From: a virus
Lineage: Duplodnaviria > Caudoviricetes
Virus record (IMG/VR): IMGVR_UViG_3300007555_000007
Location: 1 to 50,917 of that record
Length of the DNA: 50,917 bases
Strand: one strand, 5' to 3'
A program made the translations under genes and the position numbers. How positions within the stretch are numbered: the first letter of the stretch is position 1; each line of letters begins with the position of its first letter. Below the pieces are notes generated by a model. The model had not been told where the DNA came from, did no database searches, and saw only the letters and a program-made list of their open reading frames with translations. Below are positions 1 through 50,917 of the stretch, piece after piece.

Positions 1-3000
1 CAAAAAGCGAAGAGGATGTTATTGATTTACTTAATACATTGTCAAGCAGGTTGGCTGCGGGTATTGAACTACAAGCAGAAGATGTTTCTTTATTGGAGGA
101 ACTAGACAACGGAACTAACCCTATAGGTACACCAACAGAAATAGTTCTGCCAAAAACTAGAGAAAGTAGATTGGAGTTTAAGGATAGCTATGAGAACTCA
201 TTAGTTACTCCTGAAAAACAATTTGATATAACATCATTAATAAAAGATATTGTAGCCAAGAAACAAAAGGTTTGGTTTTGGGTAGCTGACCAATTGGGTA
301 TTAATGAAACCATTGATGGTGGTCCTAGTTTTGCTCATCAAGTAGAAGGAGATATTTGGGCAAGTAGTGTTAGTACTAAAACTATAGAAAAGAACTCTAA
401 GGAAGCTGATTACTTATTTATAATAAGTGGTTCTCCTGAAGTTAGTAAGCTTTTTAATAAAAAAGTTTATGATGTAATGACATCTAAATTAGGTGACTTT
501 AATACTTTTAAAAAGAAAGCATTAGAAGCAAAACCTATAAAGGTAATTAAAGATACTTTAAACGAATACAACTCATGGGAAGAGCTGAAAGATACTACAG
601 ATAGAAAGCCTTTCTTAATAGCGTTGAATAAGTCTAAGAACACCCCGAACACTGCATTTACAAAGTTTGTAAACTCTATTGATGGGTATACAGATATAGA
701 TGCATTAAGAGATGGGTTTTATAGAGAGAATGATTTCAAGCAAAATGATATTATGTTGGTGCTAAAACCAACAGGAGCTAGACAAGGTTCTAATCATTCA
801 ACTTATAACAATACAGTAGAAGGAGAAGTTATAGGTGTTCCGGACAGAAAAATAGATGCTCTTCAGCTTATGCCAAAAGAGATGAGAGAGAAGTATGAAG
901 GCAAGAGAGCAATGGCTTCTCAGGCAATAGCCCCTTATGGTTCAGGTAAAAAAGTCATCAGCCCTGAAGCGGGTGCTGAGTTCGACAAACTTACAACTGA
1001 AGAAAAGTCTAAGGCTAGACAGCAGTTGATAGGAGAGAACGCTCTTATGCAACAAGGGGTTAGAGTAAACTACACACTAGCTAAAGAGATGACTAGACAA
1101 GGCAAGAGCCCTTTAGTTATAAAAAGAGCTACAGGATGGGAACTTGGTAAAGATAATATGTGGAAGTACGAAACTGAAGACACTAAACTAGTGGATTCGT
1201 TTTGGAAGAAAACACCTTTTACTTTTGACAAGACTTTAGATAATGCAATTAAAGGTGCTTCATACTCATTAAAAGATATTGTAAAGACTGACATAGTTAA
1301 GCAGTACCCTAAGATAGGTGAGGCAAAACTATACGTGACCAATACATTTAAAGATGGCTTTAATGAATTGATGACAAAAGGTTCGTTAGGATTCTATGAC
1401 GCTGAGAACAATCAAATTGTTATAAACTCTGATATCTTTAAAGGAGACAAAACAAAAGCTATTCAGAAGTTTGAAAGTGTTTTGAACCACGAGCTTCAAC
1501 ACGCTATACAATTTATAGAAGGTTTTACCGTAGGTAGTAACAAAGATATTAGTATGCAGCAAGCGTTGAATCTTATTGACGCTCTTACTATAGAGTACAA
1601 GCAAAATGGTAAAGAAGAAATATTTAACGATATCTCTGAATTAAGAAGTCTTGTTAAGGCTTTAGAAGAGCTAGACAATGGTGACACGCAAGCCTACTTA
1701 AGAATAGGTGGTGAGGTTGAGTCTAGAAATGTTCAGAAAAGAATGGAGATGACAGACAAGCAAAAAAGAGAAAGCTTGTTGGAGTCAACAGAAGACGTTA
1801 GACCTGAAGATATTATATATGTATTTGACGACTACCAAAGAACTAGATTCACTCCTAAGAAAGCAAAAACTAGACAGCAACTAGACACCTATCCAATGGA
1901 AACAGAAGGACAGTGGTATGGTGAAGGTGACTTTAAAGCTAGAGGCGGTGTACTTACTATGATGTCTCCTCAAGATTTCTTGAGCAAAGCCAAGAATCTA
2001 GAGATAGATGAAGAGACAAGAGAGAATGTAGATGATTTGAAGAAGCACATTCAAGATGGTAAAAAATTAGACCCTCTAACTTTGTACTCTTTAGACGCTA
2101 CTGATGTACGTAATAGTGATGGTAGACATAGAGCAATTGCATCTCAAGAACTTGGCATACAAGAAGTTCCTGTAGTTGATTACACGCAGGTAAAAACTAG
2201 AAACCAATTAGAAACAGTAGAATACATAAACGAAGCTAGGGATAATAACTTTACTGATGCCGCTATTAAAGATTTCTTGGTTAGAAGAAAAGGTATGTCG
2301 GCTACAGAGGTAGATGAGTTATTAGCTATGAAAGTAGACAAGCTTACTACCCTACCTAAGAGTTTTGGTAACGTAAAAGGTGGTGCAAAAGTTGGTCTTA
2401 GATTATTCGAAAGAGTAAAACAGTTTCAGAAAAAAGAAACAGCTAGAAACAAAAAAAGAAAGAACCCTATTAGTCAAGCACAGATAATGGACAAGACTAT
2501 TGAGTTCTTAGAAGCACAGCCTGAGTATAAGAAAGAGGCTGAGGCTTACGTAGAAAAAGGAGTTACTAAGTACAAAAAAGGTTTATCTGTTCAGCAAGCA
2601 AAAATGCAGTCTGAGTTACAGAAGAGCACAGGGCAGAGACCTACGCAAAATATGGGTCAGAAGCTACGTGCTGCACGTTTACTTGTTAGACAATCTCTTA
2701 GAGCTAAGAAGAACTTACAAGCTCTTAAACGTGAGCTTAGAAACTTTATGAGAAAGGCTTTGCCTAAAGATTTGTATACCAAGTCTGAGACAATGAAGCT
2801 GATTAATAAAATTACTATAGCAGATGAGAACAATATAGAGAACTTGATGGATGAGATTATAGAGTTTGCAGCATCTAAAAATGTAGCTGCTCTTAAGAAT
2901 CAAATTAATTCATTCTTGAAAGGTAAGTACACAGACCTACAAGGTAACAGAGTCAAAGGGTATAAGATTGATGTAGCTACAAAAGAAGCTATTGATAGAA

Positions 3001-5732
3001 TCAAAAAATTTATACTCCCGGAAACAGCAACATCTGAAGAGATACTATCAGCTAATGAAAAGCTATTGACTCAGTACAATAAGTTAGATGCAGACCCTGA
3101 GCAAACCTCAGAGATAGTAGAGCAGATGACTGAGTTGATGATAGCTATGAACATAAACAACAGCTACTTAATGGAAGACACCAATATTGATAAGGTGGCT
3201 GCGTTAGATGCTGTGTCTCAGTTCATATCAGATTTAGTTACAGAAGGTAAGACTAGGTTAAAAGCAGAGATGGCTGCTCAGTCTGAAGAGTACAAGAGAC
3301 AATTTGCTGAATTGTATGAGGATGTTACAGGGGATAAGGTTGATTTGAAAGACAGTTCTTGGATAGAAAAACTTAAGTCTAAGCAGAGAGTAAGAGGTCT
3401 TGAAACCAAAAGAAACAAAGTAGAAGGTAGATTAAAAAACCTTCAAAGAAAAATGGCTAATGCAATAACATCTAACCTTATAAACACAGCAGAAGCTTTG
3501 GATGGATTGATGGATATGATATCCAAAATGCCGGGTGAAATGTTTGGAGGAAAGAGTCAAGAGTTAGTAACCGAGCGTATTGATGCGTCATCAAGAGTTT
3601 TTAAAGCTAGAAGAATGCTTATTGAGACTATGCTTAGAGAGACTATGCAAAAATACTACGGTAAAAATTGGAAAAAGAAATCTAGAGAGTTTAGAAAAAC
3701 AAAGGTAACAGGTATCTACATAAATAAAAATGAGGTTCAAGAAGCTCAAGACGAGTACAACAAAAACAGAACCACAGAAAACAAACAGAAACTAGAGAAA
3801 GCTATACGAGAGAATGAGCTAATTCTTAGTCAAAACCAAATGTACTATTACTATAATCAGTACAAAGACTCTGCTAACCATCCTGCATTTCAAAATATGT
3901 ATGGTGTTAACTACGCTAGAGTTATGGAGGATATGACCAATGCTCTTGAGCCGGAGGTAAAAGAGTTTGCAGATTGGCAAGTTGAGGTTTTATTCCCTGC
4001 ATTGTACAACCATTATAATGCTACATATAGAAAAATATATCGAACCAATATGCCTCAGCATGAAAACTATGCGGGTAAGATTTACAGGGAAGGTGTTATA
4101 ACTGAACCAATGGATTTGATTTCAGGTGTTGGAGCTCCTTTTAATAACACTGTAGGTGCTGCATCTACAAAAGTTAGAGAGGAAACAAATGCCAAAATTG
4201 CGGAGACAGATGGTAGTGATGCTTTGTTTACTTATCTATATGATATGGAATACTTTGCAGCATACGCTGAAGCTGTTAGAGATATAAATAAATTGTTTAC
4301 TAATGAGTATATAAAGAAGGCTATTGAAGATGTTCACGGTAAGTACACTATGAGCTTGATAACAACAGCTATTCAAAAACTAGCAAACAAGGGAACTAGA
4401 ACAGGTCTTACAGCTAAGTGGATAAATGGTATGAACAATGTATTCATCACATCTAGATTAGGTCTTAACCCTGTAGTAATGATTAAGCAGTTGACTTCAT
4501 TTGTGACATACGCAAATGATATTGGATTTGCTAATTGGGCTAAGTATGCGTTTACAAATATGAGCGAGCTTAAGAAACTATACAAAGAGGTTAGAGACAA
4601 TTCTGTATATATGCAAGACAGAAAGTTCGATGGTATTATGAGAGCTATTGAAAGTTATGCAGATTCTACTGAACTTAAAAGTTTCTTACCTAATGAGACT
4701 AAAGACTTTATGAATAACTTCTTGCTATTCACAACTAAGTTTGGAGACAGGGCAGCGATATATCTTGGAGGTCTTCCTAACTACAGCTACTATAAAGCTG
4801 AGTTTAAAAAGAAGAATCCAAATGCAACAGAGCAGGAGGCTATTGACCATGCGGTTATTAAGTTTGAAAGAGATACCAAGAGAACACAGCAGTCAGGAGA
4901 CTTGCAGGATAAGGATTTATTCCAAACCTCAGACCCTATAAGCAGAGCTTTGAATATGTTCCTTACAACACCTAAGCAATACTTAAGAAAAGAGATACAA
5001 TCTAGTAGGTCTTTATGGAGAAAGATGAAGGCTTGGGATAAGTCAGCAGGAAAAGGAACTGTTACTCAGAACATTAGAACAATGTTTACCTATCACATTA
5101 TGATGCCTGTATTTTTTCAGTGGATAGCAATGGGATTACCGGGAGCTCTTAGAGATTGGAGAGATGATGAGGAAGAAGATTTGTTAAGAGCTGCAATCAT
5201 TGGTAACTTGAACGCATTCTTTATATTAGGAGAGATGGTGAATATGGCAGGAGACTTTTTCACAGCAAAGCCTTGGGCGGGAGGCATAAAAACTGCAGGT
5301 ATATTAAATCAATCACGATTAATAACAGAGTCTGCTGTAAGGGCATCTAAAATAAAAGACCCTGAAAAAGCTGCAGCGGCTTGGAGAAAGTTCCAATTAG
5401 AATTGGTTAGTATGACAGGATTGCCCGCATCCAACGTAAATAAAATGTCAGGAAATATTCAGAAGCTTGTTGAAGGTGGTCTTGACCCCGGAGAAGCTAT
5501 ACTTAGAATATTGAATTTCTCTGAGTATCAAATAAAAGGAATGAAGAAAAAGAAGCCTAGTAAGAAAGAAATGAAACTTACTAAGAAGGAGATGAAGAAA
5601 TACTTTCCCGAACTCTATGATGAAATGGAAGACCTTAGAGACCTAGAGTATGAAGAGGAGATGAAGGAACTCAAAGCACAGCAGAGAGAAGAAAGAGAAA
5701 GAATGTTAGAAGAAATATATAACGATTATTAA
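1..5732 (+). CDS. Large polyvalent protein (probable internal virion/ejected protein), 5'-truncated; LPD23-like/metallopeptidase (HExxH) and ParB-like domains
   Basis: Frame is open from position 3, so the true start lies outside the window. Motifs ATGWELGKDNMWKYET and GEVESRNVQKR (LPD23-like), NHELQHAIQ (zincin HExxH), DGRHRAIA (ParB-like); long helical C-terminus. Confidence 0.75.
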   Translation, partial: KSEEDVIDLLNTLSSRLAAGIELQAEDVSLLEELDNGTNPIGTPTEIVLPKTRESRLEFKDSYENSLVTPEKQFDITSLIKDIVAKKQKVWFWVADQLGINETIDGGPSFAHQVEGDIWASSVSTKTIEKNSKEADYLFIISGSPEVSKLFNKKVYDVMTSKLGDFNTFKKKALEAKPIKVIKDTLNEYNSWEELKDTTDRKPFLIALNKSKNTPNTAFTKFVNSIDGYTDIDALRDGFYRENDFKQNDIMLVLKPTGARQGSNHSTYNNTVEGEVIGVPDRKIDALQLMPKEMREKYEGKRAMASQAIAPYGSGKKVISPEAGAEFDKLTTEEKSKARQQLIGENALMQQGVRVNYTLAKEMTRQGKSPLVIKRATGWELGKDNMWKYETEDTKLVDSFWKKTPFTFDKTLDNAIKGASYSLKDIVKTDIVKQYPKIGEAKLYVTNTFKDGFNELMTKGSLGFYDAENNQIVINSDIFKGDKTKAIQKFESVLNHELQHAIQFIEGFTVGSNKDISMQQALNLIDALTIEYKQNGKEEIFNDISELRSLVKALEELDNGDTQAYLRIGGEVESRNVQKRMEMTDKQKRESLLESTEDVRPEDIIYVFDDYQRTRFTPKKAKTRQQLDTYPMETEGQWYGEGDFKARGGVLTMMSPQDFLSKAKNLEIDEETRENVDDLKKHIQDGKKLDPLTLYSLDATDVRNSDGRHRAIASQELGIQEVPVVDYTQVKTRNQLETVEYINEARDNNFTDAAIKDFLVRRKGMSATEVDELLAMKVDKLTTLPKSFGNVKGGAKVGLRLFERVKQFQKKETARNKKRKNPISQAQIMDKTIEFLEAQPEYKKEAEAYVEKGVTKYKKGLSVQQAKMQSELQKSTGQRPTQNMGQKLRAARLLVRQSLRAKKNLQALKRELRNFMRKALPKDLYTKSETMKLINKITIADENNIENLMDEIIEFAASKNVAALKNQINSFLKGKYTDLQGNRVKGYKIDVATKEAIDRIKKFILPETATSEEILSANEKLLTQYNKLDADPEQTSEIVEQMTELMIAMNINNSYLMEDTNIDKVAALDAVSQFISDLVTEGKTRLKAEMAAQSEEYKRQFAELYEDVTGDKVDLKDSSWIEKLKSKQRVRGLETKRNKVEGRLKNLQRKMANAITSNLINTAEALDGLMDMISKMPGEMFGGKSQELVTERIDASSRVFKARRMLIETMLRETMQKYYGKNWKKKSREFRKTKVTGIYINKNEVQEAQDEYNKNRTTENKQKLEKAIRENELILSQNQMYYYYNQYKDSANHPAFQNMYGVNYARVMEDMTNALEPEVKEFADWQVEVLFPALYNHYNATYRKIYRTNMPQHENYAGKIYREGVITEPMDLISGVGAPFNNTVGAASTKVREETNAKIAETDGSDALFTYLYDMEYFAAYAEAVRDINKLFTNEYIKKAIEDVHGKYTMSLITTAIQKLANKGTRTGLTAKWINGMNNVFITSRLGLNPVVMIKQLTSFVTYANDIGFANWAKYAFTNMSELKKLYKEVRDNSVYMQDRKFDGIMRAIESYADSTELKSFLPNETKDFMNNFLLFTTKFGDRAAIYLGGLPNYSYYKAEFKKKNPNATEQEAIDHAVIKFERDTKRTQQSGDLQDKDLFQTSDPISRALNMFLTTPKQYLRKEIQSSRSLWRKMKAWDKSAGKGTVTQNIRTMFTYHIMMPVFFQWIAMGLPGALRDWRDDEEEDLLRAAIIGNLNAFFILGEMVNMAGDFFTAKPWAGGIKTAGILNQSRLITESAVRASKIKDPEKAAAAWRKFQLELVSMTGLPASNVNKMSGNIQKLVEGGLDPGEAILRILNFSEYQIKGMKKKKPSKKEMKLTKKEMKKYFPELYDEMEDLRDLEYEEEMKELKAQQREERERMLEEIYNDY

Positions 5733-5739
5733 TATAGGT

Positions 5740-5907
5740 ATGCCATTTAAAAGCGAAGCACAAAGAAGATATATGCACAAGAACCTCCCTGAGATAGCAG
5801 TTCGATGGGAGGCTGAGTATGGTAGTAGCGATTTACCTAAGAGGATAAAACCTAAGACAAAACTTCAAGAGAAAAGAAGGAGAAGACGAAAGGGTAGAAG
5901 ATACTAG
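5740..5907 (+). CDS. Small basic protein (55 aa, MPFKSEAQRRYMH...KRRRRRKGRRY)
   Basis: Hand-translated; below the ORF-track length cutoff. ATG 7 nt after the upstream stop; the MPFKSxxQRR N-terminus is common in small phage proteins. Confidence 0.7.
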   Translation: MPFKSEAQRRYMHKNLPEIAVRWEAEYGSSDLPKRIKPKTKLQEKRRRRRKGRRY

Positions 5908-5922
5908 TGTCTTCGAAGACAC
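5907..5922. repeat. 16-bp palindrome GTGTCTTCGAAGACAC, copy 1 (where the + and - arms converge)
   Basis: Exact match read in the sequence. Confidence 0.95.
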
Positions 5923-5927
5923 AAAAA

Positions 5928-6083
5928 TTATTCGTATCTCATAGTAAGAAACACCTGAAATATTCCTAAATATAAAACGTGGTCTACTTCATAGGCATCA
6001 CCTACTGTAAACTCATAGTGTCTTACCCCTACAAGTAATCCTTTTACCATACCTACACTTAATCCCCAATGTGTTAACTTCAT
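5928..6083 (-). CDS. Hypothetical protein (51 aa, MKLTHWGLSVG...)
   Basis: Hand-translated; ATGA overlap with the upstream gene. Confidence 0.55.
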   Translation of the reverse strand: MKLTHWGLSVGMVKGLLVGVRHYEFTVGDAYEVDHVLYLGIFQVFLTMRYE

Positions 6084-6325
6084 AATAATAAATGTACTAA
6101 CCAAGCGATGAGCCCGTTTAAATTAAGAGCCACTAGATTCCATTGTTTTCTAGAACTCGTTTGAACTATAACAAATACAAACCCTATAACATAAAGTACA
6201 GGGTCTATTCTCCATTGAGCAGCAATTAAAAATCCACTACCCATATAACCAACTCTTGATGCAAACTTTTGATATGATGTTAGCTTGTTGGTGTACCTAA
6301 GTTTTTTTAATATTTTATTTATCAT
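6080..6325 (-). CDS. Small membrane protein
   Basis: Three hydrophobic segments; start moved to MINK to give an ATGA overlap with the holin. Confidence 0.6.
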   Translation of the reverse strand: MINKILKKLRYTNKLTSYQKFASRVGYMGSGFLIAAQWRIDPVLYVIGFVFVIVQTSSRKQWNLVALNLNGLIAWLVHLLL

Positions 6326-6711
6326 TTTGTAAGCCCTTGTTTTTTCTCCCACGTTCTCATTCCACCTAAACCTAACATACCAAATAGTATTGTAAACAAC
6401 TCATCCATCTGCAAAGCAGGCAAGTCACTCCATTCAGGATGTGCGAAAATAATTAAGTCTCTTAGAATAAAATTATACAATAGAGCTACACCTATAACCC
6501 AACCAATAAAAGGTCTCCAACCCGCCACAAACATTGTTCTGTGACCTGCCTCAACCTCGTTAATCTTTGTCTGTAATGCAACCAACCTTTCAGCAGTTTC
6601 AAGTTGCTTGTTTGGGTCTAACTCTTTTCCCTTGATAGCTTCACGAATGTCTTTCGCCAAGTCTCCAATGCCTTTTGTTCCTGTTCCTAATAACTTGCTT
6701 AACCAACTCAT
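6322..6711 (-). CDS. Holin of 3TMs (GTA-type holin family)
   Basis: Family signature AGWRPFIGWV...FGMLGLGGMRTWEK. Confidence 0.8.
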   Translation of the reverse strand: MSWLSKLLGTGTKGIGDLAKDIREAIKGKELDPNKQLETAERLVALQTKINEVEAGHRTMFVAGWRPFIGWVIGVALLYNFILRDLIIFAHPEWSDLPALQMDELFTILFGMLGLGGMRTWEKKQGLTK

Positions 6712-6713
6712 TT

Positions 6714-7124
6714 TTAATATTTTAATTTTTTAAACTCTTTTGAATCATTAAAGTAAACCATAAGCTCTTGGTCATTGTGTGAACCCTCTCTAGGTTTTCG
6801 ACCTCCCCACTTTATAGTTCCTTGTATATCTATTATCTTTCCATATATTATTCCATCCTCACAAGCCCATATCACAACAGGATTCAACCTCTTAGAACTA
6901 AGCTTTACCAACTTGTACGCTGAGACAGGCAACGGAAAAGAGTCTTTAATCATCCTCTTTCTACCCTTCACCTCTACATAAGCTATTAGATTAGAGTCTT
7001 TATCAAAGACCTTAAAGTCTATGTCGTTAGGGTCTAGCTTTTTAAAGCTACCTCCAAATATATCTACAAAAAATCTAATAGCCTTATGCTCCCTATCTAA
7101 ATCTTTTCTATTCTCAAACCTCAT
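6714..7124 (-). CDS. Putative PD-(D/E)XK nuclease-fold protein
   Basis: IDFKV...YVEVKGR motif; probable start MRFEN at 7124. Confidence 0.5.
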   Translation of the reverse strand: MRFENRKDLDREHKAIRFFVDIFGGSFKKLDPNDIDFKVFDKDSNLIAYVEVKGRKRMIKDSFPLPVSAYKLVKLSSKRLNPVVIWACEDGIIYGKIIDIQGTIKWGGRKPREGSHNDQELMVYFNDSKEFKKLKY

Positions 7125-7272
7125 TATTTGTATAAACCTCAACAGTCTTAACAGAGCAAGCAGGATTAACACAAGTGTTAACACTAACTATACCGCCTTC
7201 TTCCTGACCAAAGTCTTCAGAATCAAAATCTTGACCCCAAAGCAATTCTATACTACACATAGGACAATTCAT
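7114..7272 (-). CDS. Small zinc-ribbon protein (52 aa, MNCPMC...TCVNPAC)
   Basis: Hand-translated; CxxC and CxxxxC pairs; fills the gap between genes. Confidence 0.6.
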   Translation of the reverse strand: MNCPMCSIELLWGQDFDSEDFGQEEGGIVSVNTCVNPACSVKTVEVYTNNEV

Positions 7273-7288
7273 AATATATAATTTTAAT

Positions 7289-8374
7289 TTAAAAAAAATG
7301 AGTTAGCCTTGCTACTTGACCACTCTTCTTACTGTGTATAAATCCTTCAACAGCTTTAGGTGCTCCCGTGTAACCCTTTCTTGAGTGCCAACTATCAGCA
7401 GCAGAAGGGCTTCTCATATACTCAACTGTAACCCCTATAAAATCTTTTGCGTCTCTCCACTTGTGTTTTACTTTGTGGTGTAGATGATGTAAGTACCAAT
7501 ACCTGTGGCTTGTTGATGCCCAACGCTTAGGACATTCTTGAGCCATAAGCAAAGGAAGGCTATCTAGTTTTGCTCCATCACCGTGCTCGATTCCTATTAG
7601 ATTTGTTCCGTACTTATAATACTTTCTATAAGAAACACTGATATCAAACCTAATATCTTCTGCTTTTCTGAACCAACTTTTTAATGTGTGTGCTAGGTGA
7701 AAACCTGATTGGTAGTCGTGGTTACTCATACTGTGAACCACATCAACAGGTGCAACCTGTCTTAACATTTCAATACACTTTACATATAACTGAAGTGCAA
7801 TTTCGTAATGCTCCCACCACTTGCCATCAGCGTCTTGTGGTGTACCCTTTGTAGTTGTATTGTATACATTATCTACGTGAAGAATATCGTTTCCGATACA
7901 GAATAAAATTTTATCTATCTCAAAACCACTTGCTTGTTTTAGCAAACCTCCGACACCTTCTATAACTCTATTGACAGCTATCTCGCAGTCATAATCCTCA
8001 CCTGTCTCCTCGGAGTTTGCATACTTACCTATGTGTATGTCTGCAGGATTTATAACTAATAAGTTCTTATTTTGCTTCTTCTTTATTTCAGGGAATGAGT
8101 ATTCGGGAGCGTGGCTAGAAACCAATTCATTTATCCTACCAAACAAATCTTCGTGGTTTAATCCTATATCTTCTTTGGTTACAATAGAAAATCTATACTC
8201 ACCGCTTGCACTTTGCCAATGCTTAACACTGACTACATCTTTCTTATCTATACCTCTTTCTTGTAAGTGTATATCTAATGAAGTGTTATCATTGACGTTC
8301 TCTAGATTAGAAGCTCTCTTTTCGTTTACTAAGTCAAACTCTTCGGGAGTTAATCTTATTCTTTTATTAGCCAT
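7289..8374 (-). CDS. Calcineurin-like metallophosphoesterase
   Basis: Motifs DIHIG, GND, SNHD, EHGD, HHLHH. Confidence 0.8.
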   Translation of the reverse strand: MANKRIRLTPEEFDLVNEKRASNLENVNDNTSLDIHLQERGIDKKDVVSVKHWQSASGEYRFSIVTKEDIGLNHEDLFGRINELVSSHAPEYSFPEIKKKQNKNLLVINPADIHIGKYANSEETGEDYDCEIAVNRVIEGVGGLLKQASGFEIDKILFCIGNDILHVDNVYNTTTKGTPQDADGKWWEHYEIALQLYVKCIEMLRQVAPVDVVHSMSNHDYQSGFHLAHTLKSWFRKAEDIRFDISVSYRKYYKYGTNLIGIEHGDGAKLDSLPLLMAQECPKRWASTSHRYWYLHHLHHKVKHKWRDAKDFIGVTVEYMRSPSAADSWHSRKGYTGAPKAVEGFIHSKKSGQVARLTHFF

Positions 8375-8379
8375 AATTT

Positions 8380-8562
8380 TTAAAGTTTATCATCAAAAGA
8401 TTCTTGTATCTCTTCTATTTTATTAATCATATCCTTTAGATTCAAATCTAATTGAGCATAGTCTTCATCAATCATGTCCTCATATATAGAGTTAAGGCAT
8501 GAGTGCAACTCATCCATCAAATGATTTACATAACTCAGCCTTTCTGTTTTAACTCTATACAT
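8380..8562 (-). CDS. Hypothetical protein
   Basis: Fits the operon; probable start MYRVK. Confidence 0.55.
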   Translation of the reverse strand: MYRVKTERLSYVNHLMDELHSCLNSIYEDMIDEDYAQLDLNLKDMINKIEEIQESFDDKL

Positions 8563-8572
8563 ACTTCTACTA

Positions 8573-8809
8573 CTACTTACTATCCATTGCAAACAAAAGT
8601 GTCTTTCCTGTTTTTTCATCAATCTTTTTGATTGCTGAATATATCTTTCTAGACTTTGCTTTTACATCTTGCTTTTCTTTTTTTGTTGAGTCAGTACCTA
8701 AGTTACAGTACATATCAGAATCTATTCTGTACAACTCATCTAGCTTTTGCTTTAGACTCCAAGAAGAGAATCCAATAATTTTATCTACGTCTTCAAATTT
8801 ATAATCCAT
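8573..8809 (-). CDS. Hypothetical protein
   Basis: ORF in a tightly packed operon. Confidence 0.65.
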   Translation of the reverse strand: MDYKFEDVDKIIGFSSWSLKQKLDELYRIDSDMYCNLGTDSTKKEKQDVKAKSRKIYSAIKKIDEKTGKTLLFAMDSK

Positions 8810-9329
8810 TGTATATCGTATTAAGTTTTCTGTGTATTACCGGGATATCCTTATCTTTTGTTCTTTCAGTTATCAATTCAAACAAAGATGAGAACCTTCC
8901 TTCTCTCTCTCTGAACGATTTACATTCATCTTTTAGACTAGCATTGTCCAAATTTAACATTTTTATTTGATTATTTGCAAGAATTAATAGGTTTTTTAAT
9001 TGCAAACTACTTTTATGCTCAAGCAACATATCGTGTGAATTGTAAACTTCTTTTACTATATGGTACTTTGATATAAAAGATTTTTCATTTTTAAGCATCC
9101 AATCTAATGACTTTAAACAATGAATAATTGTTGCGTGATTCTTACCTATCATTCTTCCAATAGCAGTATACCCATAGCCTTCATCATACATTATACTCAT
9201 AAATGTTAACCGAGCATCTGTATACTCCCTCCTTCTGCATTTATCCATAAGGTCTAGCTCGTAAACTGAATTTACAATGTTCTTTAAAGTAATAGCTTGT
9301 GTTTTTCTATGTGTTTCTAATTTATTCAT
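8799..9329 (-). CDS. DnaA C-terminal-like HTH DNA-binding protein with coiled coil
   Basis: RRREYTDAR...GYTAIGRMIGKNHATIIH resembles DnaA domain IV. Confidence 0.7.
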   Translation of the reverse strand: MNKLETHRKTQAITLKNIVNSVYELDLMDKCRRREYTDARLTFMSIMYDEGYGYTAIGRMIGKNHATIIHCLKSLDWMLKNEKSFISKYHIVKEVYNSHDMLLEHKSSLQLKNLLILANNQIKMLNLDNASLKDECKSFREREGRFSSLFELITERTKDKDIPVIHRKLNTIYNGL

Positions 9330-9651
9330 AAGTTTTAAGTGTTTGTTTGTTTGTTATATAATCTAAGTATGTATCAACATCTATTGGCTGAATGTCTAAA
9401 AATATTGGAACTGTTCCCATCTCATTAAGAAATTCAATCTCAAAGAAATAAGGATTCTTCCCTTTGACTACACCTCCAATATACTGAGACCAACCGTTTA
9501 CTTTTTTAAGGTCTAAGTAGTTGTCTTCTATTTGAGCTTGTATATTTTTTGCAACGTCACTAGATAGTGATTGCAGAATATCCATAACCCAAAAATCAAC
9601 TTCGTAACCTATGTAATCATTATCCTCTGTAAACCTCTGTGTTGAATCCAT
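9322..9651 (-). CDS. Hypothetical protein
   Basis: Overlaps both neighbours in the operon. Confidence 0.6.
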   Translation of the reverse strand: MDSTQRFTEDNDYIGYEVDFWVMDILQSLSSDVAKNIQAQIEDNYLDLKKVNGWSQYIGGVVKGKNPYFFEIEFLNEMGTVPIFLDIQPIDVDTYLDYITNKQTLKTYE

Positions 9652-9856
9652 ACTTTTCTAATTCTTTTAATCTATATTCTTGCAATTTTGACAACCTACC
9701 TTCAGGTCTCTTGACTTCTATAAAAAGAACTTCGCTTTCTTTTAGTGCCAATAAATCGGGAATACCGTTCTTGTTTGTCTTAACCAACTTTAATACGTAG
9801 TACCCCTCAGCCTCAAGTTGTTTTATTCTTTTAGATTGTATCTGCTGCTCTGTCAT
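9620..9856 (-). CDS. VRR-NUC domain nuclease
   Basis: E..IQ...GIPDLL...FIEVKRPEGRLSKLQ; adjacent to the SNF2 helicase. Confidence 0.85.
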   Translation of the reverse strand: MTEQQIQSKRIKQLEAEGYYVLKLVKTNKNGIPDLLALKESEVLFIEVKRPEGRLSKLQEYRLKELEKYGFNTEVYRG

Positions 9857-9858
9857 AA

Positions 9859-11091
9859 TTACAAACTTAGTAAATCTTTCTTGAAATGTCTAAGTGTATA
9901 ATCTTTTTTTTGCTGAACAGACTTATATATGTCGTGCTCAATACCGTTCTTTGCGAACACCCAATACACTTCGTTGTTACTTCTGTCTTTGGTAGTCATC
10001 CTATCCCTGCTCTGCCAATAACTTGTTGCACTGAAATCAATATTGTAGTACACTAAATACTTGGCTTGCTTTAGAGAGATACCTTCCCTTCCCGAAACAA
10101 TCTGAAGAGCTATACTCTTATCTGTGTCTTCGAAGACACTAAGTTCTGTGGTTAGTTGGTCTCCGTAAACTTCCTTAAGAGCCTTCAACTCTTCCTTGAA
10201 CTTATAGAATATTCCTATCTTGTTGGTGCAAAAGTTGTCATAGATAAACTGAGACTTGCTCAAGTCTATTATCTTTGAATTTCCCGACTCAAACTTAATA
10301 GTTCCCGAATACAATTGATGCAACTTCATCATCAACTTCACGGGAGTATCTGCCAAAATAACTTCATCACTTCCTTCTATAACTAAATCCTTCTTCAACT
10401 TCGCTGCCAACTTGTACGTCATGTCACTCATCTCAACTTCAAGAATCTTTTCTTTTATCTTAACCTTGAAGCCTGCTTCTGCTTGCGAGTAGTTAATCGT
10501 GAATGGTTTTACCGCATCTATTATGGTTTCTAGACCTGTAGAGTAGTCACGTATGTTAAGACCTCCTATAGGTCTTGTTTTAACTTTAACATAATCATCA
10601 GAGAATCTGTAAAAGTTTTTGTAACTGCTAAAAGGATTGCCTTTTATACCGTACACTTGATGATACATCTGACTGTACGATTCGGGTGTTGGTGTTCCCG
10701 AAAGAAATATAACCTTACTGTTGTTCTTCTGAATAAGCTCCTTCACTTGCTTTGCTCTCTTGCTTGGTTTAGGATAAGCTCCCATTGAATGAGACTCATC
10801 ACACACAATAATATCCCACTTTACATTGGGTAGTTTATGAATGCTTTCATAGTTCATTACAAACATAACAAAAGATGCGGGGCAAATCAAATCATAATCC
10901 CTACTAATTGATAACATTGCTTTCTTTTTTGTTAAGAACAAAACATTTTCAACACCCATCTTATCACATATCCCTAAACTAGTCAAGGTCTTACCTGTTC
11001 TAACCTCCATAGCTAGGTAGACAAAATTACTTGTACGTAAAATATCCGTACCTTTTTTTATAATCTCTGTTTGATAGTCTCTAAATTCCAT
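9859..11091 (-). CDS. SNF2-like SF2 helicase
   Basis: RDYQ, EVRTGKT, CDESH, SGTP, GREGISL, QSRDR motifs. Confidence 0.85.
   Translation of the reverse strand: MEFRDYQTEIIKKGTDILRTSNFVYLAMEVRTGKTLTSLGICDKMGVENVLFLTKKKAMLSISRDYDLICPASFVMFVMNYESIHKLPNVKWDIIVCDESHSMGAYPKPSKRAKQVKELIQKNNSKVIFLSGTPTPESYSQMYHQVYGIKGNPFSSYKNFYRFSDDYVKVKTRPIGGLNIRDYSTGLETIIDAVKPFTINYSQAEAGFKVKIKEKILEVEMSDMTYKLAAKLKKDLVIEGSDEVILADTPVKLMMKLHQLYSGTIKFESGNSKIIDLSKSQFIYDNFCTNKIGIFYKFKEELKALKEVYGDQLTTELSVFEDTDKSIALQIVSGREGISLKQAKYLVYYNIDFSATSYWQSRDRMTTKDRSNNEVYWVFAKNGIEHDIYKSVQQKKDYTLRHFKKDLLSL
10124..10139. repeat. 16-bp palindrome copy 2 (inside the helicase CDS, read as SVFEDT)
   Basis: Exact match. Confidence 0.95.
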
Positions 11092-11102
11092 TTGATTTTT
11101 TT

Positions 11103-11315
11103 TTATGGTATGTCATACCAATTAATACTTCGCTCAATCCTAGCACGAACATCATCATCTCCTTCGCACCTGTATTTAAACTCCTTAACAACCTTTACGT
11201 TTCTACCTCTTCCCGTTTTTACATCTACCTTTTGAAACATAACTCTGTGTAGCAACCTACATTGATTAAGCATTTTCTCATTACTAAATCCGTACTTGTT
11301 TTCTATTACATCCAT
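11103..11315 (-). CDS. Hypothetical protein
   Basis: ORF in operon. Confidence 0.6.
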   Translation of the reverse strand: MDVIENKYGFSNEKMLNQCRLLHRVMFQKVDVKTGRGRNVKVVKEFKYRCEGDDDVRARIERSINWYDIP

Positions 11316-11317
11316 AA

Positions 11318-13723
11318 TTAAAAATCTGATACATACTCAGCGTCTCTCTCTCTTAGTATCATCCAATTCCCCGAAGAGTCTCTACCCTTTTCAAACTCAA
11401 TCCCATCTTTAAAATCAGCATAAGCTTGTAAGAACTTATAGAATTTAGTACGTGATATACTCATTCTAGTTCTAGGTGCATAGTCAGGATAGTCTTCTAT
11501 AAAGTCACTGTAAAGAACTTGCATATAGATTCTCTTGTTGGTTTTAAGTTTTGGATTTTGAGTTCCATCAATTATACCACACCACTCTATGAACTCGTGG
11601 TTAGTCTTAGCGGATAAATGTCTAACCTCAAGATTTACAAAGTTACTTTTTATTAATCCCTTATCTAGATAAGACTGTAAGCATTCAATCATATAGTTGT
11701 CAAAGCTACACCACTCATCATCATCCCAATCTCCAAACATCAACCTTCCAAACTCATCCAATGGAGTAAAGTTTTTGTTGTAGTGTTGGTGCAACTCTAG
11801 TTCCCACTTTCTTCTAGCGAATGAATTACCACTACCCTTTATGGCATAGTTAGTTGTGATTGCTATCTTAGGTGACTTACTAAATGGTATCTTGATTGCA
11901 TCCTTGTTCTTCTTCTCCAAGGTCAACCCTTCTGTTACAACGCTAAACAACCTTTCAAAATCAAAGTGTTTCTTTACATCATCAAAGCAAAGTATCTGCG
12001 TATCTGCCGACACTAACTGATATGCGAACGAACGTTCAAAGGTAAAAGACTTACCATCAATAACAACTAACTTCTTCATATTAGATAGTGCATTCATAAA
12101 CAATCCTTTACCTGTACCTCCTTCGGGATTGTCAGATATAACTTCGTCATTAAGAATTACTGCGGGAGAATATGATAAATTTTTGTGTGCGTGCATAAGA
12201 AATCCTACTGTACTCTCCATAGACTTCAACCTTGAAGCATCATCACCACTAATTCTTGACAAGAACTTTTGGTAGTCGCAACCATCACCACTACATAGAT
12301 TAAAAGTTCTATCAATTACGTGGTCTTTCCAAACGTATCCACCTAAATCCATATAGTCAATAGGAAGAATCTCATTCTTTGTAATCTTAACAGCACAGTT
12401 TGTGTAGTACAAGTATGCTGTATCTTTTGTATCTTCTATAAAGTAGATGTCTACTGTTGAAAGAAGAGTCAAGAACTCCTCTCTAAAGTACCTTGTATTC
12501 TCTGCAAAGTAATTATACACTGACAAGTCATCAAGAGTAATCAATGTGTTCAGTATAAAGTCTTTTATCTCCTTCTCTGATGTATGGTCTATAAGGTTAT
12601 TCTCTACCCTTACAAACACATAGTTACGACCTCCTTCGGGGCAATACTTATAGAAGCCATTGTCTTCTAAGAACTGCTTAAACAAAACGTGCACTATCTT
12701 AATAACTCCCTTGTCTGATTTTGTCCAAAATACTTTTGACTTGTTCTCCTCTTCAGCACGATTCAAAACAGACTCGATAACATCGCCATCAATCTGTGCT
12801 TCCTCCAACTGATGACGAACCTCCTTTTTTGAGACACCTCTTCTAAGCTTTGCTTTGATTTGGTTTATTCTCTCTTCATCCTCGTAGTACTTAGTTCCAA
12901 AGTTTTGACTGTTGCTGTACGCACTGTCAACAGTTCTTTGAACTTCTTGAGCAGTGAACCCTTGAGTTGTGAATTGATTCATCACATACATTGCCAAACT
13001 CTTGTTGATTCCATAATCATTCAATGCCATTGCAAGAATGTATGTGTTTTGATTTCGTTGACCTTCAACCATTGGGTACTTCTTAAGCCACCACTTCATT
13101 AGAATCTCAACAACCTTGTTCTCATCTGTGATTGGTATCGTAGGAGCATCTTGATGAACAACAACCTCTCTGTATTCAGTCTCTTCAATCTTATCCCATA
13201 CACTTGAATTTTCATTCACATAAATTAATGGGTCGTAAGACTCGTAACAAACTCTGCTCAAGTTCTTACAAGTTTTATCAAAGTACTTGCTGCTGAATCG
13301 TTTCTCAAGAGAGTTGAAATACTTAACGTGATTCTCTTCGTCTTGTGGTATCTTGACAAGAACCTTAAGACCGTTACCCGATGGTGAAATAAACACAGAG
13401 AATGTGTGCTTGTCTTTGGATATAACTTCCTTGTCTTGTAACAAATCCTTTTTGGATTCATACCCATCAAAGTCTAAGCATATTAATCCACTGTGCTCTA
13501 GTAGTGATGAGTCATTTCTTTTGGTGAACTTACCCGAAAAACATATTGATGGTAATGCTTTCTTAAGTTCGTTACGTTGTGACTTGTCTTTCTCAAGTCT
13601 AATTTTCTTAACTACTTCCTTAGTTGCTCCATCTTTTATTCTCTTAAGAATACCATCCACATTTCTGTGGAACGGTGTAGATGTATCGTGTATGTTTCGG
13701 AAGATTGTGATGATGTGTGACAT
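11318..13723 (-). CDS. Primase-helicase (BT4734/VirE N-terminal-like primase domain, PriCT-like region, P-loop helicase)
   Basis: KKALPSICFSG, GLICLDFD, FISPSGNGLK, SRVCYESYDP; GQRN; Walker A GGTGKG, CFDD, ITTN. Confidence 0.8.
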   Translation of the reverse strand: MSHIITIFRNIHDTSTPFHRNVDGILKRIKDGATKEVVKKIRLEKDKSQRNELKKALPSICFSGKFTKRNDSSLLEHSGLICLDFDGYESKKDLLQDKEVISKDKHTFSVFISPSGNGLKVLVKIPQDEENHVKYFNSLEKRFSSKYFDKTCKNLSRVCYESYDPLIYVNENSSVWDKIEETEYREVVVHQDAPTIPITDENKVVEILMKWWLKKYPMVEGQRNQNTYILAMALNDYGINKSLAMYVMNQFTTQGFTAQEVQRTVDSAYSNSQNFGTKYYEDEERINQIKAKLRRGVSKKEVRHQLEEAQIDGDVIESVLNRAEEENKSKVFWTKSDKGVIKIVHVLFKQFLEDNGFYKYCPEGGRNYVFVRVENNLIDHTSEKEIKDFILNTLITLDDLSVYNYFAENTRYFREEFLTLLSTVDIYFIEDTKDTAYLYYTNCAVKITKNEILPIDYMDLGGYVWKDHVIDRTFNLCSGDGCDYQKFLSRISGDDASRLKSMESTVGFLMHAHKNLSYSPAVILNDEVISDNPEGGTGKGLFMNALSNMKKLVVIDGKSFTFERSFAYQLVSADTQILCFDDVKKHFDFERLFSVVTEGLTLEKKNKDAIKIPFSKSPKIAITTNYAIKGSGNSFARRKWELELHQHYNKNFTPLDEFGRLMFGDWDDDEWCSFDNYMIECLQSYLDKGLIKSNFVNLEVRHLSAKTNHEFIEWCGIIDGTQNPKLKTNKRIYMQVLYSDFIEDYPDYAPRTRMSISRTKFYKFLQAYADFKDGIEFEKGRDSSGNWMILRERDAEYVSDF

Positions 13724-13725
13724 AG

Positions 13726-13792
13726 TAGTGTAGATTTAATGTTAAATTTAATTAGTTAACTAACTGATTCTCAATAACAGTGTTGAAAATGT
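13726..13792. repeat. 67-bp dispersed repeat, copy A (upstream of primase-helicase)
   Basis: Gapless 52/67 identity to 25611-25677, counted by hand. Confidence 0.8.
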
Positions 13793-13894
13793 TAATTTTA
13801 AAAACGATAGTACGAATATAAAATAAATATATAATTAAAAAAAATATATACAGTATATAATAGTAATTATTTTGCATACCTAACATTAGGGGTC

Positions 13895-13918
13895 AAAAAA
13901 AGGGTATCAATGATACCC
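13895..13918 (-). terminator. Intrinsic terminator downstream of the SSB-like gene
   Basis: GGGTATCA/TGATACCC inverted repeat followed by a T run on the minus strand. Confidence 0.75.
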
Positions 13919-13942
13919 CTTAACTGACTGATTGTTAGTTTA

Positions 13943-14188
13943 TTAGAAGTCTACACCATCTGATACCTCTTCTTTTTTCTTTGGTTCGAATGTATCTAAC
14001 TCTACATATAGTTTTCCACTACGTGCTTTGTTTACATTAAGATTCACCCAACCATTCTTTTGGTTTTCTTTCAAGAAGACAATAGCTTCGTCAACCTTGA
14101 TTGACTGTTGTCCAATTACAAAATCGGGAGCACCCTCTCTTCTCTTGAATGAAAATCCGTTTGCGAATACTTTCTCTGTGTTACTCAT
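13943..14188 (-). CDS. Putative single-stranded DNA-binding protein
   Basis: Small beta-rich protein with acidic/aromatic tail (SDGVDF), next to exonuclease and annealing genes. Confidence 0.55.
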   Translation of the reverse strand: MSNTEKVFANGFSFKRREGAPDFVIGQQSIKVDEAIVFLKENQKNGWVNLNVNKARSGKLYVELDTFEPKKKEEVSDGVDF

Positions 14189-14291
14189 AACTAATAATGT
14201 TTATTTGTTCTTCCAATGTGTTTATAGTTTGAAGGATAACTTCTTGTTTCTCTTCTCGTGTAATGCAATCCATTGGAATTTGAAACCACAT
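14181..14291 (-). CDS. Possible small ORF (MWFQIPMDC...)
   Basis: Hand-translated; fills the gap and overlaps the SSB start. Confidence 0.35.
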   Translation of the reverse strand: MWFQIPMDCITREEKQEVILQTINTLEEQINIISYE

Positions 14292-14305
14292 TACCCGTTT
14301 TTTTT

Positions 14306-14321
14306 GTGTCTTCGAAGACAC
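14306..14321. repeat. 16-bp palindrome copy 3
   Basis: Exact match. Confidence 0.95.
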
Positions 14322-14328
14322 TAGTCTT

Positions 14329-15060
14329 CTAAAGATATTCATCTATGAAATAGCTTGACAGTTCTTCCTTGGGAGTATCCCCAAAGAAGGTGTTATATAC
14401 CTCAACCGCCCTCTTTACCTTCTCTTCGCCGCCCCTAATAAACTCCTCAGTAGGTCTGAATACACCCATCTGATGCGATGTCTTGTCTATTACAAAGAAT
14501 ATCAAAGGCTTGTTAAATAGTTGTTGGTATATGTATGCTTGACTATCGTAGTTGTACTTCTTAGCACTCCACTTAAAGTCAGCTAGCTTGCTTGTTGTCT
14601 TTAAATCAATAAGCATATCATCACATACGATGTCCACTTTACCTTTCCACATAAGACCCATTATCTCTTTGACAGCGGGTTCTTCATAGATGTTTCCATC
14701 CTTGTATATGTTATCAAAAAAGTATAGGTTATTCTTCATGGTATCAGTTAAATTAACAACCTCCTCAGCCTCTTTAGTTAGTAAAGCAACCTCTACACCC
14801 ATCTCAGCAATAGCTTCCTTGTAAAGCTTTGTATTACGTGATGATGAATCTATAGTTACGACTTCACTAGCCTTGTCGGGTTCTATTAATAACTGATGAA
14901 AATATCTACCTTTTGCAAAGTTTTGATTATCGGGTCTACTAACTCCGAACTCCCTCGGATTAGTAAGAAGAGTACCTATATCACTATTAGAGAGGAATTT
15001 TTTACCTCCCTCTCCATAGTAATACTTGTCATCTTTTAGCTTCTCTATCACATCTTTCAT
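14329..15060 (-). CDS. PD-(D/E)XK exonuclease (RecE/DUF3799-like)
   Basis: LSNSDI, G..FH..L.EP, KGKVD, IDLKTT, YDSQAYIY. Confidence 0.8.
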   Translation of the reverse strand: MKDVIEKLKDDKYYYGEGGKKFLSNSDIGTLLTNPREFGVSRPDNQNFAKGRYFHQLLIEPDKASEVVTIDSSSRNTKLYKEAIAEMGVEVALLTKEAEEVVNLTDTMKNNLYFFDNIYKDGNIYEEPAVKEIMGLMWKGKVDIVCDDMLIDLKTTSKLADFKWSAKKYNYDSQAYIYQQLFNKPLIFFVIDKTSHQMGVFRPTEEFIRGGEEKVKRAVEVYNTFFGDTPKEELSSYFIDEYL

Positions 15061-15713
15061 TATGCGATAGCCTTTTGAATCTCTTTCTCAATAGTAGCTG
15101 TGAATCCGTACTTAGTCTTGAGTTGAGAAATTAATTTATCAGCACCCGCAGACTTGTTAGCTACCACGTACTTCAATACCTTATCCCAATTCGCATCACC
15201 CTTTGATAGTTTGATTGTTTTTACTTCCTTCTTAGGGGCTACTGTAACCTTTGGAGTTTCACTCTCTGTTTCGGGTAAGTCTTCACCCGCATAAATGTAG
15301 TGACCTAATCCAAACATTGCTAGGTTCTTAACTAGACAACGCATAAGAGTCTTGTTTATATCGAACATAGTTGCACCCGCAACCTTCTTAGTTCCATACC
15401 TTGTTTCGAACTCATAAGCTTCAGCCTTCATAGATTTGTTAGCACCATCCATAACGGGTAGCCACATACCTAGCGTCTCCCCTTCTATTGTAACGATAGT
15501 TCTACACATATACCCAAGACTCTCATCGTATACGTATGGTAAGTCTGAATCGCCGCACTGAACTTCATACGTTGCACTAGGATAATGTTTCTTAACTTCT
15601 CCCCAAGCCCAAGCCCAAGATAAGTAAGTTAGATTGTTCTTCTTTTCAACCTTATCATTTACGTTAATGGCTGACAGTGTTTCAAACACTGATTTTGTTT
15701 TTGAATTTGACAT
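15060..15713 (-). CDS. Single-strand annealing protein, Sak3/DUF1071 family
   Basis: VEKKNNLTYLSWAWAW...MWLPVMD...INKTLMRCLVKNLAMFGLGHYIYAGEDLP. Confidence 0.85.
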   Translation of the reverse strand: MSNSKTKSVFETLSAINVNDKVEKKNNLTYLSWAWAWGEVKKHYPSATYEVQCGDSDLPYVYDESLGYMCRTIVTIEGETLGMWLPVMDGANKSMKAEAYEFETRYGTKKVAGATMFDINKTLMRCLVKNLAMFGLGHYIYAGEDLPETESETPKVTVAPKKEVKTIKLSKGDANWDKVLKYVVANKSAGADKLISQLKTKYGFTATIEKEIQKAIA

Positions 15714-15720
15714 AGTTTAT

Positions 15721-16125
15721 TTAATTTAATTGATTGATAATCTTACTTGATTCGGAAAACTTTAGTAGGTAATGCTCTCTCATATCCTTGAGACCCATTA
15801 TGTATCTTCCATTTTTTCTTGTGTTAATTTCAGCTCTTATTCTCTCCTCAATAACGTCAAGTTTTCTACGGTAGTTAGACAAAGATACGACATATTTTCC
15901 ATAAACCCAACCTTTTTCTTCAAAAAAAAGATACTCATTACTCTCTATTTCCCTATAGAAATCACCGCCTAGATGGGTATTGTATATAACTATTTCACCC
16001 GTTTGAATATCTCTTTCTATCTTAACTCCTTTTGAGATTACAGAGTTACAACATTTAGAATCTATCTTAGCTATGTTGTTGTCAGAATTAGCTTGATTAT
16101 ATATATCTTGTAGAGTGTAACTCAT
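15721..16125 (-). CDS. Hypothetical protein
   Basis: ORF in operon. Confidence 0.6.
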   Translation of the reverse strand: MSYTLQDIYNQANSDNNIAKIDSKCCNSVISKGVKIERDIQTGEIVIYNTHLGGDFYREIESNEYLFFEEKGWVYGKYVVSLSNYRRKLDVIEERIRAEINTRKNGRYIMGLKDMREHYLLKFSESSKIINQLN

Positions 16126-16411
16126 TGTTAAAGTTTTTTATAAAGGTTCTGTAGTCTTTGTCACACAAAGAGTTTTCCTTGACTACGTTTATTCCGTGAA
16201 TAATACTTGAATGAGATATGCTATAGCCTTGCTCCTCCATAAAAGATTGTATCTGAATTACCTTCATACTTCTTTCTTTGCATAAGTAATATAACATATA
16301 CCTAGCGTCTACTATCTCTCTACTTTTATTCTTTTGGAATAATGATTCCAACTCTACATCGTATAAAGCTGAAATCTTATCTGCGTAACTTTTAAAAATT
16401 TGTTTCTTCAT
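16097..16411 (-). CDS. Second DnaA C-terminal-like HTH protein
   Basis: KSREIVDARYMLYYL...HSSIIHG; start moved to MKKQ. Confidence 0.65.
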   Translation of the reverse strand: MKKQIFKSYADKISALYDVELESLFQKNKSREIVDARYMLYYLCKERSMKVIQIQSFMEEQGYSISHSSIIHGINVVKENSLCDKDYRTFIKNFNNELHSTRYI

Positions 16412-16550
16412 CTTTGTATGTTTGTTTTTGTGAAAAAATTTCTCCAAAATACTTAAACAAATCCTCCATTTGTGTCTTCGAAGACACAAGGTATGGATTA
16501 GTAGGCTCTTGTTCTCTTTGTCTCATAAATTCTTCGCTTGATTTTCCCAT
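16392..16550 (-). CDS. Hypothetical protein (52 aa, MGKSSEEFMRQRE...)
   Basis: Hand-translated; ATG 1 nt after the upstream stop; carries palindrome copy 4 in frame (VSSKT). Confidence 0.55.
   Translation of the reverse strand: MGKSSEEFMRQREQEPTNPYLVSSKTQMEDLFKYFGEIFSQKQTYKDEETNF
16472..16487. repeat. 16-bp palindrome copy 4
   Basis: Exact match. Confidence 0.95.
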
Positions 16551-16551
16551 C

Positions 16552-16956
16552 TTAAATAAATTCTTTTACACTGTTATACAATATATCTTCGCACTCTGCG
16601 ACTGATTTTTTTTGAAATACTTTTTTCTGTATTCCGTGTTCGTTCTGTGTTACTGTAACAGCCATGCATAAATCACTGTCCAATAACTGCACTATCATAC
16701 CTCCTCCGTACCTCATAATATCTTTGCAGTTGCTTGAAATATTGAAATCGTTGTATGATATTTTAGAATCTTCGGTAAGGTAGTTTTTTTCATAATCCTT
16801 TCGACTCATTAATCTACCCGTATCCAACCAAGCAAACTTCTTTTCTTTTTTGCTTGCATCTTTTAATAGGTCTAACCTTGTTAGGTAATGTTTGTCGGGC
16901 TTTTCTTGAGCGGTCTCTATTCCCGCATCAAAGTCTATAATATTTAGTCTTTCCAT
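16552..16956 (-). CDS. Hypothetical protein
   Basis: ORF with A-rich leader downstream of a promoter. Confidence 0.65.
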   Translation of the reverse strand: MERLNIIDFDAGIETAQEKPDKHYLTRLDLLKDASKKEKKFAWLDTGRLMSRKDYEKNYLTEDSKISYNDFNISSNCKDIMRYGGGMIVQLLDSDLCMAVTVTQNEHGIQKKVFQKKSVAECEDILYNSVKEFI

Positions 16957-16985
16957 TGTAAATAAATTAAAGTTTAATAATTGTT

Positions 16986-17017
16986 CAAATATAGTATAAT
17001 TCTAGTGTACTACCAAA
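16986..17017 (-). promoter_or_regulatory. Bacteroidota-type promoter (-33 TTTG, N20, -7 TATATTTG)
   Basis: Matches the TTTG-N19..21-TAnnTTTG consensus; intergenic, upstream of the replication/recombination genes. Confidence 0.7.
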
Positions 17018-17021
17018 TATT

Positions 17022-17306
17022 TTACTTAGAAATATCTGATATTCTTACGTACCAATAATTATCTATTAGTTTTTTCTCGCTGTTGTTCCAAGAGCAAGCA
17101 TCCGTGTATTTTTTTGGAAGCTTTCCAACTTCAATACATATAGGTATGTTGTTCTCGCCGCAGAAATTAATCTCCTCTTCAGATTCTAATAAGCTTTCTG
17201 ATTCATCGTGGTGAACTGCAAATAGTTCTACTGCGTTAGCTCTAAATAAATCTATTGCTGAGTGAGAAACTTCTTTCCATATAAAATTGTCCTTTGTAAT
17301 AATCAT
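17022..17306 (-). CDS. Hypothetical protein
   Basis: ORF with ATGA overlap. Confidence 0.6.
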   Translation of the reverse strand: MIITKDNFIWKEVSHSAIDLFRANAVELFAVHHDESESLLESEEEINFCGENNIPICIEVGKLPKKYTDACSWNNSEKKLIDNYWYVRISDISK

Positions 17307-17503
17307 ACTCTTAGTTTTTTAAATATTGATTGCTTATGCATTTCCCCTAACTTATCACAGAAACTCCTTAGTTCTTCTACGGGTATCCTATGTTTTGCTC
17401 TAAAGTTTTCTACGAAGGTAGCGTAAGGATACTTCCCTTCTTTGTAAAAATTCTTTTCGTAATCTACTACTCCCGATACTGTGCATTTTTTTAATCCGTT
17501 CAT
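17303..17503 (-). CDS. Hypothetical protein
   Basis: Probable start MNGLKK (ATGA overlap). Confidence 0.55.
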   Translation of the reverse strand: MNGLKKCTVSGVVDYEKNFYKEGKYPYATFVENFRAKHRIPVEELRSFCDKLGEMHKQSIFKKLRV

Positions 17504-17751
17504 AATTTGTTTTTTAAAGTTTCTATATATAATGTTGCATCCATCAACTCCTCTTGTAGGTGTTGTAGCCATTGTAAAGGAGTTAAATCTCCTCGGTCTA
17601 GTGTAGTTCCATATTTTTCAATACCTACTCTTGAGCGTTCTCTGTAAGCGTCTATTACTTTGCTTACCACCTTGTCTTCAGTACCCTCTGATAGGTAATG
17701 TATTCCCGTGTCTAAATCTAATTTCCCCATATCTCTATAGCTGATTGGCAA
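17500..17751 (-). CDS. Conserved small phage protein, possible all-alpha NTP pyrophosphohydrolase (MazG-like)
   Basis: RSRVGIEKYGTTLDR..L...QWLQHLQEELMDATLY. Confidence 0.55.
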   Translation of the reverse strand: MPISYRDMGKLDLDTGIHYLSEGTEDKVVSKVIDAYRERSRVGIEKYGTTLDRGDLTPLQWLQHLQEELMDATLYIETLKNKL

Positions 17752-17833
17752 GTGATAGAAAGTATTGCTACCATTGATAGTATAACAATAACTACAACTA
17801 GATAAGAAAGAAATCTTTCTGTGCGTTCTGTCT

Positions 17834-17968
17834 TCATAATTTTACATCTATTCGATTAATAATTTTTTGTTCCAAATCCTCAAGAGTTTTGCGTAAAAGG
17901 ATATTATCCTCCTTGCTGTCTTTAGAAATAAAAGAAAGAATCTCTTGTATTCTGTCTAGTGTTGTCAT
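17834..17968 (-). CDS. Hypothetical protein (44 aa, MTTLDRIQE...)
   Basis: Hand-translated; first ORF downstream of hammerhead 1. Confidence 0.45.
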   Translation of the reverse strand: MTTLDRIQEILSFISKDSKEDNILLRKTLEDLEQKIINRIDVKL

Positions 17969-17988
17969 ACATCTGTTTTTAAAGGTTT

Positions 17989-18037
17989 CCGTTTCATCCT
18001 TTAGGAATCATCAGTGCAAGTACTCACTTGCATACGG
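17989..18037 (-). ncRNA. Hammerhead ribozyme HH1, type III
   Basis: Minus strand CCGUA^UGCAAG-UGAGUA-CUUGCA CUGAUGA UUCC-UAAA-GGAU GAAA CGG; full core and three stems; cleavage predicted at 18033/18032. Confidence 0.85.
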
Positions 18038-18044
18038 TAAAGGA

Positions 18045-18060
18045 GTGTCTTCGAAGACAC
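18045..18060. repeat. 16-bp palindrome copy 5 (7 nt 5' of HH1 on the transcript)
   Basis: Exact match; flanks extend the hairpin. Confidence 0.95.
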
Positions 18061-18067
18061 CCCTTGT

Positions 18068-18128
18068 TCTTACTTTCCAAAGTACCCCGCCTTGTGATAA
18101 GGGTCGGCACACATTTCAGAAAGCAAGA
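18068..18128 (-). ncRNA. Unassigned structured RNA (long hairpin with internal loops)
   Basis: UCUUGCUUUCUGAA/UUUGGAAAGUAAGA, GUGCC/GGUAC, CCUU/AAGG; G-U wobbles pair only on the minus strand. Confidence 0.45.
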
Positions 18129-18189
18129 TAACTATTATCATAATGATATACAAAATTATTTTGCCTTGTCTGTCTGTCATATCGTTTGT

Positions 18190-18480
18190 TTATAAATGTC
18201 CTCCATCGTTTGTTTCTTCACAATCGAAACGAGTTTCAGCATCACAACCTTCTTGATTAAATCCATTTTCAAAACATCCACTACCGAACTCAAGTTCTGA
18301 TTTATCAGTAGCATTATCTATTTGCTCAGACCACAAATCCTCGTTCTCCAATAAATAATCATCTAAAGAATGATAGCCTTTATTATCTATTAAGTATTTC
18401 TCATAATCCTTCTTATTTATTTCTATTTCTACTGTACCCACTTTGTGGTAAACAAACCTTTGGCTAATTGTTACTTTCAT
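18190..18480 (-). CDS. Hypothetical acidic protein
   Basis: ORF with A-rich leader. Confidence 0.6.
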   Translation of the reverse strand: MKVTISQRFVYHKVGTVEIEINKKDYEKYLIDNKGYHSLDDYLLENEDLWSEQIDNATDKSELEFGSGCFENGFNQEGCDAETRFDCEETNDGGHL

Positions 18481-18720
18481 ATTATTTAATTTTAGTTGTT
18501 TATTTAATTTAATTGATTGGTTTTATTTAGAGAGAATTTTAGAAAATATTACCATCATATTCTCTAAGTAGTCCGTATCAAATCTATTCCAATAAGACCT
18601 ATCGGGAATGTTCAACGATAGAGTCTCGTGCTGACTGCTTAGTACATCGATGAGTAGATTTCTGTAACTTGTTGGTTCGTAATACGCAGATTTGTATAAC
18701 ATAATATATAGTTTTAATTA

Positions 18721-18957
18721 TTAGTACTCATCTAATGGATACATATCTTCCCAACCATCTACTGCGTTAGGATTGGCATAAGTTCTCTCTACGTGAGTGT
18801 AAGCCTCAACATAGTATACCTCATCAATAAAGTCATCTGATAGTTCTTCAAAATACTTTTCTGCTTCATCGAATGTGCTGAACCCATCAGCGTTCACCTC
18901 TCCGCCTCCTTGTGGACTAACCCACATTACTCTGTACATTTTTGTTTCTGTTATCAT
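18721..18957 (-). CDS. Hypothetical acidic protein
   Basis: ORF in operon. Confidence 0.6.
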   Translation of the reverse strand: MITETKMYRVMWVSPQGGGEVNADGFSTFDEAEKYFEELSDDFIDEVYYVEAYTHVERTYANPNAVDGWEDMYPLDEY

Positions 18958-18958
18958 C

Positions 18959-19525
18959 TTATATAGTTTTATAGTTTTTAAGTTCTTTTAATCCATATTC
19001 ATCTGCGTGAAATCGTACAGCAAACCAAATTTGATTCATAGTTTCTTCATTAGTTAATGCAGAATCCAACACATCTTGTGCTTCATCATCGTCACACTTA
19101 AATATACCTTTGACATCTTCAACTTGCCATAAATTACCCGTATAAAATCCTCTGTTTGTCAACAACTCTTTTAGTTCATTAGTAGAAAGTTCCCAATTAT
19201 CAGACTCTCTTACTACATTTAGGTTATGCATTTTTATAAATTCTACTACTGCTTTGTATGTGGTGTCAATTTTATGAGAACCTCCAAGTATTTCAATGTC
19301 AGTTCCTTCAATATGAGCATTACACATATCAATAGTGAATCTGTAAGCATTGCCATTCTCATCTCTAAGACCCTCTATCTTCTCAACTACAGTCATTAGC
19401 CAATCCCAAGATGTTTGAAATAAACACAGAGAATGAATCGAATGTGTCCATTCCCCATCATTAAAACTTCTTTCGTCTGAATATTTCATTCCCATAAATT
19501 CTGCTATAAGTTTATTGTCTTTCAT
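18959..19525 (-). CDS. Two-domain hypothetical protein (domain A then B)
   Basis: MKDNKLIAEFMG..SWDWLM (A) followed by NLWQVEDV..ALTNE (B). Confidence 0.7.
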   Translation of the reverse strand: MKDNKLIAEFMGMKYSDERSFNDGEWTHSIHSLCLFQTSWDWLMTVVEKIEGLRDENGNAYRFTIDMCNAHIEGTDIEILGGSHKIDTTYKAVVEFIKMHNLNVVRESDNWELSTNELKELLTNRGFYTGNLWQVEDVKGIFKCDDDEAQDVLDSALTNEETMNQIWFAVRFHADEYGLKELKNYKTI

Positions 19526-19526
19526 A

Positions 19527-20027
19527 TTATATAGTTTTATTGTATTGATTAATAAATAGTACTACTTCATCAAAGACATCTTCAATACGACCATAAGGAA
19601 CTACATCCAATAGGTTCTCTCTGTAATCATTGTCAAGAAACTTTTCATCTCGCCTTATTTTTCCTACTACAGGCATCAGCCAATCCCAAGAAGTGTCGTA
19701 TTTCAAGTAAGAAAAATCTCCTTCATTACCTAAATCGGGATAACCCATAAATTCTGCGATAAGTTTATTGTCTTTCATCTTGTTTGTTTTTTTAATTAGT
19801 GCAACCTCGTAATCTATCTGTTCGAAGATACTCTCCATTACTCCTTCATTGTTAAGAGCGTTCTCAAGAACCTCTTCTGCTTCTACTACAGTTAGCTCTT
19901 CATAGATTTGAAGCACATCTTGAACGTGCCATAGGTTACTCAAGACATATCCTTGTCTTGCTAACTGCTGTTTTGAATACTCTGTGTTTCTAGCAGACAT
20001 ACTGTCGTTTTGATTTGTTTGTTTCAT
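19527..20027 (-). CDS. Two-domain hypothetical protein (domain B then A)
   Basis: NLWHVQDV..ALNNE (B) followed by MKDNKLIAEFMG..SWDWLM (A). Confidence 0.7.
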   Translation of the reverse strand: MKQTNQNDSMSARNTEYSKQQLARQGYVLSNLWHVQDVLQIYEELTVVEAEEVLENALNNEGVMESIFEQIDYEVALIKKTNKMKDNKLIAEFMGYPDLGNEGDFSYLKYDTSWDWLMPVVGKIRRDEKFLDNDYRENLLDVVPYGRIEDVFDEVVLFINQYNKTI

Positions 20028-20045
20028 AATAAATAAATTAAGATT

Positions 20046-20096
20046 TCGGTTTCATCCTTTTGGAATCATCAGCACGGACACTCATCCGTGTACCGA
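20046..20096 (-). ncRNA. Hammerhead ribozyme HH2, type III
   Basis: Minus strand UCGGUA^CACGGA-UGAGUG-UCCGUG CUGAUGA UUCC-AAAA-GGAU GAAA CCGA; cleavage predicted at 20091/20090. Confidence 0.85.
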
Positions 20097-20098
20097 GA

Positions 20099-20114
20099 GT
20101 GTCTTCGAAGACAC
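20099..20114. repeat. 16-bp palindrome copy 6 (2 nt 5' of HH2 on the transcript)
   Basis: Exact match; flanks extend the hairpin. Confidence 0.95.
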
Positions 20115-20141
20115 CCTCTCTTTCTACTACTACATAGAAAA

Positions 20142-21221
20142 CTAAAGGTTAACTACAACCTCTTGTTCTGTAAAACTCTCATTGCATTGAGGACAATGGT
20201 ATGAGGAGTTTGATATCTCATGCTCATCAACAACTAAGTCTGAATAGCAATTGACACACATCGGTGATTCGTTCAACACATCAAAGTCATCTTCAACTTT
20301 GAAAGCGTCATCCCAAATCATCTGCTGTGTGCATTCAACTTGGTCTCTGAATGTGTACGTGCTAGGCTTGTACACTTGCTGTGTGTATCTTTGATGCATT
20401 TGCTCCCCAAGTGGTAACTCTTTCAAGTTAAAGTAAACCCAACAGTTTACTGTCTTACCGCTGTTCAACTTGATTGGCACTTGCTTTCTTCTGTACCAAT
20501 TCGGATGACCCTCTAGCCTATCCAAGTCTAGTAGCTTGCTGTCGTCAACCTTGAAGATGTCAATCTCTACGTTGTGACCTACACCTTTCTCCTCAATCAA
20601 GTATGGCAACCCTTGTATAAGTAATGGGTACTTGTCAACAGTCTTACCTCTGCCTAGGTACTTGCTTGACCGCAAGTATCTGTTGTAGTTAGAGTAGTTC
20701 TTCTTTAGCGTTCCGTACACACCAATAACGTGGTCTTCTAATACGTTAGCCTTTGAATACCAAACACCATCTCTCTTGAAGTAAGCATCTCTGTTGTATA
20801 TCTGAAATGTTCTTGTTCTTCTGTTAATACTAACGAACCTAGCTTCGTGCTGTTCCAACTCTGCTCTCCATTCGCTTCTTGGCATATCACCTAGCATACG
20901 TGCTTGAACCTTGGTGTCGCAAGTCTCTGCATCACCCAACCCTCTGATTGTTCCGTTCATCATAAGCAACTCATCTCTGTTCTTGCCACATACAAATGGA
21001 TGCATATTCTCTCTGTTGATTTTACCCACAGTAGCATAACGGAAGTGAGCGATGAATGGTCTGTCAGTGTGCAACTGAGCGTAGTCTTTAGATTCTTGGT
21101 ATGTCAACTCAAAAGTGTCTAGCCATACAATCCCCAATCCGTGAGGATTGATTCGTGCTGAAGTCTTGAGTCTCTCCATTGGAATCTTTTCTGATTTCTG
21201 TTTGATAATAATAATACACAT
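20142..21221 (-). CDS. Class II glutamine amidotransferase fused to gamma-glutamylcyclotransferase and a C-terminal zinc ribbon
   Basis: Start MCIII gives the catalytic Cys1 of an Ntn hydrolase; HFRYAT, HPF, NGT, DT; VYGTLK...LDRLEGHPNWYRR (GGCT/AIG2); CVNC...CPQC. Confidence 0.85.
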   Translation of the reverse strand: MCIIIIKQKSEKIPMERLKTSARINPHGLGIVWLDTFELTYQESKDYAQLHTDRPFIAHFRYATVGKINRENMHPFVCGKNRDELLMMNGTIRGLGDAETCDTKVQARMLGDMPRSEWRAELEQHEARFVSINRRTRTFQIYNRDAYFKRDGVWYSKANVLEDHVIGVYGTLKKNYSNYNRYLRSSKYLGRGKTVDKYPLLIQGLPYLIEEKGVGHNVEIDIFKVDDSKLLDLDRLEGHPNWYRRKQVPIKLNSGKTVNCWVYFNLKELPLGEQMHQRYTQQVYKPSTYTFRDQVECTQQMIWDDAFKVEDDFDVLNESPMCVNCYSDLVVDEHEISNSSYHCPQCNESFTEQEVVVNL

Positions 21222-21244
21222 AGTAAGTAATAAATTTGTGAGTA

Positions 21245-21260
21245 GTGTCTTCGAAGACAC
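21245..21260. repeat. 16-bp palindrome copy 7 (between HH3 and the GATase start)
   Basis: Exact match. Confidence 0.95.
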
Positions 21261-21272
21261 AGAACTCGGTTT

Positions 21273-21327
21273 GTATAAGACACGGAATGAATCCGTGTTT
21301 CGACTATTTAAGTCTCATCAGTTATAC
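21273..21327 (-). ncRNA. Hammerhead ribozyme HH3, type I
   Basis: Minus strand GUAUAA CUGAUGA GACU-UAAAU-AGUC GAAA CACGGA-UUCAU-UCCGUG UC^UUAUAC; canonical core and GUC site; cleavage predicted at 21279/21278. Confidence 0.92.
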
Positions 21328-21639
21328 TTACTTTCTACGCATCTCTTCTGCGTACTCCTTGGCTTGCTGTTCTCTGAGCATCTCAATGTGATTGAATAGC
21401 TTCATAAAGTTCTCTAGCAATACCTTCTTGTTCCCCTTGATGCCGAAGTAAGTCTTGACATCTCGAACCCTCCAATTGCTATGTGGCTTCATCCCTATCG
21501 CATTTAATCCGATGTCTCTCTTGCTTACGTACAGATTGTACATTGCTCTTTGCATTGCTTTTCCGTTGAATTGGAAGTAAGCATCCTCGTCTGTTAACTC
21601 TTTGTAAAATGGTGTTGTAGTATCTAGTTTGTAACTCAT
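21328..21639 (-). CDS. Hypothetical protein
   Basis: ORF whose stop codon abuts HH3. Confidence 0.65.
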   Translation of the reverse strand: MSYKLDTTTPFYKELTDEDAYFQFNGKAMQRAMYNLYVSKRDIGLNAIGMKPHSNWRVRDVKTYFGIKGNKKVLLENFMKLFNHIEMLREQQAKEYAEEMRRK

Positions 21640-21707
21640 AATATAAAATGTTTAAATGTTGTCTATCACTTTTACAATGATAGTCTAATTAATTGATAAT
21701 TCCTAAT

Positions 21708-21869
21708 TTATTTTAATATTCTTTTAAATTCACTAGGATTAACCGTTCCGTACTTGTGATGGAACTTGCATAGGTAGTCTCCCGCATCGTGAAATTCCTC
21801 TAATGAATAGATTCCATCGGTCGAATTGTAAATCTTATTTGCTCTGATTAATTTTTGTAGTTCGTTCAT
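21708..21869 (-). CDS. Hypothetical protein (53 aa, MNELQKLIR...)
   Basis: Hand-translated; ATGA overlap with the upstream gene. Confidence 0.5.
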   Translation of the reverse strand: MNELQKLIRANKIYNSTDGIYSLEEFHDAGDYLCKFHHKYGTVNPSEFKRILK

Positions 21870-22147
21870 AATACTTTAACGTTTTCGTTTTTTATAAATG
21901 TTTCAACTCTCCCATATCCTTGCTTAAACTCAGCACCGTTTTCTAGTTTAAAGTAGCACACATCCCAATCATTACCTCTGTCAAATTTAAACTTCTCTCC
22001 TTTTTTTATAGTGTAGTAGCATCCTTTCCAACCGATTCTGATTCGTCTTTTTTGTGGTATAAATCCAACTTGTGTTTTCTCTAATGGTGTATTGTACCAT
22101 TTTGCATCAATAAATACTTCAATTTCTTCTGTTGCTTGTAAATTCAT
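21866..22147 (-). CDS. Hypothetical protein
   Basis: ORF with A-rich leader. Confidence 0.6.
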   Translation of the reverse strand: MNLQATEEIEVFIDAKWYNTPLEKTQVGFIPQKRRIRIGWKGCYYTIKKGEKFKFDRGNDWDVCYFKLENGAEFKQGYGRVETFIKNENVKVL

Positions 22148-22158
22148 AATGTTTGTTT

Positions 22159-22374
22159 TTAAAGGTTAATAAATTTGGTTAAACAATAAGTTACAGACGC
22201 AATGTATATCACTAGTATCACTGCTGCCGCAACTTGCTTTCTTACATCTTTCTTTCGTTGATTGATTGCTTCAATCTCTTGCTTGGTGTATACATCTACA
22301 CGCATCACTTCTCTGCCTTTTATTTTTACTCCCGTACCTTTTTCTACATAGGTTAATCCGTTTTTTGTTTTCAT
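22159..22374 (-). CDS. Small protein with C-terminal transmembrane helix
   Basis: VAAAVILVIYIASVTYCL. Confidence 0.6.
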   Translation of the reverse strand: MKTKNGLTYVEKGTGVKIKGREVMRVDVYTKQEIEAINQRKKDVRKQVAAAVILVIYIASVTYCLTKFINL

Positions 22375-22463
22375 AATGTTATCTGTTTATTGAGTGAAAT
22401 GCCTTAGCATATTGTTTTAATTTGTTTATTACTTTTTTAATTGTTGCTTTCATAATGTTTAAT

Positions 22464-22868
22464 TTATATTTCGTAATATGAGTTTGCTCTGTAAGAACCA
22501 CAATTCCAAGTATCAAGATGTTCACCATCTACGATAGCTGTTAAATGACTTCTTGTAAGTACAATGTATCTCTTGCCTTCGCTTGTTGGGAAGTTCTTAA
22601 CGGAATACGTCTTGCCTTTGCTGTTCTTTTTAGGCTTGTGCTTAGTGAATCCTAAATCGTACAAGTAATCCTCGTACACCTCTCTAAAGTTTATTGGCAT
22701 ACACGATGGATGATGCAGTGCATACTCGGTTAACTCTTTAAACACTTCCTTGTACCCTTTGTCTGTAGCGTGAACAATTGCTCTCACTACACAGTCTCCA
22801 ACTACCAATTCTTTTCTTGTGCCATTGGGCATAATCTGTTTCCTTGGATTTGATTTTTTGAACTTCAT
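22464..22868 (-). CDS. Conserved phage protein, possible papain-like/peptidase fold
   Basis: GDCVVRAI...HLTAIVDG...DTWN (possible Cys-His-Asp triad). Confidence 0.5.
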   Translation of the reverse strand: MKFKKSNPRKQIMPNGTRKELVVGDCVVRAIVHATDKGYKEVFKELTEYALHHPSCMPINFREVYEDYLYDLGFTKHKPKKNSKGKTYSVKNFPTSEGKRYIVLTRSHLTAIVDGEHLDTWNCGSYRANSYYEI

Positions 22869-22887
22869 AATATTTGTTTTTAATTGT

Positions 22888-23082
22888 TTATATTTTCAAC
22901 TTTAACCTTAACTGTTTTCTGTCTATTTTACCATTGTAGAAATCACACCATATATTTGCATAGTCTACTCTACCAAATAAACCTACTACTTTAATACCTT
23001 GTTCTTTTAGTGTTCTGTGTGTTTCTTTTGTTGTTTCGAGTATTGAAACTTTTTCGTCTTCTTCTGTTAAAAAATACTTCAT
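22888..23082 (-). CDS. Hypothetical protein
   Basis: ORF with A-rich leader. Confidence 0.55.
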   Translation of the reverse strand: MKYFLTEEDEKVSILETTKETHRTLKEQGIKVVGLFGRVDYANIWCDFYNGKIDRKQLRLKLKI

Positions 23083-23093
23083 AATATTTGTTT

Positions 23094-23249
23094 TTAATTA
23101 TTTGTGTCTTCGAAGACACCTATTACTTTTCCGTATTTACATACACTGTCGTACCAATTACTAAAGTGTTTTTCGCTCTTGAACTCAATAGGATAAGAAG
23201 AATACTTACCCTCGTGAGATTTTACTGATGCAATACATTTGCCTATCAT
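23094..23249 (-). CDS. Hypothetical protein (51 aa, MIGKCIASVK...GVFEDTNN)
   Basis: Hand-translated; first ORF downstream of HH4; contains palindrome copy 8. Confidence 0.45.
   Translation of the reverse strand: MIGKCIASVKSHEGKYSSYPIEFKSEKHFSNWYDSVCKYGKVIGVFEDTNN
23104..23119. repeat. 16-bp palindrome copy 8
   Basis: Exact match. Confidence 0.95.
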
Positions 23250-23269
23250 ATAAGAATAAATTTAAGTTA

Positions 23270-23320
23270 GCTGTTTCGACCTTTTGGTCTCGTCAGTACA
23301 GATACACATCTGTAGACAGC
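23270..23320 (-). ncRNA. Hammerhead ribozyme HH4, type III
   Basis: Minus strand GCUGUC^UACAGA-UGUGUA-UCUGUA CUGACGA GACC-AAAA-GGUC GAAA CAGC; fully canonical; cleavage predicted at 23315/23314. Confidence 0.93.
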
Positions 23321-23338
23321 GGGAGTATCTCTACTCCC
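23321..23338 (-). other. Hairpin immediately 5' of HH4 on the transcript
   Basis: GGGAGTA-N4-TACTCCC inverted repeat with no T tract. Confidence 0.6.
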
Positions 23339-23346
23339 ATTTGCTG

Positions 23347-24306
23347 TTAGTATTGCCTTACGCAATCTCTATCCCAAAAATCACGCATTGTGTTTGTTGG
23401 GTCAATCCATCTTTGGGTCTTTGGATTGATTTTGTTGGACACAATTGTCTTGCGGAATGCTTCTGCCAATTCCATCATCTCTAACACCTTGGTCTCATCT
23501 TGTTCGTACATAGACATCAAGATTGGCTTTAGCTTGTTTAGAAGCGATTTGTGGCTTCCTCTCGGTGAGTTGATACTATGGTCAACTATCACATACATCA
23601 TCTCATAACGTCTCATCATCTGCTTCACAGATTGGAATCGTGATGGTAATCTAAACTCAAGAGCGTGTCTCATTGGTTTAGCTACTGTGTATTTGTGGTG
23701 TCTTCCACCCATCATTTTAACTAGTCTTCTTCTAGTGTTTTGGTCGTGTCTCATCGTGATGTTCTTGTTGCAATATCCATTGCCTAATCTGTGACGAAAC
23801 AATGCAAGCAGAATACCGCAGTTCTTACGCATTGCATCCATCACCTCGTAGCCATCCATCCCATCTACAGAGACAGTGATATGTCCACCGCATTTGGTAT
23901 TTGATGGTGAAAACTCATCTTCAATAATCGTTCTAGCTTGGTGCATCATATTGAAAACTTTGTTTCTCCATTTACCTCTAGGTAGCAAAGGTAAGATGTT
24001 TGTCACTGCTTCATAACCGCAAGATGAATCACGTTCAAATCCTGCAAATAGAGTGTACTCTTGTACAGCTCCTCGGTGAAATCTAGTCTTTTCAACTTCG
24101 AAACCTATAGCAAATCTGCTCTTAAAATCACCTTGGTTTTGCTCGTCTTCTAGGATATTACGTCTATCATTCCATTTCAGTGTAGCAATGTCACTGCTCT
24201 TTGCACCCTTGTGATGCTCTAGGGATGCATCGCATCCATGGTATCTGTTTACTCTCGCTCTCGCTGAGTTTCCTGTTACTGTGTAGTTAATCTCGTTTGT
24301 GTTCAT
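23347..24306 (-). CDS. Putative amidoligase (COOH-NH2 ligase, glutamine synthetase-like fold)
   Basis: IGFEVE, DSSCGYEAV, CGGHITVS, LEFRL motifs; start moved to MNTNE. Confidence 0.75.
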   Translation of the reverse strand: MNTNEINYTVTGNSARARVNRYHGCDASLEHHKGAKSSDIATLKWNDRRNILEDEQNQGDFKSRFAIGFEVEKTRFHRGAVQEYTLFAGFERDSSCGYEAVTNILPLLPRGKWRNKVFNMMHQARTIIEDEFSPSNTKCGGHITVSVDGMDGYEVMDAMRKNCGILLALFRHRLGNGYCNKNITMRHDQNTRRRLVKMMGGRHHKYTVAKPMRHALEFRLPSRFQSVKQMMRRYEMMYVIVDHSINSPRGSHKSLLNKLKPILMSMYEQDETKVLEMMELAEAFRKTIVSNKINPKTQRWIDPTNTMRDFWDRDCVRQY

Positions 24307-24320
24307 AGTAGTAGTATTTT

Positions 24321-24336
24321 GTGTCTTCGAAGACAC
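24321..24336. repeat. 16-bp palindrome copy 9 (just upstream of the amidoligase start)
   Basis: Exact match. Confidence 0.95.
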
Positions 24337-24339
24337 TGA

Positions 24340-24936
24340 TTAAGATAATTTTGATGTTAAAAATGCGATTGCTGTAGCGATGTCCTCTGCTCCGTTCGTA
24401 GTAATTACTTTGCCTTGGTCATCAATTCGTACAGATACTGTGGTTTCACCTTTGAATGTCATCGTGAATACTGTTGATGTTCTCTCTGCTGATGCAGTTT
24501 CTGTGGTTTCACCGCCATTACTAGCGAACTTCAATAGGGATGCTACTGACATAGATGCAGAATCACCGTTTGCATCTGCTTCAGCTACAGCAGATTTGAA
24601 TTGTGCTACGGTTTCGGGCTGTTCGTTCTGTAGCTTACCTACCTTCAGCATTTTGTAGAAAAATGACTTCTTCCATCCGTACAATTTGGTGTAGAAATCT
24701 TCCTTTGTCCAAGTTACACCATAGTCATCCATCTGTGCTTTTCCTTGTGCTGAGTTGAACCAACCCCAAGATTTAACTACAATCTCACTTAGCTGTAGTG
24801 ATTTCTCAAATTTCACTTTCTTGGCATCAGCTACACCGCTAATTAGAGACTCGATGTCTCTTAGGCTTCCACCTATCTGATTTGCTACAGATACTTCGTT
24901 GAACAATGCACTTTCAATACTTAATAAATTTCTCAT
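24340..24936 (-). CDS. Hypothetical protein, first gene of the leftward arm
   Basis: Probable start MRNLLS; possible HTH at TKEDFYTKLYGWKKSFFYKM. Confidence 0.65.
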   Translation of the reverse strand: MRNLLSIESALFNEVSVANQIGGSLRDIESLISGVADAKKVKFEKSLQLSEIVVKSWGWFNSAQGKAQMDDYGVTWTKEDFYTKLYGWKKSFFYKMLKVGKLQNEQPETVAQFKSAVAEADANGDSASMSVASLLKFASNGGETTETASAERTSTVFTMTFKGETTVSVRIDDQGKVITTNGAEDIATAIAFLTSKLS

Positions 24937-25256
24937 CTTGTTGGTTTTTAGATGATTAGATGGCAATATTGCCGATATGACTAGAACTTTGCACTTCATT
25001 GCTGTGTAAAACGCTGATTGTCAGCGAGTTAGCGTATTTGTTGATGTGACATAGTCTATCCATGGTGTAAAAATAGTCTATTTCTACGTTCTGTGCAAGT
25101 TTTGAATACGTTTTCTGTCGTTGTATTGTGCATTTGCTGTCTATTTCTTTGCAGTCAAGGGATTGCGTAATGTCTGCTCACGTACATTTGTTTAGGTAAA
25201 ATGTCTATGGGGTAGGGGCTATGCTTTGTCTCTACTTGTCTGTAGAGTTTTACAAT

Positions 25257-25272
25257 GTGTCTTCAAAGACAC
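25257..25272. repeat. Palindrome variant GTGTCTTCAAAGACAC (copy 10)
   Basis: One central mismatch; lies in the noncoding divergence region. Confidence 0.85.
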
Positions 25273-25489
25273 AACAACAGCATTATAAGGGAAACTTCAC
25301 CGTATAACGTGATACGTAGCACAGCTACAGCTACAGTGTGCTGTGGATGGCTGTGGAAAAAAGCTAAAAAAATTGGGATGCACCGATTGAAAAAGCAAAA
25401 TCGCTCGCAAAAAAAAATCGTTTTCGGATTGGGGTGTCGTCACGTGCAGCGGTATATAACCCAAATACTACATATATCTAATAAATATT

Positions 25490-25519
25490 TTTGACTTACA
25501 TTTATTTTTTATATATTTG
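25490..25519 (+). promoter_or_regulatory. Bacteroidota-type promoter candidate (TTTG-N18-TATATTTG)
   Basis: Consensus boxes with a slightly short spacer. Confidence 0.45.
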
Positions 25520-25549
25520 TTCTTTCATATAGTTTGTTTGATAGTTAGG

Positions 25550-25581
25550 AAAAGGGTTTGATTTAGGTCAGCCCTTTTTTT
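25550..25581 (+). terminator. Intrinsic terminator
   Basis: AAAGGG...CCCTTT hairpin followed by a T run. Confidence 0.6.
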
Positions 25582-25610
25582 ATGCAGTAAATATTCCTAT
25601 TGTGTAGACT

Positions 25611-25677
25611 TAGTGTAGATTCTATGTAGATTTTTTATAGCTAACTATTTGATTATCAGTATTAGTGTTGAAAATGT
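25611..25677. repeat. 67-bp dispersed repeat, copy B
   Basis: Gapless 52/67 identity to 13726-13792. Confidence 0.8.
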
Positions 25678-25768
25678 AGATATTAAAAGAGAATTATACA
25701 GTAAGAAATATATAAATAGAGTTTCTCTCTCTCTCTCTATAGGAGATGTTATTTTGTGCATTATTACA

Positions 25769-25800
25769 TTTGATGTATTAAATAAAAAATACTATCTTTG
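25769..25800 (+). promoter_or_regulatory. Bacteroidota-type promoter for groEL (TTTG-N20-TATCTTTG)
   Basis: Matches consensus and spacing; implies the ATG at 25825 rather than the TTG at 25798. Confidence 0.75.
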
Positions 25801-25824
25801 TCAAATAAATCAAATCTAATACTT

Positions 25825-27432
25825 ATGAATAATCAAATGGGGTTCACCCCTAAAGACTTAAAGTTCGGTGAAGATGGTAGAGTTAAACTAAAAGCCGGAA
25901 TCGAAAAGATTGCTAACGCAGTAAAGAGCACCCTCGGTCCTAGAGGTAATACAGTTCTTATTGAATCACAACATCATACAGGAGGAATCACGGTAACTAA
26001 GGATGGAGTTACGGTCGCTAAGGCGGTTGACTTGTTAGACCCGGTTGAGAATCTTGCGGTACGTATTATGAAAGAGGCTGCTGATAGAACAGCTAGCTCT
26101 GCCGGTGATGGAACGACTACAGCTATTGTGCTTACCGAGGCTCTTGTCGAGCAGGGTCACATTCATCTTGGTGATGGTGTAAACAACACGCAGGTTCTAC
26201 GTGAGCTTGTTAGTGAGACTGAGCAGGTCGTAAAGACATTGAAAAAGAAAAGCAAGAGTGTAACTGACTCAAAGTTACTTGACGTTGCGACTATCTCTGC
26301 GAACAATGACGCTAAGGTAGGTCGTATTATATCTGACGTATACAAGTCGGTCGGTAAGGATGGGATTGTAACGGTAGAGAAATCTGACAGTTCAGAGACA
26401 ACTTACACCACAACCAAAGGTCTTATGGTAGAGAGAGGTTACTCTTCTCCTTTGTTCATTAACAACCAAAAGAAAGACGAGTGTATCTTAGAGGATGTTC
26501 ATATCTTGGTATCTGATGCTGAGATAACAAACATACTTCAGATTGAGAATGTACTTAAACCAATCATTGCTGAGAACAAGAAGCTTCTTCTTATTGCACC
26601 GTGTGCAACTAATGTGCTAAACACATTGGCGGCTAACGTTATGAAAAACAACTTGAAGATATGTAGTATAACTCCCCCGCAGTTCGGATATAAACAACAC
26701 GAATTAATGCAAGATATCGCCATCTCGGTTGGAGCTACATACTTTTCAGAAAAGACAGGTGATGATTTGTCACTAATGGGGTTTGATGATTTAGGTCACG
26801 CACCAAAGGTTATTGTAGAAAAGTCACAGACTGTGATTTTAAAAGACGACAATCACTCAGATGAGATTGACGAGAGAGTAAAACAACTATGGGATAGCTA
26901 CGAGAACACAAGTAGAGTTGCTGACAAAGAGTTTATCTTGTCACGTATCGCTTCATTGACAGGTGGTGTTGGTGTAATTAAAGTTGGTGGTCAGACAGAC
27001 CTAGAGCAGAAAGAGTTGTTTGACAGGATTGACGATGCTGTGTGTGCAGTACGTTCTGCAATGCAAGAAGGTATACTTCCGGGAGGAGGTGTGTCGCTAA
27101 TGTATATCGGTCAAGAGATTCTGAAAAAACAAACTGACGATAAAAATAAAAAAATTGCTTACGCAATTTTAGGTAACGCATTGCAAGCACCTGTTATGCA
27201 GATTCTTGATAATGCGGGATATCACATTAATGATGTGTACCCTGAGTGGGATATAAAGTTTGGAGAAGGATACAATGTTGCTAGTGAGAAGTTTGGTAAC
27301 ATGATAAGGATGGGTGTGATAGACCCAATGAAAGTTACAAAGAGTGCACTACAAAATGCAGTATCTGTAGCGGTTACATTACTTAGTACGAATGCTATTA
27401 TTACAATGGCACGAACTTATGACACTGAGTAG
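25825..27432 (+). CDS. groEL: Phage-encoded chaperonin GroEL (Cpn60)
   Basis: TLGPRG, TKDGVTVAK, AGDGTTTA, GILPGGG, GVIDP. Confidence 0.97.
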   Translation: MNNQMGFTPKDLKFGEDGRVKLKAGIEKIANAVKSTLGPRGNTVLIESQHHTGGITVTKDGVTVAKAVDLLDPVENLAVRIMKEAADRTASSAGDGTTTAIVLTEALVEQGHIHLGDGVNNTQVLRELVSETEQVVKTLKKKSKSVTDSKLLDVATISANNDAKVGRIISDVYKSVGKDGIVTVEKSDSSETTYTTTKGLMVERGYSSPLFINNQKKDECILEDVHILVSDAEITNILQIENVLKPIIAENKKLLLIAPCATNVLNTLAANVMKNNLKICSITPPQFGYKQHELMQDIAISVGATYFSEKTGDDLSLMGFDDLGHAPKVIVEKSQTVILKDDNHSDEIDERVKQLWDSYENTSRVADKEFILSRIASLTGGVGVIKVGGQTDLEQKELFDRIDDAVCAVRSAMQEGILPGGGVSLMYIGQEILKKQTDDKNKKIAYAILGNALQAPVMQILDNAGYHINDVYPEWDIKFGEGYNVASEKFGNMIRMGVIDPMKVTKSALQNAVSVAVTLLSTNAIITMARTYDTE

Positions 27433-27434
27433 TT

Positions 27435-27710
27435 ATGATAGTAAAAGAAGATTTAATAAATCAAATAGATAAAAAAATGGGAGAATTTACAAAAGGATTA
27501 AAAAAAGGATTTTGGGCAGGACTACTTGCTTTTATTTTGGCAAAAATTTGTCACGTACTAATATCATTTGCAATTGGATTTACAATTGGTTCAATGTTTG
27601 GATTGACTAAAAATGTTATTGCTTTCTGCAAAATTATTGATAGCCCTATTATTGGATTATTGTTTTTAGTATTTGCAACTAGATTTATATATATAAAAAT
27701 TGTAAAGTAA
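27435..27710 (+). CDS. Small membrane protein between groEL and groES
   Basis: Hydrophobic, AT-rich, tightly packed. Confidence 0.55.
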   Translation: MIVKEDLINQIDKKMGEFTKGLKKGFWAGLLAFILAKICHVLISFAIGFTIGSMFGLTKNVIAFCKIIDSPIIGLLFLVFATRFIYIKIVK

Positions 27711-27711
27711 T

Positions 27712-27969
27712 ATGAAACCAATTAATAAATATATTGCAATCAAGACAATCGAGGAGGAGGTAAAGACTTCCTCCGGATTGTTATTATCCGCAGCCGATGT
27801 TGGTGAGATGAGATACAAGAAAGGTAAGGTAGTAAAACCCGGTACTGAGGTTTCAGTAATCAAAGAAGGTGACGTAATCTATTACGATGCACACGCAGGA
27901 TTTACTATGATACTAAATGATGAGCAGCACACGATTATTCTTGAGAGAGATGTCGTTGTTGTTTTATAA
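27712..27969 (+). CDS. groES: Co-chaperonin GroES (Cpn10)
   Basis: MKPINKYI...EEVKTSSGLLL...GKVVKPG...IKEGD...ILERDV. Confidence 0.92.
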   Translation: MKPINKYIAIKTIEEEVKTSSGLLLSAADVGEMRYKKGKVVKPGTEVSVIKEGDVIYYDAHAGFTMILNDEQHTIILERDVVVVL

Positions 27970-28393
27970 ACTTATTCATTTCTATAATCATATTCTTATA
28001 TACTTTATCTGTATAGGATACGTTCTTTAAGAATATAGGGTTTGCACTAGGACTCTCAGGGATTTCTTCCCCACTTAATTTTTTATACATAGAGCCAATC
28101 ATACGCTTTGTTTTGTAAGACAAAGTGTATATGGCTTTTTTCTTTCTCTTATAATCTCTTGGTCGAAAGACCTCAATCCAACCTTTTGCTTTTAGTTCGT
28201 CAAAACGCTTTTCGTTCCAACTAAAAATCTCATTGTACTCTGAGAATTTATCTTTATCAAAATAGTTTTCCGAGTAAAGGAATAACAGCATATCAAGCTC
28301 TCCTGTTGAAACCTTGTACTTAGCCTTTATAAAGTAACGGATTACTTTCCAATACTTCAAATAATCTGAAGAGGGTGTATGTTTATATAACAT
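27935..28393 (-). CDS. Putative winged-helix transcription regulator
   Basis: ELDMLLFLY...FDELKAKGWIEVFR...AIYTLS (MarR-like pattern); the only credible minus-strand gene in the late arm. Confidence 0.6.
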   Translation of the reverse strand: MLYKHTPSSDYLKYWKVIRYFIKAKYKVSTGELDMLLFLYSENYFDKDKFSEYNEIFSWNEKRFDELKAKGWIEVFRPRDYKRKKKAIYTLSYKTKRMIGSMYKKLSGEEIPESPSANPIFLKNVSYTDKVYKNMIIEMNKFIKQQRHLSQE

Positions 28394-28406
28394 TAAATTA
28401 AATTTG

Positions 28407-28424
28407 TATCTTTGTACAAAAGTA
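28407..28424. promoter_or_regulatory. Face-to-face -7 boxes: TATCTTTG (+, 28407-28414) and TACTTTTG (-, 28417-28424)
   Basis: Both match TAnnTTTG and centre on the palindrome TTTGTACAAA. Confidence 0.55.
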
Positions 28425-28438
28425 CTAAATATTTTAAG

Positions 28439-28618
28439 ATGAAAAATATGGACAAAGAAAAAATCCCTATGAAGAATAAGGATATTGAAAAACTTATTAA
28501 AGCTGCTAAAAAGAAAAATCAGAAAGTTGCTGAGGTAAAAATAGCAGGTTTGGCAGGTTTGGCAGGTTTGGCAACGGGTTTAGGAAATCAATTCAATGAA
28601 AAGAAAAAAAAGCAATAA
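28439..28618 (+). CDS. Small basic protein with a 3x GCAGGTTTG (AGL) repeat
   Basis: ORF downstream of the promoter; tandem repeat at 28544-28570. Confidence 0.45.
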   Translation: MKNMDKEKIPMKNKDIEKLIKAAKKKNQKVAEVKIAGLAGLAGLATGLGNQFNEKKKKQ

Positions 28619-28721
28619 AGATTCTTGTTACTACAAGGTGAAGAAATCGTATAAAGTTTTTCCATCAGCTTATGCTAGTGGAGCTATTGCCAAGTGCAGA
28701 AAAGCTAAATCCAAAAAGTAA
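28596..28721 (+). CDS. Small basic protein (41 aa, KDSCYYKVKKSYKVFPSAYASGAIAKCRK)
   Basis: Hand-translated; PSAYASG motif common in aquatic phages; stop overlaps the next ATG. Confidence 0.7.
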   Translation: MKRKKSNKDSCYYKVKKSYKVFPSAYASGAIAKCRKAKSKK

Positions 28722-28975
28722 TGGCTGTAAGAAAAACAAAACAAGGAGCTAACCTTAAGCGTTGGTTCAAAGAGAAATGGACAGACGAAAAAGGGAATCC
28801 TTGCGGTTCTTCTAAAAACAAGTCAGTTAAAAAGTGTAGACCTAGCAAAAGAGTTAGTGGTGGTACTCCTAAGACTTGGAAGGAAATGTCATCTTCTGAA
28901 AAGAAGAAAGCGGTAGCCGAAAAGAAAAGAGTCGGCATGGGTAAAAAAACATCATCATTAAAACGTAATAAATAA
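28721..28975 (+). CDS. Small basic protein (LKRWFKEKW...CRPSKRV family)
   Basis: Recognisable conserved aquatic-phage motif. Confidence 0.75.
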   Translation: MAVRKTKQGANLKRWFKEKWTDEKGNPCGSSKNKSVKKCRPSKRVSGGTPKTWKEMSSSEKKKAVAEKKRVGMGKKTSSLKRNK

Positions 28976-28979
28976 TATT

Positions 28980-29090
28980 ATGCCAACAGTAGGAAAAAAG
29001 AAATTCTCTTATACAGAAAAAGGAAAAAAAGCAGCAAAAGCTTACGCTAAGAAAATAGGTAAGAAAGTAGTTAAAAAGAAAATGTATTAA
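28980..29090 (+). CDS. Small basic protein (36 aa, MPTVGKKKFSYTEKGKKAAK...)
   Basis: Hand-translated; tightly packed. Confidence 0.65.
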   Translation: MPTVGKKKFSYTEKGKKAAKAYAKKIGKKVVKKKMY

Positions 29091-29091
29091 T

Positions 29092-29382
29092 ATGGCAGAC
29101 AAGTCTAGAATGAAATGCAATGTTGTAAAAAAAAGCGACAGAGCAGGAAAGAAAAAAATGGTTAAAGCTTGTAGTGGTGGTAAAGAAAAGCTAATACACT
29201 TTGGTGCGTCAGGTTATGGGCACAACTACAGTGCTGCTGCACGTAAATCTTTTAAGGCTAGACATAAGTGTGATACAGCTACTAACAAGTTAAGTGCACG
29301 TTATTGGTCATGTAAAAAACTATGGGCAGGTAAGGGTGGTTCTACTAAAAGTTCCCCTGCAAGTAAAAGAGGGAAGTATTAA
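29092..29382 (+). CDS. Small basic protein (KLIHFG...RKSFKARHKC...ARYWSC family)
   Basis: Recognisable conserved aquatic-phage motif. Confidence 0.75.
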   Translation: MADKSRMKCNVVKKSDRAGKKKMVKACSGGKEKLIHFGASGYGHNYSAAARKSFKARHKCDTATNKLSARYWSCKKLWAGKGGSTKSSPASKRGKY

Positions 29383-29394
29383 AAAATATATTAT

Positions 29395-29402
29395 TATCTT
29401 TG
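29395..29402 (+). promoter_or_regulatory. -7 box TATCTTTG
   Basis: Intergenic; the context TTATCTTTGTAGAAAAA recurs at 41685. Confidence 0.55.
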
Positions 29403-29568
29403 TAGAAAAATATGGGAAAATTGTTTATTGAATTAGGGAAAAAAATTATTAAATTTAACATATCTAATTCTAAAAAATGGAACGGTTTACTAGACAGATT
29501 GAAAGTAAACATTTCAAATAAGATTTGTGATTGTAGTTTAAAAACTTGTAATTGTAAAATAAAATAAA

Positions 29569-29739
29569 ATGGGAACGGTAAAGAAATCTAGAGGTCTAGG
29601 AGACACAATTGAAAAAATAACAAAGGCGACAGGTGTAAAAGCTGTTGTTGAAAAGGTTGCAGAGGTTACAGGAAAGTCCTGTGGATGTGCAGCTAGAAGA
29701 GACTCTCTTAACAGAAAGTTTCCATACTTAAAAGAATAA
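29569..29739 (+). CDS. Small protein (56 aa, SRGLGDTIEKITKATG...CGC..RRDSLN)
   Basis: Hand-translated; motif common in Bacteroidota phages. Confidence 0.75.
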   Translation: MGTVKKSRGLGDTIEKITKATGVKAVVEKVAEVTGKSCGCAARRDSLNRKFPYLKE

Positions 29740-29749
29740 AACAAAAAAA

Positions 29750-30334
29750 ATGGCAATAAATTTAACAGACAAAATTCACGTTGTAAGTGACAATATCCCA
29801 ACAAAAAACTTGGGGTCAGCCTTAGCTAACTCAGGAAGAGACGCTGTAAGTGTTCAAGAGATTATAGATTTAGTACCTGCACCTGCAGGACCTGAGTCAG
29901 GATTTTTTACTCCTGAGCTGAGTTTGTCGGGAATGGGTTCTTTTTCTTCTATAACTTATGGTACTCGTTGGGGATATTATACCGTAATTAACAATATTGT
30001 AACCGTTAGTTATAGTATAAAAATAAGTACTTGGAGTATAAGTAAAGCTCCGGGAGCAACATTAATCCCCTATATCACACTACCTTTTAGTTTTCCTTCT
30101 GTTTTAAGTCCAAATTATCCATACGTTCATTCAATTGGTTATAACAGAAACATTTCGAAGACTAATAACTTAAATGGGGGAGAGACAGTTGGAAGTAATG
30201 GGACTGCTTGGTCCTACAGGCAAACATCAGGTGCTCCACCTACCACACTCCCTATTACGGATACTGACATCTCAAGCTACGCAGCATTATTTTTAGTATC
30301 AGGAACGGTTACATACGTAAGACAAAGCAGTTAA
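29750..30334 (+). CDS. Fibre-like structural protein
   Basis: ESGFFTP...GYYTVINNIVTV...LPF beta-sandwich pattern typical of fibre tips. Confidence 0.55.
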   Translation: MAINLTDKIHVVSDNIPTKNLGSALANSGRDAVSVQEIIDLVPAPAGPESGFFTPELSLSGMGSFSSITYGTRWGYYTVINNIVTVSYSIKISTWSISKAPGATLIPYITLPFSFPSVLSPNYPYVHSIGYNRNISKTNNLNGGETVGSNGTAWSYRQTSGAPPTTLPITDTDISSYAALFLVSGTVTYVRQSS

Positions 30335-30351
30335 AAAACAAAATACAAAAA

Positions 30352-30606
30352 ATGGCAAAGACAATAAAAGTAAACGTATTAAAAGACAGCTATAATATAT
30401 TAGAGGTTCTTGAAGTAGAAAATGGAAAAAACTTTCGTTATGTTGCAACCCCTGATAAGGACATTGATTCATTAGAAGGTATTGTTGCAGATATAGCAAA
30501 AGAACTTTGGACAGAAGAATTAAAAGAAGCTTATGGAGTTTTTTTAGAAGCTGAACATGAAAGACTAATGAAACAATTTGAAACTCCGGAAGAAACTAAC
30601 GAATAA
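30352..30606 (+). CDS. Hypothetical protein (possible fibre-associated)
   Basis: Follows the fibre-like gene. Confidence 0.55.
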   Translation: MAKTIKVNVLKDSYNILEVLEVENGKNFRYVATPDKDIDSLEGIVADIAKELWTEELKEAYGVFLEAEHERLMKQFETPEETNE

Positions 30607-30618
30607 AAATATACAATA

Positions 30619-30885
30619 ATGGCATATCAAAAATTACAAACTAGTAGAGCTGCAGATGTAACTCCTAGTGACACACTAGAGATTCCAAGTATCTCTTCTG
30701 AAAATGGAAGAGGTAACAATGGATGTATACTGTACATAGGTCTTGCAGGAAACTTAAAGGTAAAAACAGCAGGTGGAGACACAGTTGTGTTTACAGGAGT
30801 TCCAACAGGAACTTTTTTGCCTGTTCAAGTATTACAAGTTTACGCAACAGGAACTACAGCAGGTTCTATTATAGCTCTTTGGTAA
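30619..30885 (+). CDS. Head spike base protein (RcGTA Rcc01079-like)
   Basis: AADVTPSD...LYIG.AGNLKV...G..LPVQV..V.ATGTTA..IIALW. Confidence 0.7.
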   Translation: MAYQKLQTSRAADVTPSDTLEIPSISSENGRGNNGCILYIGLAGNLKVKTAGGDTVVFTGVPTGTFLPVQVLQVYATGTTAGSIIALW

Positions 30886-30886
30886 T

Positions 30887-31564
30887 ATGTCAGCAGGTGT
30901 AGGAACAGGTGCAGGTATTGGATTAAACTCGAACACTTGGTCGATAGGTGAAGAGATGTTTAAGAACGATTACTATGTTTACATCTTAGAGCAAATGGGT
31001 GGTGACTTTCTTAGAGGAAGAATTGATGGAGAGTTTTGGCTGAATGATAGTACTAGAGTTTTAAATTTTTTTCAAAAATTAACTAGTTATACTCCGCCTG
31101 CAGGCTCAAGAAGTTTTTATGGAACTTCTGAATCAGGTTGGTTGACATTTCAAACAACATCTAATCTAAACGATTGGTGGGGATTAGGTATGTATGTATC
31201 GGGTGAATCTCTAAGTTTTGGTCCATCAGGTAATAGTGTTTTTCACATGGCTGTAAGGATTCAAGAAACACAACCATCAGCAAATAGATTTACAGTTGGT
31301 GTTGGAGGTATTAATTCTTCAGAAGGTCAATTTACAGTTAAAGATGTAAACTCTCCGGGGTCTGCAGATTTTAATATTGAATTTGGAACAAGTGAATGGC
31401 AAGTTATTGAAGTGCCACTGTCTCTTTTACTTTCAAGAGGAATGGGAAGATATGGAAGTATGCAAAACCAAAACTATTTAACAATCACAGGTGGATCTTC
31501 GGATGATATTAAACTAGAAGTTGATGCAGTTTATTTTTATAACCAAAGTGGAATAATGCCTTAA
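30887..31564 (+). CDS. Putative head fibre/carbohydrate-binding protein
   Basis: Gly-rich N-terminus next to the spike base gene; WQVIEVPLS...VDAVYF jelly-roll-like pattern. Confidence 0.5.
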   Translation: MSAGVGTGAGIGLNSNTWSIGEEMFKNDYYVYILEQMGGDFLRGRIDGEFWLNDSTRVLNFFQKLTSYTPPAGSRSFYGTSESGWLTFQTTSNLNDWWGLGMYVSGESLSFGPSGNSVFHMAVRIQETQPSANRFTVGVGGINSSEGQFTVKDVNSPGSADFNIEFGTSEWQVIEVPLSLLLSRGMGRYGSMQNQNYLTITGGSSDDIKLEVDAVYFYNQSGIMP

Positions 31565-31626
31565 TATGAAATATACACAAAACAACACTTGGAACGACTC
31601 TTTAATTATTAATTATATAAGTAGTA

Positions 31627-31782
31627 ATGATTGATATGGGAGACATAAAATTATATAGTTTGAGTTTAGCGGGTTTTGCTATGTCTCTTACAAATATTGA
31701 TGTAATATTAAAAATATTATTATTAGCAGTAACCATTGGGTATACAATTCAAAAATGGTACTTGTTAAATAAAGACAAATAG
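31627..31782 (+). CDS. Small holin-like membrane protein (51 aa)
   Basis: Hand-translated; LKILLLAVTIGYTIQKW; directly precedes the endolysin. Confidence 0.6.
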   Translation: MIDMGDIKLYSLSLAGFAMSLTNIDVILKILLLAVTIGYTIQKWYLLNKDK

Positions 31783-31784
31783 CC

Positions 31785-32192
31785 ATTAGGGATATAGATA
31801 AAATAATAGTTCATTGCACTGATACTCCTGAAGGGAGAGATGTCTCAGTAGATGAGATAAGAAGATGGCACGTTAAAGAAAGAGGTTGGTCAGATATTGG
31901 ATACCATATAGTAATTTCACTAGATGGAAGCGTTCACGAAGGAAGACCTATTGAAAAAGTAGGAGCACATTGCAAAGGTCATAACAAAAATTCTATAGGA
32001 ATAGCCTATGTAGGTGGGAAAGATGGAGACACTAGAACAGATGAACAAAAATCTGCTTTAGTAGATATGTTGGAGTTTTATAAAATAAGATATCCATCAA
32101 TAGAAATATACGGTCATAGAGATTTTTCAAATAAAGACTGTCCTAGCTTTAATGCTAGAAAAGAGTACGAGAACATAAGTTCAATGTGGTAA
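31785..32192 (+). CDS. Endolysin, N-acetylmuramoyl-L-alanine amidase (T7 lysozyme-like), apparent ATT start
   Basis: Absent from the ORF track. Translation xRDIDKIIVHCT...WHVKERGWSDIGYH...GAHCKGHN.NSIGI...GHRDF...CPSF with intact Zn ligands. Confidence 0.9.
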   Translation: MRDIDKIIVHCTDTPEGRDVSVDEIRRWHVKERGWSDIGYHIVISLDGSVHEGRPIEKVGAHCKGHNKNSIGIAYVGGKDGDTRTDEQKSALVDMLEFYKIRYPSIEIYGHRDFSNKDCPSFNARKEYENISSMW

Positions 32193-32208
32193 TCAAATAA
32201 CAATCAAA

Positions 32209-32436
32209 ATGAAATTAGGTAAAGAAGAATTAGAAAACATCAGAGCTATTAACACTAAGTTTTTAAAATTAAAAAACGAAATAGCTGATATAGAGATTAT
32301 AAAGTACGGATTACTTCAAAAGTTAGACGAGCATAAATCTTCACTAAGTAAAGTAGAGTCAGACTTAATTGAGAAATACGGAGTGGATGCTGTTATAGAT
32401 ATAAAGACAGGAGACGTTACGATTCCAAAAAAATAA
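32209..32436 (+). CDS. Coiled-coil hypothetical protein
   Basis: Heptad pattern; EKYG...IDIKTG. Confidence 0.65.
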   Translation: MKLGKEELENIRAINTKFLKLKNEIADIEIIKYGLLQKLDEHKSSLSKVESDLIEKYGVDAVIDIKTGDVTIPKK

Positions 32437-32442
32437 AATATA

Positions 32443-32673
32443 ATGGATATTAGAAAAATTTCAGTAGGTCCTGATTATAAATCAGGAGCGATGCATTATT
32501 TAATTAATCAAGTAGTATTAGGTGGTAACTATACAATTCACCGAATAACACAAGATTCAAATAATAATAATTTTCTAATATACATAGAGAATGAAGACGA
32601 AGAAGTTTTTCTTTGGAAGTCTTTTAGCAGCACAGTTCCTGTGTCAATCGAATATAATATAAATTTTATTTAA
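32443..32673 (+). CDS. Hypothetical protein
   Basis: ORF in operon. Confidence 0.7.
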   Translation: MDIRKISVGPDYKSGAMHYLINQVVLGGNYTIHRITQDSNNNNFLIYIENEDEEVFLWKSFSSTVPVSIEYNINFI

Positions 32674-33236
32674 TGAAATCACCAACGGATTTTATAGTTC
32701 GTGCAGTCAATGGTAAAAGGTATAACAATACAAAAGACATTGCCGGATTAGAAATAATAATTAATACTTCAGAAGAAAACCACAAAGCATCTAATAGAGA
32801 AGCAGAGGTTGTTGAAACACCTATAGGCTATAATGGTCCTATTGAAAAAGGAGATATACTTTTAGTTCACCACAACGTATTTAAGTTTTACAATGATATG
32901 CGTGGTAGAAGAAAAAGTGGTAAAAGTTTTTTTAAGGATGATTTATTTTTTATAGATGACCAACAATTTTATATGTATAAAAATAAAGATGGTTGGAACT
33001 CTGTAGGAAAGTATTGTTTTGTTGAACCTACTAGCGTTAAAGATTCCTATCTTTATAAAGGAATAAAAGAAGAGCCTCTTCATGGGGTGATAAAATATTC
33101 CAATAGTCAACTTGAAAGTATTGGGATTAATACAGGGTGTGAAATTATATTTCAGCCTGAAAGCGAGTATGAGTTTACGGTAGATGGTGAGAAGTTATTT
33201 AGAATGTTTACTAATAATATAGTTGCTGTATTATGA
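32673..33236 (+). CDS. GroES-like (possibly tandem Cpn10-fold) protein
   Basis: Two halves each resemble Cpn10 (AEVVETP...IEKGD.LLV; GVIKY...GI..G..IIF...Y.F.VDGEKL). Confidence 0.45.
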   Translation: MKSPTDFIVRAVNGKRYNNTKDIAGLEIIINTSEENHKASNREAEVVETPIGYNGPIEKGDILLVHHNVFKFYNDMRGRRKSGKSFFKDDLFFIDDQQFYMYKNKDGWNSVGKYCFVEPTSVKDSYLYKGIKEEPLHGVIKYSNSQLESIGINTGCEIIFQPESEYEFTVDGEKLFRMFTNNIVAVL

Positions 33237-33514
33237 CATCAAACGAATTAAAGAAACAAATTATAGAAGCAGGTATGCGTGCTGTAAAGCAACTAATTAA
33301 AGTTGCAAAAGAAGATATCATTAAGCTTGACACTGACGATGAGTTGGCTGCTGATAGATTAAAGAATGCAGCAGCAACTAAGAAGCTTGCTATATTTGAT
33401 GCATTTGAAATACTTAATAGAATAGAAAGTGAGAAAGAAGCTTTAGAGTTATTAGAAAAAGGAGGCAATATAAAACATACAAACCAAGGATTTGCAGAAC
33501 GTAGGTCAAAATAA
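33233..33514 (+). CDS. Helical protein, candidate terminase small subunit
   Basis: Position immediately upstream of the terminase large subunit. Confidence 0.45.
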   Translation: MTSNELKKQIIEAGMRAVKQLIKVAKEDIIKLDTDDELAADRLKNAAATKKLAIFDAFEILNRIESEKEALELLEKGGNIKHTNQGFAERRSK

Positions 33515-35741
33515 ATTATACAGGGTAGTACCTAATTATGTTCCTAAGAATGTTATTACTAACAAGAACAGGAATAGTAGTTGGGTGTATGGCTATAATG
33601 AAAAGTATGATTTAGTTATTATATCTAAAACAGGAAAGCTTGGAGATGTTATAGAGATTTCCGGTTTAAAAATAGGTTTACCTCTTACTCCCAAAGAGTG
33701 TCTTCAAAGACACAAAGATAAACAACATCAGTATTGGGAAAGACATGAGATTCCAAAACAGCTTTCAAAAATAAAATCCATATTTCAATGGAATGAAATG
33801 CCTACTGCTTTTAAAGACAGGTGGGTGGATTATATTGAGAATGAATTTGATAGAAGAGAAGATGGGGTGTGGTTTATGAATAACGGAGTCAAAACCTACA
33901 TTACAGGTTCTCACTATATATACCTTCAGTGGTCAAGTATAGATGTTGGATACCCTGACTTTAGGGAAGCCAATAGAATATTTTGGATTTTTTGGGAAGC
34001 GTGTAAGGCTGACAAGAGAAGTTTTGGAATGACTTACTTAAAGATTAGACGTTCCGGTTTTTCTTTTATGGGCTCTAATGAGTGTGCTAACACAGGAACA
34101 TTAGCAAAAGATGCAAGGGTCGGAATACTTTCAAAGACAGGGTCGGATGCTAAAAAAATGTTTACAGACAAGGTAGTTCCAATATGTAACAGATTACCTT
34201 TCTTTTTTAAGCCTGTTCAAGATGGTATGGATAAGCCAAAAACAGAACTAGCATTTAGAATACCTGCTTCTAAGATTACTAAAAAAAATATGCACGAGGT
34301 TGACTCTGAGGAAATGACAGGGTTGGATACAACTATTGATTGGAAGAATACAGATGACAACTCTTATGATGGAGAAAAGTTATTGTTATTAGTGCATGAT
34401 GAAAGTGGTAAGTGGGTAAAACCAAATAATATATTAAACAATTGGCGAGTTACTAAAACCTGTTTAAGATTAGGTAGTAAAATTATTGGAAAGTGCATGA
34501 TGGGTTCAACATCAAATGCTTTAGAAAAAGGAGGAGGTAACTTTAAAAAGTTATATGAAGACTCCAATGTGGGAACAAGAAACTCAAATGGTCAAACTAA
34601 AAGCGGGTTATATTCACTTTTCATCCCTATGGAGCAAAACATGGAAGGCTTTATAGATAGATATGGAATGCCCGTTTTAAATAAACCCAAGAAACATATA
34701 CTAGGTGTAGATGGAGAAATGATTAATCAAGGGGCTGTAGATTATTGGGAAGCAGAAGTTGATTCTTTAAAAGATGACCCTGATGCTCTTAATGAATTTT
34801 ATCGTCAGTTTCCTAGAACAGAGTCACACGCATTTAGAGATGAAAGTAAACAATCTTTATTTAATCTAACTAAGATATATCAACAGATAGATTACAACGA
34901 AACTTTAATACAAGAACATCATGTAACTAGGGGTTCGTTTTATTGGAAGAACGGAATCAAAGATACTGAGGTTATGTTTAGACCTGACAAGCACGGTAGA
35001 TTTAATATTGGTTGGAGACCAAAGAAAAATTTGCAGAACAGAACAATAACAAAGAATGGTATTAAATATCCCGGAAACGAACACATAGGTTCTTTCGGCT
35101 GTGATAGTTACGATATATCAGGAACAGTTGGAGGGGGAGGTTCTAACGGAGCATTACACGGTGTGACTAAGTTTAATATGGATGATGCTCCTAGTAACGC
35201 TTTCTTTTTAGAATATGTAGCTAGACCTCAAACCGCAGAAATATTTTTTGAAGAAGTATTGATGGCTTGTGTTTTTTATGGTATGCCAATACTTTGTGAG
35301 AACAACAAGCCAAGACTACTCTATCATTTTAAAAATAGAGGATACAGGGGATTTAGTATGAATAGACCCGATAAAGCTTATAACAAGCTATCTAAGACAG
35401 AAAGAGAACTAGGGGGGATACCTAACTCATCTGAAGATGTAAAGCAGGCTCACGCAGCCGCTATCGAGTCGTATATAGAAAACCACATAGGATTAAATAT
35501 AGATGAAAGCAACTCAGATAGCTTGGAAGCTGATATGGGTACAATGCCTTTTATTAGAACTCTAGAAGATTGGGCAAAGTTTGATATTAGTAATAGAACA
35601 AAATTTGATGCAACTATAAGTTCAGGATTAGCTATAATGGCTAATCAAAAACACTTATACACACCTCAAAAAAAAGAGTCAAAAATTAGTCTTAACTTTG
35701 CAAGATATAGTAACTCAGGAAGAACAAGTCAATTATTATAA
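33492..35741 (+). CDS. terL: Terminase large subunit
   Basis: KIRRSGFS Walker A, LVHDESGK Walker B, GST, GCDSYD nuclease motif; start codon uncertain. Confidence 0.88.
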   Translation: MQNVGQNKLYRVVPNYVPKNVITNKNRNSSWVYGYNEKYDLVIISKTGKLGDVIEISGLKIGLPLTPKECLQRHKDKQHQYWERHEIPKQLSKIKSIFQWNEMPTAFKDRWVDYIENEFDRREDGVWFMNNGVKTYITGSHYIYLQWSSIDVGYPDFREANRIFWIFWEACKADKRSFGMTYLKIRRSGFSFMGSNECANTGTLAKDARVGILSKTGSDAKKMFTDKVVPICNRLPFFFKPVQDGMDKPKTELAFRIPASKITKKNMHEVDSEEMTGLDTTIDWKNTDDNSYDGEKLLLLVHDESGKWVKPNNILNNWRVTKTCLRLGSKIIGKCMMGSTSNALEKGGGNFKKLYEDSNVGTRNSNGQTKSGLYSLFIPMEQNMEGFIDRYGMPVLNKPKKHILGVDGEMINQGAVDYWEAEVDSLKDDPDALNEFYRQFPRTESHAFRDESKQSLFNLTKIYQQIDYNETLIQEHHVTRGSFYWKNGIKDTEVMFRPDKHGRFNIGWRPKKNLQNRTITKNGIKYPGNEHIGSFGCDSYDISGTVGGGGSNGALHGVTKFNMDDAPSNAFFLEYVARPQTAEIFFEEVLMACVFYGMPILCENNKPRLLYHFKNRGYRGFSMNRPDKAYNKLSKTERELGGIPNSSEDVKQAHAAAIESYIENHIGLNIDESNSDSLEADMGTMPFIRTLEDWAKFDISNRTKFDATISSGLAIMANQKHLYTPQKKESKISLNFARYSNSGRTSQLL
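33698..33713. repeat. Palindrome variant GTGTCTTCAAAGACAC (copy 11, inside terL, read as CLQRH)
   Basis: Identical to the variant at 25257. Confidence 0.85.
35693..35700 (+). promoter_or_regulatory. -7 box TAACTTTG upstream of portal
   Basis: Consensus match 45 nt before the ATG. Confidence 0.4.
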
Positions 35742-35745
35742 ATAA

Positions 35746-38181
35746 ATGGAAGATATAAAAATAAATATTGATTCAGCAGGGTTTCCAAATCAGTTCGCTA
35801 CAGATTCAGAAAAAGCAACTGACCAATATGGATTAATGGTGGGTCAAGCTATTCAATACGAATGGTTTAAAAAAGATGGTAGTCAATGTAGATTCTACAA
35901 TCAGTGGGGTGAATTTAATCGGCTTAGGCTTTATGCTCGTGGAGAGCAATCAGTGGCTAAGTATAAAAATGAATTAGCTGTTGATGGAGATTTATCCTAC
36001 ATGAATTTAGATTGGACACCCGTTCCTATTATTCCAAAGTTTGTAGATATTGTTGTAAATGGAATGTCTGATAGATTGTTTAAAGTTGGGGCTTATGCAC
36101 AAGATGCAATGTCTCAAGCTAAACGAAGTAAGTATCAGGATATGATTGAAGGTCAGATGGCTGCTAAAACTGAGTTGCTTAGTATCCAAGAAAAGTTTGG
36201 AGTAGACCCTTTTACAGTAGCACCGGACCAACTTCCTGCTAATGATGAAGAGTTATCTTTATATATGCAGCTAAACTACAAACCTGCAATTGAAATAGCA
36301 GAGGAAGAGGCGATTAATACTTTGCTAGATGATAACCACTATATAGATTTAAGAAAAAGATATGACTACGATTTAAGTGTATTAGGTATTGCTATAGGTA
36401 AGCACGAGTTCCTTCAAGGAGATGGAGTTAAAGTTTCTTATGTAGACCCTGCAAACGTAGTGTATAGTTACACAGAAGACCCAAATTTTAAAGATTGTTT
36501 TTATTGGGGTGAAATTAAAACTGTTGGAGTTACAGAGTTAATGAAGATAGACCAAAGTTTAACTAATTCTGATTTAGAAGAAATATCAAAGTATAGCCAA
36601 TCATGGTATGACTATTTTAATGTTGCTGAACACTATCAAGATAGTTTGTTTTCTAGAGACACAGTTACTCTTTTGTACTTTAATTATAAAACTACCAAAA
36701 CTTTTGTTTACAAAAAGAAAGTTACAGAAGGTGGTGGTTCTAAAGTAATTGAGAAAGATGATACTTTTAATCCTCCAACAGAAATGATGGAAGAAAACAA
36801 TTTTGAAAAAGTATCTAAAACAATTGATGTTTGGTATGAAGGTATTATGGTTATGGGAACAAACATTATCCTTAAGTGGGAAATGGCTGAGAACATGGTA
36901 AGACCTAAATCGGCAAGTCAACACGCAATGCCTAACTATGTTGCGGTTGCACCTAGAATGTATAAAGGAAATGTAGAATCTTTAGTTAGAAGAATGATTC
37001 CTTTTGCAGATTTAATTCAGATGACTCATCTGAAACTTCAGCAAGTTATATCTAGAACAGTACCGGATGGTGTATATATTGATGCAGATGGATTGAATGA
37101 AGTAGACTTGGGTACAGGTAACGCATACAATCCTGAAGACGCATTAAGACTTTACTTCCAAACAGGTAGTGTTATTGGTAGAAGCTACACGGGAGATGGA
37201 GAATACAATCAAGGTAAAGTTCCTATTAAAGAACTAAACTCAAACTCAGGAGCAAGTAAGACTCAAATGCTTATCACTAATTATAATCATTATTTAAATA
37301 TGATTAGGCAAGTGACAGGTCTTAATGAGGCTAGAGATGCTAGTACTCCTAACCCCGATGCTTTAGTTGGTGTTCAGAAGTTAGCAGCATTAAGTTCTAA
37401 TACAGCAACTAGACACATACTAGATGCAAGTCTGTATATGTACAGAACAATGGCAGAAGCTTTAGCTCTTAGAGTTTCAGATATTCTTGAATACTCAGAT
37501 TTCAAAGAAGAGTTTATAAACCAAATCGGAAAATATAATGTATCAATACTAAGTCAAATTAGTGATTTATATATTTATGATTTTGGAATTTTTATTGAAG
37601 TAGCTCCGGATGAAGAAGAAAGAGCACAGCTAGAGGCAAATATAAATATGGCTTTATCTAAAGGAGATATAAATCTAGAGGATGCTATAGATATTAGAGA
37701 GCTTCGAAATTTAAAAATGGCTAACCAACTTCTTAAAGTTAAAAGAATTAAGAAGCAGGAAAGAGATGAAAAGTTTCAAATGCAACAACAGGCTATGGCT
37801 TCTCAACAAGCACAGCAGTTACAGCAAATGAAATCAGGTGCTGAAATGCAAAAGATTGAAATGGAAACTCAGTCTAAAATGAAGATTAAACAAGCAGAGA
37901 TAGCATTTGAAATTGAGAAGATGAACAATGAAGCTATGCTTAAAGCAAACTTAATGAAACAAGAGTTTGCGTATAATCAAGAACTTAGAAATGTTAGTGA
38001 AAATGCTTTAGAGTCTAGAGAAACTCAAAGAGAAAAAGCAAAATCAAACAGAATATCTCAGGCTAATACTGAACAATCTCAATTAATAAACCAACGTAAA
38101 AATAATCTTCCACCTCAAAGGTTTGAGTCTAACGAAGATAGTTTAGATGGATTTGATTTAGCAGAATTTGAGCCTAGATAA
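35746..38181 (+). CDS. Portal protein
   Basis: Follows terL; 811 aa; RLYARGEQ, PIIPKFVDIVVNG; Gln-rich coiled-coil C-terminus as in podoviral barrel portals. Confidence 0.8.
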   Translation: MEDIKINIDSAGFPNQFATDSEKATDQYGLMVGQAIQYEWFKKDGSQCRFYNQWGEFNRLRLYARGEQSVAKYKNELAVDGDLSYMNLDWTPVPIIPKFVDIVVNGMSDRLFKVGAYAQDAMSQAKRSKYQDMIEGQMAAKTELLSIQEKFGVDPFTVAPDQLPANDEELSLYMQLNYKPAIEIAEEEAINTLLDDNHYIDLRKRYDYDLSVLGIAIGKHEFLQGDGVKVSYVDPANVVYSYTEDPNFKDCFYWGEIKTVGVTELMKIDQSLTNSDLEEISKYSQSWYDYFNVAEHYQDSLFSRDTVTLLYFNYKTTKTFVYKKKVTEGGGSKVIEKDDTFNPPTEMMEENNFEKVSKTIDVWYEGIMVMGTNIILKWEMAENMVRPKSASQHAMPNYVAVAPRMYKGNVESLVRRMIPFADLIQMTHLKLQQVISRTVPDGVYIDADGLNEVDLGTGNAYNPEDALRLYFQTGSVIGRSYTGDGEYNQGKVPIKELNSNSGASKTQMLITNYNHYLNMIRQVTGLNEARDASTPNPDALVGVQKLAALSSNTATRHILDASLYMYRTMAEALALRVSDILEYSDFKEEFINQIGKYNVSILSQISDLYIYDFGIFIEVAPDEEERAQLEANINMALSKGDINLEDAIDIRELRNLKMANQLLKVKRIKKQERDEKFQMQQQAMASQQAQQLQQMKSGAEMQKIEMETQSKMKIKQAEIAFEIEKMNNEAMLKANLMKQEFAYNQELRNVSENALESRETQREKAKSNRISQANTEQSQLINQRKNNLPPQRFESNEDSLDGFDLAEFEPR

Positions 38182-38209
38182 TAGCTAAAAAAAATAATTA
38201 AATTAATAT

Positions 38210-38217
38210 TAACTTTG
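38210..38217 (+). promoter_or_regulatory. -7 box TAACTTTG upstream of scaffold/capsid
   Basis: Intergenic consensus match. Confidence 0.55.
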
Positions 38218-38233
38218 TAAAAATTATAATCAA

Positions 38234-39334
38234 ATGGAATTTAAAGTAAAAGAAGTAAATCCTGTTGAGGTAAAAGGAGCTCAACAAGTAGAAAAAGAGT
38301 TGCTTGAAAAACATGAGCAACAATTTGAAAGTGATTCTGTTCAGGAAACTGTTCAGGAAAACAAACCTGAAGTTTTAGAAGAGACAAAAGAAAAACCATC
38401 TACTGAATTAGAAATAAATGAAGAAAGGGTTTTGTCTTTTATAAAAGATAAGTATCAAAAAGAAATTGGTTCTTTTGAAGAGTTACTTGAAGAAAGAAAA
38501 GAGTCTGAAGAATTACCTGAAGATGTAAGTGCCTACTTTAAGTTTAAGAAAGAAACAGGTAGAAGCATTAATGATTACGTTAAGCTTCAGAGAAATTTTG
38601 ATGATATGCCCGAAGACGCATTACTGTCTGAATATTTTTTGGCTACAGATGAAGCCATTGATGCAGAAGACGTAGATGCTATAATGGATGACTACAAATA
38701 TGATGAAGATTTAGATGACGAGTCAGATATTAAAAAGGCTAAATTAAAAAAGAAAAGAATTGTTGCCAAAGCTAAAAAGTTTTTCAACGAACAAAAGGAA
38801 ACATATAAGCAACCTGTCGAGTCGACAAGGGAAGCTAGTTCTCCTGAAGTAGATGAAAAATTAAAAGCTTACCAACAGTATTTAGATAATGCAAAAACGG
38901 TAGAAGATACTAACTTAAAAAAATCCGAGTGGTTTACTAGTAAAACTAACGAGGTTTTTTCTTCTGAGTTCAAAGGTTTTGAGTTCAAATTAGGAGAGAG
39001 TAATGTCACCTTTAATCCGGGAGATGCTGAGGAGTTAAAGAAATCAAACTCTACACCAATGAACTTTATAAATAAGTTTATGAATGAAGAAGGTTTGATG
39101 ACTGATGCCGCAGGATACCATAAAGCATTGTCGGTAGCAATGAATCCTGACAAGTTTGCCAAGTTCTTTTATGAGCAAGGTAAATCAGATGCTATTGAAG
39201 GAGATGCTCGCAAGGCTAAAAACATAAACATGACCATGCGAAAAGCTCCCGAAACAGTTAGTAAAGGTGGAATGCAAATTAAAGCTTTAAGCAATAACTC
39301 AGGTAAAGGCTTAAGGATTAGAAGTAAAAAATAA
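38234..39334 (+). CDS. Capsid scaffolding protein
   Basis: Highly acidic and helical; lies between portal and capsid. Confidence 0.7.
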   Translation: MEFKVKEVNPVEVKGAQQVEKELLEKHEQQFESDSVQETVQENKPEVLEETKEKPSTELEINEERVLSFIKDKYQKEIGSFEELLEERKESEELPEDVSAYFKFKKETGRSINDYVKLQRNFDDMPEDALLSEYFLATDEAIDAEDVDAIMDDYKYDEDLDDESDIKKAKLKKKRIVAKAKKFFNEQKETYKQPVESTREASSPEVDEKLKAYQQYLDNAKTVEDTNLKKSEWFTSKTNEVFSSEFKGFEFKLGESNVTFNPGDAEELKKSNSTPMNFINKFMNEEGLMTDAAGYHKALSVAMNPDKFAKFFYEQGKSDAIEGDARKAKNINMTMRKAPETVSKGGMQIKALSNNSGKGLRIRSKK

Positions 39335-39376
39335 TTAATTAACAAAAAAAAGGTAGTGGCTTACCACTAAAAAAAA

Positions 39377-40804
39377 ATGGCAGTATTAAATACACCGGGT
39401 TTCGACTTGCAGCCTTCAGCTCAACAAGTACCCTTATCAACAAATTACATCACTGACTTCAACTTCTTGAATCAGTATCTTCCTGATACTTATGAAAAAG
39501 AATTTGAGCGTTACGGAAACAGAAGCGTAAGTTCTTTCTTGCGTCTAGTAGGAGCAGAGCTTCCTTCTAACTCTGACCTTATCAAATGGGCAGAGCAAGG
39601 TCGTTTGCACACTAAATATGTAAACTGTACATCAGCTTCTGTAGCAGGAGCAGATACAGCTACTATTACTGTAGCAGATACATTAGTTCCTGCAACTCAG
39701 CCTTCAGGCGGAGCAGGTCAAATTGCAATTAGAGTAGGTCAAACAGTAATGGTTTCTGACAACTCTATTAATTCTACAAACAGCAACAAAGGTATTGTTA
39801 CTTCTGTAGATACAGCAAATGGAACTTTTGACGTAGCATACTACGAAGCAGGAGGACAAACTTTTGCAAACGCAGTAGTTGTTTCTGTATTCATTTATGG
39901 TTCTGAATTTAAGAAAGGAACTAACGGAATGGTAGGTTCTTTGGAAGCTGATGATTTCATCTTCGAAAACTCTCCAATCATCATCAAAGATAAGTATGCA
40001 GTATCAGGTTCTGATATGGCTCAAATCGGATGGATTGAAGTAACAACTGAAAATGGAGCAACAGGATTCTTATGGTACATAAAGTCTGAGCATGAAACAA
40101 GATTACGTTTTGACGATTATCTTGAGACTGCAATGGTTGAAGCAGTACCTGCTGAAGTAGGTTCAGGAGCTATCGCTGCAGGTGGTGACGTAGGGAACAA
40201 AGGTTCTGAAGGTATTTTCTACACTGTGAACAACAGAGGAAATGTATTTGGAGGTGGAAACCCAACAGCACTTGAAGATTTTGATGCTATTATCCAAAGA
40301 CTAGATAAGCAAGGTTCTATCGAAGAGAATGTTATTTTTGTAAACCGTGAATTTTCATTTGACATTGACGATATGTTGGCTGCTCAAAACTCTTATGGAG
40401 CAGGTGGTACTTCTTATGGTCTTTTTGACAATGACGAAGATATGGCTTTGAACTTAGGATTTACAGGATTCCGTAGAGGATATGACTTCTACAAGTCAGA
40501 TTGGAAATACTTGAACGACCCAACAATGCGTGGTGGAATTACAGGTGGAGCTATCAACGGACTTTTAGTTCCTGCAGGTTCTACAACTGTATATGACCAA
40601 GTACTTGGAAAGAACGCTAAGAGACCATTCTTGCACGTTCGATACAGAGCTTCTGAGACTGAAGATAGACGTTACAAAACTTGGATTACAGGTTCTGCCG
40701 GAGCGGCAAGAAACTCTGATTTGGATGCAATGGAAGTACACTTCCTTTCTGAAAGAGCAGTATGTACTCTAGGTGCAAACAACTTCTTCTTATTCAAGAA
40801 CTAG
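39377..40804 (+). CDS. Major capsid protein
   Basis: Position, size (475 aa), codon bias suggesting high expression, followed by a strong terminator. Confidence 0.8.
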   Translation: MAVLNTPGFDLQPSAQQVPLSTNYITDFNFLNQYLPDTYEKEFERYGNRSVSSFLRLVGAELPSNSDLIKWAEQGRLHTKYVNCTSASVAGADTATITVADTLVPATQPSGGAGQIAIRVGQTVMVSDNSINSTNSNKGIVTSVDTANGTFDVAYYEAGGQTFANAVVVSVFIYGSEFKKGTNGMVGSLEADDFIFENSPIIIKDKYAVSGSDMAQIGWIEVTTENGATGFLWYIKSEHETRLRFDDYLETAMVEAVPAEVGSGAIAAGGDVGNKGSEGIFYTVNNRGNVFGGGNPTALEDFDAIIQRLDKQGSIEENVIFVNREFSFDIDDMLAAQNSYGAGGTSYGLFDNDEDMALNLGFTGFRRGYDFYKSDWKYLNDPTMRGGITGGAINGLLVPAGSTTVYDQVLGKNAKRPFLHVRYRASETEDRRYKTWITGSAGAARNSDLDAMEVHFLSERAVCTLGANNFFLFKN

Positions 40805-40818
40805 TAAATAGTAAAACT

Positions 40819-40845
40819 AAAGGGAGGGTAACTCCTCCCTTTTTT
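40819..40845 (+). terminator. Intrinsic terminator after the capsid gene
   Basis: AGGGAGG/CCTCCCT stem plus T run. Confidence 0.85.
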
Positions 40846-40874
40846 ATTTTAATTTTAATTTTAAATTTTATCTA

Positions 40875-41621
40875 ATGAAAAAAGTAAAAACACCCAAAGA
40901 CAAATCGTATAAACTTAAAAAAGACGTAGCTCCTTTAAGTTATATGTTACCCTCAAGAAACAGCAGAAGAGTTCCATTATTGTATTTCGATACTGAAAGT
41001 GGAGTAAACAAACCTTTAAGATATGCTGTTAATCAAAAAACACCTTTTGAAGATGAGCAAGATGGAAATGCAATTTTAGAACCTATTATTTTTGAAGATG
41101 GGTTTTTGTTTGTTCCTAAAAACAATCCTGTTCTTCAGGAGTTTCTTCACTATCACCCTCAAAACGGAACTGTATTTGTTGAAGTTGATAATGAAAAAGA
41201 TGCATCTAAAGAAGTTGAGATTTTAAATGTAGAAGTTGATGCTTTAATTGAAGCTAGAAAACTAAACATAGAACAAGTAGAAACATTATCTAGAGTTTTA
41301 TTTGGACATGATATTAGTAAGTTTACAACTTCAGAACTTAAAAGAGATATTTTAATTTTTGCAAAAAGAGACCCGCATTCTTTTATGAATGCAATTAATG
41401 ACCCTATGTTGAAGCTTCAAGGCAAAGTAGCTTTGTTCTTTGACCAAAACATTTTGTCATTTAGAAATAATAGAAAGGATGTATTTTATAACACCTCTTC
41501 TAATAAAAAGAAAATGTTAACTGTTCCTTATGGAGAAGACCCTGTTTATATCGTATCTTCTTTTTTGAAAAGCGATGATGGAATTGAAGCATTAAAAATG
41601 TTGGAATCAAAATTAGAGTAA
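40875..41621 (+). CDS. Conserved hypothetical (morphogenesis) protein
   Basis: 248-aa ORF after the capsid gene. Confidence 0.7.
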   Translation: MKKVKTPKDKSYKLKKDVAPLSYMLPSRNSRRVPLLYFDTESGVNKPLRYAVNQKTPFEDEQDGNAILEPIIFEDGFLFVPKNNPVLQEFLHYHPQNGTVFVEVDNEKDASKEVEILNVEVDALIEARKLNIEQVETLSRVLFGHDISKFTTSELKRDILIFAKRDPHSFMNAINDPMLKLQGKVALFFDQNILSFRNNRKDVFYNTSSNKKKMLTVPYGEDPVYIVSSFLKSDDGIEALKMLESKLE

Positions 41622-41640
41622 CAACAATAATTATTTATAT

Positions 41641-41681
41641 AAAGAGGCACTTTAGGAAACTGAGATGCCTCTTTTTTTTTT
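41641..41681 (+). terminator. Intrinsic terminator
   Basis: AGAGGCA...TGCCTCT stem plus long T run. Confidence 0.8.
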
Positions 41682-41684
41682 AGT

Positions 41685-41692
41685 TATCTTTG
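41685..41692 (+). promoter_or_regulatory. -7 box TATCTTTG for the tail genes
   Basis: Consensus match directly after the terminator. Confidence 0.6.
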
Positions 41693-41708
41693 TAGAAAAA
41701 TAATAACA

Positions 41709-42407
41709 ATGATAAACTCTGTAAGAAATACTGTCTTGGCAGTATTAAATAAAAACAACTATGGGTACTTATCTCCTTCAGACTTTAATCTATTTGCTAA
41801 ACAAGCTCAATTAGATTTATTTGAAGATGTATTTTATGAATACAATTATCAAATTAATAAAGAAAACGCAAGGCAATCAGGAACAGGGTATGCAAATATA
41901 TCTAAATCTTTAGCTGAAGTTATAGAGTACTTTAATACTTTTAATACTCCACAATATGTTTTTCAAAATAAATATCTTTTACCTGATGATTGGTATTTTA
42001 TTAATGATGTATATTATAATAATAAAACTGTAGAAAAAATATCTGCAAATAAGATAAGAAGATTATTAAATTCTAATCTAACAGCTCCTAACAATCAATT
42101 TCCTGCGTATGTTTTAGCAGGAAATGTTTTAGATGCTTATCCTATTACTATTGCAACTGCAGGAGCAATTGAAGTAAACTACATAAGATACCCTAAAGTT
42201 CCTAATTGGACATATAGTAGTTTACTTGAAGGAACACCTATATTCAACCCATCATTAACCGGTTATCAAGATTTTGAGTTGCCTGCAGATTATGAACCTG
42301 ATTTAGTAAATAAAATTTTACAATATGCAGGTGTATCTATTAGAGAAAATACAGTAACTAATTTTGGAATTGCTCAAGAGCAACAAGAAAATAACGATGA
42401 AAGATAA
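41709..42407 (+). CDS. Head-tail adaptor/tail ring protein
   Basis: LNKNNYGY..PSDFN.FA..AQ; NYIRYPK.P; position. Confidence 0.6.
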   Translation: MINSVRNTVLAVLNKNNYGYLSPSDFNLFAKQAQLDLFEDVFYEYNYQINKENARQSGTGYANISKSLAEVIEYFNTFNTPQYVFQNKYLLPDDWYFINDVYYNNKTVEKISANKIRRLLNSNLTAPNNQFPAYVLAGNVLDAYPITIATAGAIEVNYIRYPKVPNWTYSSLLEGTPIFNPSLTGYQDFELPADYEPDLVNKILQYAGVSIRENTVTNFGIAQEQQENNDER

Positions 42408-43327
42408 TGGCATACTTAAGTGAATATCAATATTACGAAAACGAAGGTACTGCTCCAACAAATAAGAATTGGGGTTCATACCAATACGTTAGTTTAGAAG
42501 ACATTGTAAATAACTTTATGTTAATGTACAGTGGAAATCACTCTTTAATTAATAACGAGGAACAATACAAAGTTTTGTTTCATGCAAAAAGAGCTGTTCA
42601 AGAATTAAACTATGACGCTTTTAAAGAGATTAAAGTTTTAGAACTAAAGCTAGATGATGAGTTTAGATTTGTTCTTCCTAGTGATTTTGTTAATTGGGTT
42701 AGAATATCTGTTTTAAGAAATGGAGTTCTTATGCCTTGTGGTGAAAACATTCAAGCAAATGGAGCTTCTAGTTATCTTCAAAATAGTCAAGGAAAGATTT
42801 TGTTTGATTCTGCAGGAAATATAGAATCAACAACTTCTGAGCTTGATACCTTGAGAATAACTAAACAACTAAAAACAATGTACTTAAATAGTAATAGCCC
42901 ATACAATAATCAGTATGGATATAACTATGATGGCAGATGGTACTTTGATTTTGAGATAGGTGCTAGATTTGGATTAAATACCGAGACAGCAAATATGAAT
43001 CCTACATTTAGAATAGACTCTAAAGCAGGTGTTATAAACTTTGATTCATCTCTTGATGACGAAGTTGTTGTTGTGGAATATGTATCAGATGGTATGGAAG
43101 GCGGAGACAACACTTTAATAACTGTAAATAAATTATTTGAAGATTATGTATATGCTTATATTCAGTACGCTATTTTAAATAGTAAACTTGGTGTACAAGA
43201 GTACATAGTAAATAGAGCACGTAAAAGCAAGACAGCTCTTTTAAGAAATGCAAAAATTAGAATTAGTAATATTCATCCCGGAAGACTATTAATGAATCTT
43301 CGAGGAAGAGATAAGTGGATAAAGTAA
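42407..43327 (+). CDS. Tail ring/structural protein
   Basis: LPSDFVNWVRIS, VVEYVSDG; position. Confidence 0.6.
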   Translation: MAYLSEYQYYENEGTAPTNKNWGSYQYVSLEDIVNNFMLMYSGNHSLINNEEQYKVLFHAKRAVQELNYDAFKEIKVLELKLDDEFRFVLPSDFVNWVRISVLRNGVLMPCGENIQANGASSYLQNSQGKILFDSAGNIESTTSELDTLRITKQLKTMYLNSNSPYNNQYGYNYDGRWYFDFEIGARFGLNTETANMNPTFRIDSKAGVINFDSSLDDEVVVVEYVSDGMEGGDNTLITVNKLFEDYVYAYIQYAILNSKLGVQEYIVNRARKSKTALLRNAKIRISNIHPGRLLMNLRGRDKWIK

Positions 43328-43328
43328 T

Positions 43329-46300
43329 ATGGCGGATATTCAAAAGAATTTTGTTGCCGGTAAGATGAACAAAAGTGTCGATGAGAGACTTGTTCCTAAC
43401 GGTCAGTATGTAGATGCATTAAATGTAAGATTAGGTTCTACTGAAGCTTCTGAAATTGGTTCTGTAGAGAATGCATTAGGAAACACTTCTTTGACTATGC
43501 TTAATTTTAATGGCATAAATCTAAGTAGTAGTGCAACTTGTATAGGTAGTTTACACGATAGCCAAAAAGATACTATCTATTGGTTTGTGCATGACAGCTC
43601 ATTTTCAGCTTCAGCTACAGGTAAAATAGATATGATACTATCATACAATACTAATTCAGATATCTTAGCATATCATGTAATTAGTTCTGATGATGGTTCA
43701 GGTCAAAACACTACATTAAATTTTGACCCTAAACATCTTATTACAGGTGTAAACAAAATTGATGACTTGTTGTTTTTCACAGACAACTTAAATCCTCCAA
43801 GGGTTATTAATACAATGAATAACTATGAGAACCCTGCCAACTATATGGATAGGTTTTCTTCTGAGGATATTTTAGTTATTAAAAAACCTCCATTTACAGC
43901 ACCTACATTAGCTATGACTAATGTAAATAATAACTCTGACTTCTTAACTGAAAGATTTATTTCTTTTGCTTATAGGTATTTATATGAAAGCGGAGAATAT
44001 AGTGCGACTTCACCTTGGAGTGAAATAGCTTTTAACCCTAAAGCTTATAAACCTTCTATAAAAAGTGGTGTAAACGATGGTATGGTTAATCAGTATAATG
44101 CTGTAGACGTAACATTTAATACGGGAGGAGAATTGGTTATAGGTGTTGACCTTTTGTTTAAAGAGGCTGAAAGCAATGTTATTAAAGTTATTGAAAAAAT
44201 AAACAAATATAACTTAGGTTATTCAGACAATACAAAATATTCTTTTACTTTTAGTAATAGTAAAATATTTACGGTTCTACCTGAATCAGAATTATTAAGG
44301 CTATACGATAACGTTCCTCACAAAGCTAAAGCTCAAACATTAATGGGTAATAGATTAATTTATGGGAACTATGTAGATGGATATGATTTAAAAGACTCTA
44401 ATGGTGAGGCTCTTGATTTAAGATACAATTTGTCTTTAAACTCTGTAGATGCAACTGATTTAGATTTACTTGTTACTAAATCACAAACCTCTTATACTGT
44501 TGGAAATTATAGTACAGTAATTCAAGATTCTGCTATTCGAATTAGCTTACCAACAAATATATTTCCTACAGAAGTGGGGGCAGAAATTTCTTTTGAATAT
44601 GTTTTAGAGCATGATTCTTTTCATGCAGTTGGTGCAGCAGTACCTCCTACTGAAATCTCACAAGACATTGTGGTGTCTCTCATATTTCCTATTAATAAAG
44701 TATACAATAATATAAATGAATTAGTTACATCAGATGAATTTGTAAATGTAATTGGTGTAACAGGAGGTAATATATTAAGTGTTCAAGATTCTTGTAATGG
44801 ATTTACTTTTACAGATACAGTAAATTGTGGTATTCCAACAGCACTTGGAGACTATGAAAAGAAAAGAAGTGGAATAACAGCACTTGACCAAGCTATAGAA
44901 ATTACTTTATCAGGAAATTTTTTAAAGCTATCTAATATTGCTATGGAGTTTGAAAACAGCTCAGGGGATATTATTTTTGAATACTATAAAATATTAGGTG
45001 TTCCAACTGCTAGTTATAATTCAGTTGGTAATCCTAAAAGTTTACATAGCGATAGAAGCTATGAGGTTTCAATGATATATGTTGATGAGTATAGTAGAGC
45101 TACAACAGCATTGGTTAGTAATACAAATACTATTAGTACCCCTCCTGCATCTTCCGTTACTCAAAACAAAATACAAGTTAATATACCAACTTCTCAAAAA
45201 CCTCCTTATTGGGCTAAAGGTTATAAATTCGCAATTAAATCTGATGGTGGTTCTTATAAAACTATATTTAGTAATATTGCTTATTTAGACCCTATAACTA
45301 ATGACACATACTTTTTGCTTGAAGGAGAAAACTCAGCCAAAGTAGAAGAAGGTGACGTTCTTATTGTAAAGACAGATGTTAATGGAGCAAGAACAAATAA
45401 AACATTAACTACTGTTTTAGAAAAAAAAGCACAAGAGGCTGATTTTATTGAGCCTATAAATCCTGCGGGTGGAGACCCTCTTGAAGTTCCTTCAGGTGTA
45501 TACATAAAACTTAACGCTACGAGCTTTTCAACTGCAAATATTTCTAATGCAGTAATAGCTCCCGGAGAAATATCAAACACAAGACAATCAAGAAATTTTC
45601 CTTGGATAACTTATCCAATGAATAAACAAGATTCTGCAGGAAATTGGGTAGATTATACTGTTCCTGAAAATAGTAGAATAAGTTTTTATTTTAAAGGATA
45701 TAGAAGAGGTTACAAAAATAGATGTTCTTCTAGTTGTGAAAGAGCAATATATACTGTTGATTTAGATTTAGTTTCTAGTAGAACATATAGTAATATGTAT
45801 GATTTTTTTATTGGAGACAATATAGCTGAATTACTAAATCAAGGAGAGGGTGAGTGTGATACTAATTACACTACAGAACTTCTTGGTGCAAACAGTTCTA
45901 CCCCTAAATTAGTTACTTCATTTGTACCACCTGTTCCACAAACAACAAATTATGCATTTGAGTTTCAGCGAAACAGCAGTACAAATGAAATGGTTCTTTC
46001 AATAAGAAGTAGCTACAAAGGTTGTGGTAGTGGAAGTGCAAGTTCAAATGTAACTGCTAACGTTACAGTATATAGAGCTGACTCTACTTTTATTTTTGAA
46101 ACTCAGCCTGATGAAACTTCTCCTGATATTTTCTTTGAGTCTCCTACCACATATTCTATTGTAAATGGATTCCATCAAGGAAATGTAGCCAACCAAACAA
46201 TAGCTCAGATGGGTATTGTAGAAACTGATTTCTTTAACTGTTTTAGTTTTGGAAATGGTTCAGAGAGTTACAAAATAAAAGACTCTATAAAAGGAAAGGC

Positions 46301-48986
46301 TTTTGGGTTTGGAGAAAGAGTAACTGCTGTTGCTTCACAAGATTATAAAGAAGCAAAAAGAAAAGCTGATTTAACTTATAGTGGGGTATATAATAATGAG
46401 AATAATGTAAACAAGCTAAATGAATTTAACTTAGGATTAGTAAATTACAAATCTTTAGAAGAATCATTTGGTTCAATACAAAAATTATATTCTAGAAGCA
46501 CAGATATACTTACTCTTCAAGAAGATAAAATATCTTATGTACTTGCGGGTAAAAATTTATTATCTGATGCCGCAGCAGGTGGAGCTATTACATCTATACC
46601 TGAAGTATTAGGTACTCAGATAGCAAGATTAGAAGATTATGGTATAAGTGAAAACCCTGAAAGTTTTGCTCAATTTGGTTTTAATAAATATTTTACTGAC
46701 CAAAAACGTGGAGCAGTACTTCAGTTAAAAGGAGGCTCATATCAAAATGAACAGCTATCTGTTATATCTACATCAGGTATGAGAAGCTACTTTAGAGATT
46801 TGTTTACATCTAATATAAACACTCAAAAGCTAGGAGGGTACGACCCTTATCACGATGAATACATATTAACAGTTACGGATAAAAATTTACCTGTGGATTC
46901 ACAATGTGTTTCTTGTGGTATTACAATTGGTTATGATTTTTCTATAGATTCTAATCAAAAATTATTTTGTGTAGAGCTTGGTTCTGATGTAGGAACATCT
47001 ACAATTGATTATGTAATTTCAGGAGGTTCATATAATATTACTGTAAATTTTGATGGACAAGAAACCTCTTCAGGAACTGTTACTCAAAATGGCTCGTTTA
47101 CTTTTACTAAACAAAACCCATTAAGAACAACAGCTAGTTTAACTATTACAGGTCAATCTTCTGCAGGTGAAACAATTCAACTTACAACAAATTGTGTTTC
47201 TTCTGAACCTTTAACTATTGTTCAATTAGCCCTAACAGCTAACTATGATGCAGAAGAAAGTATTCATTATGGCTATGATTATTCTTTTAACGGGTACACT
47301 TCTCCAAGGCAACAGTTTAGAGTTGAAATGCAAGAAGGAACTACTCCTATTGTAAGCGAGTATTTTGCTACATCCGGTAATAAAGGTCAAGCTAATATTC
47401 CTACAAATGGAAGTACGGTTACTATGTATGTAACAAAACAAAATGGTGATACGTTTGATTGGGAAGAAGCAAATGATGAGCTTAGGTTTTACACAAGCAA
47501 TACTCTTTATTCTAATAATTCAAGTGATATAAACTCATTGGTTTCACTATCAAATGAGGCAACATATTTTGTTTCTAAACAAATAGAAATTAGTGTTGCA
47601 ACAAATTATGGGGAGTCGGGAGACCAAGCTAATTGTTGTGGTGAAATATCTACTACAACTTATTACATTCCTTATAATAAAAGTTTTATAGATGCTACTA
47701 CATTATATACTGATGCAGCTTTAACAATACCGGCTGCAATATCAATAGGTTATGGTTTACATAACTCTAACTTTCCTACTATACAAAGAAGAAGTGCAGG
47801 TAGCGGTAATATATTTGCAGGATATTCTGCTTGCCCAAATTGCGAAGGAGCGGGAGAGCAAGATATTCCTTTAGAAATTTTTATTCCTACTGTATATGCG
47901 GCTACATTTACAATGCCAAATACATCAGATGCATATCTATATTTAATTTATAGAACAAATCTTGCTACTAGTAAATTATTATGTTACGACTCAACAGATA
48001 TATATGATGCTTGTTGTGATTGTATTAGTAGTGTATGGAAGTCTGTTGAATTAAAGACATCAGCTTTAGAAGACGATGCTTGTTGTGGTGTTTCTACTAC
48101 AGGTGTTTATTACTTTGCTTTTTCAGAGACAAGTTGGACAACAGCTACTATTCTTTATACTGATACAGATTTAACAATACCTGCTCCTAATGCTTATTAT
48201 GTAGAAGGAGATGGAACAGGTATTCAGCCTTTTAGACAAATATCAGATGGAAATGGAACTTTAGGAACATTATCTAATTGTGATGCGTGTGTTGATTTAT
48301 TAACTTTAGGTTATGATGCAAATGATGCAGATGGAGTTTGTTGTGAAGTGCCTACCTCTTCTCAGGTTTATGTTGCTCAAGGAGAAATATTTAGTACCGC
48401 TACAGATATTTATAGCGATAGTAATTTAACTTTAAAAGCAGCAGATGGTTTTTATGCAGCAGGAAAAGTATTGACATCAGTAGTGCTAGATACCAATACA
48501 AATGCAACTAGTTTATGTTGTTTTTCAGGAGGACCGGGAACTACTTATTATATGTCTAGTCAGAACTTTGACCAAGTAGTAACTTTTAATACAGCTCATT
48601 CACTATGGTTAGATGCCGCAGGAACAGTAGCAGCACCCGCAGGATACTATATAGTTGATGCTACAGGAACTGATACTAGACAAATACTTAATAACAACTC
48701 AGGATTATTAGAATCTGTTTCAGCTTGTGCTATTTGTTCAAGAAGTGCATTTGGCTCATCTACTAATGTAGGAAGCTCTGTAGCTTGTACAACATCTCCT
48801 GAAACTTACTTTGTGTGGAAAAATGTTGGGAATACTTCAAGCACACCTGAAATAAATGATGTAGTTTATTACAATCAAACAGGTGGTAATTACCTTTCAG
48901 CAGGAAACTATTATATGAGTGCAGGAAGTAGAATTTATACGATTAATAATAACGGAGGAGTAGTTCAAATACAAAATTGTGTTTAA
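43329..48986 (+). CDS. Tail stabilization/nozzle-like protein with Cys-rich repeat C-terminus
   Basis: GKMNKSVDERLVPNGQYVDALN N-terminus, LFFTDNLNPPR.IN, LGGYDPY; CC/CxxC repeats from about 47600. Confidence 0.7.
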   Translation: MADIQKNFVAGKMNKSVDERLVPNGQYVDALNVRLGSTEASEIGSVENALGNTSLTMLNFNGINLSSSATCIGSLHDSQKDTIYWFVHDSSFSASATGKIDMILSYNTNSDILAYHVISSDDGSGQNTTLNFDPKHLITGVNKIDDLLFFTDNLNPPRVINTMNNYENPANYMDRFSSEDILVIKKPPFTAPTLAMTNVNNNSDFLTERFISFAYRYLYESGEYSATSPWSEIAFNPKAYKPSIKSGVNDGMVNQYNAVDVTFNTGGELVIGVDLLFKEAESNVIKVIEKINKYNLGYSDNTKYSFTFSNSKIFTVLPESELLRLYDNVPHKAKAQTLMGNRLIYGNYVDGYDLKDSNGEALDLRYNLSLNSVDATDLDLLVTKSQTSYTVGNYSTVIQDSAIRISLPTNIFPTEVGAEISFEYVLEHDSFHAVGAAVPPTEISQDIVVSLIFPINKVYNNINELVTSDEFVNVIGVTGGNILSVQDSCNGFTFTDTVNCGIPTALGDYEKKRSGITALDQAIEITLSGNFLKLSNIAMEFENSSGDIIFEYYKILGVPTASYNSVGNPKSLHSDRSYEVSMIYVDEYSRATTALVSNTNTISTPPASSVTQNKIQVNIPTSQKPPYWAKGYKFAIKSDGGSYKTIFSNIAYLDPITNDTYFLLEGENSAKVEEGDVLIVKTDVNGARTNKTLTTVLEKKAQEADFIEPINPAGGDPLEVPSGVYIKLNATSFSTANISNAVIAPGEISNTRQSRNFPWITYPMNKQDSAGNWVDYTVPENSRISFYFKGYRRGYKNRCSSSCERAIYTVDLDLVSSRTYSNMYDFFIGDNIAELLNQGEGECDTNYTTELLGANSSTPKLVTSFVPPVPQTTNYAFEFQRNSSTNEMVLSIRSSYKGCGSGSASSNVTANVTVYRADSTFIFETQPDETSPDIFFESPTTYSIVNGFHQGNVANQTIAQMGIVETDFFNCFSFGNGSESYKIKDSIKGKAFGFGERVTAVASQDYKEAKRKADLTYSGVYNNENNVNKLNEFNLGLVNYKSLEESFGSIQKLYSRSTDILTLQEDKISYVLAGKNLLSDAAAGGAITSIPEVLGTQIARLEDYGISENPESFAQFGFNKYFTDQKRGAVLQLKGGSYQNEQLSVISTSGMRSYFRDLFTSNINTQKLGGYDPYHDEYILTVTDKNLPVDSQCVSCGITIGYDFSIDSNQKLFCVELGSDVGTSTIDYVISGGSYNITVNFDGQETSSGTVTQNGSFTFTKQNPLRTTASLTITGQSSAGETIQLTTNCVSSEPLTIVQLALTANYDAEESIHYGYDYSFNGYTSPRQQFRVEMQEGTTPIVSEYFATSGNKGQANIPTNGSTVTMYVTKQNGDTFDWEEANDELRFYTSNTLYSNNSSDINSLVSLSNEATYFVSKQIEISVATNYGESGDQANCCGEISTTTYYIPYNKSFIDATTLYTDAALTIPAAISIGYGLHNSNFPTIQRRSAGSGNIFAGYSACPNCEGAGEQDIPLEIFIPTVYAATFTMPNTSDAYLYLIYRTNLATSKLLCYDSTDIYDACCDCISSVWKSVELKTSALEDDACCGVSTTGVYYFAFSETSWTTATILYTDTDLTIPAPNAYYVEGDGTGIQPFRQISDGNGTLGTLSNCDACVDLLTLGYDANDADGVCCEVPTSSQVYVAQGEIFSTATDIYSDSNLTLKAADGFYAAGKVLTSVVLDTNTNATSLCCFSGGPGTTYYMSSQNFDQVVTFNTAHSLWLDAAGTVAAPAGYYIVDATGTDTRQILNNNSGLLESVSACAICSRSAFGSSTNVGSSVACTTSPETYFVWKNVGNTSSTPEINDVVYYNQTGGNYLSAGNYYMSAGSRIYTINNNGGVVQIQNCV

Positions 48987-49001
48987 TAAAATTAATATAA
49001 A

Positions 49002-50015
49002 ATGGCAGCAGTAGAAGGTGAATATTTTTTAGATGGTAATACATTACGTAATTCAACAGCAGTTTATAGTAATATAGATTTAACTATAAAAGCTAGTGAT
49101 GGATACTATGCAGCAGATGGTATTGTTAGATACCAATCAGGAGGTGTAATAGTATCAACATCAAATTGTGGAGACTGTACAGGTAAAACTATTGAGATAA
49201 CAGGTTGTGATACTAATACATATTATGCTGTATCTACATATCCTGTTGTTGTTGGAGATGAAATAAGATTTATATCTAACTCAGCTTTGAATACAGTAGA
49301 GTGTGGTCTTGTAGCTAATGTTAGCACTTTAACACCTGCAACATCTACCGTATATGGTACTCAAGGATATGCTTGTGATTTATTTCAAGGACCTGTAAGT
49401 TCAATGACAGGAACGTATAATCAACTAGCAAGTCTGTATGGTCAAAGTACTCAGTGCCAAAAAACAGATACACAAGGCAATTTAGTTAATGTTACCATGA
49501 ATAGAACTTCTAGTGGTTGGACAACTAATGCAATTAATTGTCAGTTTGGAGCAGGAAACAATATAGCTTTAGGATGGGGATTTGAATTAACAGTAGAACC
49601 GGTTTCTGCAGACCATACTAAAATATATATTTTAAATGTATACTTTACACCTGAAGGTGGTACAGAAAATGTAGCTCCTTTGTTTACTGCTACGTCACCT
49701 GCAACAGGAAACAACATAACAACTATAACACGAAGAAGAGCAAATGGGAATCTTAATTTTACAGAAGGTTCTTTTAGAATAGAAATTGAATCCACAGAGC
49801 AAATTACATTTGATGCGAATGAAATTGTTCTTAATGGTGAAATTAGTTGGGTTGATACTAATATTACCTCAAGAGAAATTACTGTAGGTACTTTGGTTTG
49901 TAGCGGTAACCCAACAGCTTGTGCTCCATCTGCTACAGCTTGTAGTTTTTATTCACAACAATCAAATTCTCAACAAGTAATTACATCTAATCAATACTGT
50001 GGAATAACAATATGA
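49002..50015 (+). CDS. Cys-rich structural protein with one repeat unit at the N-terminus
   Basis: STAVYSNIDLT..ASDGYY...RYQ.GG.....CGDC. Confidence 0.6.
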   Translation: MAAVEGEYFLDGNTLRNSTAVYSNIDLTIKASDGYYAADGIVRYQSGGVIVSTSNCGDCTGKTIEITGCDTNTYYAVSTYPVVVGDEIRFISNSALNTVECGLVANVSTLTPATSTVYGTQGYACDLFQGPVSSMTGTYNQLASLYGQSTQCQKTDTQGNLVNVTMNRTSSGWTTNAINCQFGAGNNIALGWGFELTVEPVSADHTKIYILNVYFTPEGGTENVAPLFTATSPATGNNITTITRRRANGNLNFTEGSFRIEIESTEQITFDANEIVLNGEISWVDTNITSREITVGTLVCSGNPTACAPSATACSFYSQQSNSQQVITSNQYCGITI

Positions 50016-50371
50016 TAACACCAATAATAATATACAACGACAAGATATTAAAACGACTAAGTATTTTTATAAATATAGGAGGAATAACTATTTACCCTTT
50101 TATTATTTTAAAAGAAAAAAACAAAAAGCAAGGGGTAAATAAATTGGTTGTTCACGAGTCAATACACATAAAGCAAGCCGAAGAGTTATTGGTTTTACCG
50201 TTCTATATTTTATATGTTTTAGAGTGGTTAGTTAAATCACTAATATACAAGTCTTTTAAAAAAGGCTATTACAATATTTCTTTTGAAAGAGAAGCATATT
50301 CAAACCAATATAATAAAGAATATATTTCTAAAAGGAATAAATATCAGTGGATTAAAAGAATAATAAAGTAA
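50012..50371 (+). CDS. Small zincin-like (HExxH) protein
   Basis: VHESIHIKQ...YYNISFEREAY. Confidence 0.7.
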   Translation: MITPIIIYNDKILKRLSIFINIGGITIYPFIILKEKNKKQGVNKLVVHESIHIKQAEELLVLPFYILYVLEWLVKSLIYKSFKKGYYNISFEREAYSNQYNKEYISKRNKYQWIKRIIK

Positions 50372-50384
50372 AAAATATATTAAC

Positions 50385-50392
50385 TATCTTTG
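50385..50392 (+). promoter_or_regulatory. -7 box TATCTTTG
   Basis: Intergenic consensus match. Confidence 0.55.
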
Positions 50393-50415
50393 TAAAAAGA
50401 AAATAAAAAAATATT

Positions 50416-50917
50416 ATGGCTAACTATAGACAACAAGCAAGTGGAACTTTAGGTAATTTAACTACCTGTCCTACTTGTTACGACACATTAACCCTTCTTT
50501 ATAACAATACTAATGAAACAGTAGCTTGTTGTGACGTTGGAGGTGGAGGTACTGCACCTTATTCTGTGACAGTATACGTAGCACAAGGAGAAACGTTTGC
50601 AACAGCAACTATGTTTTATGATGACACTGCTTTAACTACTGCAGAAAGTGATGGTTATTATACTTTAAGTATTGCTCCCGGCTCAAGAAGCGTTAGAGAG
50701 CTTGCAGGCTCAGCAGGAGCTAACCCTACATTATCAACTTCTACAGCTTGTGCAACTTGTTCTGTAAGTATTACTAATATAAAAGAAAGTTCTGCAACTG
50801 TTGGAGATAACACTGCGTATGATGCTTGTTGTGTAAATGACCAACCAAGTTCTTACAAGCTTCCTTATGGTACTACATTCTTAACTGCAAATAAAATTTA
50901 TGAACTAAATGATACAA
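50416..50917 (+). CDS. Cys-rich repeat structural protein, 3'-truncated
   Basis: Hand-translated MANYRQQASGTLGNLTTCPTC...VACC...YVAQGETFATAT.FY.D..LT...DGYY; open to the window end. Confidence 0.75.
   Translation, partial: MANYRQQASGTLGNLTTCPTCYDTLTLLYNNTNETVACCDVGGGGTAPYSVTVYVAQGETFATATMFYDDTALTTAESDGYYTLSIAPGSRSVRELAGSAGANPTLSTSTACATCSVSITNIKESSATVGDNTAYDACCVNDQPSSYKLPYGTTFLTANKIYELNDT

Follow-up and report, generated by a model that had tools for sequence, protein, structure and literature searches.

A dispersed palindrome array and the early gene that accompanies it in a clade of uncultured podophages

The palindrome array and the E1 gene

We have analyzed a stretch of 50,917 nucleotides from a marine tailed phage (IMG/VR record IMGVR_UViG_3300007555_000007), hereafter the window. 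The first-pass annotation had listed nine exact and two variant copies of a 16-bp palindrome, and a mismatch search recovered exactly these (the variant, GTGTCTTCAAAGACAC, at 25257 and 33698). Allowing up to three mismatches gave 11 matches, against a mean of 0.17 and a maximum of 1 in 100 shuffles. No further near-copies appeared at this threshold, and the array is therefore not surrounded by degenerate sites. The annotated readings SVFEDT, VSSKT and CLQRH inside genes also held when the frames were checked. The features are as follows (palindromes have no strand).

5907..5922, palindrome copy, where the two arms converge
10124..10139, palindrome copy within the helicase gene (9859-11091, minus strand), reads SVFEDT
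14306..14321, palindrome copy just past the exonuclease stop, within small ORF 14181-14342 (VSSKT)
16472..16487, palindrome copy within small ORF 16392-16550 (VSSKT)
18045..18060, palindrome copy, intergenic; a hammerhead-like RNA is next on the minus strand
20099..20114, palindrome copy, intergenic; a hammerhead core is next on the minus strand
21245..21260, palindrome copy, intergenic, 23 bases ahead of the ATG at 21221; a hammerhead-like RNA precedes
23104..23119, palindrome copy at the end of ORF 23094-23249 (GVFEDT), 21 bases ahead of the next ATG
24321..24336, palindrome copy immediately past the E1 stop codon
24340..24936, minus strand, E1, first early gene, 198 aa, putative palindrome binder
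25068..25098, minus strand, candidate early promoter of E1 (TTG-N20-TATTTTTA), presumably host-type, judging by the Bacteroidota consensus
25257..25272, variant copy, some 320 bases ahead of the E1 start
33698..33713, variant copy within terL (33492-35741, plus strand), reads CLQRH

The gaps between successive copy starts are 4217, 4182, 2166, 1573, 2054, 1146, 1859, 1217, 936 and 8441 bases. An assembly or adapter artefact, named at the outset as what would undo the finding, can be rejected: contigs from two other DNA runs (X4 and X5) run across eight of the copies (14306 to 25257) with few letters differing, and the exact 16-mer is present in 86 IMG/VR stretches in varied contexts. The array is a trait of an uncultured clade of Bacteroidota-type podophages. 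Its members carry 8-21 copies, the core is retained across phages of 35-45% GC, and the pattern GTGTC-N6-GACAC is common to most lineages despite their wide divergence. No cultured member of the clade was found, the nearest cultured terL being 46% identical. The Rfam search at the gathering threshold gave no match. Neither motif nor protein was found described in open-licence full text; how new they are may depend also on supplements to papers on phages of Bacteroidota.

E1 is predicted to be a helix-turn-helix (HTH) homodimer outside any named family. The model is helical over residues 6-139, with a long helix (25-61) through which it dimerises, the HTH (78-105, preceded by 77 residues) and more helices, followed by an acidic linker and a small beta-beta-beta-alpha C-domain. 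The homodimer prediction scored 0.79 (best control, 0.00); solved pairs attained the mark in 20 of 30 cases and single chains in 1 of 23. Contact agreement between runs was at least 94% and pLDDT at least 84. Structural comparison of the helical domain returned KorB 1r71 (Z 4.8, rmsd 4.1, 95 aligned), Spo0J 1vz0 (Z 4.4, rmsd 3.7, 94 aligned), KorB 8qa8 (Z 4.1, rmsd 3.0, 72 aligned) and ParB 6s6h (Z 4.0, rmsd 3.5, 91 aligned), all weak and inside the background. Matches overall had Z 3.5-4.8, values that unrelated chains equal, and it is on these and on the model that the predicted HTH assignment is based. Sequence and Foldseek searches gave no named family and no solved relative, Pfam gave no match, and hhalign against seven ParB/Noc proteins gave a probability of 0.1%. 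BFVD holds four homologues, all unnamed, and the family amounts to 375 representatives. The tblastn search of GenBank phages found nothing, and is insensitive since MW202828 there carries a homologue detected by profile. DUF3102 (PF11300) lies close to E1 in a language-model comparison (score 0.92), where 149 of 256 features coincide, and it labels 42% of the neighbouring cluster; it does not occur in the Pfam listings for 23 or for 138 E1 homologues, and we regard this likeness as a lead only.

E1 and the sites across relatives

Loci of relatives were collected through GroEL, a glutamine-amidotransferase gene and motif scans, E1 being too divergent for a seed search. E1 was the sole gene family present in all 15 array-positive records and in none of the 6 array-poor ones; no second gene tracked the array in this comparison. 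Among independent, dereplicated loci picked by GroEL, the array was found in 16 of 17 E1-positive lineages and 0 of 17 E1-negative ones, with site patterns that came from E1-positive loci and a Fisher p uncorrected for kinship. On a GroEL tree of 54 tips E1 changed 7 times and the array 8 times. Five near-complete, nested E1-less records had neither E1 nor sites (a positive control was run), and the same was true of a relative whose identity is 84-87% along the greater part of its length. G088 and G083, a pair with 84-87% identity over most blocks, differ at all six alignable sites. In one locus, L281, E1 is divergent and the array is not clear. The palindromes appear, vanish and change with E1, and therefore E1 very probably binds them, DNA binding being what the comparative pattern points to.

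The first-pass annotation had proposed a dimeric binder and named five candidates. The dimer fits both the link among GroEL-picked loci and the predicted E1 homodimer, and among the candidates it was the first early protein that tracked the array. The winged-helix protein (27935-28393) and the two DnaA-C-like proteins (8799-9329 and 16097-16411) were dropped, being found also in array-negative relatives, and the match of the polyvalent protein across relatives was patchy. No clear replacement palindrome was seen in E1-less genomes. One of them, G061, has four copies of GCGTTTAAACGC. Matches to GGACC/GGTCC occurred whether or not a sister genome had E1; we took them to be probable repeats of tail genes and did not count them.

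At least six site variants were found with matching changes in E1. Residue 95 is D or E in the five proteins whose site carries G at position 5 and K or R in the remaining 37 distinct proteins, a link that derives from two lineages, one of them on a long branch. For L603/L635 an acid at this residue was predicted before the protein was fetched, and E was found. Ala at residue 91 goes with GTCTC sites in three proteins; there are two exceptions and we make no claim.

Where the site sits in the helicase, DEFN-type residues give way to SVFEDT or, in the GTCCG phage, to SPFERT; one helicase is recoded to fit the site variant of its own phage. Constraint on the protein can be rejected, because the residues shift to accommodate the site. 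On the sense strand, mismatches at pair 6/11 are C.A 17 times and U.G 8 times, and the centre reads CA 61 times and TG 46 times, i.e. both orientations. Selection acting on the DNA at the sites, already suspected in the first pass, is thus supported by the recoding of the helicase and by these strand counts.

Site placement and possible functions

A site upstream of E1 is retained in 26 of the 28 upstream regions examined. Its distance from the E1 start varies from -31 to -363 with no fixed spacing to the promoter, and it mostly precedes the -33 box by 100-200 bases. Many relatives have another site near +600 to +700, so that sites bracket E1. The fixed core-promoter overlap of a classical operator was not observed, and within the window no site overlaps a late promoter-like box. 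Thirteen promoter-like boxes sit 50-75 bases upstream of sites (3.8 expected), partly stemming from repeated modules of two genomes. In 11 records, six of them handled as circles though not marked complete, successive 2.5 kb bins from the E1 start hold 43, 28, 13, 12 and 4 sites on the early side and 4, 3, 2 and 0 on the groEL side. Site density parallels the early transcription unit, and gaps widen from roughly 1 kb up to 7-14 kb, continuing into the oppositely transcribed arm. Contig breaks concentrate 0-1.5 kb upstream of groEL (12.7/45.3 against 2.2/46 downstream), with a further peak 1.5-3 kb downstream (6.6/43.8).

Our favoured explanation, tentative and at somewhat under even odds, is that E1 on the palindromes would act as a negative regulator of transcription or roadblock. 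Bound homodimers would damp the promoter of E1 itself and would hinder the host RNA polymerase between early genes; one bound site in each main late operon would likewise act as a roadblock, and these sparse late sites could delay late genes driven by host promoters until replication dilutes E1. The sites bracketing E1, their density along the early unit and the promoter-like boxes upstream of them speak for repression, and the stoperators of Cluster A phages (PMC6550527) offer a precedent. Against it, most upstream sites precede the -33 box, where a roadblock has no effect, and L281 keeps a divergent E1 without a clear array. PF00589 (integrase) and PF13614 (ParA) were found in none of the five complete relatives, in a search that had serine integrases outside its scope; with no integrase or ParA there is therefore no lysogeny to silence for, which also counts against a repressor.

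A possible but doubtful alternative is that E1-bound sites handle the entering linear DNA, as a ratchet, by condensing or tethering the genome from the E1 end, or by blocking host helicase-nucleases there. We would give the same limited credence to its wider form, a module of lytic podophages whose first-expressed protein, an HTH dimer of a new family, would coat a polar gradient of palindromes from the leading end and thereby draw the entering DNA in, protect it or set its timing. Such a module would come and go as a whole, its sites arising in essential genes and disappearing from them while the sequences diverge by a few percent. The one-sided gradient with gaps widening outwards agrees with this, as do the breaks upstream of groEL, which a putative genome end would cause, and position outweighs promoter context for the sites. 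However, there is the second break peak downstream of groEL, close relatives without E1 or sites still enter and replicate, and one would expect a ratchet to depend on sites that enter late, not early. Shielding from restriction in general is not supported, because restriction-type 4-mers are avoided in E1-positive genomes at least as strongly as in E1-negative ones. We consider it improbable that E1 made by a resident phage shuts off related phages that superinfect, acting at the end by which they enter first, and so drives both novel specificities and the complete lack of sites in E1-less kin. The site variants with their matching E1 changes, the all-or-none absence in close sisters and the parallel with repressor and stoperator divergence in Cluster A phages, as outlined in PMC6550527, would fit, but most lineages share GTGTC-N6-GACAC across a wide divergence, slow change for an arms race, lysogeny genes were not found in the Pfam search above, and why a phage keeps the sites in its own genes is left unexplained. 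As a side effect, such immunity is compatible with the repressor explanation.

Rather less likely still is an RNA hairpin protecting or marking the ends of early transcripts beside self-cleaving ribozymes. Three copies in the window adjoin hammerhead-like RNAs, nine genomes have hammerhead cores starting 41-52 bases behind a site, flanks often lengthen the stem, and in many relatives the site makes up the terminator hairpin that follows the capsid gene. Yet eight array-positive records have no sense-strand hammerhead core, some copies lie deep within coding regions, the preference for C.A over U.G and both loop orientations argue otherwise, and E1-less relatives retain a terminator hairpin of different sequence at the same place; a hairpin role is likely a secondary use of some copies. 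Least probable of all, and very unlikely in our view, is that a host protein reads the site, as parS, matS or other, with E1 as a linked passenger or cofactor. The constancy of the core across phages of different GC content would suit a host reader, and the bacterial search covered the exact CG-centred 16-mer only. That search gave 86 stretches across the 596 billion bases of GTDB genomes, where uniform chance would give roughly 140, with no Flavobacteriaceae among the 80 listed matches, and the site variants follow E1, the only phage gene to track the array. The parS/matS-like site suggested in the first pass is thus disfavoured as a host site, no multi-copy chromosomal site for this exact 16-mer having appeared in GTDB, and a partition system finds no support, the five complete relatives lacking ParA and integrase.

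Known systems and significance

The closest precedent is the 17-bp dyad repeat of Cluster O mycobacteriophages, whose function is unexplained in the account of PMC4351075. As described there, both systems have many dyad-symmetric copies, intergenic and intragenic, denser towards one genome end, mostly off promoters and absent from the host, in phages without integrase or parAB. Cluster O has 34 copies of a 7-3-7 repeat, here there are 8-21 of 16 bp, and the phages are unrelated; that account identifies no binder, while in our phages a single gene follows the array together with its variants. Cluster A phages have 20-30 repressor sites genome-wide for one phage protein (Rep), with a motif that diverges with the repressor and a roadblock model, all resembling the E1 array as far as PMC6550527 and PMC9283540 describe them. 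Many genome-wide sites tied to one gene are found here too, the tie being to the gene and repression being our interpretation. According to the same sources, stoperators are asymmetric, oriented with transcription, bound by monomers and serve lysogeny, whereas our sites are dyad symmetric, E1 is a predicted dimer, and a temperate life style finds no backing in the integrase and ParA search.

KorB with its OB sites in plasmid RK2 and ParB/Noc, as presented in PMC11790492, are dimeric HTH proteins with palindromic sites at variable distance from promoters. The E1 helical domain matches the DNA-binding domains of KorB, Spo0J and ParB weakly, at background level, and the small C-terminal dimer domain can be counted as a likeness. 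Unlike them, E1 has no N-terminal CTPase domain (its N-terminus is all-helical in the model), no ParA/IncC partner (PF13614 in 0 of 5 complete relatives) and no ParB/Noc profile match, and it would dimerise via the long N-terminal helix. The modelled likeness is weak.

Where apparently lytic phages carry dispersed palindrome arrays, as in Cluster O, these have been left without an explanation and without a named binder. This abundant aquatic clade supplies a candidate binder of a new family, together with natural pairs of site and protein variants and with near-isogenic relatives, some of which have the module while others lack it. These make the binder, its specificity code and its function directly testable, and would yield orthogonal operator/protein pairs.

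The array in the window and its relatives

Eleven matches to the palindrome (up to three mismatches) were found in the window where 0.17 are expected, at the coordinates reported in the first-pass annotation, and eight copies are spanned by contigs from two other DNA runs. The window, a whole and linear IMG/VR record that is 84% complete, includes genes for GroEL, GroES, terL, portal, primase, helicase and a Sak-like recombinase. This gene set, together with a terL sharing 46% identity with Flavobacterium Elemovirus phages and 75% with the GenBank phage MW202828, places the phage among Bacteroidota-type podophages, and we infer a Bacteroidota-type host. GATC, GGCC, GCGC, CATG or CTAG are strongly avoided in the window and its relatives, the set differing by genome, a pattern that probably reflects the restriction systems of their hosts. 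A pair of AT-rich modules, each of 78 bases and with 77% identity between them, is located upstream of primase (13726-13803) and of groEL (25611-25688).

The exact 16-mer appeared in 86 IMG/VR stretches; in 42 records out of these, picked by the motif itself, there were 1 to 21 copies per record at two mismatches. Selection by terL gave 30 records (the longer of 78 loci), of which 5 had GTGTC-N6-GACAC and 25 did not; two of the 25 (G046 and G049) had variants of their own. In one relative (G031, L199) the palindrome comes in two forms: the nine copies closest to the first early gene, E1 (24340-24936, minus strand, 198 aa), are of 15 bp and eight more distant ones are of 16 bp, which may reflect an ongoing switch of specificity.

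Site variants in relatives of the window phage
G046: GTCTC-N6-GAGAC
G049: GTCCGT-N4-ACGGAC
MW202828: GTGTCGTTAACGACAC, eleven copies
L324: TTCCGA-N4-TCGGAA
L603: GTCTG-N6-CAGAC
L608: GTGTA-N6-TACAC

The first early protein and its occurrence with the array

Among the candidate binders initially listed, the first early protein stood out, E1 being the only one of the 70 genes of the window that follows the array, and it is the likely binder. Its profile matched in 16 of 29 records, all 16 array-positive; three site-bearing records gave no match, two truncated before the E1 locus (G011, G044) and one with three sites only (G009). By gene clustering, E1 was the sole family found at 15/15 array-positive vs 0/6 array-poor records, although in one (G050) absence of the locus may come from truncation. 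In an independent GroEL-picked set (80 loci forming 46 clusters, of which 34 extended 2.9 kb or more upstream), two or more sites were found in 16/17 E1-positive vs 0/17 E1-negative clusters. In L281, the one cluster that departs from this, E1 is very divergent, and a pattern-free search of the E1-negative clusters found no palindrome family of three or more.

The GroEL tree requires 7 state changes for E1 and 8 for the array. Five E1-less records that are near-complete and branch within the positives had neither E1 nor a site at one mismatch, and G058 has kept decayed copies. G088 has 11 sites and G083 has none. Most of their blocks share 84-87% identity, yet 0/6 alignable G088 sites are present in G083, whose helicase reads DEFDT. 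Likewise, 0/6 alignable sites were found comparing G089 with G084. In some relatives that lack E1, the early region contains small repeats of other kinds.

Early-region small repeats in E1-less relatives
G061, 44837-49099: GCGTTTAAACGC, four times
G048: ATGATTGTGAAC, seven times
G057, 4625-5555: GGAAACGCTCCC, four times

The winged-helix-like gene (27935-28393, minus strand, facing groES), annotated as repressor in MW202828, is found in nearly all relatives irrespective of the array.

The E1 family comprises 375 representatives (E <=0.001), and no named family was found for it. The model (pLDDT 86.7 overall, 95.2 for residues 23-143) has a long helix, a helix-turn-helix (78-105), two further helices, an acidic linker and a C-domain of three strands and one helix. 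The most frequent residues at the respective alignment columns include G87, K90, S91, Y94, K95, K98 and R129/S130. DNA-binding domains of KorB, Spo0J and ParB recur as fold matches, but inside the background, and profile comparison with ParB/Noc was negative. Modelling supports a homodimer through the long helix and the C-domain (score 0.79, best control 0.00; contacts agreeing at least 94% between runs, pLDDT at least 84), at a mark reached by 20/30 solved pairs vs 1/23 single chains. Residue 95 takes the sixth position of the predicted recognition helix. There, 5/5 proteins with G at site position 5, which represent two lineages, have D or E, and the remaining 37 have K or R. In DNA recognition generally, acidic side chains are known to read cytosine, and basic ones guanine on the opposite strand.

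Layout along the genome and selection on the DNA

In 11 larger records, counting from 400 bases upstream of E1, successive 2.5-kb intervals of the early arm contained 43, 28, 13, 12, 4, 4 and 7 sites, and those on the groEL side 4, 3, 2, 0 and 4. Past 10 kb, sites are spaced 7-14 kb apart, at positions that the records have in common (helicase, large virion gene, capsid terminator, terL, groEL); four of the records show gaps of 24-40 kb. Most early sites fall in the interval that separates the stop codon of one gene from the start of the next. Of 28 regions, 26 have a site in the 420 bases preceding E1, and its distance from the promoter-like TTG-N20-TATATTTG varies. In several relatives, a C-rich AGCCCC stretch is found again close to this upstream site. 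Many E1-positive phages also have, in their early arm, a glutamine amidotransferase/gamma-glutamyl cyclotransferase fusion (window 20142-21221) and an unnamed 319-aa gene (23347-24306).

In 23 aligned relatives, the helicase position has the site (SVFEDT type) in 11, a DEFN-type sequence with no site in 8, a site seven codons earlier in 2 and a near-copy in 1. The G049 helicase reads SPFERT, spelling its own variant. Judging from these alignments, selection acts on the DNA; the first reading of the sequence had placed it on the nucleic acid, not on the protein.

Possible role of the array

We tentatively propose, at a little short of an even chance, that E1 is a dimeric negative regulator. The dimer would damp its own promoter and would stop the polymerase of the host in the gaps separating early genes and at one point in each late operon. 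Among the genes of the window (84% of the genome) there is no recognised RNA polymerase or sigma factor, and the late promoters look host-type, so that timing would need another device.

An RNA hairpin was also considered, since hammerhead-like ribozymes, below the gathering score of Rfam in the window, accompany some copies.

Hammerhead-like ribozymes between early genes of the window
17986-18040, minus strand, ribozyme
20049-20072, minus strand, ribozyme core
21273-21327, minus strand, ribozyme
23268-23322, minus strand, ribozyme

Three of the four adjoin a palindrome, and in G049 a palindrome lies inside a hammerhead stem. The hammerheads beside some copies are real, but eight array-positive records have none. 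Of 192 sites, 191 have a pyrimidine-purine centre. On the transcribed strand, pair 6/11 appears as C.A in 17 cases and as U.G in 8, and the centre occurs in either orientation, so that a double-stranded dyad fits better than an RNA stem. We regard the hairpin as very improbable.

The main rival to regulation by E1, somewhat unlikely in our opinion, is a physical role of E1 and its sites at the leading genome end. Contig breaks of relatives are most frequent 0-1.5 kb upstream of groEL (divergence region, window 24936-25825), a hint of a genome end. A role in immunity seems improbable; tyrosine integrase and ParA were absent in 5/5 complete relatives. Binding by a host protein is the least probable reading. 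The exact 16-mer occurs in 86 stretches of the 596 billion bases of GTDB genomes, below the ~140 of uniform chance, and none of the 80 matches listed is from Flavobacteriaceae; this search for the exact form gives no support to a host chromosomal site. Five single copies are scattered over separate JADHUC contigs of a Pirellulaceae (planctomycete) bin, and three lie on one 5.5-kb contig of a Chthoniobacterales bin (L377, L378; JAFMJK010000263.1), likely a mis-binned phage piece.

The closest anatomy is that of the Cluster O 17-bp repeats, to which neither binder nor function is assigned (PMC4351075). The working proposed for E1 would resemble that of stoperators (PMC6550527) or KorB/OB (PMC11790492), yet the array falls outside both. 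No description of this motif or of E1 was found in the open-licence full-text literature. The palindrome array itself is real.

Follow-up and report, generated by a model that had tools for sequence, protein, structure and literature searches.

What self-cleaving ribozymes do in bacteria and phages is described as an open question in two reviews (PMC6765202, PMC6155905; statements on these and the other papers cited below refer to the parts of their text that were available). We address this question in a 50,917-nt stretch of DNA, called the window throughout in its full length, from an uncultured phage, probably a flavobacterial one. An original prediction had placed four hammerhead ribozymes between genes on the minus strand of this DNA, and had proposed that they cut an early polycistronic transcript into pieces. 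If so, what would the cuts do for the phage?

Four hammerheads between minus-strand genes

All four elements are found where they had been predicted, three being type III and one type I (Table 1). Each contains the CUGANGA and GAAA core together with an NUH triplet, and re-reading the DNA returned the stem I sequences originally given, as well as the loops L1 (UGUGUA, UGAGUG and UGAGUA) and L2 (AAAA, AAAA and UAAA) and the predicted piece lengths of 2036, 1188 and 2058 nt. Hammerhead 2 begins at the stop codon of the ORF at 21639-21328. The three-way junction is the predicted fold of each element taken alone. A scanner for three hammerhead topologies matched these four elements and nothing else in 50.9 kb; on 100 dinucleotide shuffles it returned a mean of 0.05 matches and a maximum of 1, with none at the stem lengths met by all four. 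Four hammerheads in the window is far above chance. The Rfam check produced matches to Hammerhead_3 (40.3, 34.3 and 33.8 bits) and Hammerhead_1 (32.7 bits), but all lie below the gathering thresholds of 48.5 and 34, respectively. RAGATH-1 (RF03152) did not reach its threshold either (32 bits against 56.3, E 0.17). Because this hammerhead family scores below the Rfam thresholds, it is missed by phage annotation.

Table 1. Coordinates of ribozymes, hairpins, palindromes, genes and promoter matches in the window
Feature	Position	Strand	Details
Hammerhead 1, type III	23270..23320	minus	GUC, G10.1-C11.1; predicted cut 23315/23314
Hammerhead 2, type I	21273..21327	minus	GUC, G10.1-C11.1; 7-bp stem III hairpin; predicted cut 21279/21278
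Hammerhead 3, type III	20046..20096	minus	GUA, U10.1·U11.1; predicted cut 20091/20090
Hammerhead 4, type III	17989..18037	minus	GUA, U10.1·U11.1; predicted cut 18033/18032
Hairpin at stem III of hammerhead 1	23321..23338	minus	7 bp, GAGA loop, -10.2 kcal/mol; predicted 3'-end hairpin of amidoligase-like mRNA
Hairpin on palindrome P adjoining hammerhead 3	20097..20116	minus	P at 20099-20114
Hairpin on palindrome P, 2 nt before hammerhead 4	18040..18065	minus	11 bp, -15.0 kcal/mol; P at 18045-18060
Palindrome P	21245..21260	unstranded	18 nt past cut 2, leader of GATase-GGACT gene
Palindrome P, stand-alone	24321..24336	unstranded	Between F4 and F2
Palindrome P, stand-alone	23104..23119	unstranded	
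Palindrome P variant	25257..25272	unstranded	In divergent control region
Amidoligase_2-like gene, family F2	23347..24306	minus	Lead: atlas 0.97, PF12224 on 12% of cluster members
Fusion of class II glutamine amidotransferase and gamma-glutamyl cyclotransferase, family F1	20142..21221	minus	GGACT 7e-22; between hammerheads 2 and 3
DUF3102-like gene, family F4	24340..24936	minus	First of arm; lead: atlas 0.92, PF11300 on 42% of members
Bacteroidota-type promoter match	16986..17017	minus	TTG, 20 nt, TATATTTG; top score 29.0; downstream bound of hammerhead zone
Weak internal promoter candidate	21675..21706	minus	Score 10.8, rank 9; within first predicted piece

Conservation and replacement in related loci

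The synteny check suggested with the original prediction gave a positive result: hammerheads are present in the window and in all 30 related loci, and relatives have them in the same gaps. They number 68 in total, from loci that cannot be counted as independent (the 28 distinct F1 rows include several near-identical groups). None of the 68 is antisense and two are nominally inside ORFs, and nine further variant cores are every one sense. In five near-complete relatives, all 11 type III model matches fall in the same local cluster. Across 35 sequences, 94.5% of cells are paired, 149 changes are two-sided (0 of 500 shuffles) and 12 of 15 pairs vary on both sides, the pair positions being derived from the same 35 sequences. 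The fairer test is a pattern that imposes no pairing, and full stem I is present in 152 of its 155 matches. Pairing is thus retained while sequence varies. The predicted L1-U/L2-A contact is likewise consistent with the comparison, since all 49 unconstrained type III copies have its sequence signature, U at 1.7 and a final A in L2. At Rfam gathering thresholds, a search of nine related loci, covering hammerhead-poor slots and other ribozyme classes, returned one tRNA, no hammerhead and nothing else.

At some junctions relatives carry a different element. After F2, 23 of 28 loci have a hammerhead, three a tRNA-like minihelix, one a U-tailed terminator-like hairpin and one nothing. After F1 the 29 loci divide into 16 with a hammerhead, four with a tRNA-like element and nine with neither, and before F1 a strict promoter match is found in 15 of 28 relatives, where the window and one relative (L023) have a hammerhead instead. 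Recognisable replacements of the hammerhead at the same junction are always end-making signals, and the clade therefore offers a comparative answer to the question of role. The device is dispensable, given the nine loci with neither element after F1 and the uncultured relative MW202828, in which no convincing hammerhead was found (core pattern judged by eye). The genes between hammerheads vary among relatives. Two cultured phages have intergenic hammerheads, Flavobacterium phage elemoA (predicted cuts at 19132 and 17296) and Cellulophaga phage phi18:3 (predicted cut at 21910, 0.9 kb upstream of ArdA); in cultured phi19:3, phi38:1, Panino and Gundel_1 no convincing one was seen, the core pattern again being judged by eye. 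One type II match in elemoA coding DNA was set aside as chance.

Hairpins at the predicted cuts

Each type III copy of the window has a hairpin just upstream. Across the clade, a hairpin of -8 kcal/mol or lower adjoins stem III in 41 of 49 type III copies, compared with 35 of 228 hammerhead-free control gaps. Its position is also specific, with an upstream hairpin in 116 of 153 cases against 3 downstream, 33 in shuffled sequence and 15 further upstream. Two of the three hairpins in the window are built on a 16-bp palindrome, P. The window has 11 copies of P, and three of the four cuts have one within 20 nt. In relatives, the counterpart of the copy at 21245..21260 comes 20-30 nt after a promoter. 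Beside type III hammerheads (31 sites), the flanks of P carry 31 G-U and 2 A-C, whereas elsewhere the G-U:A-C ratio is 34:48 for stand-alone copies (72 sites) and 27:29 within ORFs (53 sites). This excess of G-U over A-C, seen beside type III hammerheads alone, indicates that the hairpin is selected as sense RNA.

We considered whether the hairpins could be leaky terminators and rejected this, as U-tracts are mostly absent: five U within the next 8 nt follow the hairpin in 3 of 49 type III copies. No minus-strand terminator-like match was found between 25000 and 13700. With 7-11 bp, the hairpins of the window do not form the long duplex of an RNase III site.

A probable cassette that makes RNA ends

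We think it probable that hairpin and hammerhead together form a read-through cassette that makes RNA ends, predicted to cut the leftward transcript into separately protected pieces. Host RNA polymerase would start at a promoter near 25,060 and transcribe the arm. Each hammerhead, whose fold is established by covariation, would self-cleave as is known for its family, and the polymerase would continue. The piece upstream of the cut would then end in a hairpin, a few nucleotides and a cyclic phosphate, a layout that would mimic a terminated mRNA; the hairpin is a separate one in type III and the long stem III in type I, and may protect against 3' exonucleases. The downstream piece would begin with a 5'-OH, plus the stem I hairpin in type III, and the next start codon would follow after about 60 nt, an arrangement visible in the DNA that may also be protective. 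That 5'-OH ends stabilise RNA is an argument from E. coli, and the host here would belong to the Bacteroidota. Pieces translated and decaying independently would adjust the dosage of the small genes that make up this variable block, with no extra promoters or terminators.

The self-processing polycistron originally proposed is still the best reading and has good comparative support, but the idea is already published (PMC3088659). Parts of it need revision. A single polycistron is a simplification, given the weak promoter candidate at 21675 and the consensus promoter in 15 of 28 relatives at the position of hammerhead 2; the term early follows from gene layout only; and processing without host RNases is not a rule of the clade, because relatives place tRNA-like elements at the same junctions. 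A translation switch was also tried and rejected: among three sites, cutting changed how open the start region is predicted to be only little at two (from 0.67 to 0.73 and from 0.77 to 0.80) and more at one (from 0.30 to 0.52).

A wider proposal is possible, on balance doubtful: the hairpin-hammerhead unit would be a standard part and a universal mRNA punctuation in flavobacterial podoviruses, whose place at a given gene junction a promoter, terminator or RNase P-type tRNA mimic could take, and its coupled core states (GUC/G-C, GUA/U·U, GUU/A·A) would represent an undescribed link between cleavage base and stem II base that sets cutting rate and early mRNA ratios.

Alternative explanations

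Cleavage might instead lower expression. Acting as decay or attenuation signals in a glmS-like manner, the cuts would expose the pieces to host nucleases and reduce or time early gene expression, with slower cores determining the amount of full-length RNA that remains. Cores with U·U, A·A, U4C or an inserted U are indeed frequent, and differing piece stability or translation is a proposed outcome of cleavage, that of glmS being destabilising (PMC6765202). However, a sense-strand hairpin is selected exactly at the new 3' end, and the promoter or terminator that relatives have at the same junctions makes ends and does not destroy RNA, which leaves this explanation unlikely.

We regard as very unlikely a role at the level of DNA, in which P serves as an operator or recombination site and the hairpin-hammerhead units, copied from junction to junction, are passengers of gene-cassette shuffling whose cleavage is tolerated. 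P does occur in both orientations and within ORFs and changes genome-wide in single relatives, the inter-hammerhead genes differ between relatives, and joints lie near these gaps in close relatives. Nevertheless, copies in the same genome differ in stem sequence yet retain pairing and the sequence signature of the loop contacts, antisense hammerheads are absent, and the hairpin beside many hammerheads is not P.

Ligation of the pieces into circular mRNAs, whether host RtcB or the ribozymes were to join them, is highly improbable: the cleavage chemistry yields 5'-OH and cyclic-phosphate ends (PMC6155905) and a cross stem III of at least 4 bp is possible in 20 of 28 consecutive type III pairs of the clade, but the rate between genomes is equal (68%, hence no enrichment), in the window's sole piece between two type III copies the cross stem III would have 2 bp, the middle piece has no catalytic core, no ligase was matched among the 69 ORFs of the window (record 84% complete), and no circles or spliced products were detected by Perreault 2011 (PMC3088659). 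The RtcB circularisation suggested originally thus finds no support, and compatible ribozyme halves at both ends, as in viroid- or retrozyme-type circular RNAs, were not found in the window.

Comparison with known systems

In T7 early mRNA, host RNase III makes the intercistronic cuts and the hairpin stays at the upstream 3' end. The resemblance of intercistronic cuts in one phage transcript is functional only; hammerhead slots need neither a host enzyme nor a long duplex, and the predicted ends are 5'-OH and cyclic phosphate. RiboJ-type synthetic insulators combine hammerhead and hairpin to standardise the mRNA end ahead of the ribosome site, whereas the extra hairpin here is located upstream of the cut, where it would act for the upstream message.

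The closest precedent is Perreault 2011 (PMC3088659), where clustered prophage hammerheads were proposed to process long phage transcripts and tandem copies cleave in vitro. As in that work, the window has several sense-strand copies of mixed type flanking genes or short blocks, and ArdA is near a hammerhead in their examples as in phi18:3. The elements here differ in several respects. Their type III geometry is fixed (stem I of 6 bp, L1 of 6 nt, L2 of 4 nt), a hairpin adjoins them upstream, two gene slots are conserved, promoters, terminators and tRNA-like elements take their place in relatives, and N17 is coupled to pair 10.1-11.1. "Terminator" is a word absent from the main text of that paper as available. 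Clade-wide conservation, the hairpin at the cut, junction swapping, N17 coupling and cultured carriers are new relative to it, and the processing idea itself is not; published in 2011, it can now be tested through elemoA and phi18:3. In haloviruses HF1/HF2, the 5' end of an early transcript maps within 3 nt of the cut of a hammerhead, HHphage (PMC3088659). This ribozyme also lies in an early region, that of a lytic dsDNA virus, directly before a start codon, but it occurs singly, its core has an insertion, the host is archaeal and a 5' end has been mapped. The sTRSV kind of type III hammerhead (RF00008; PMC6155905) shares core, topology and the sequence signature of a reverse Hoogsteen U-A contact between loops 1 and 2; here, in contrast, the elements are intergenic in a DNA phage, score below gathering and commonly carry U·U and A·A.

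Contigs from RNA libraries

Six RNA-library runs (word shares small, 0.05-0.15) were available as contigs only; four were compared over 14000-26000. The contigs come from relatives, mostly 90-99% alike. Among the 32 of 190 pieces listed, X1 and X2 contigs span cuts 2 and 3, X1 also cut 1; X5 pieces end at 23345, 21291 and 20127, falling 30, 12 and 36 nt, respectively, before three of the cuts, and in X1 one piece ends at 18034. The spanning contigs speak against cutting, but contigs of 53-56 kb are present in X1-X3, and the libraries therefore probably contain DNA.

Cleavage base and pair 10.1-11.1

Pair 10.1-11.1 is G-C in two hammerheads of the window and a U·U mismatch in the other two. Across the clade the cleavage base N17 covaries with it: G-C occurs with C, U·U with A and A·A with U. 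U·U and A·A are common, whereas a pattern allowing A-U and U-A found them in 1 and 0 of 104 structured matches. The idea that N17 pairs directly with 10.1 or 11.1 as part of an alternative helix was examined by hand and rejected, as adjacent bases fail to pair. We found no published account of the coupling; the available text of PMC11300833 and PMC9901934 contains no mention that we could find of an N17 contact with 10.1-11.1, and the set in PMC9901934 comprises complete single and double mutants, outside which a triple change falls.

In conservation, pair G10.1-C11.1 ranks second to A15.1-U16.1 (PMC3088659), and the U·U cores may be slow. It is hardly to be expected that activity is confined to the two G-C cores, with the U·U copies slow or decayed and only their hairpins working, even with all four scores below Rfam gathering: U10.1·U11.1 is a known natural variant reported as the most active mismatch (PMC3088659), and 148 distinct U·U sequences retain all three stems with a biased N17, which decay would not predict. 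The coupling poses a cheap and precise question on a ribozyme that has been much studied, and the design of ribozymes for GUA and GUU sites could draw on it.

Genes and promoters

Promoters were sought with a Bacteroidota-type consensus; a sigma-70 scan was at chance level (44 vs 45.3). F2 is the gene most frequently found upstream of a hammerhead in the clade, and the Pfam amidoligase models gave no match to it among the window ORFs. F4 has a copy of P on either side, and its product is a candidate binder of the palindrome.

Hammerhead ribozymes on the minus strand

Four hammerhead ribozymes had been predicted on the minus strand from the sequence alone, and a three-topology scanner that tolerates U·U at core pair 10.1-11.1 found them exactly as described. 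The 50.9-kb window holds four matches (three type III, one type I), each of them minus-strand, and the predicted cut positions give piece lengths of 2036, 1188 and 2058 nt. In 100 local dinucleotide shuffles the mean was 0.05 matches, with none at the stem lengths met by all four. A scanner requiring a standard 10.1-11.1 pair recovered just two elements, and so revealed that hammerheads 3 and 4 have U·U at that position. In a scan of the window, the Rfam models match the elements at E-values of 2e-5 to 2e-3, but with scores below gathering. Among 35 aligned copies, 94.5% of cells are paired, with 149 two-sided changes versus 44.5 in shuffles, and stem I is full in 152 of 155 matches (among the matches listed) to a pattern imposing no pairing. 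In 49 copies retrieved by a search that left the loops free, the U at 1.7 and the final A of loop 2 never vary, a sequence signature that fits the reverse Hoogsteen contact of type III hammerheads as given in PMC6155905. We conclude that the four hammerheads are real and well supported as structures.

Genome setting of the hammerhead arm

The window comes from a viral contig estimated to be 84% complete. Of the 89 records matched by its terminase, 86 belong to phages of Flavobacterium, Cellulophaga, Tenacibaculum or Maribacter, at 32-46%, and this, together with a match to the Bacteroidota-type promoter consensus, points to a flavobacterial host. The leftward, hammerhead-bearing arm carries a DUF3102-like gene, an Amidoligase_2-like gene (both assignments are leads), several small genes of unknown function, a GATase-GGACT fusion, and then Sak, primase and helicase. 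Gene layout suggests that the arm is early; in phi38:1, a distant relative, early, middle and late blocks are expressed consecutively, according to PMC5335546. Judged by eye, the arm has a likely first promoter, and there is one weak internal promoter candidate; no terminator-like site was found on the minus strand from 25000 to 13700. GroEL and GroES are also encoded by the phage and are transcribed away from this arm, and a 78-nt repeat (77% identity) is shared by the region upstream of the primase gene and the divergent control region. Contigs of close relatives show two joints, beside hammerhead 1 and a palindrome, suggesting gene-block deletion or reordering.

Coordinates of features in the window and in related sequences
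Feature	Location	Strand
Hammerhead 1, type III	23320-23270	-
Hammerhead 2, type I	21327-21273	-
Hammerhead 3, type III	20096-20046	-
Hammerhead 4, type III	18037-17989	-
Upstream hairpins	23321-23338, 18045-18060, 20099-20114	
Palindrome P	5907, 10124, 14306, 16472, 18045, 20099, 21245, 23104, 24321, 25257, 33698	
Bacteroidota-type promoter match	17017-16986	
Weak promoter candidate	21675	
Likely first promoter of arm	near 25,060	
DUF3102-like gene	24340-24936	-
Small helix-turn-helix proteins	16097-16411, 8799-9329	-
GroEL and GroES	25798-27969	+
78-nt repeat	13726-13803, 25611-25688	
Joints in close relatives (window positions)	18452/23266, 22377/23084	
elemoA hammerhead, type III	19138-19084	
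elemoA hammerhead, type I	17347-17290	
phi18:3 hammerhead, type I	21958-21904	
tRNA minihelices, related loci	L027:3104-3146, L028, L029, L007:11177-11217	
Core variants, related loci	L006:7063, L006:8482, L013:6732, L017:7917, L017:9028, L010:11172, L027:4131	

Distribution in relatives

The GATase-GGACT protein was used to fetch 31 loci, one of which came from the same phage and was left out. The window and all 30 of the 30 other loci carry hammerheads, 68 in total, none antisense and two nominally within ORFs, with nine additional variant cores, all sense; these counts overstate independence because the related loci include near-identical groups. The gene upstream of the hammerhead is amidoligase-like 24 times and GATase-GGACT 15 times, and in five near-complete relatives all 11 matches to a purpose-built type III model fall within the same local cluster. 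Some cores deviate by an additional U after A9, by a stem II that is lengthened or has a bulge, or by U4C. Among the matches listed, genome contigs labelled Patescibacteria or Saccharibacteria frequently show this type III geometry too, often several times per contig, and it is therefore not confined to this phage clade. Hammerheads, none annotated in the phage records, are also present in two cultured phages, elemoA of Flavobacterium (MT497017; predicted cuts at 19132 and 17296) and phi18:3 of Cellulophaga (KC821620; predicted cut at 21910). The elemoA type III copy is without a strong abutting hairpin, so that this phage suits testing of cutting better than of the hairpin.

A hairpin abuts the hammerhead

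Of the 49 clade copies, 41 have a hairpin of -8 kcal/mol or lower whose end lies no more than 6 nt from stem III, versus 35 of 228 hammerhead-free gaps. Among the matches listed, it is found at 116 of 153 in a wider set (versus 3 downstream, 33 shuffled and 15 further upstream) and at 48 of 89 in genome contigs, a figure without matched control. Type III elements mostly start 21-40 nt past the stop codon, the space that the hairpin occupies, and type I elements start at the stop codon in 7 of 11 copies and have a long stem III in place of the hairpin; thus the upstream piece would end in a hairpin with either topology. The hairpin is often formed on a 16-bp palindrome, P (GTGTCT-N4-AGACAC), whose flanks extend as sense-strand RNA beside type III hammerheads (G-U 31, A-C 2; p 1e-7) and show no such extension elsewhere (34:48 and 27:29). 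Three upstream hairpins in the window are terminator-like when read on the plus strand and might therefore also halt antisense transcription.

Other elements occupy the same slots. After the amidoligase-like gene, a hammerhead is present in 23 of 28 loci; three loci that form one close group have a hairpin with a tRNA-like minihelix, one has a terminator-like hairpin with a U tail, and one has nothing. After GATase-GGACT, the 29 loci have a hammerhead (16), a tRNA-like element (4), or something else or nothing (9). In the gap preceding GATase-GGACT, a promoter was matched strictly in 15 of 28 relatives, and its end lies 20-30 nt ahead of P in the 8 loci with both matched in that order; 12 more relatives have a near-consensus promoter by eye. 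The window and the related locus L023 carry a hammerhead there instead, and the predicted cut in the window lies 18 nt ahead of P, near the expected position of the transcription start. The tRNA-like elements in these slots are presumably cut by RNase P. The minihelices, of 41-43 nt (acceptor stem plus T arm), directly follow the palindrome hairpin and are missed by ARAGORN; L006, L008, L013 and L015 have degenerate full tRNA shapes.

Mechanism and known systems

Motif, covariation-supported fold, strand, position, hairpin and slot swapping are probably best read together as a cassette that makes RNA ends under read-through. The arm would be transcribed across the hammerhead region, the hammerheads would cleave the transcript, the ends of the pieces would be protected, and the pieces would decay separately. 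The hammerheads would work much as RNase III processing does in T7, and are not a member of that system. It is unlikely that they are decay signals, and rather more doubtful that hairpin and hammerhead travel as passengers at the DNA level. Circularization of the pieces is highly improbable, and no circles were detected by Perreault et al. (2011; PMC3088659); inactivity of half of the hammerhead copies seems equally improbable.

The same paper describes prophages with multiple hammerheads flanking genes, proposes processing into mRNAs of operon or gene length, reports three tandem arrays cleaved in vitro and one in E. coli, and cites a halovirus transcript end no more than 3 nt from a hammerhead cut. 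By every feature testable here, the window elements are members of the clustered phage hammerheads as described there. A 2019 review (PMC6765202) repeats the processing proposal and calls it unproven. What this analysis adds is the pairing of hairpin with hammerhead as a cassette, the series of slot swaps, the coupling within the core, and the occurrence of hammerheads in the cultured phages elemoA and phi18:3. In the largely open-access literature searched, we found no mention of N17 coupling, of A·A or of the abutting hairpin; the supplementary alignments of Perreault et al. may include members of this family.

Coupling of the cleavage base to the core

After ten helix pairs, the strongest covariation links the cleavage base N17 with 10.1 (0.37) and 11.1 (0.355), APC-corrected, the next value being 0.197 (154 viral sequences among the matches listed). 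In 327 distinct structured sequences, again among the matches listed, N17 is C 112, A 25 and U 13 times in G-C cores, A 126, U 14 and C 8 times in U·U cores, and U 18, C 6 and A 0 times in A·A cores, the rest being five other combinations; the counts can be compared along rows (by pair) but not down columns, because two of the scans selected on the pair. U·U at 10.1-11.1 was already published, in PMC3088659. Among the matches listed, C17 occurs in 0 of 9 U·U versus 48 of 74 G-C cores of genome contigs (p 2e-4), and the bias recurs in 84 previously unseen metagenome sequences. On spanning trees built from the remaining columns, a crude control, N17 and the pair change together on about 38 edges; on 17 edges the change is in N17 only and on 9 in the pair only, and 90 edges show no change in either. 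Wholesale copying of three ribozyme lineages could also have produced the coupling.

The palindrome and its candidate binders

P has 11 copies in the window and 0 in shuffles, and its sites are intergenic and also inside the helicase and terminase genes. It is clade-wide, in both orientations and also within ORFs, and is altered genome-wide in single relatives, to GTCTGT in L003 (15 copies) and GTGTAC in L009; the uncultured relative MW202828 has the variant GTGTCG (14 copies in 16.8 kb). Occurrence in both orientations and inside ORFs, with genome-wide change, argues for a DNA site, and P resembles an operator or another type of site bound by protein. The DUF3102-like first gene has a palindrome on each side. 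The putative recognition helix of its protein reads KKSFFYK in the window and KKSYFMR in L009, where the palindrome is changed, which is just a lead because L009 is a single case. Two small proteins with matches to the DnaA C-terminal helix-turn-helix are further candidate binders.
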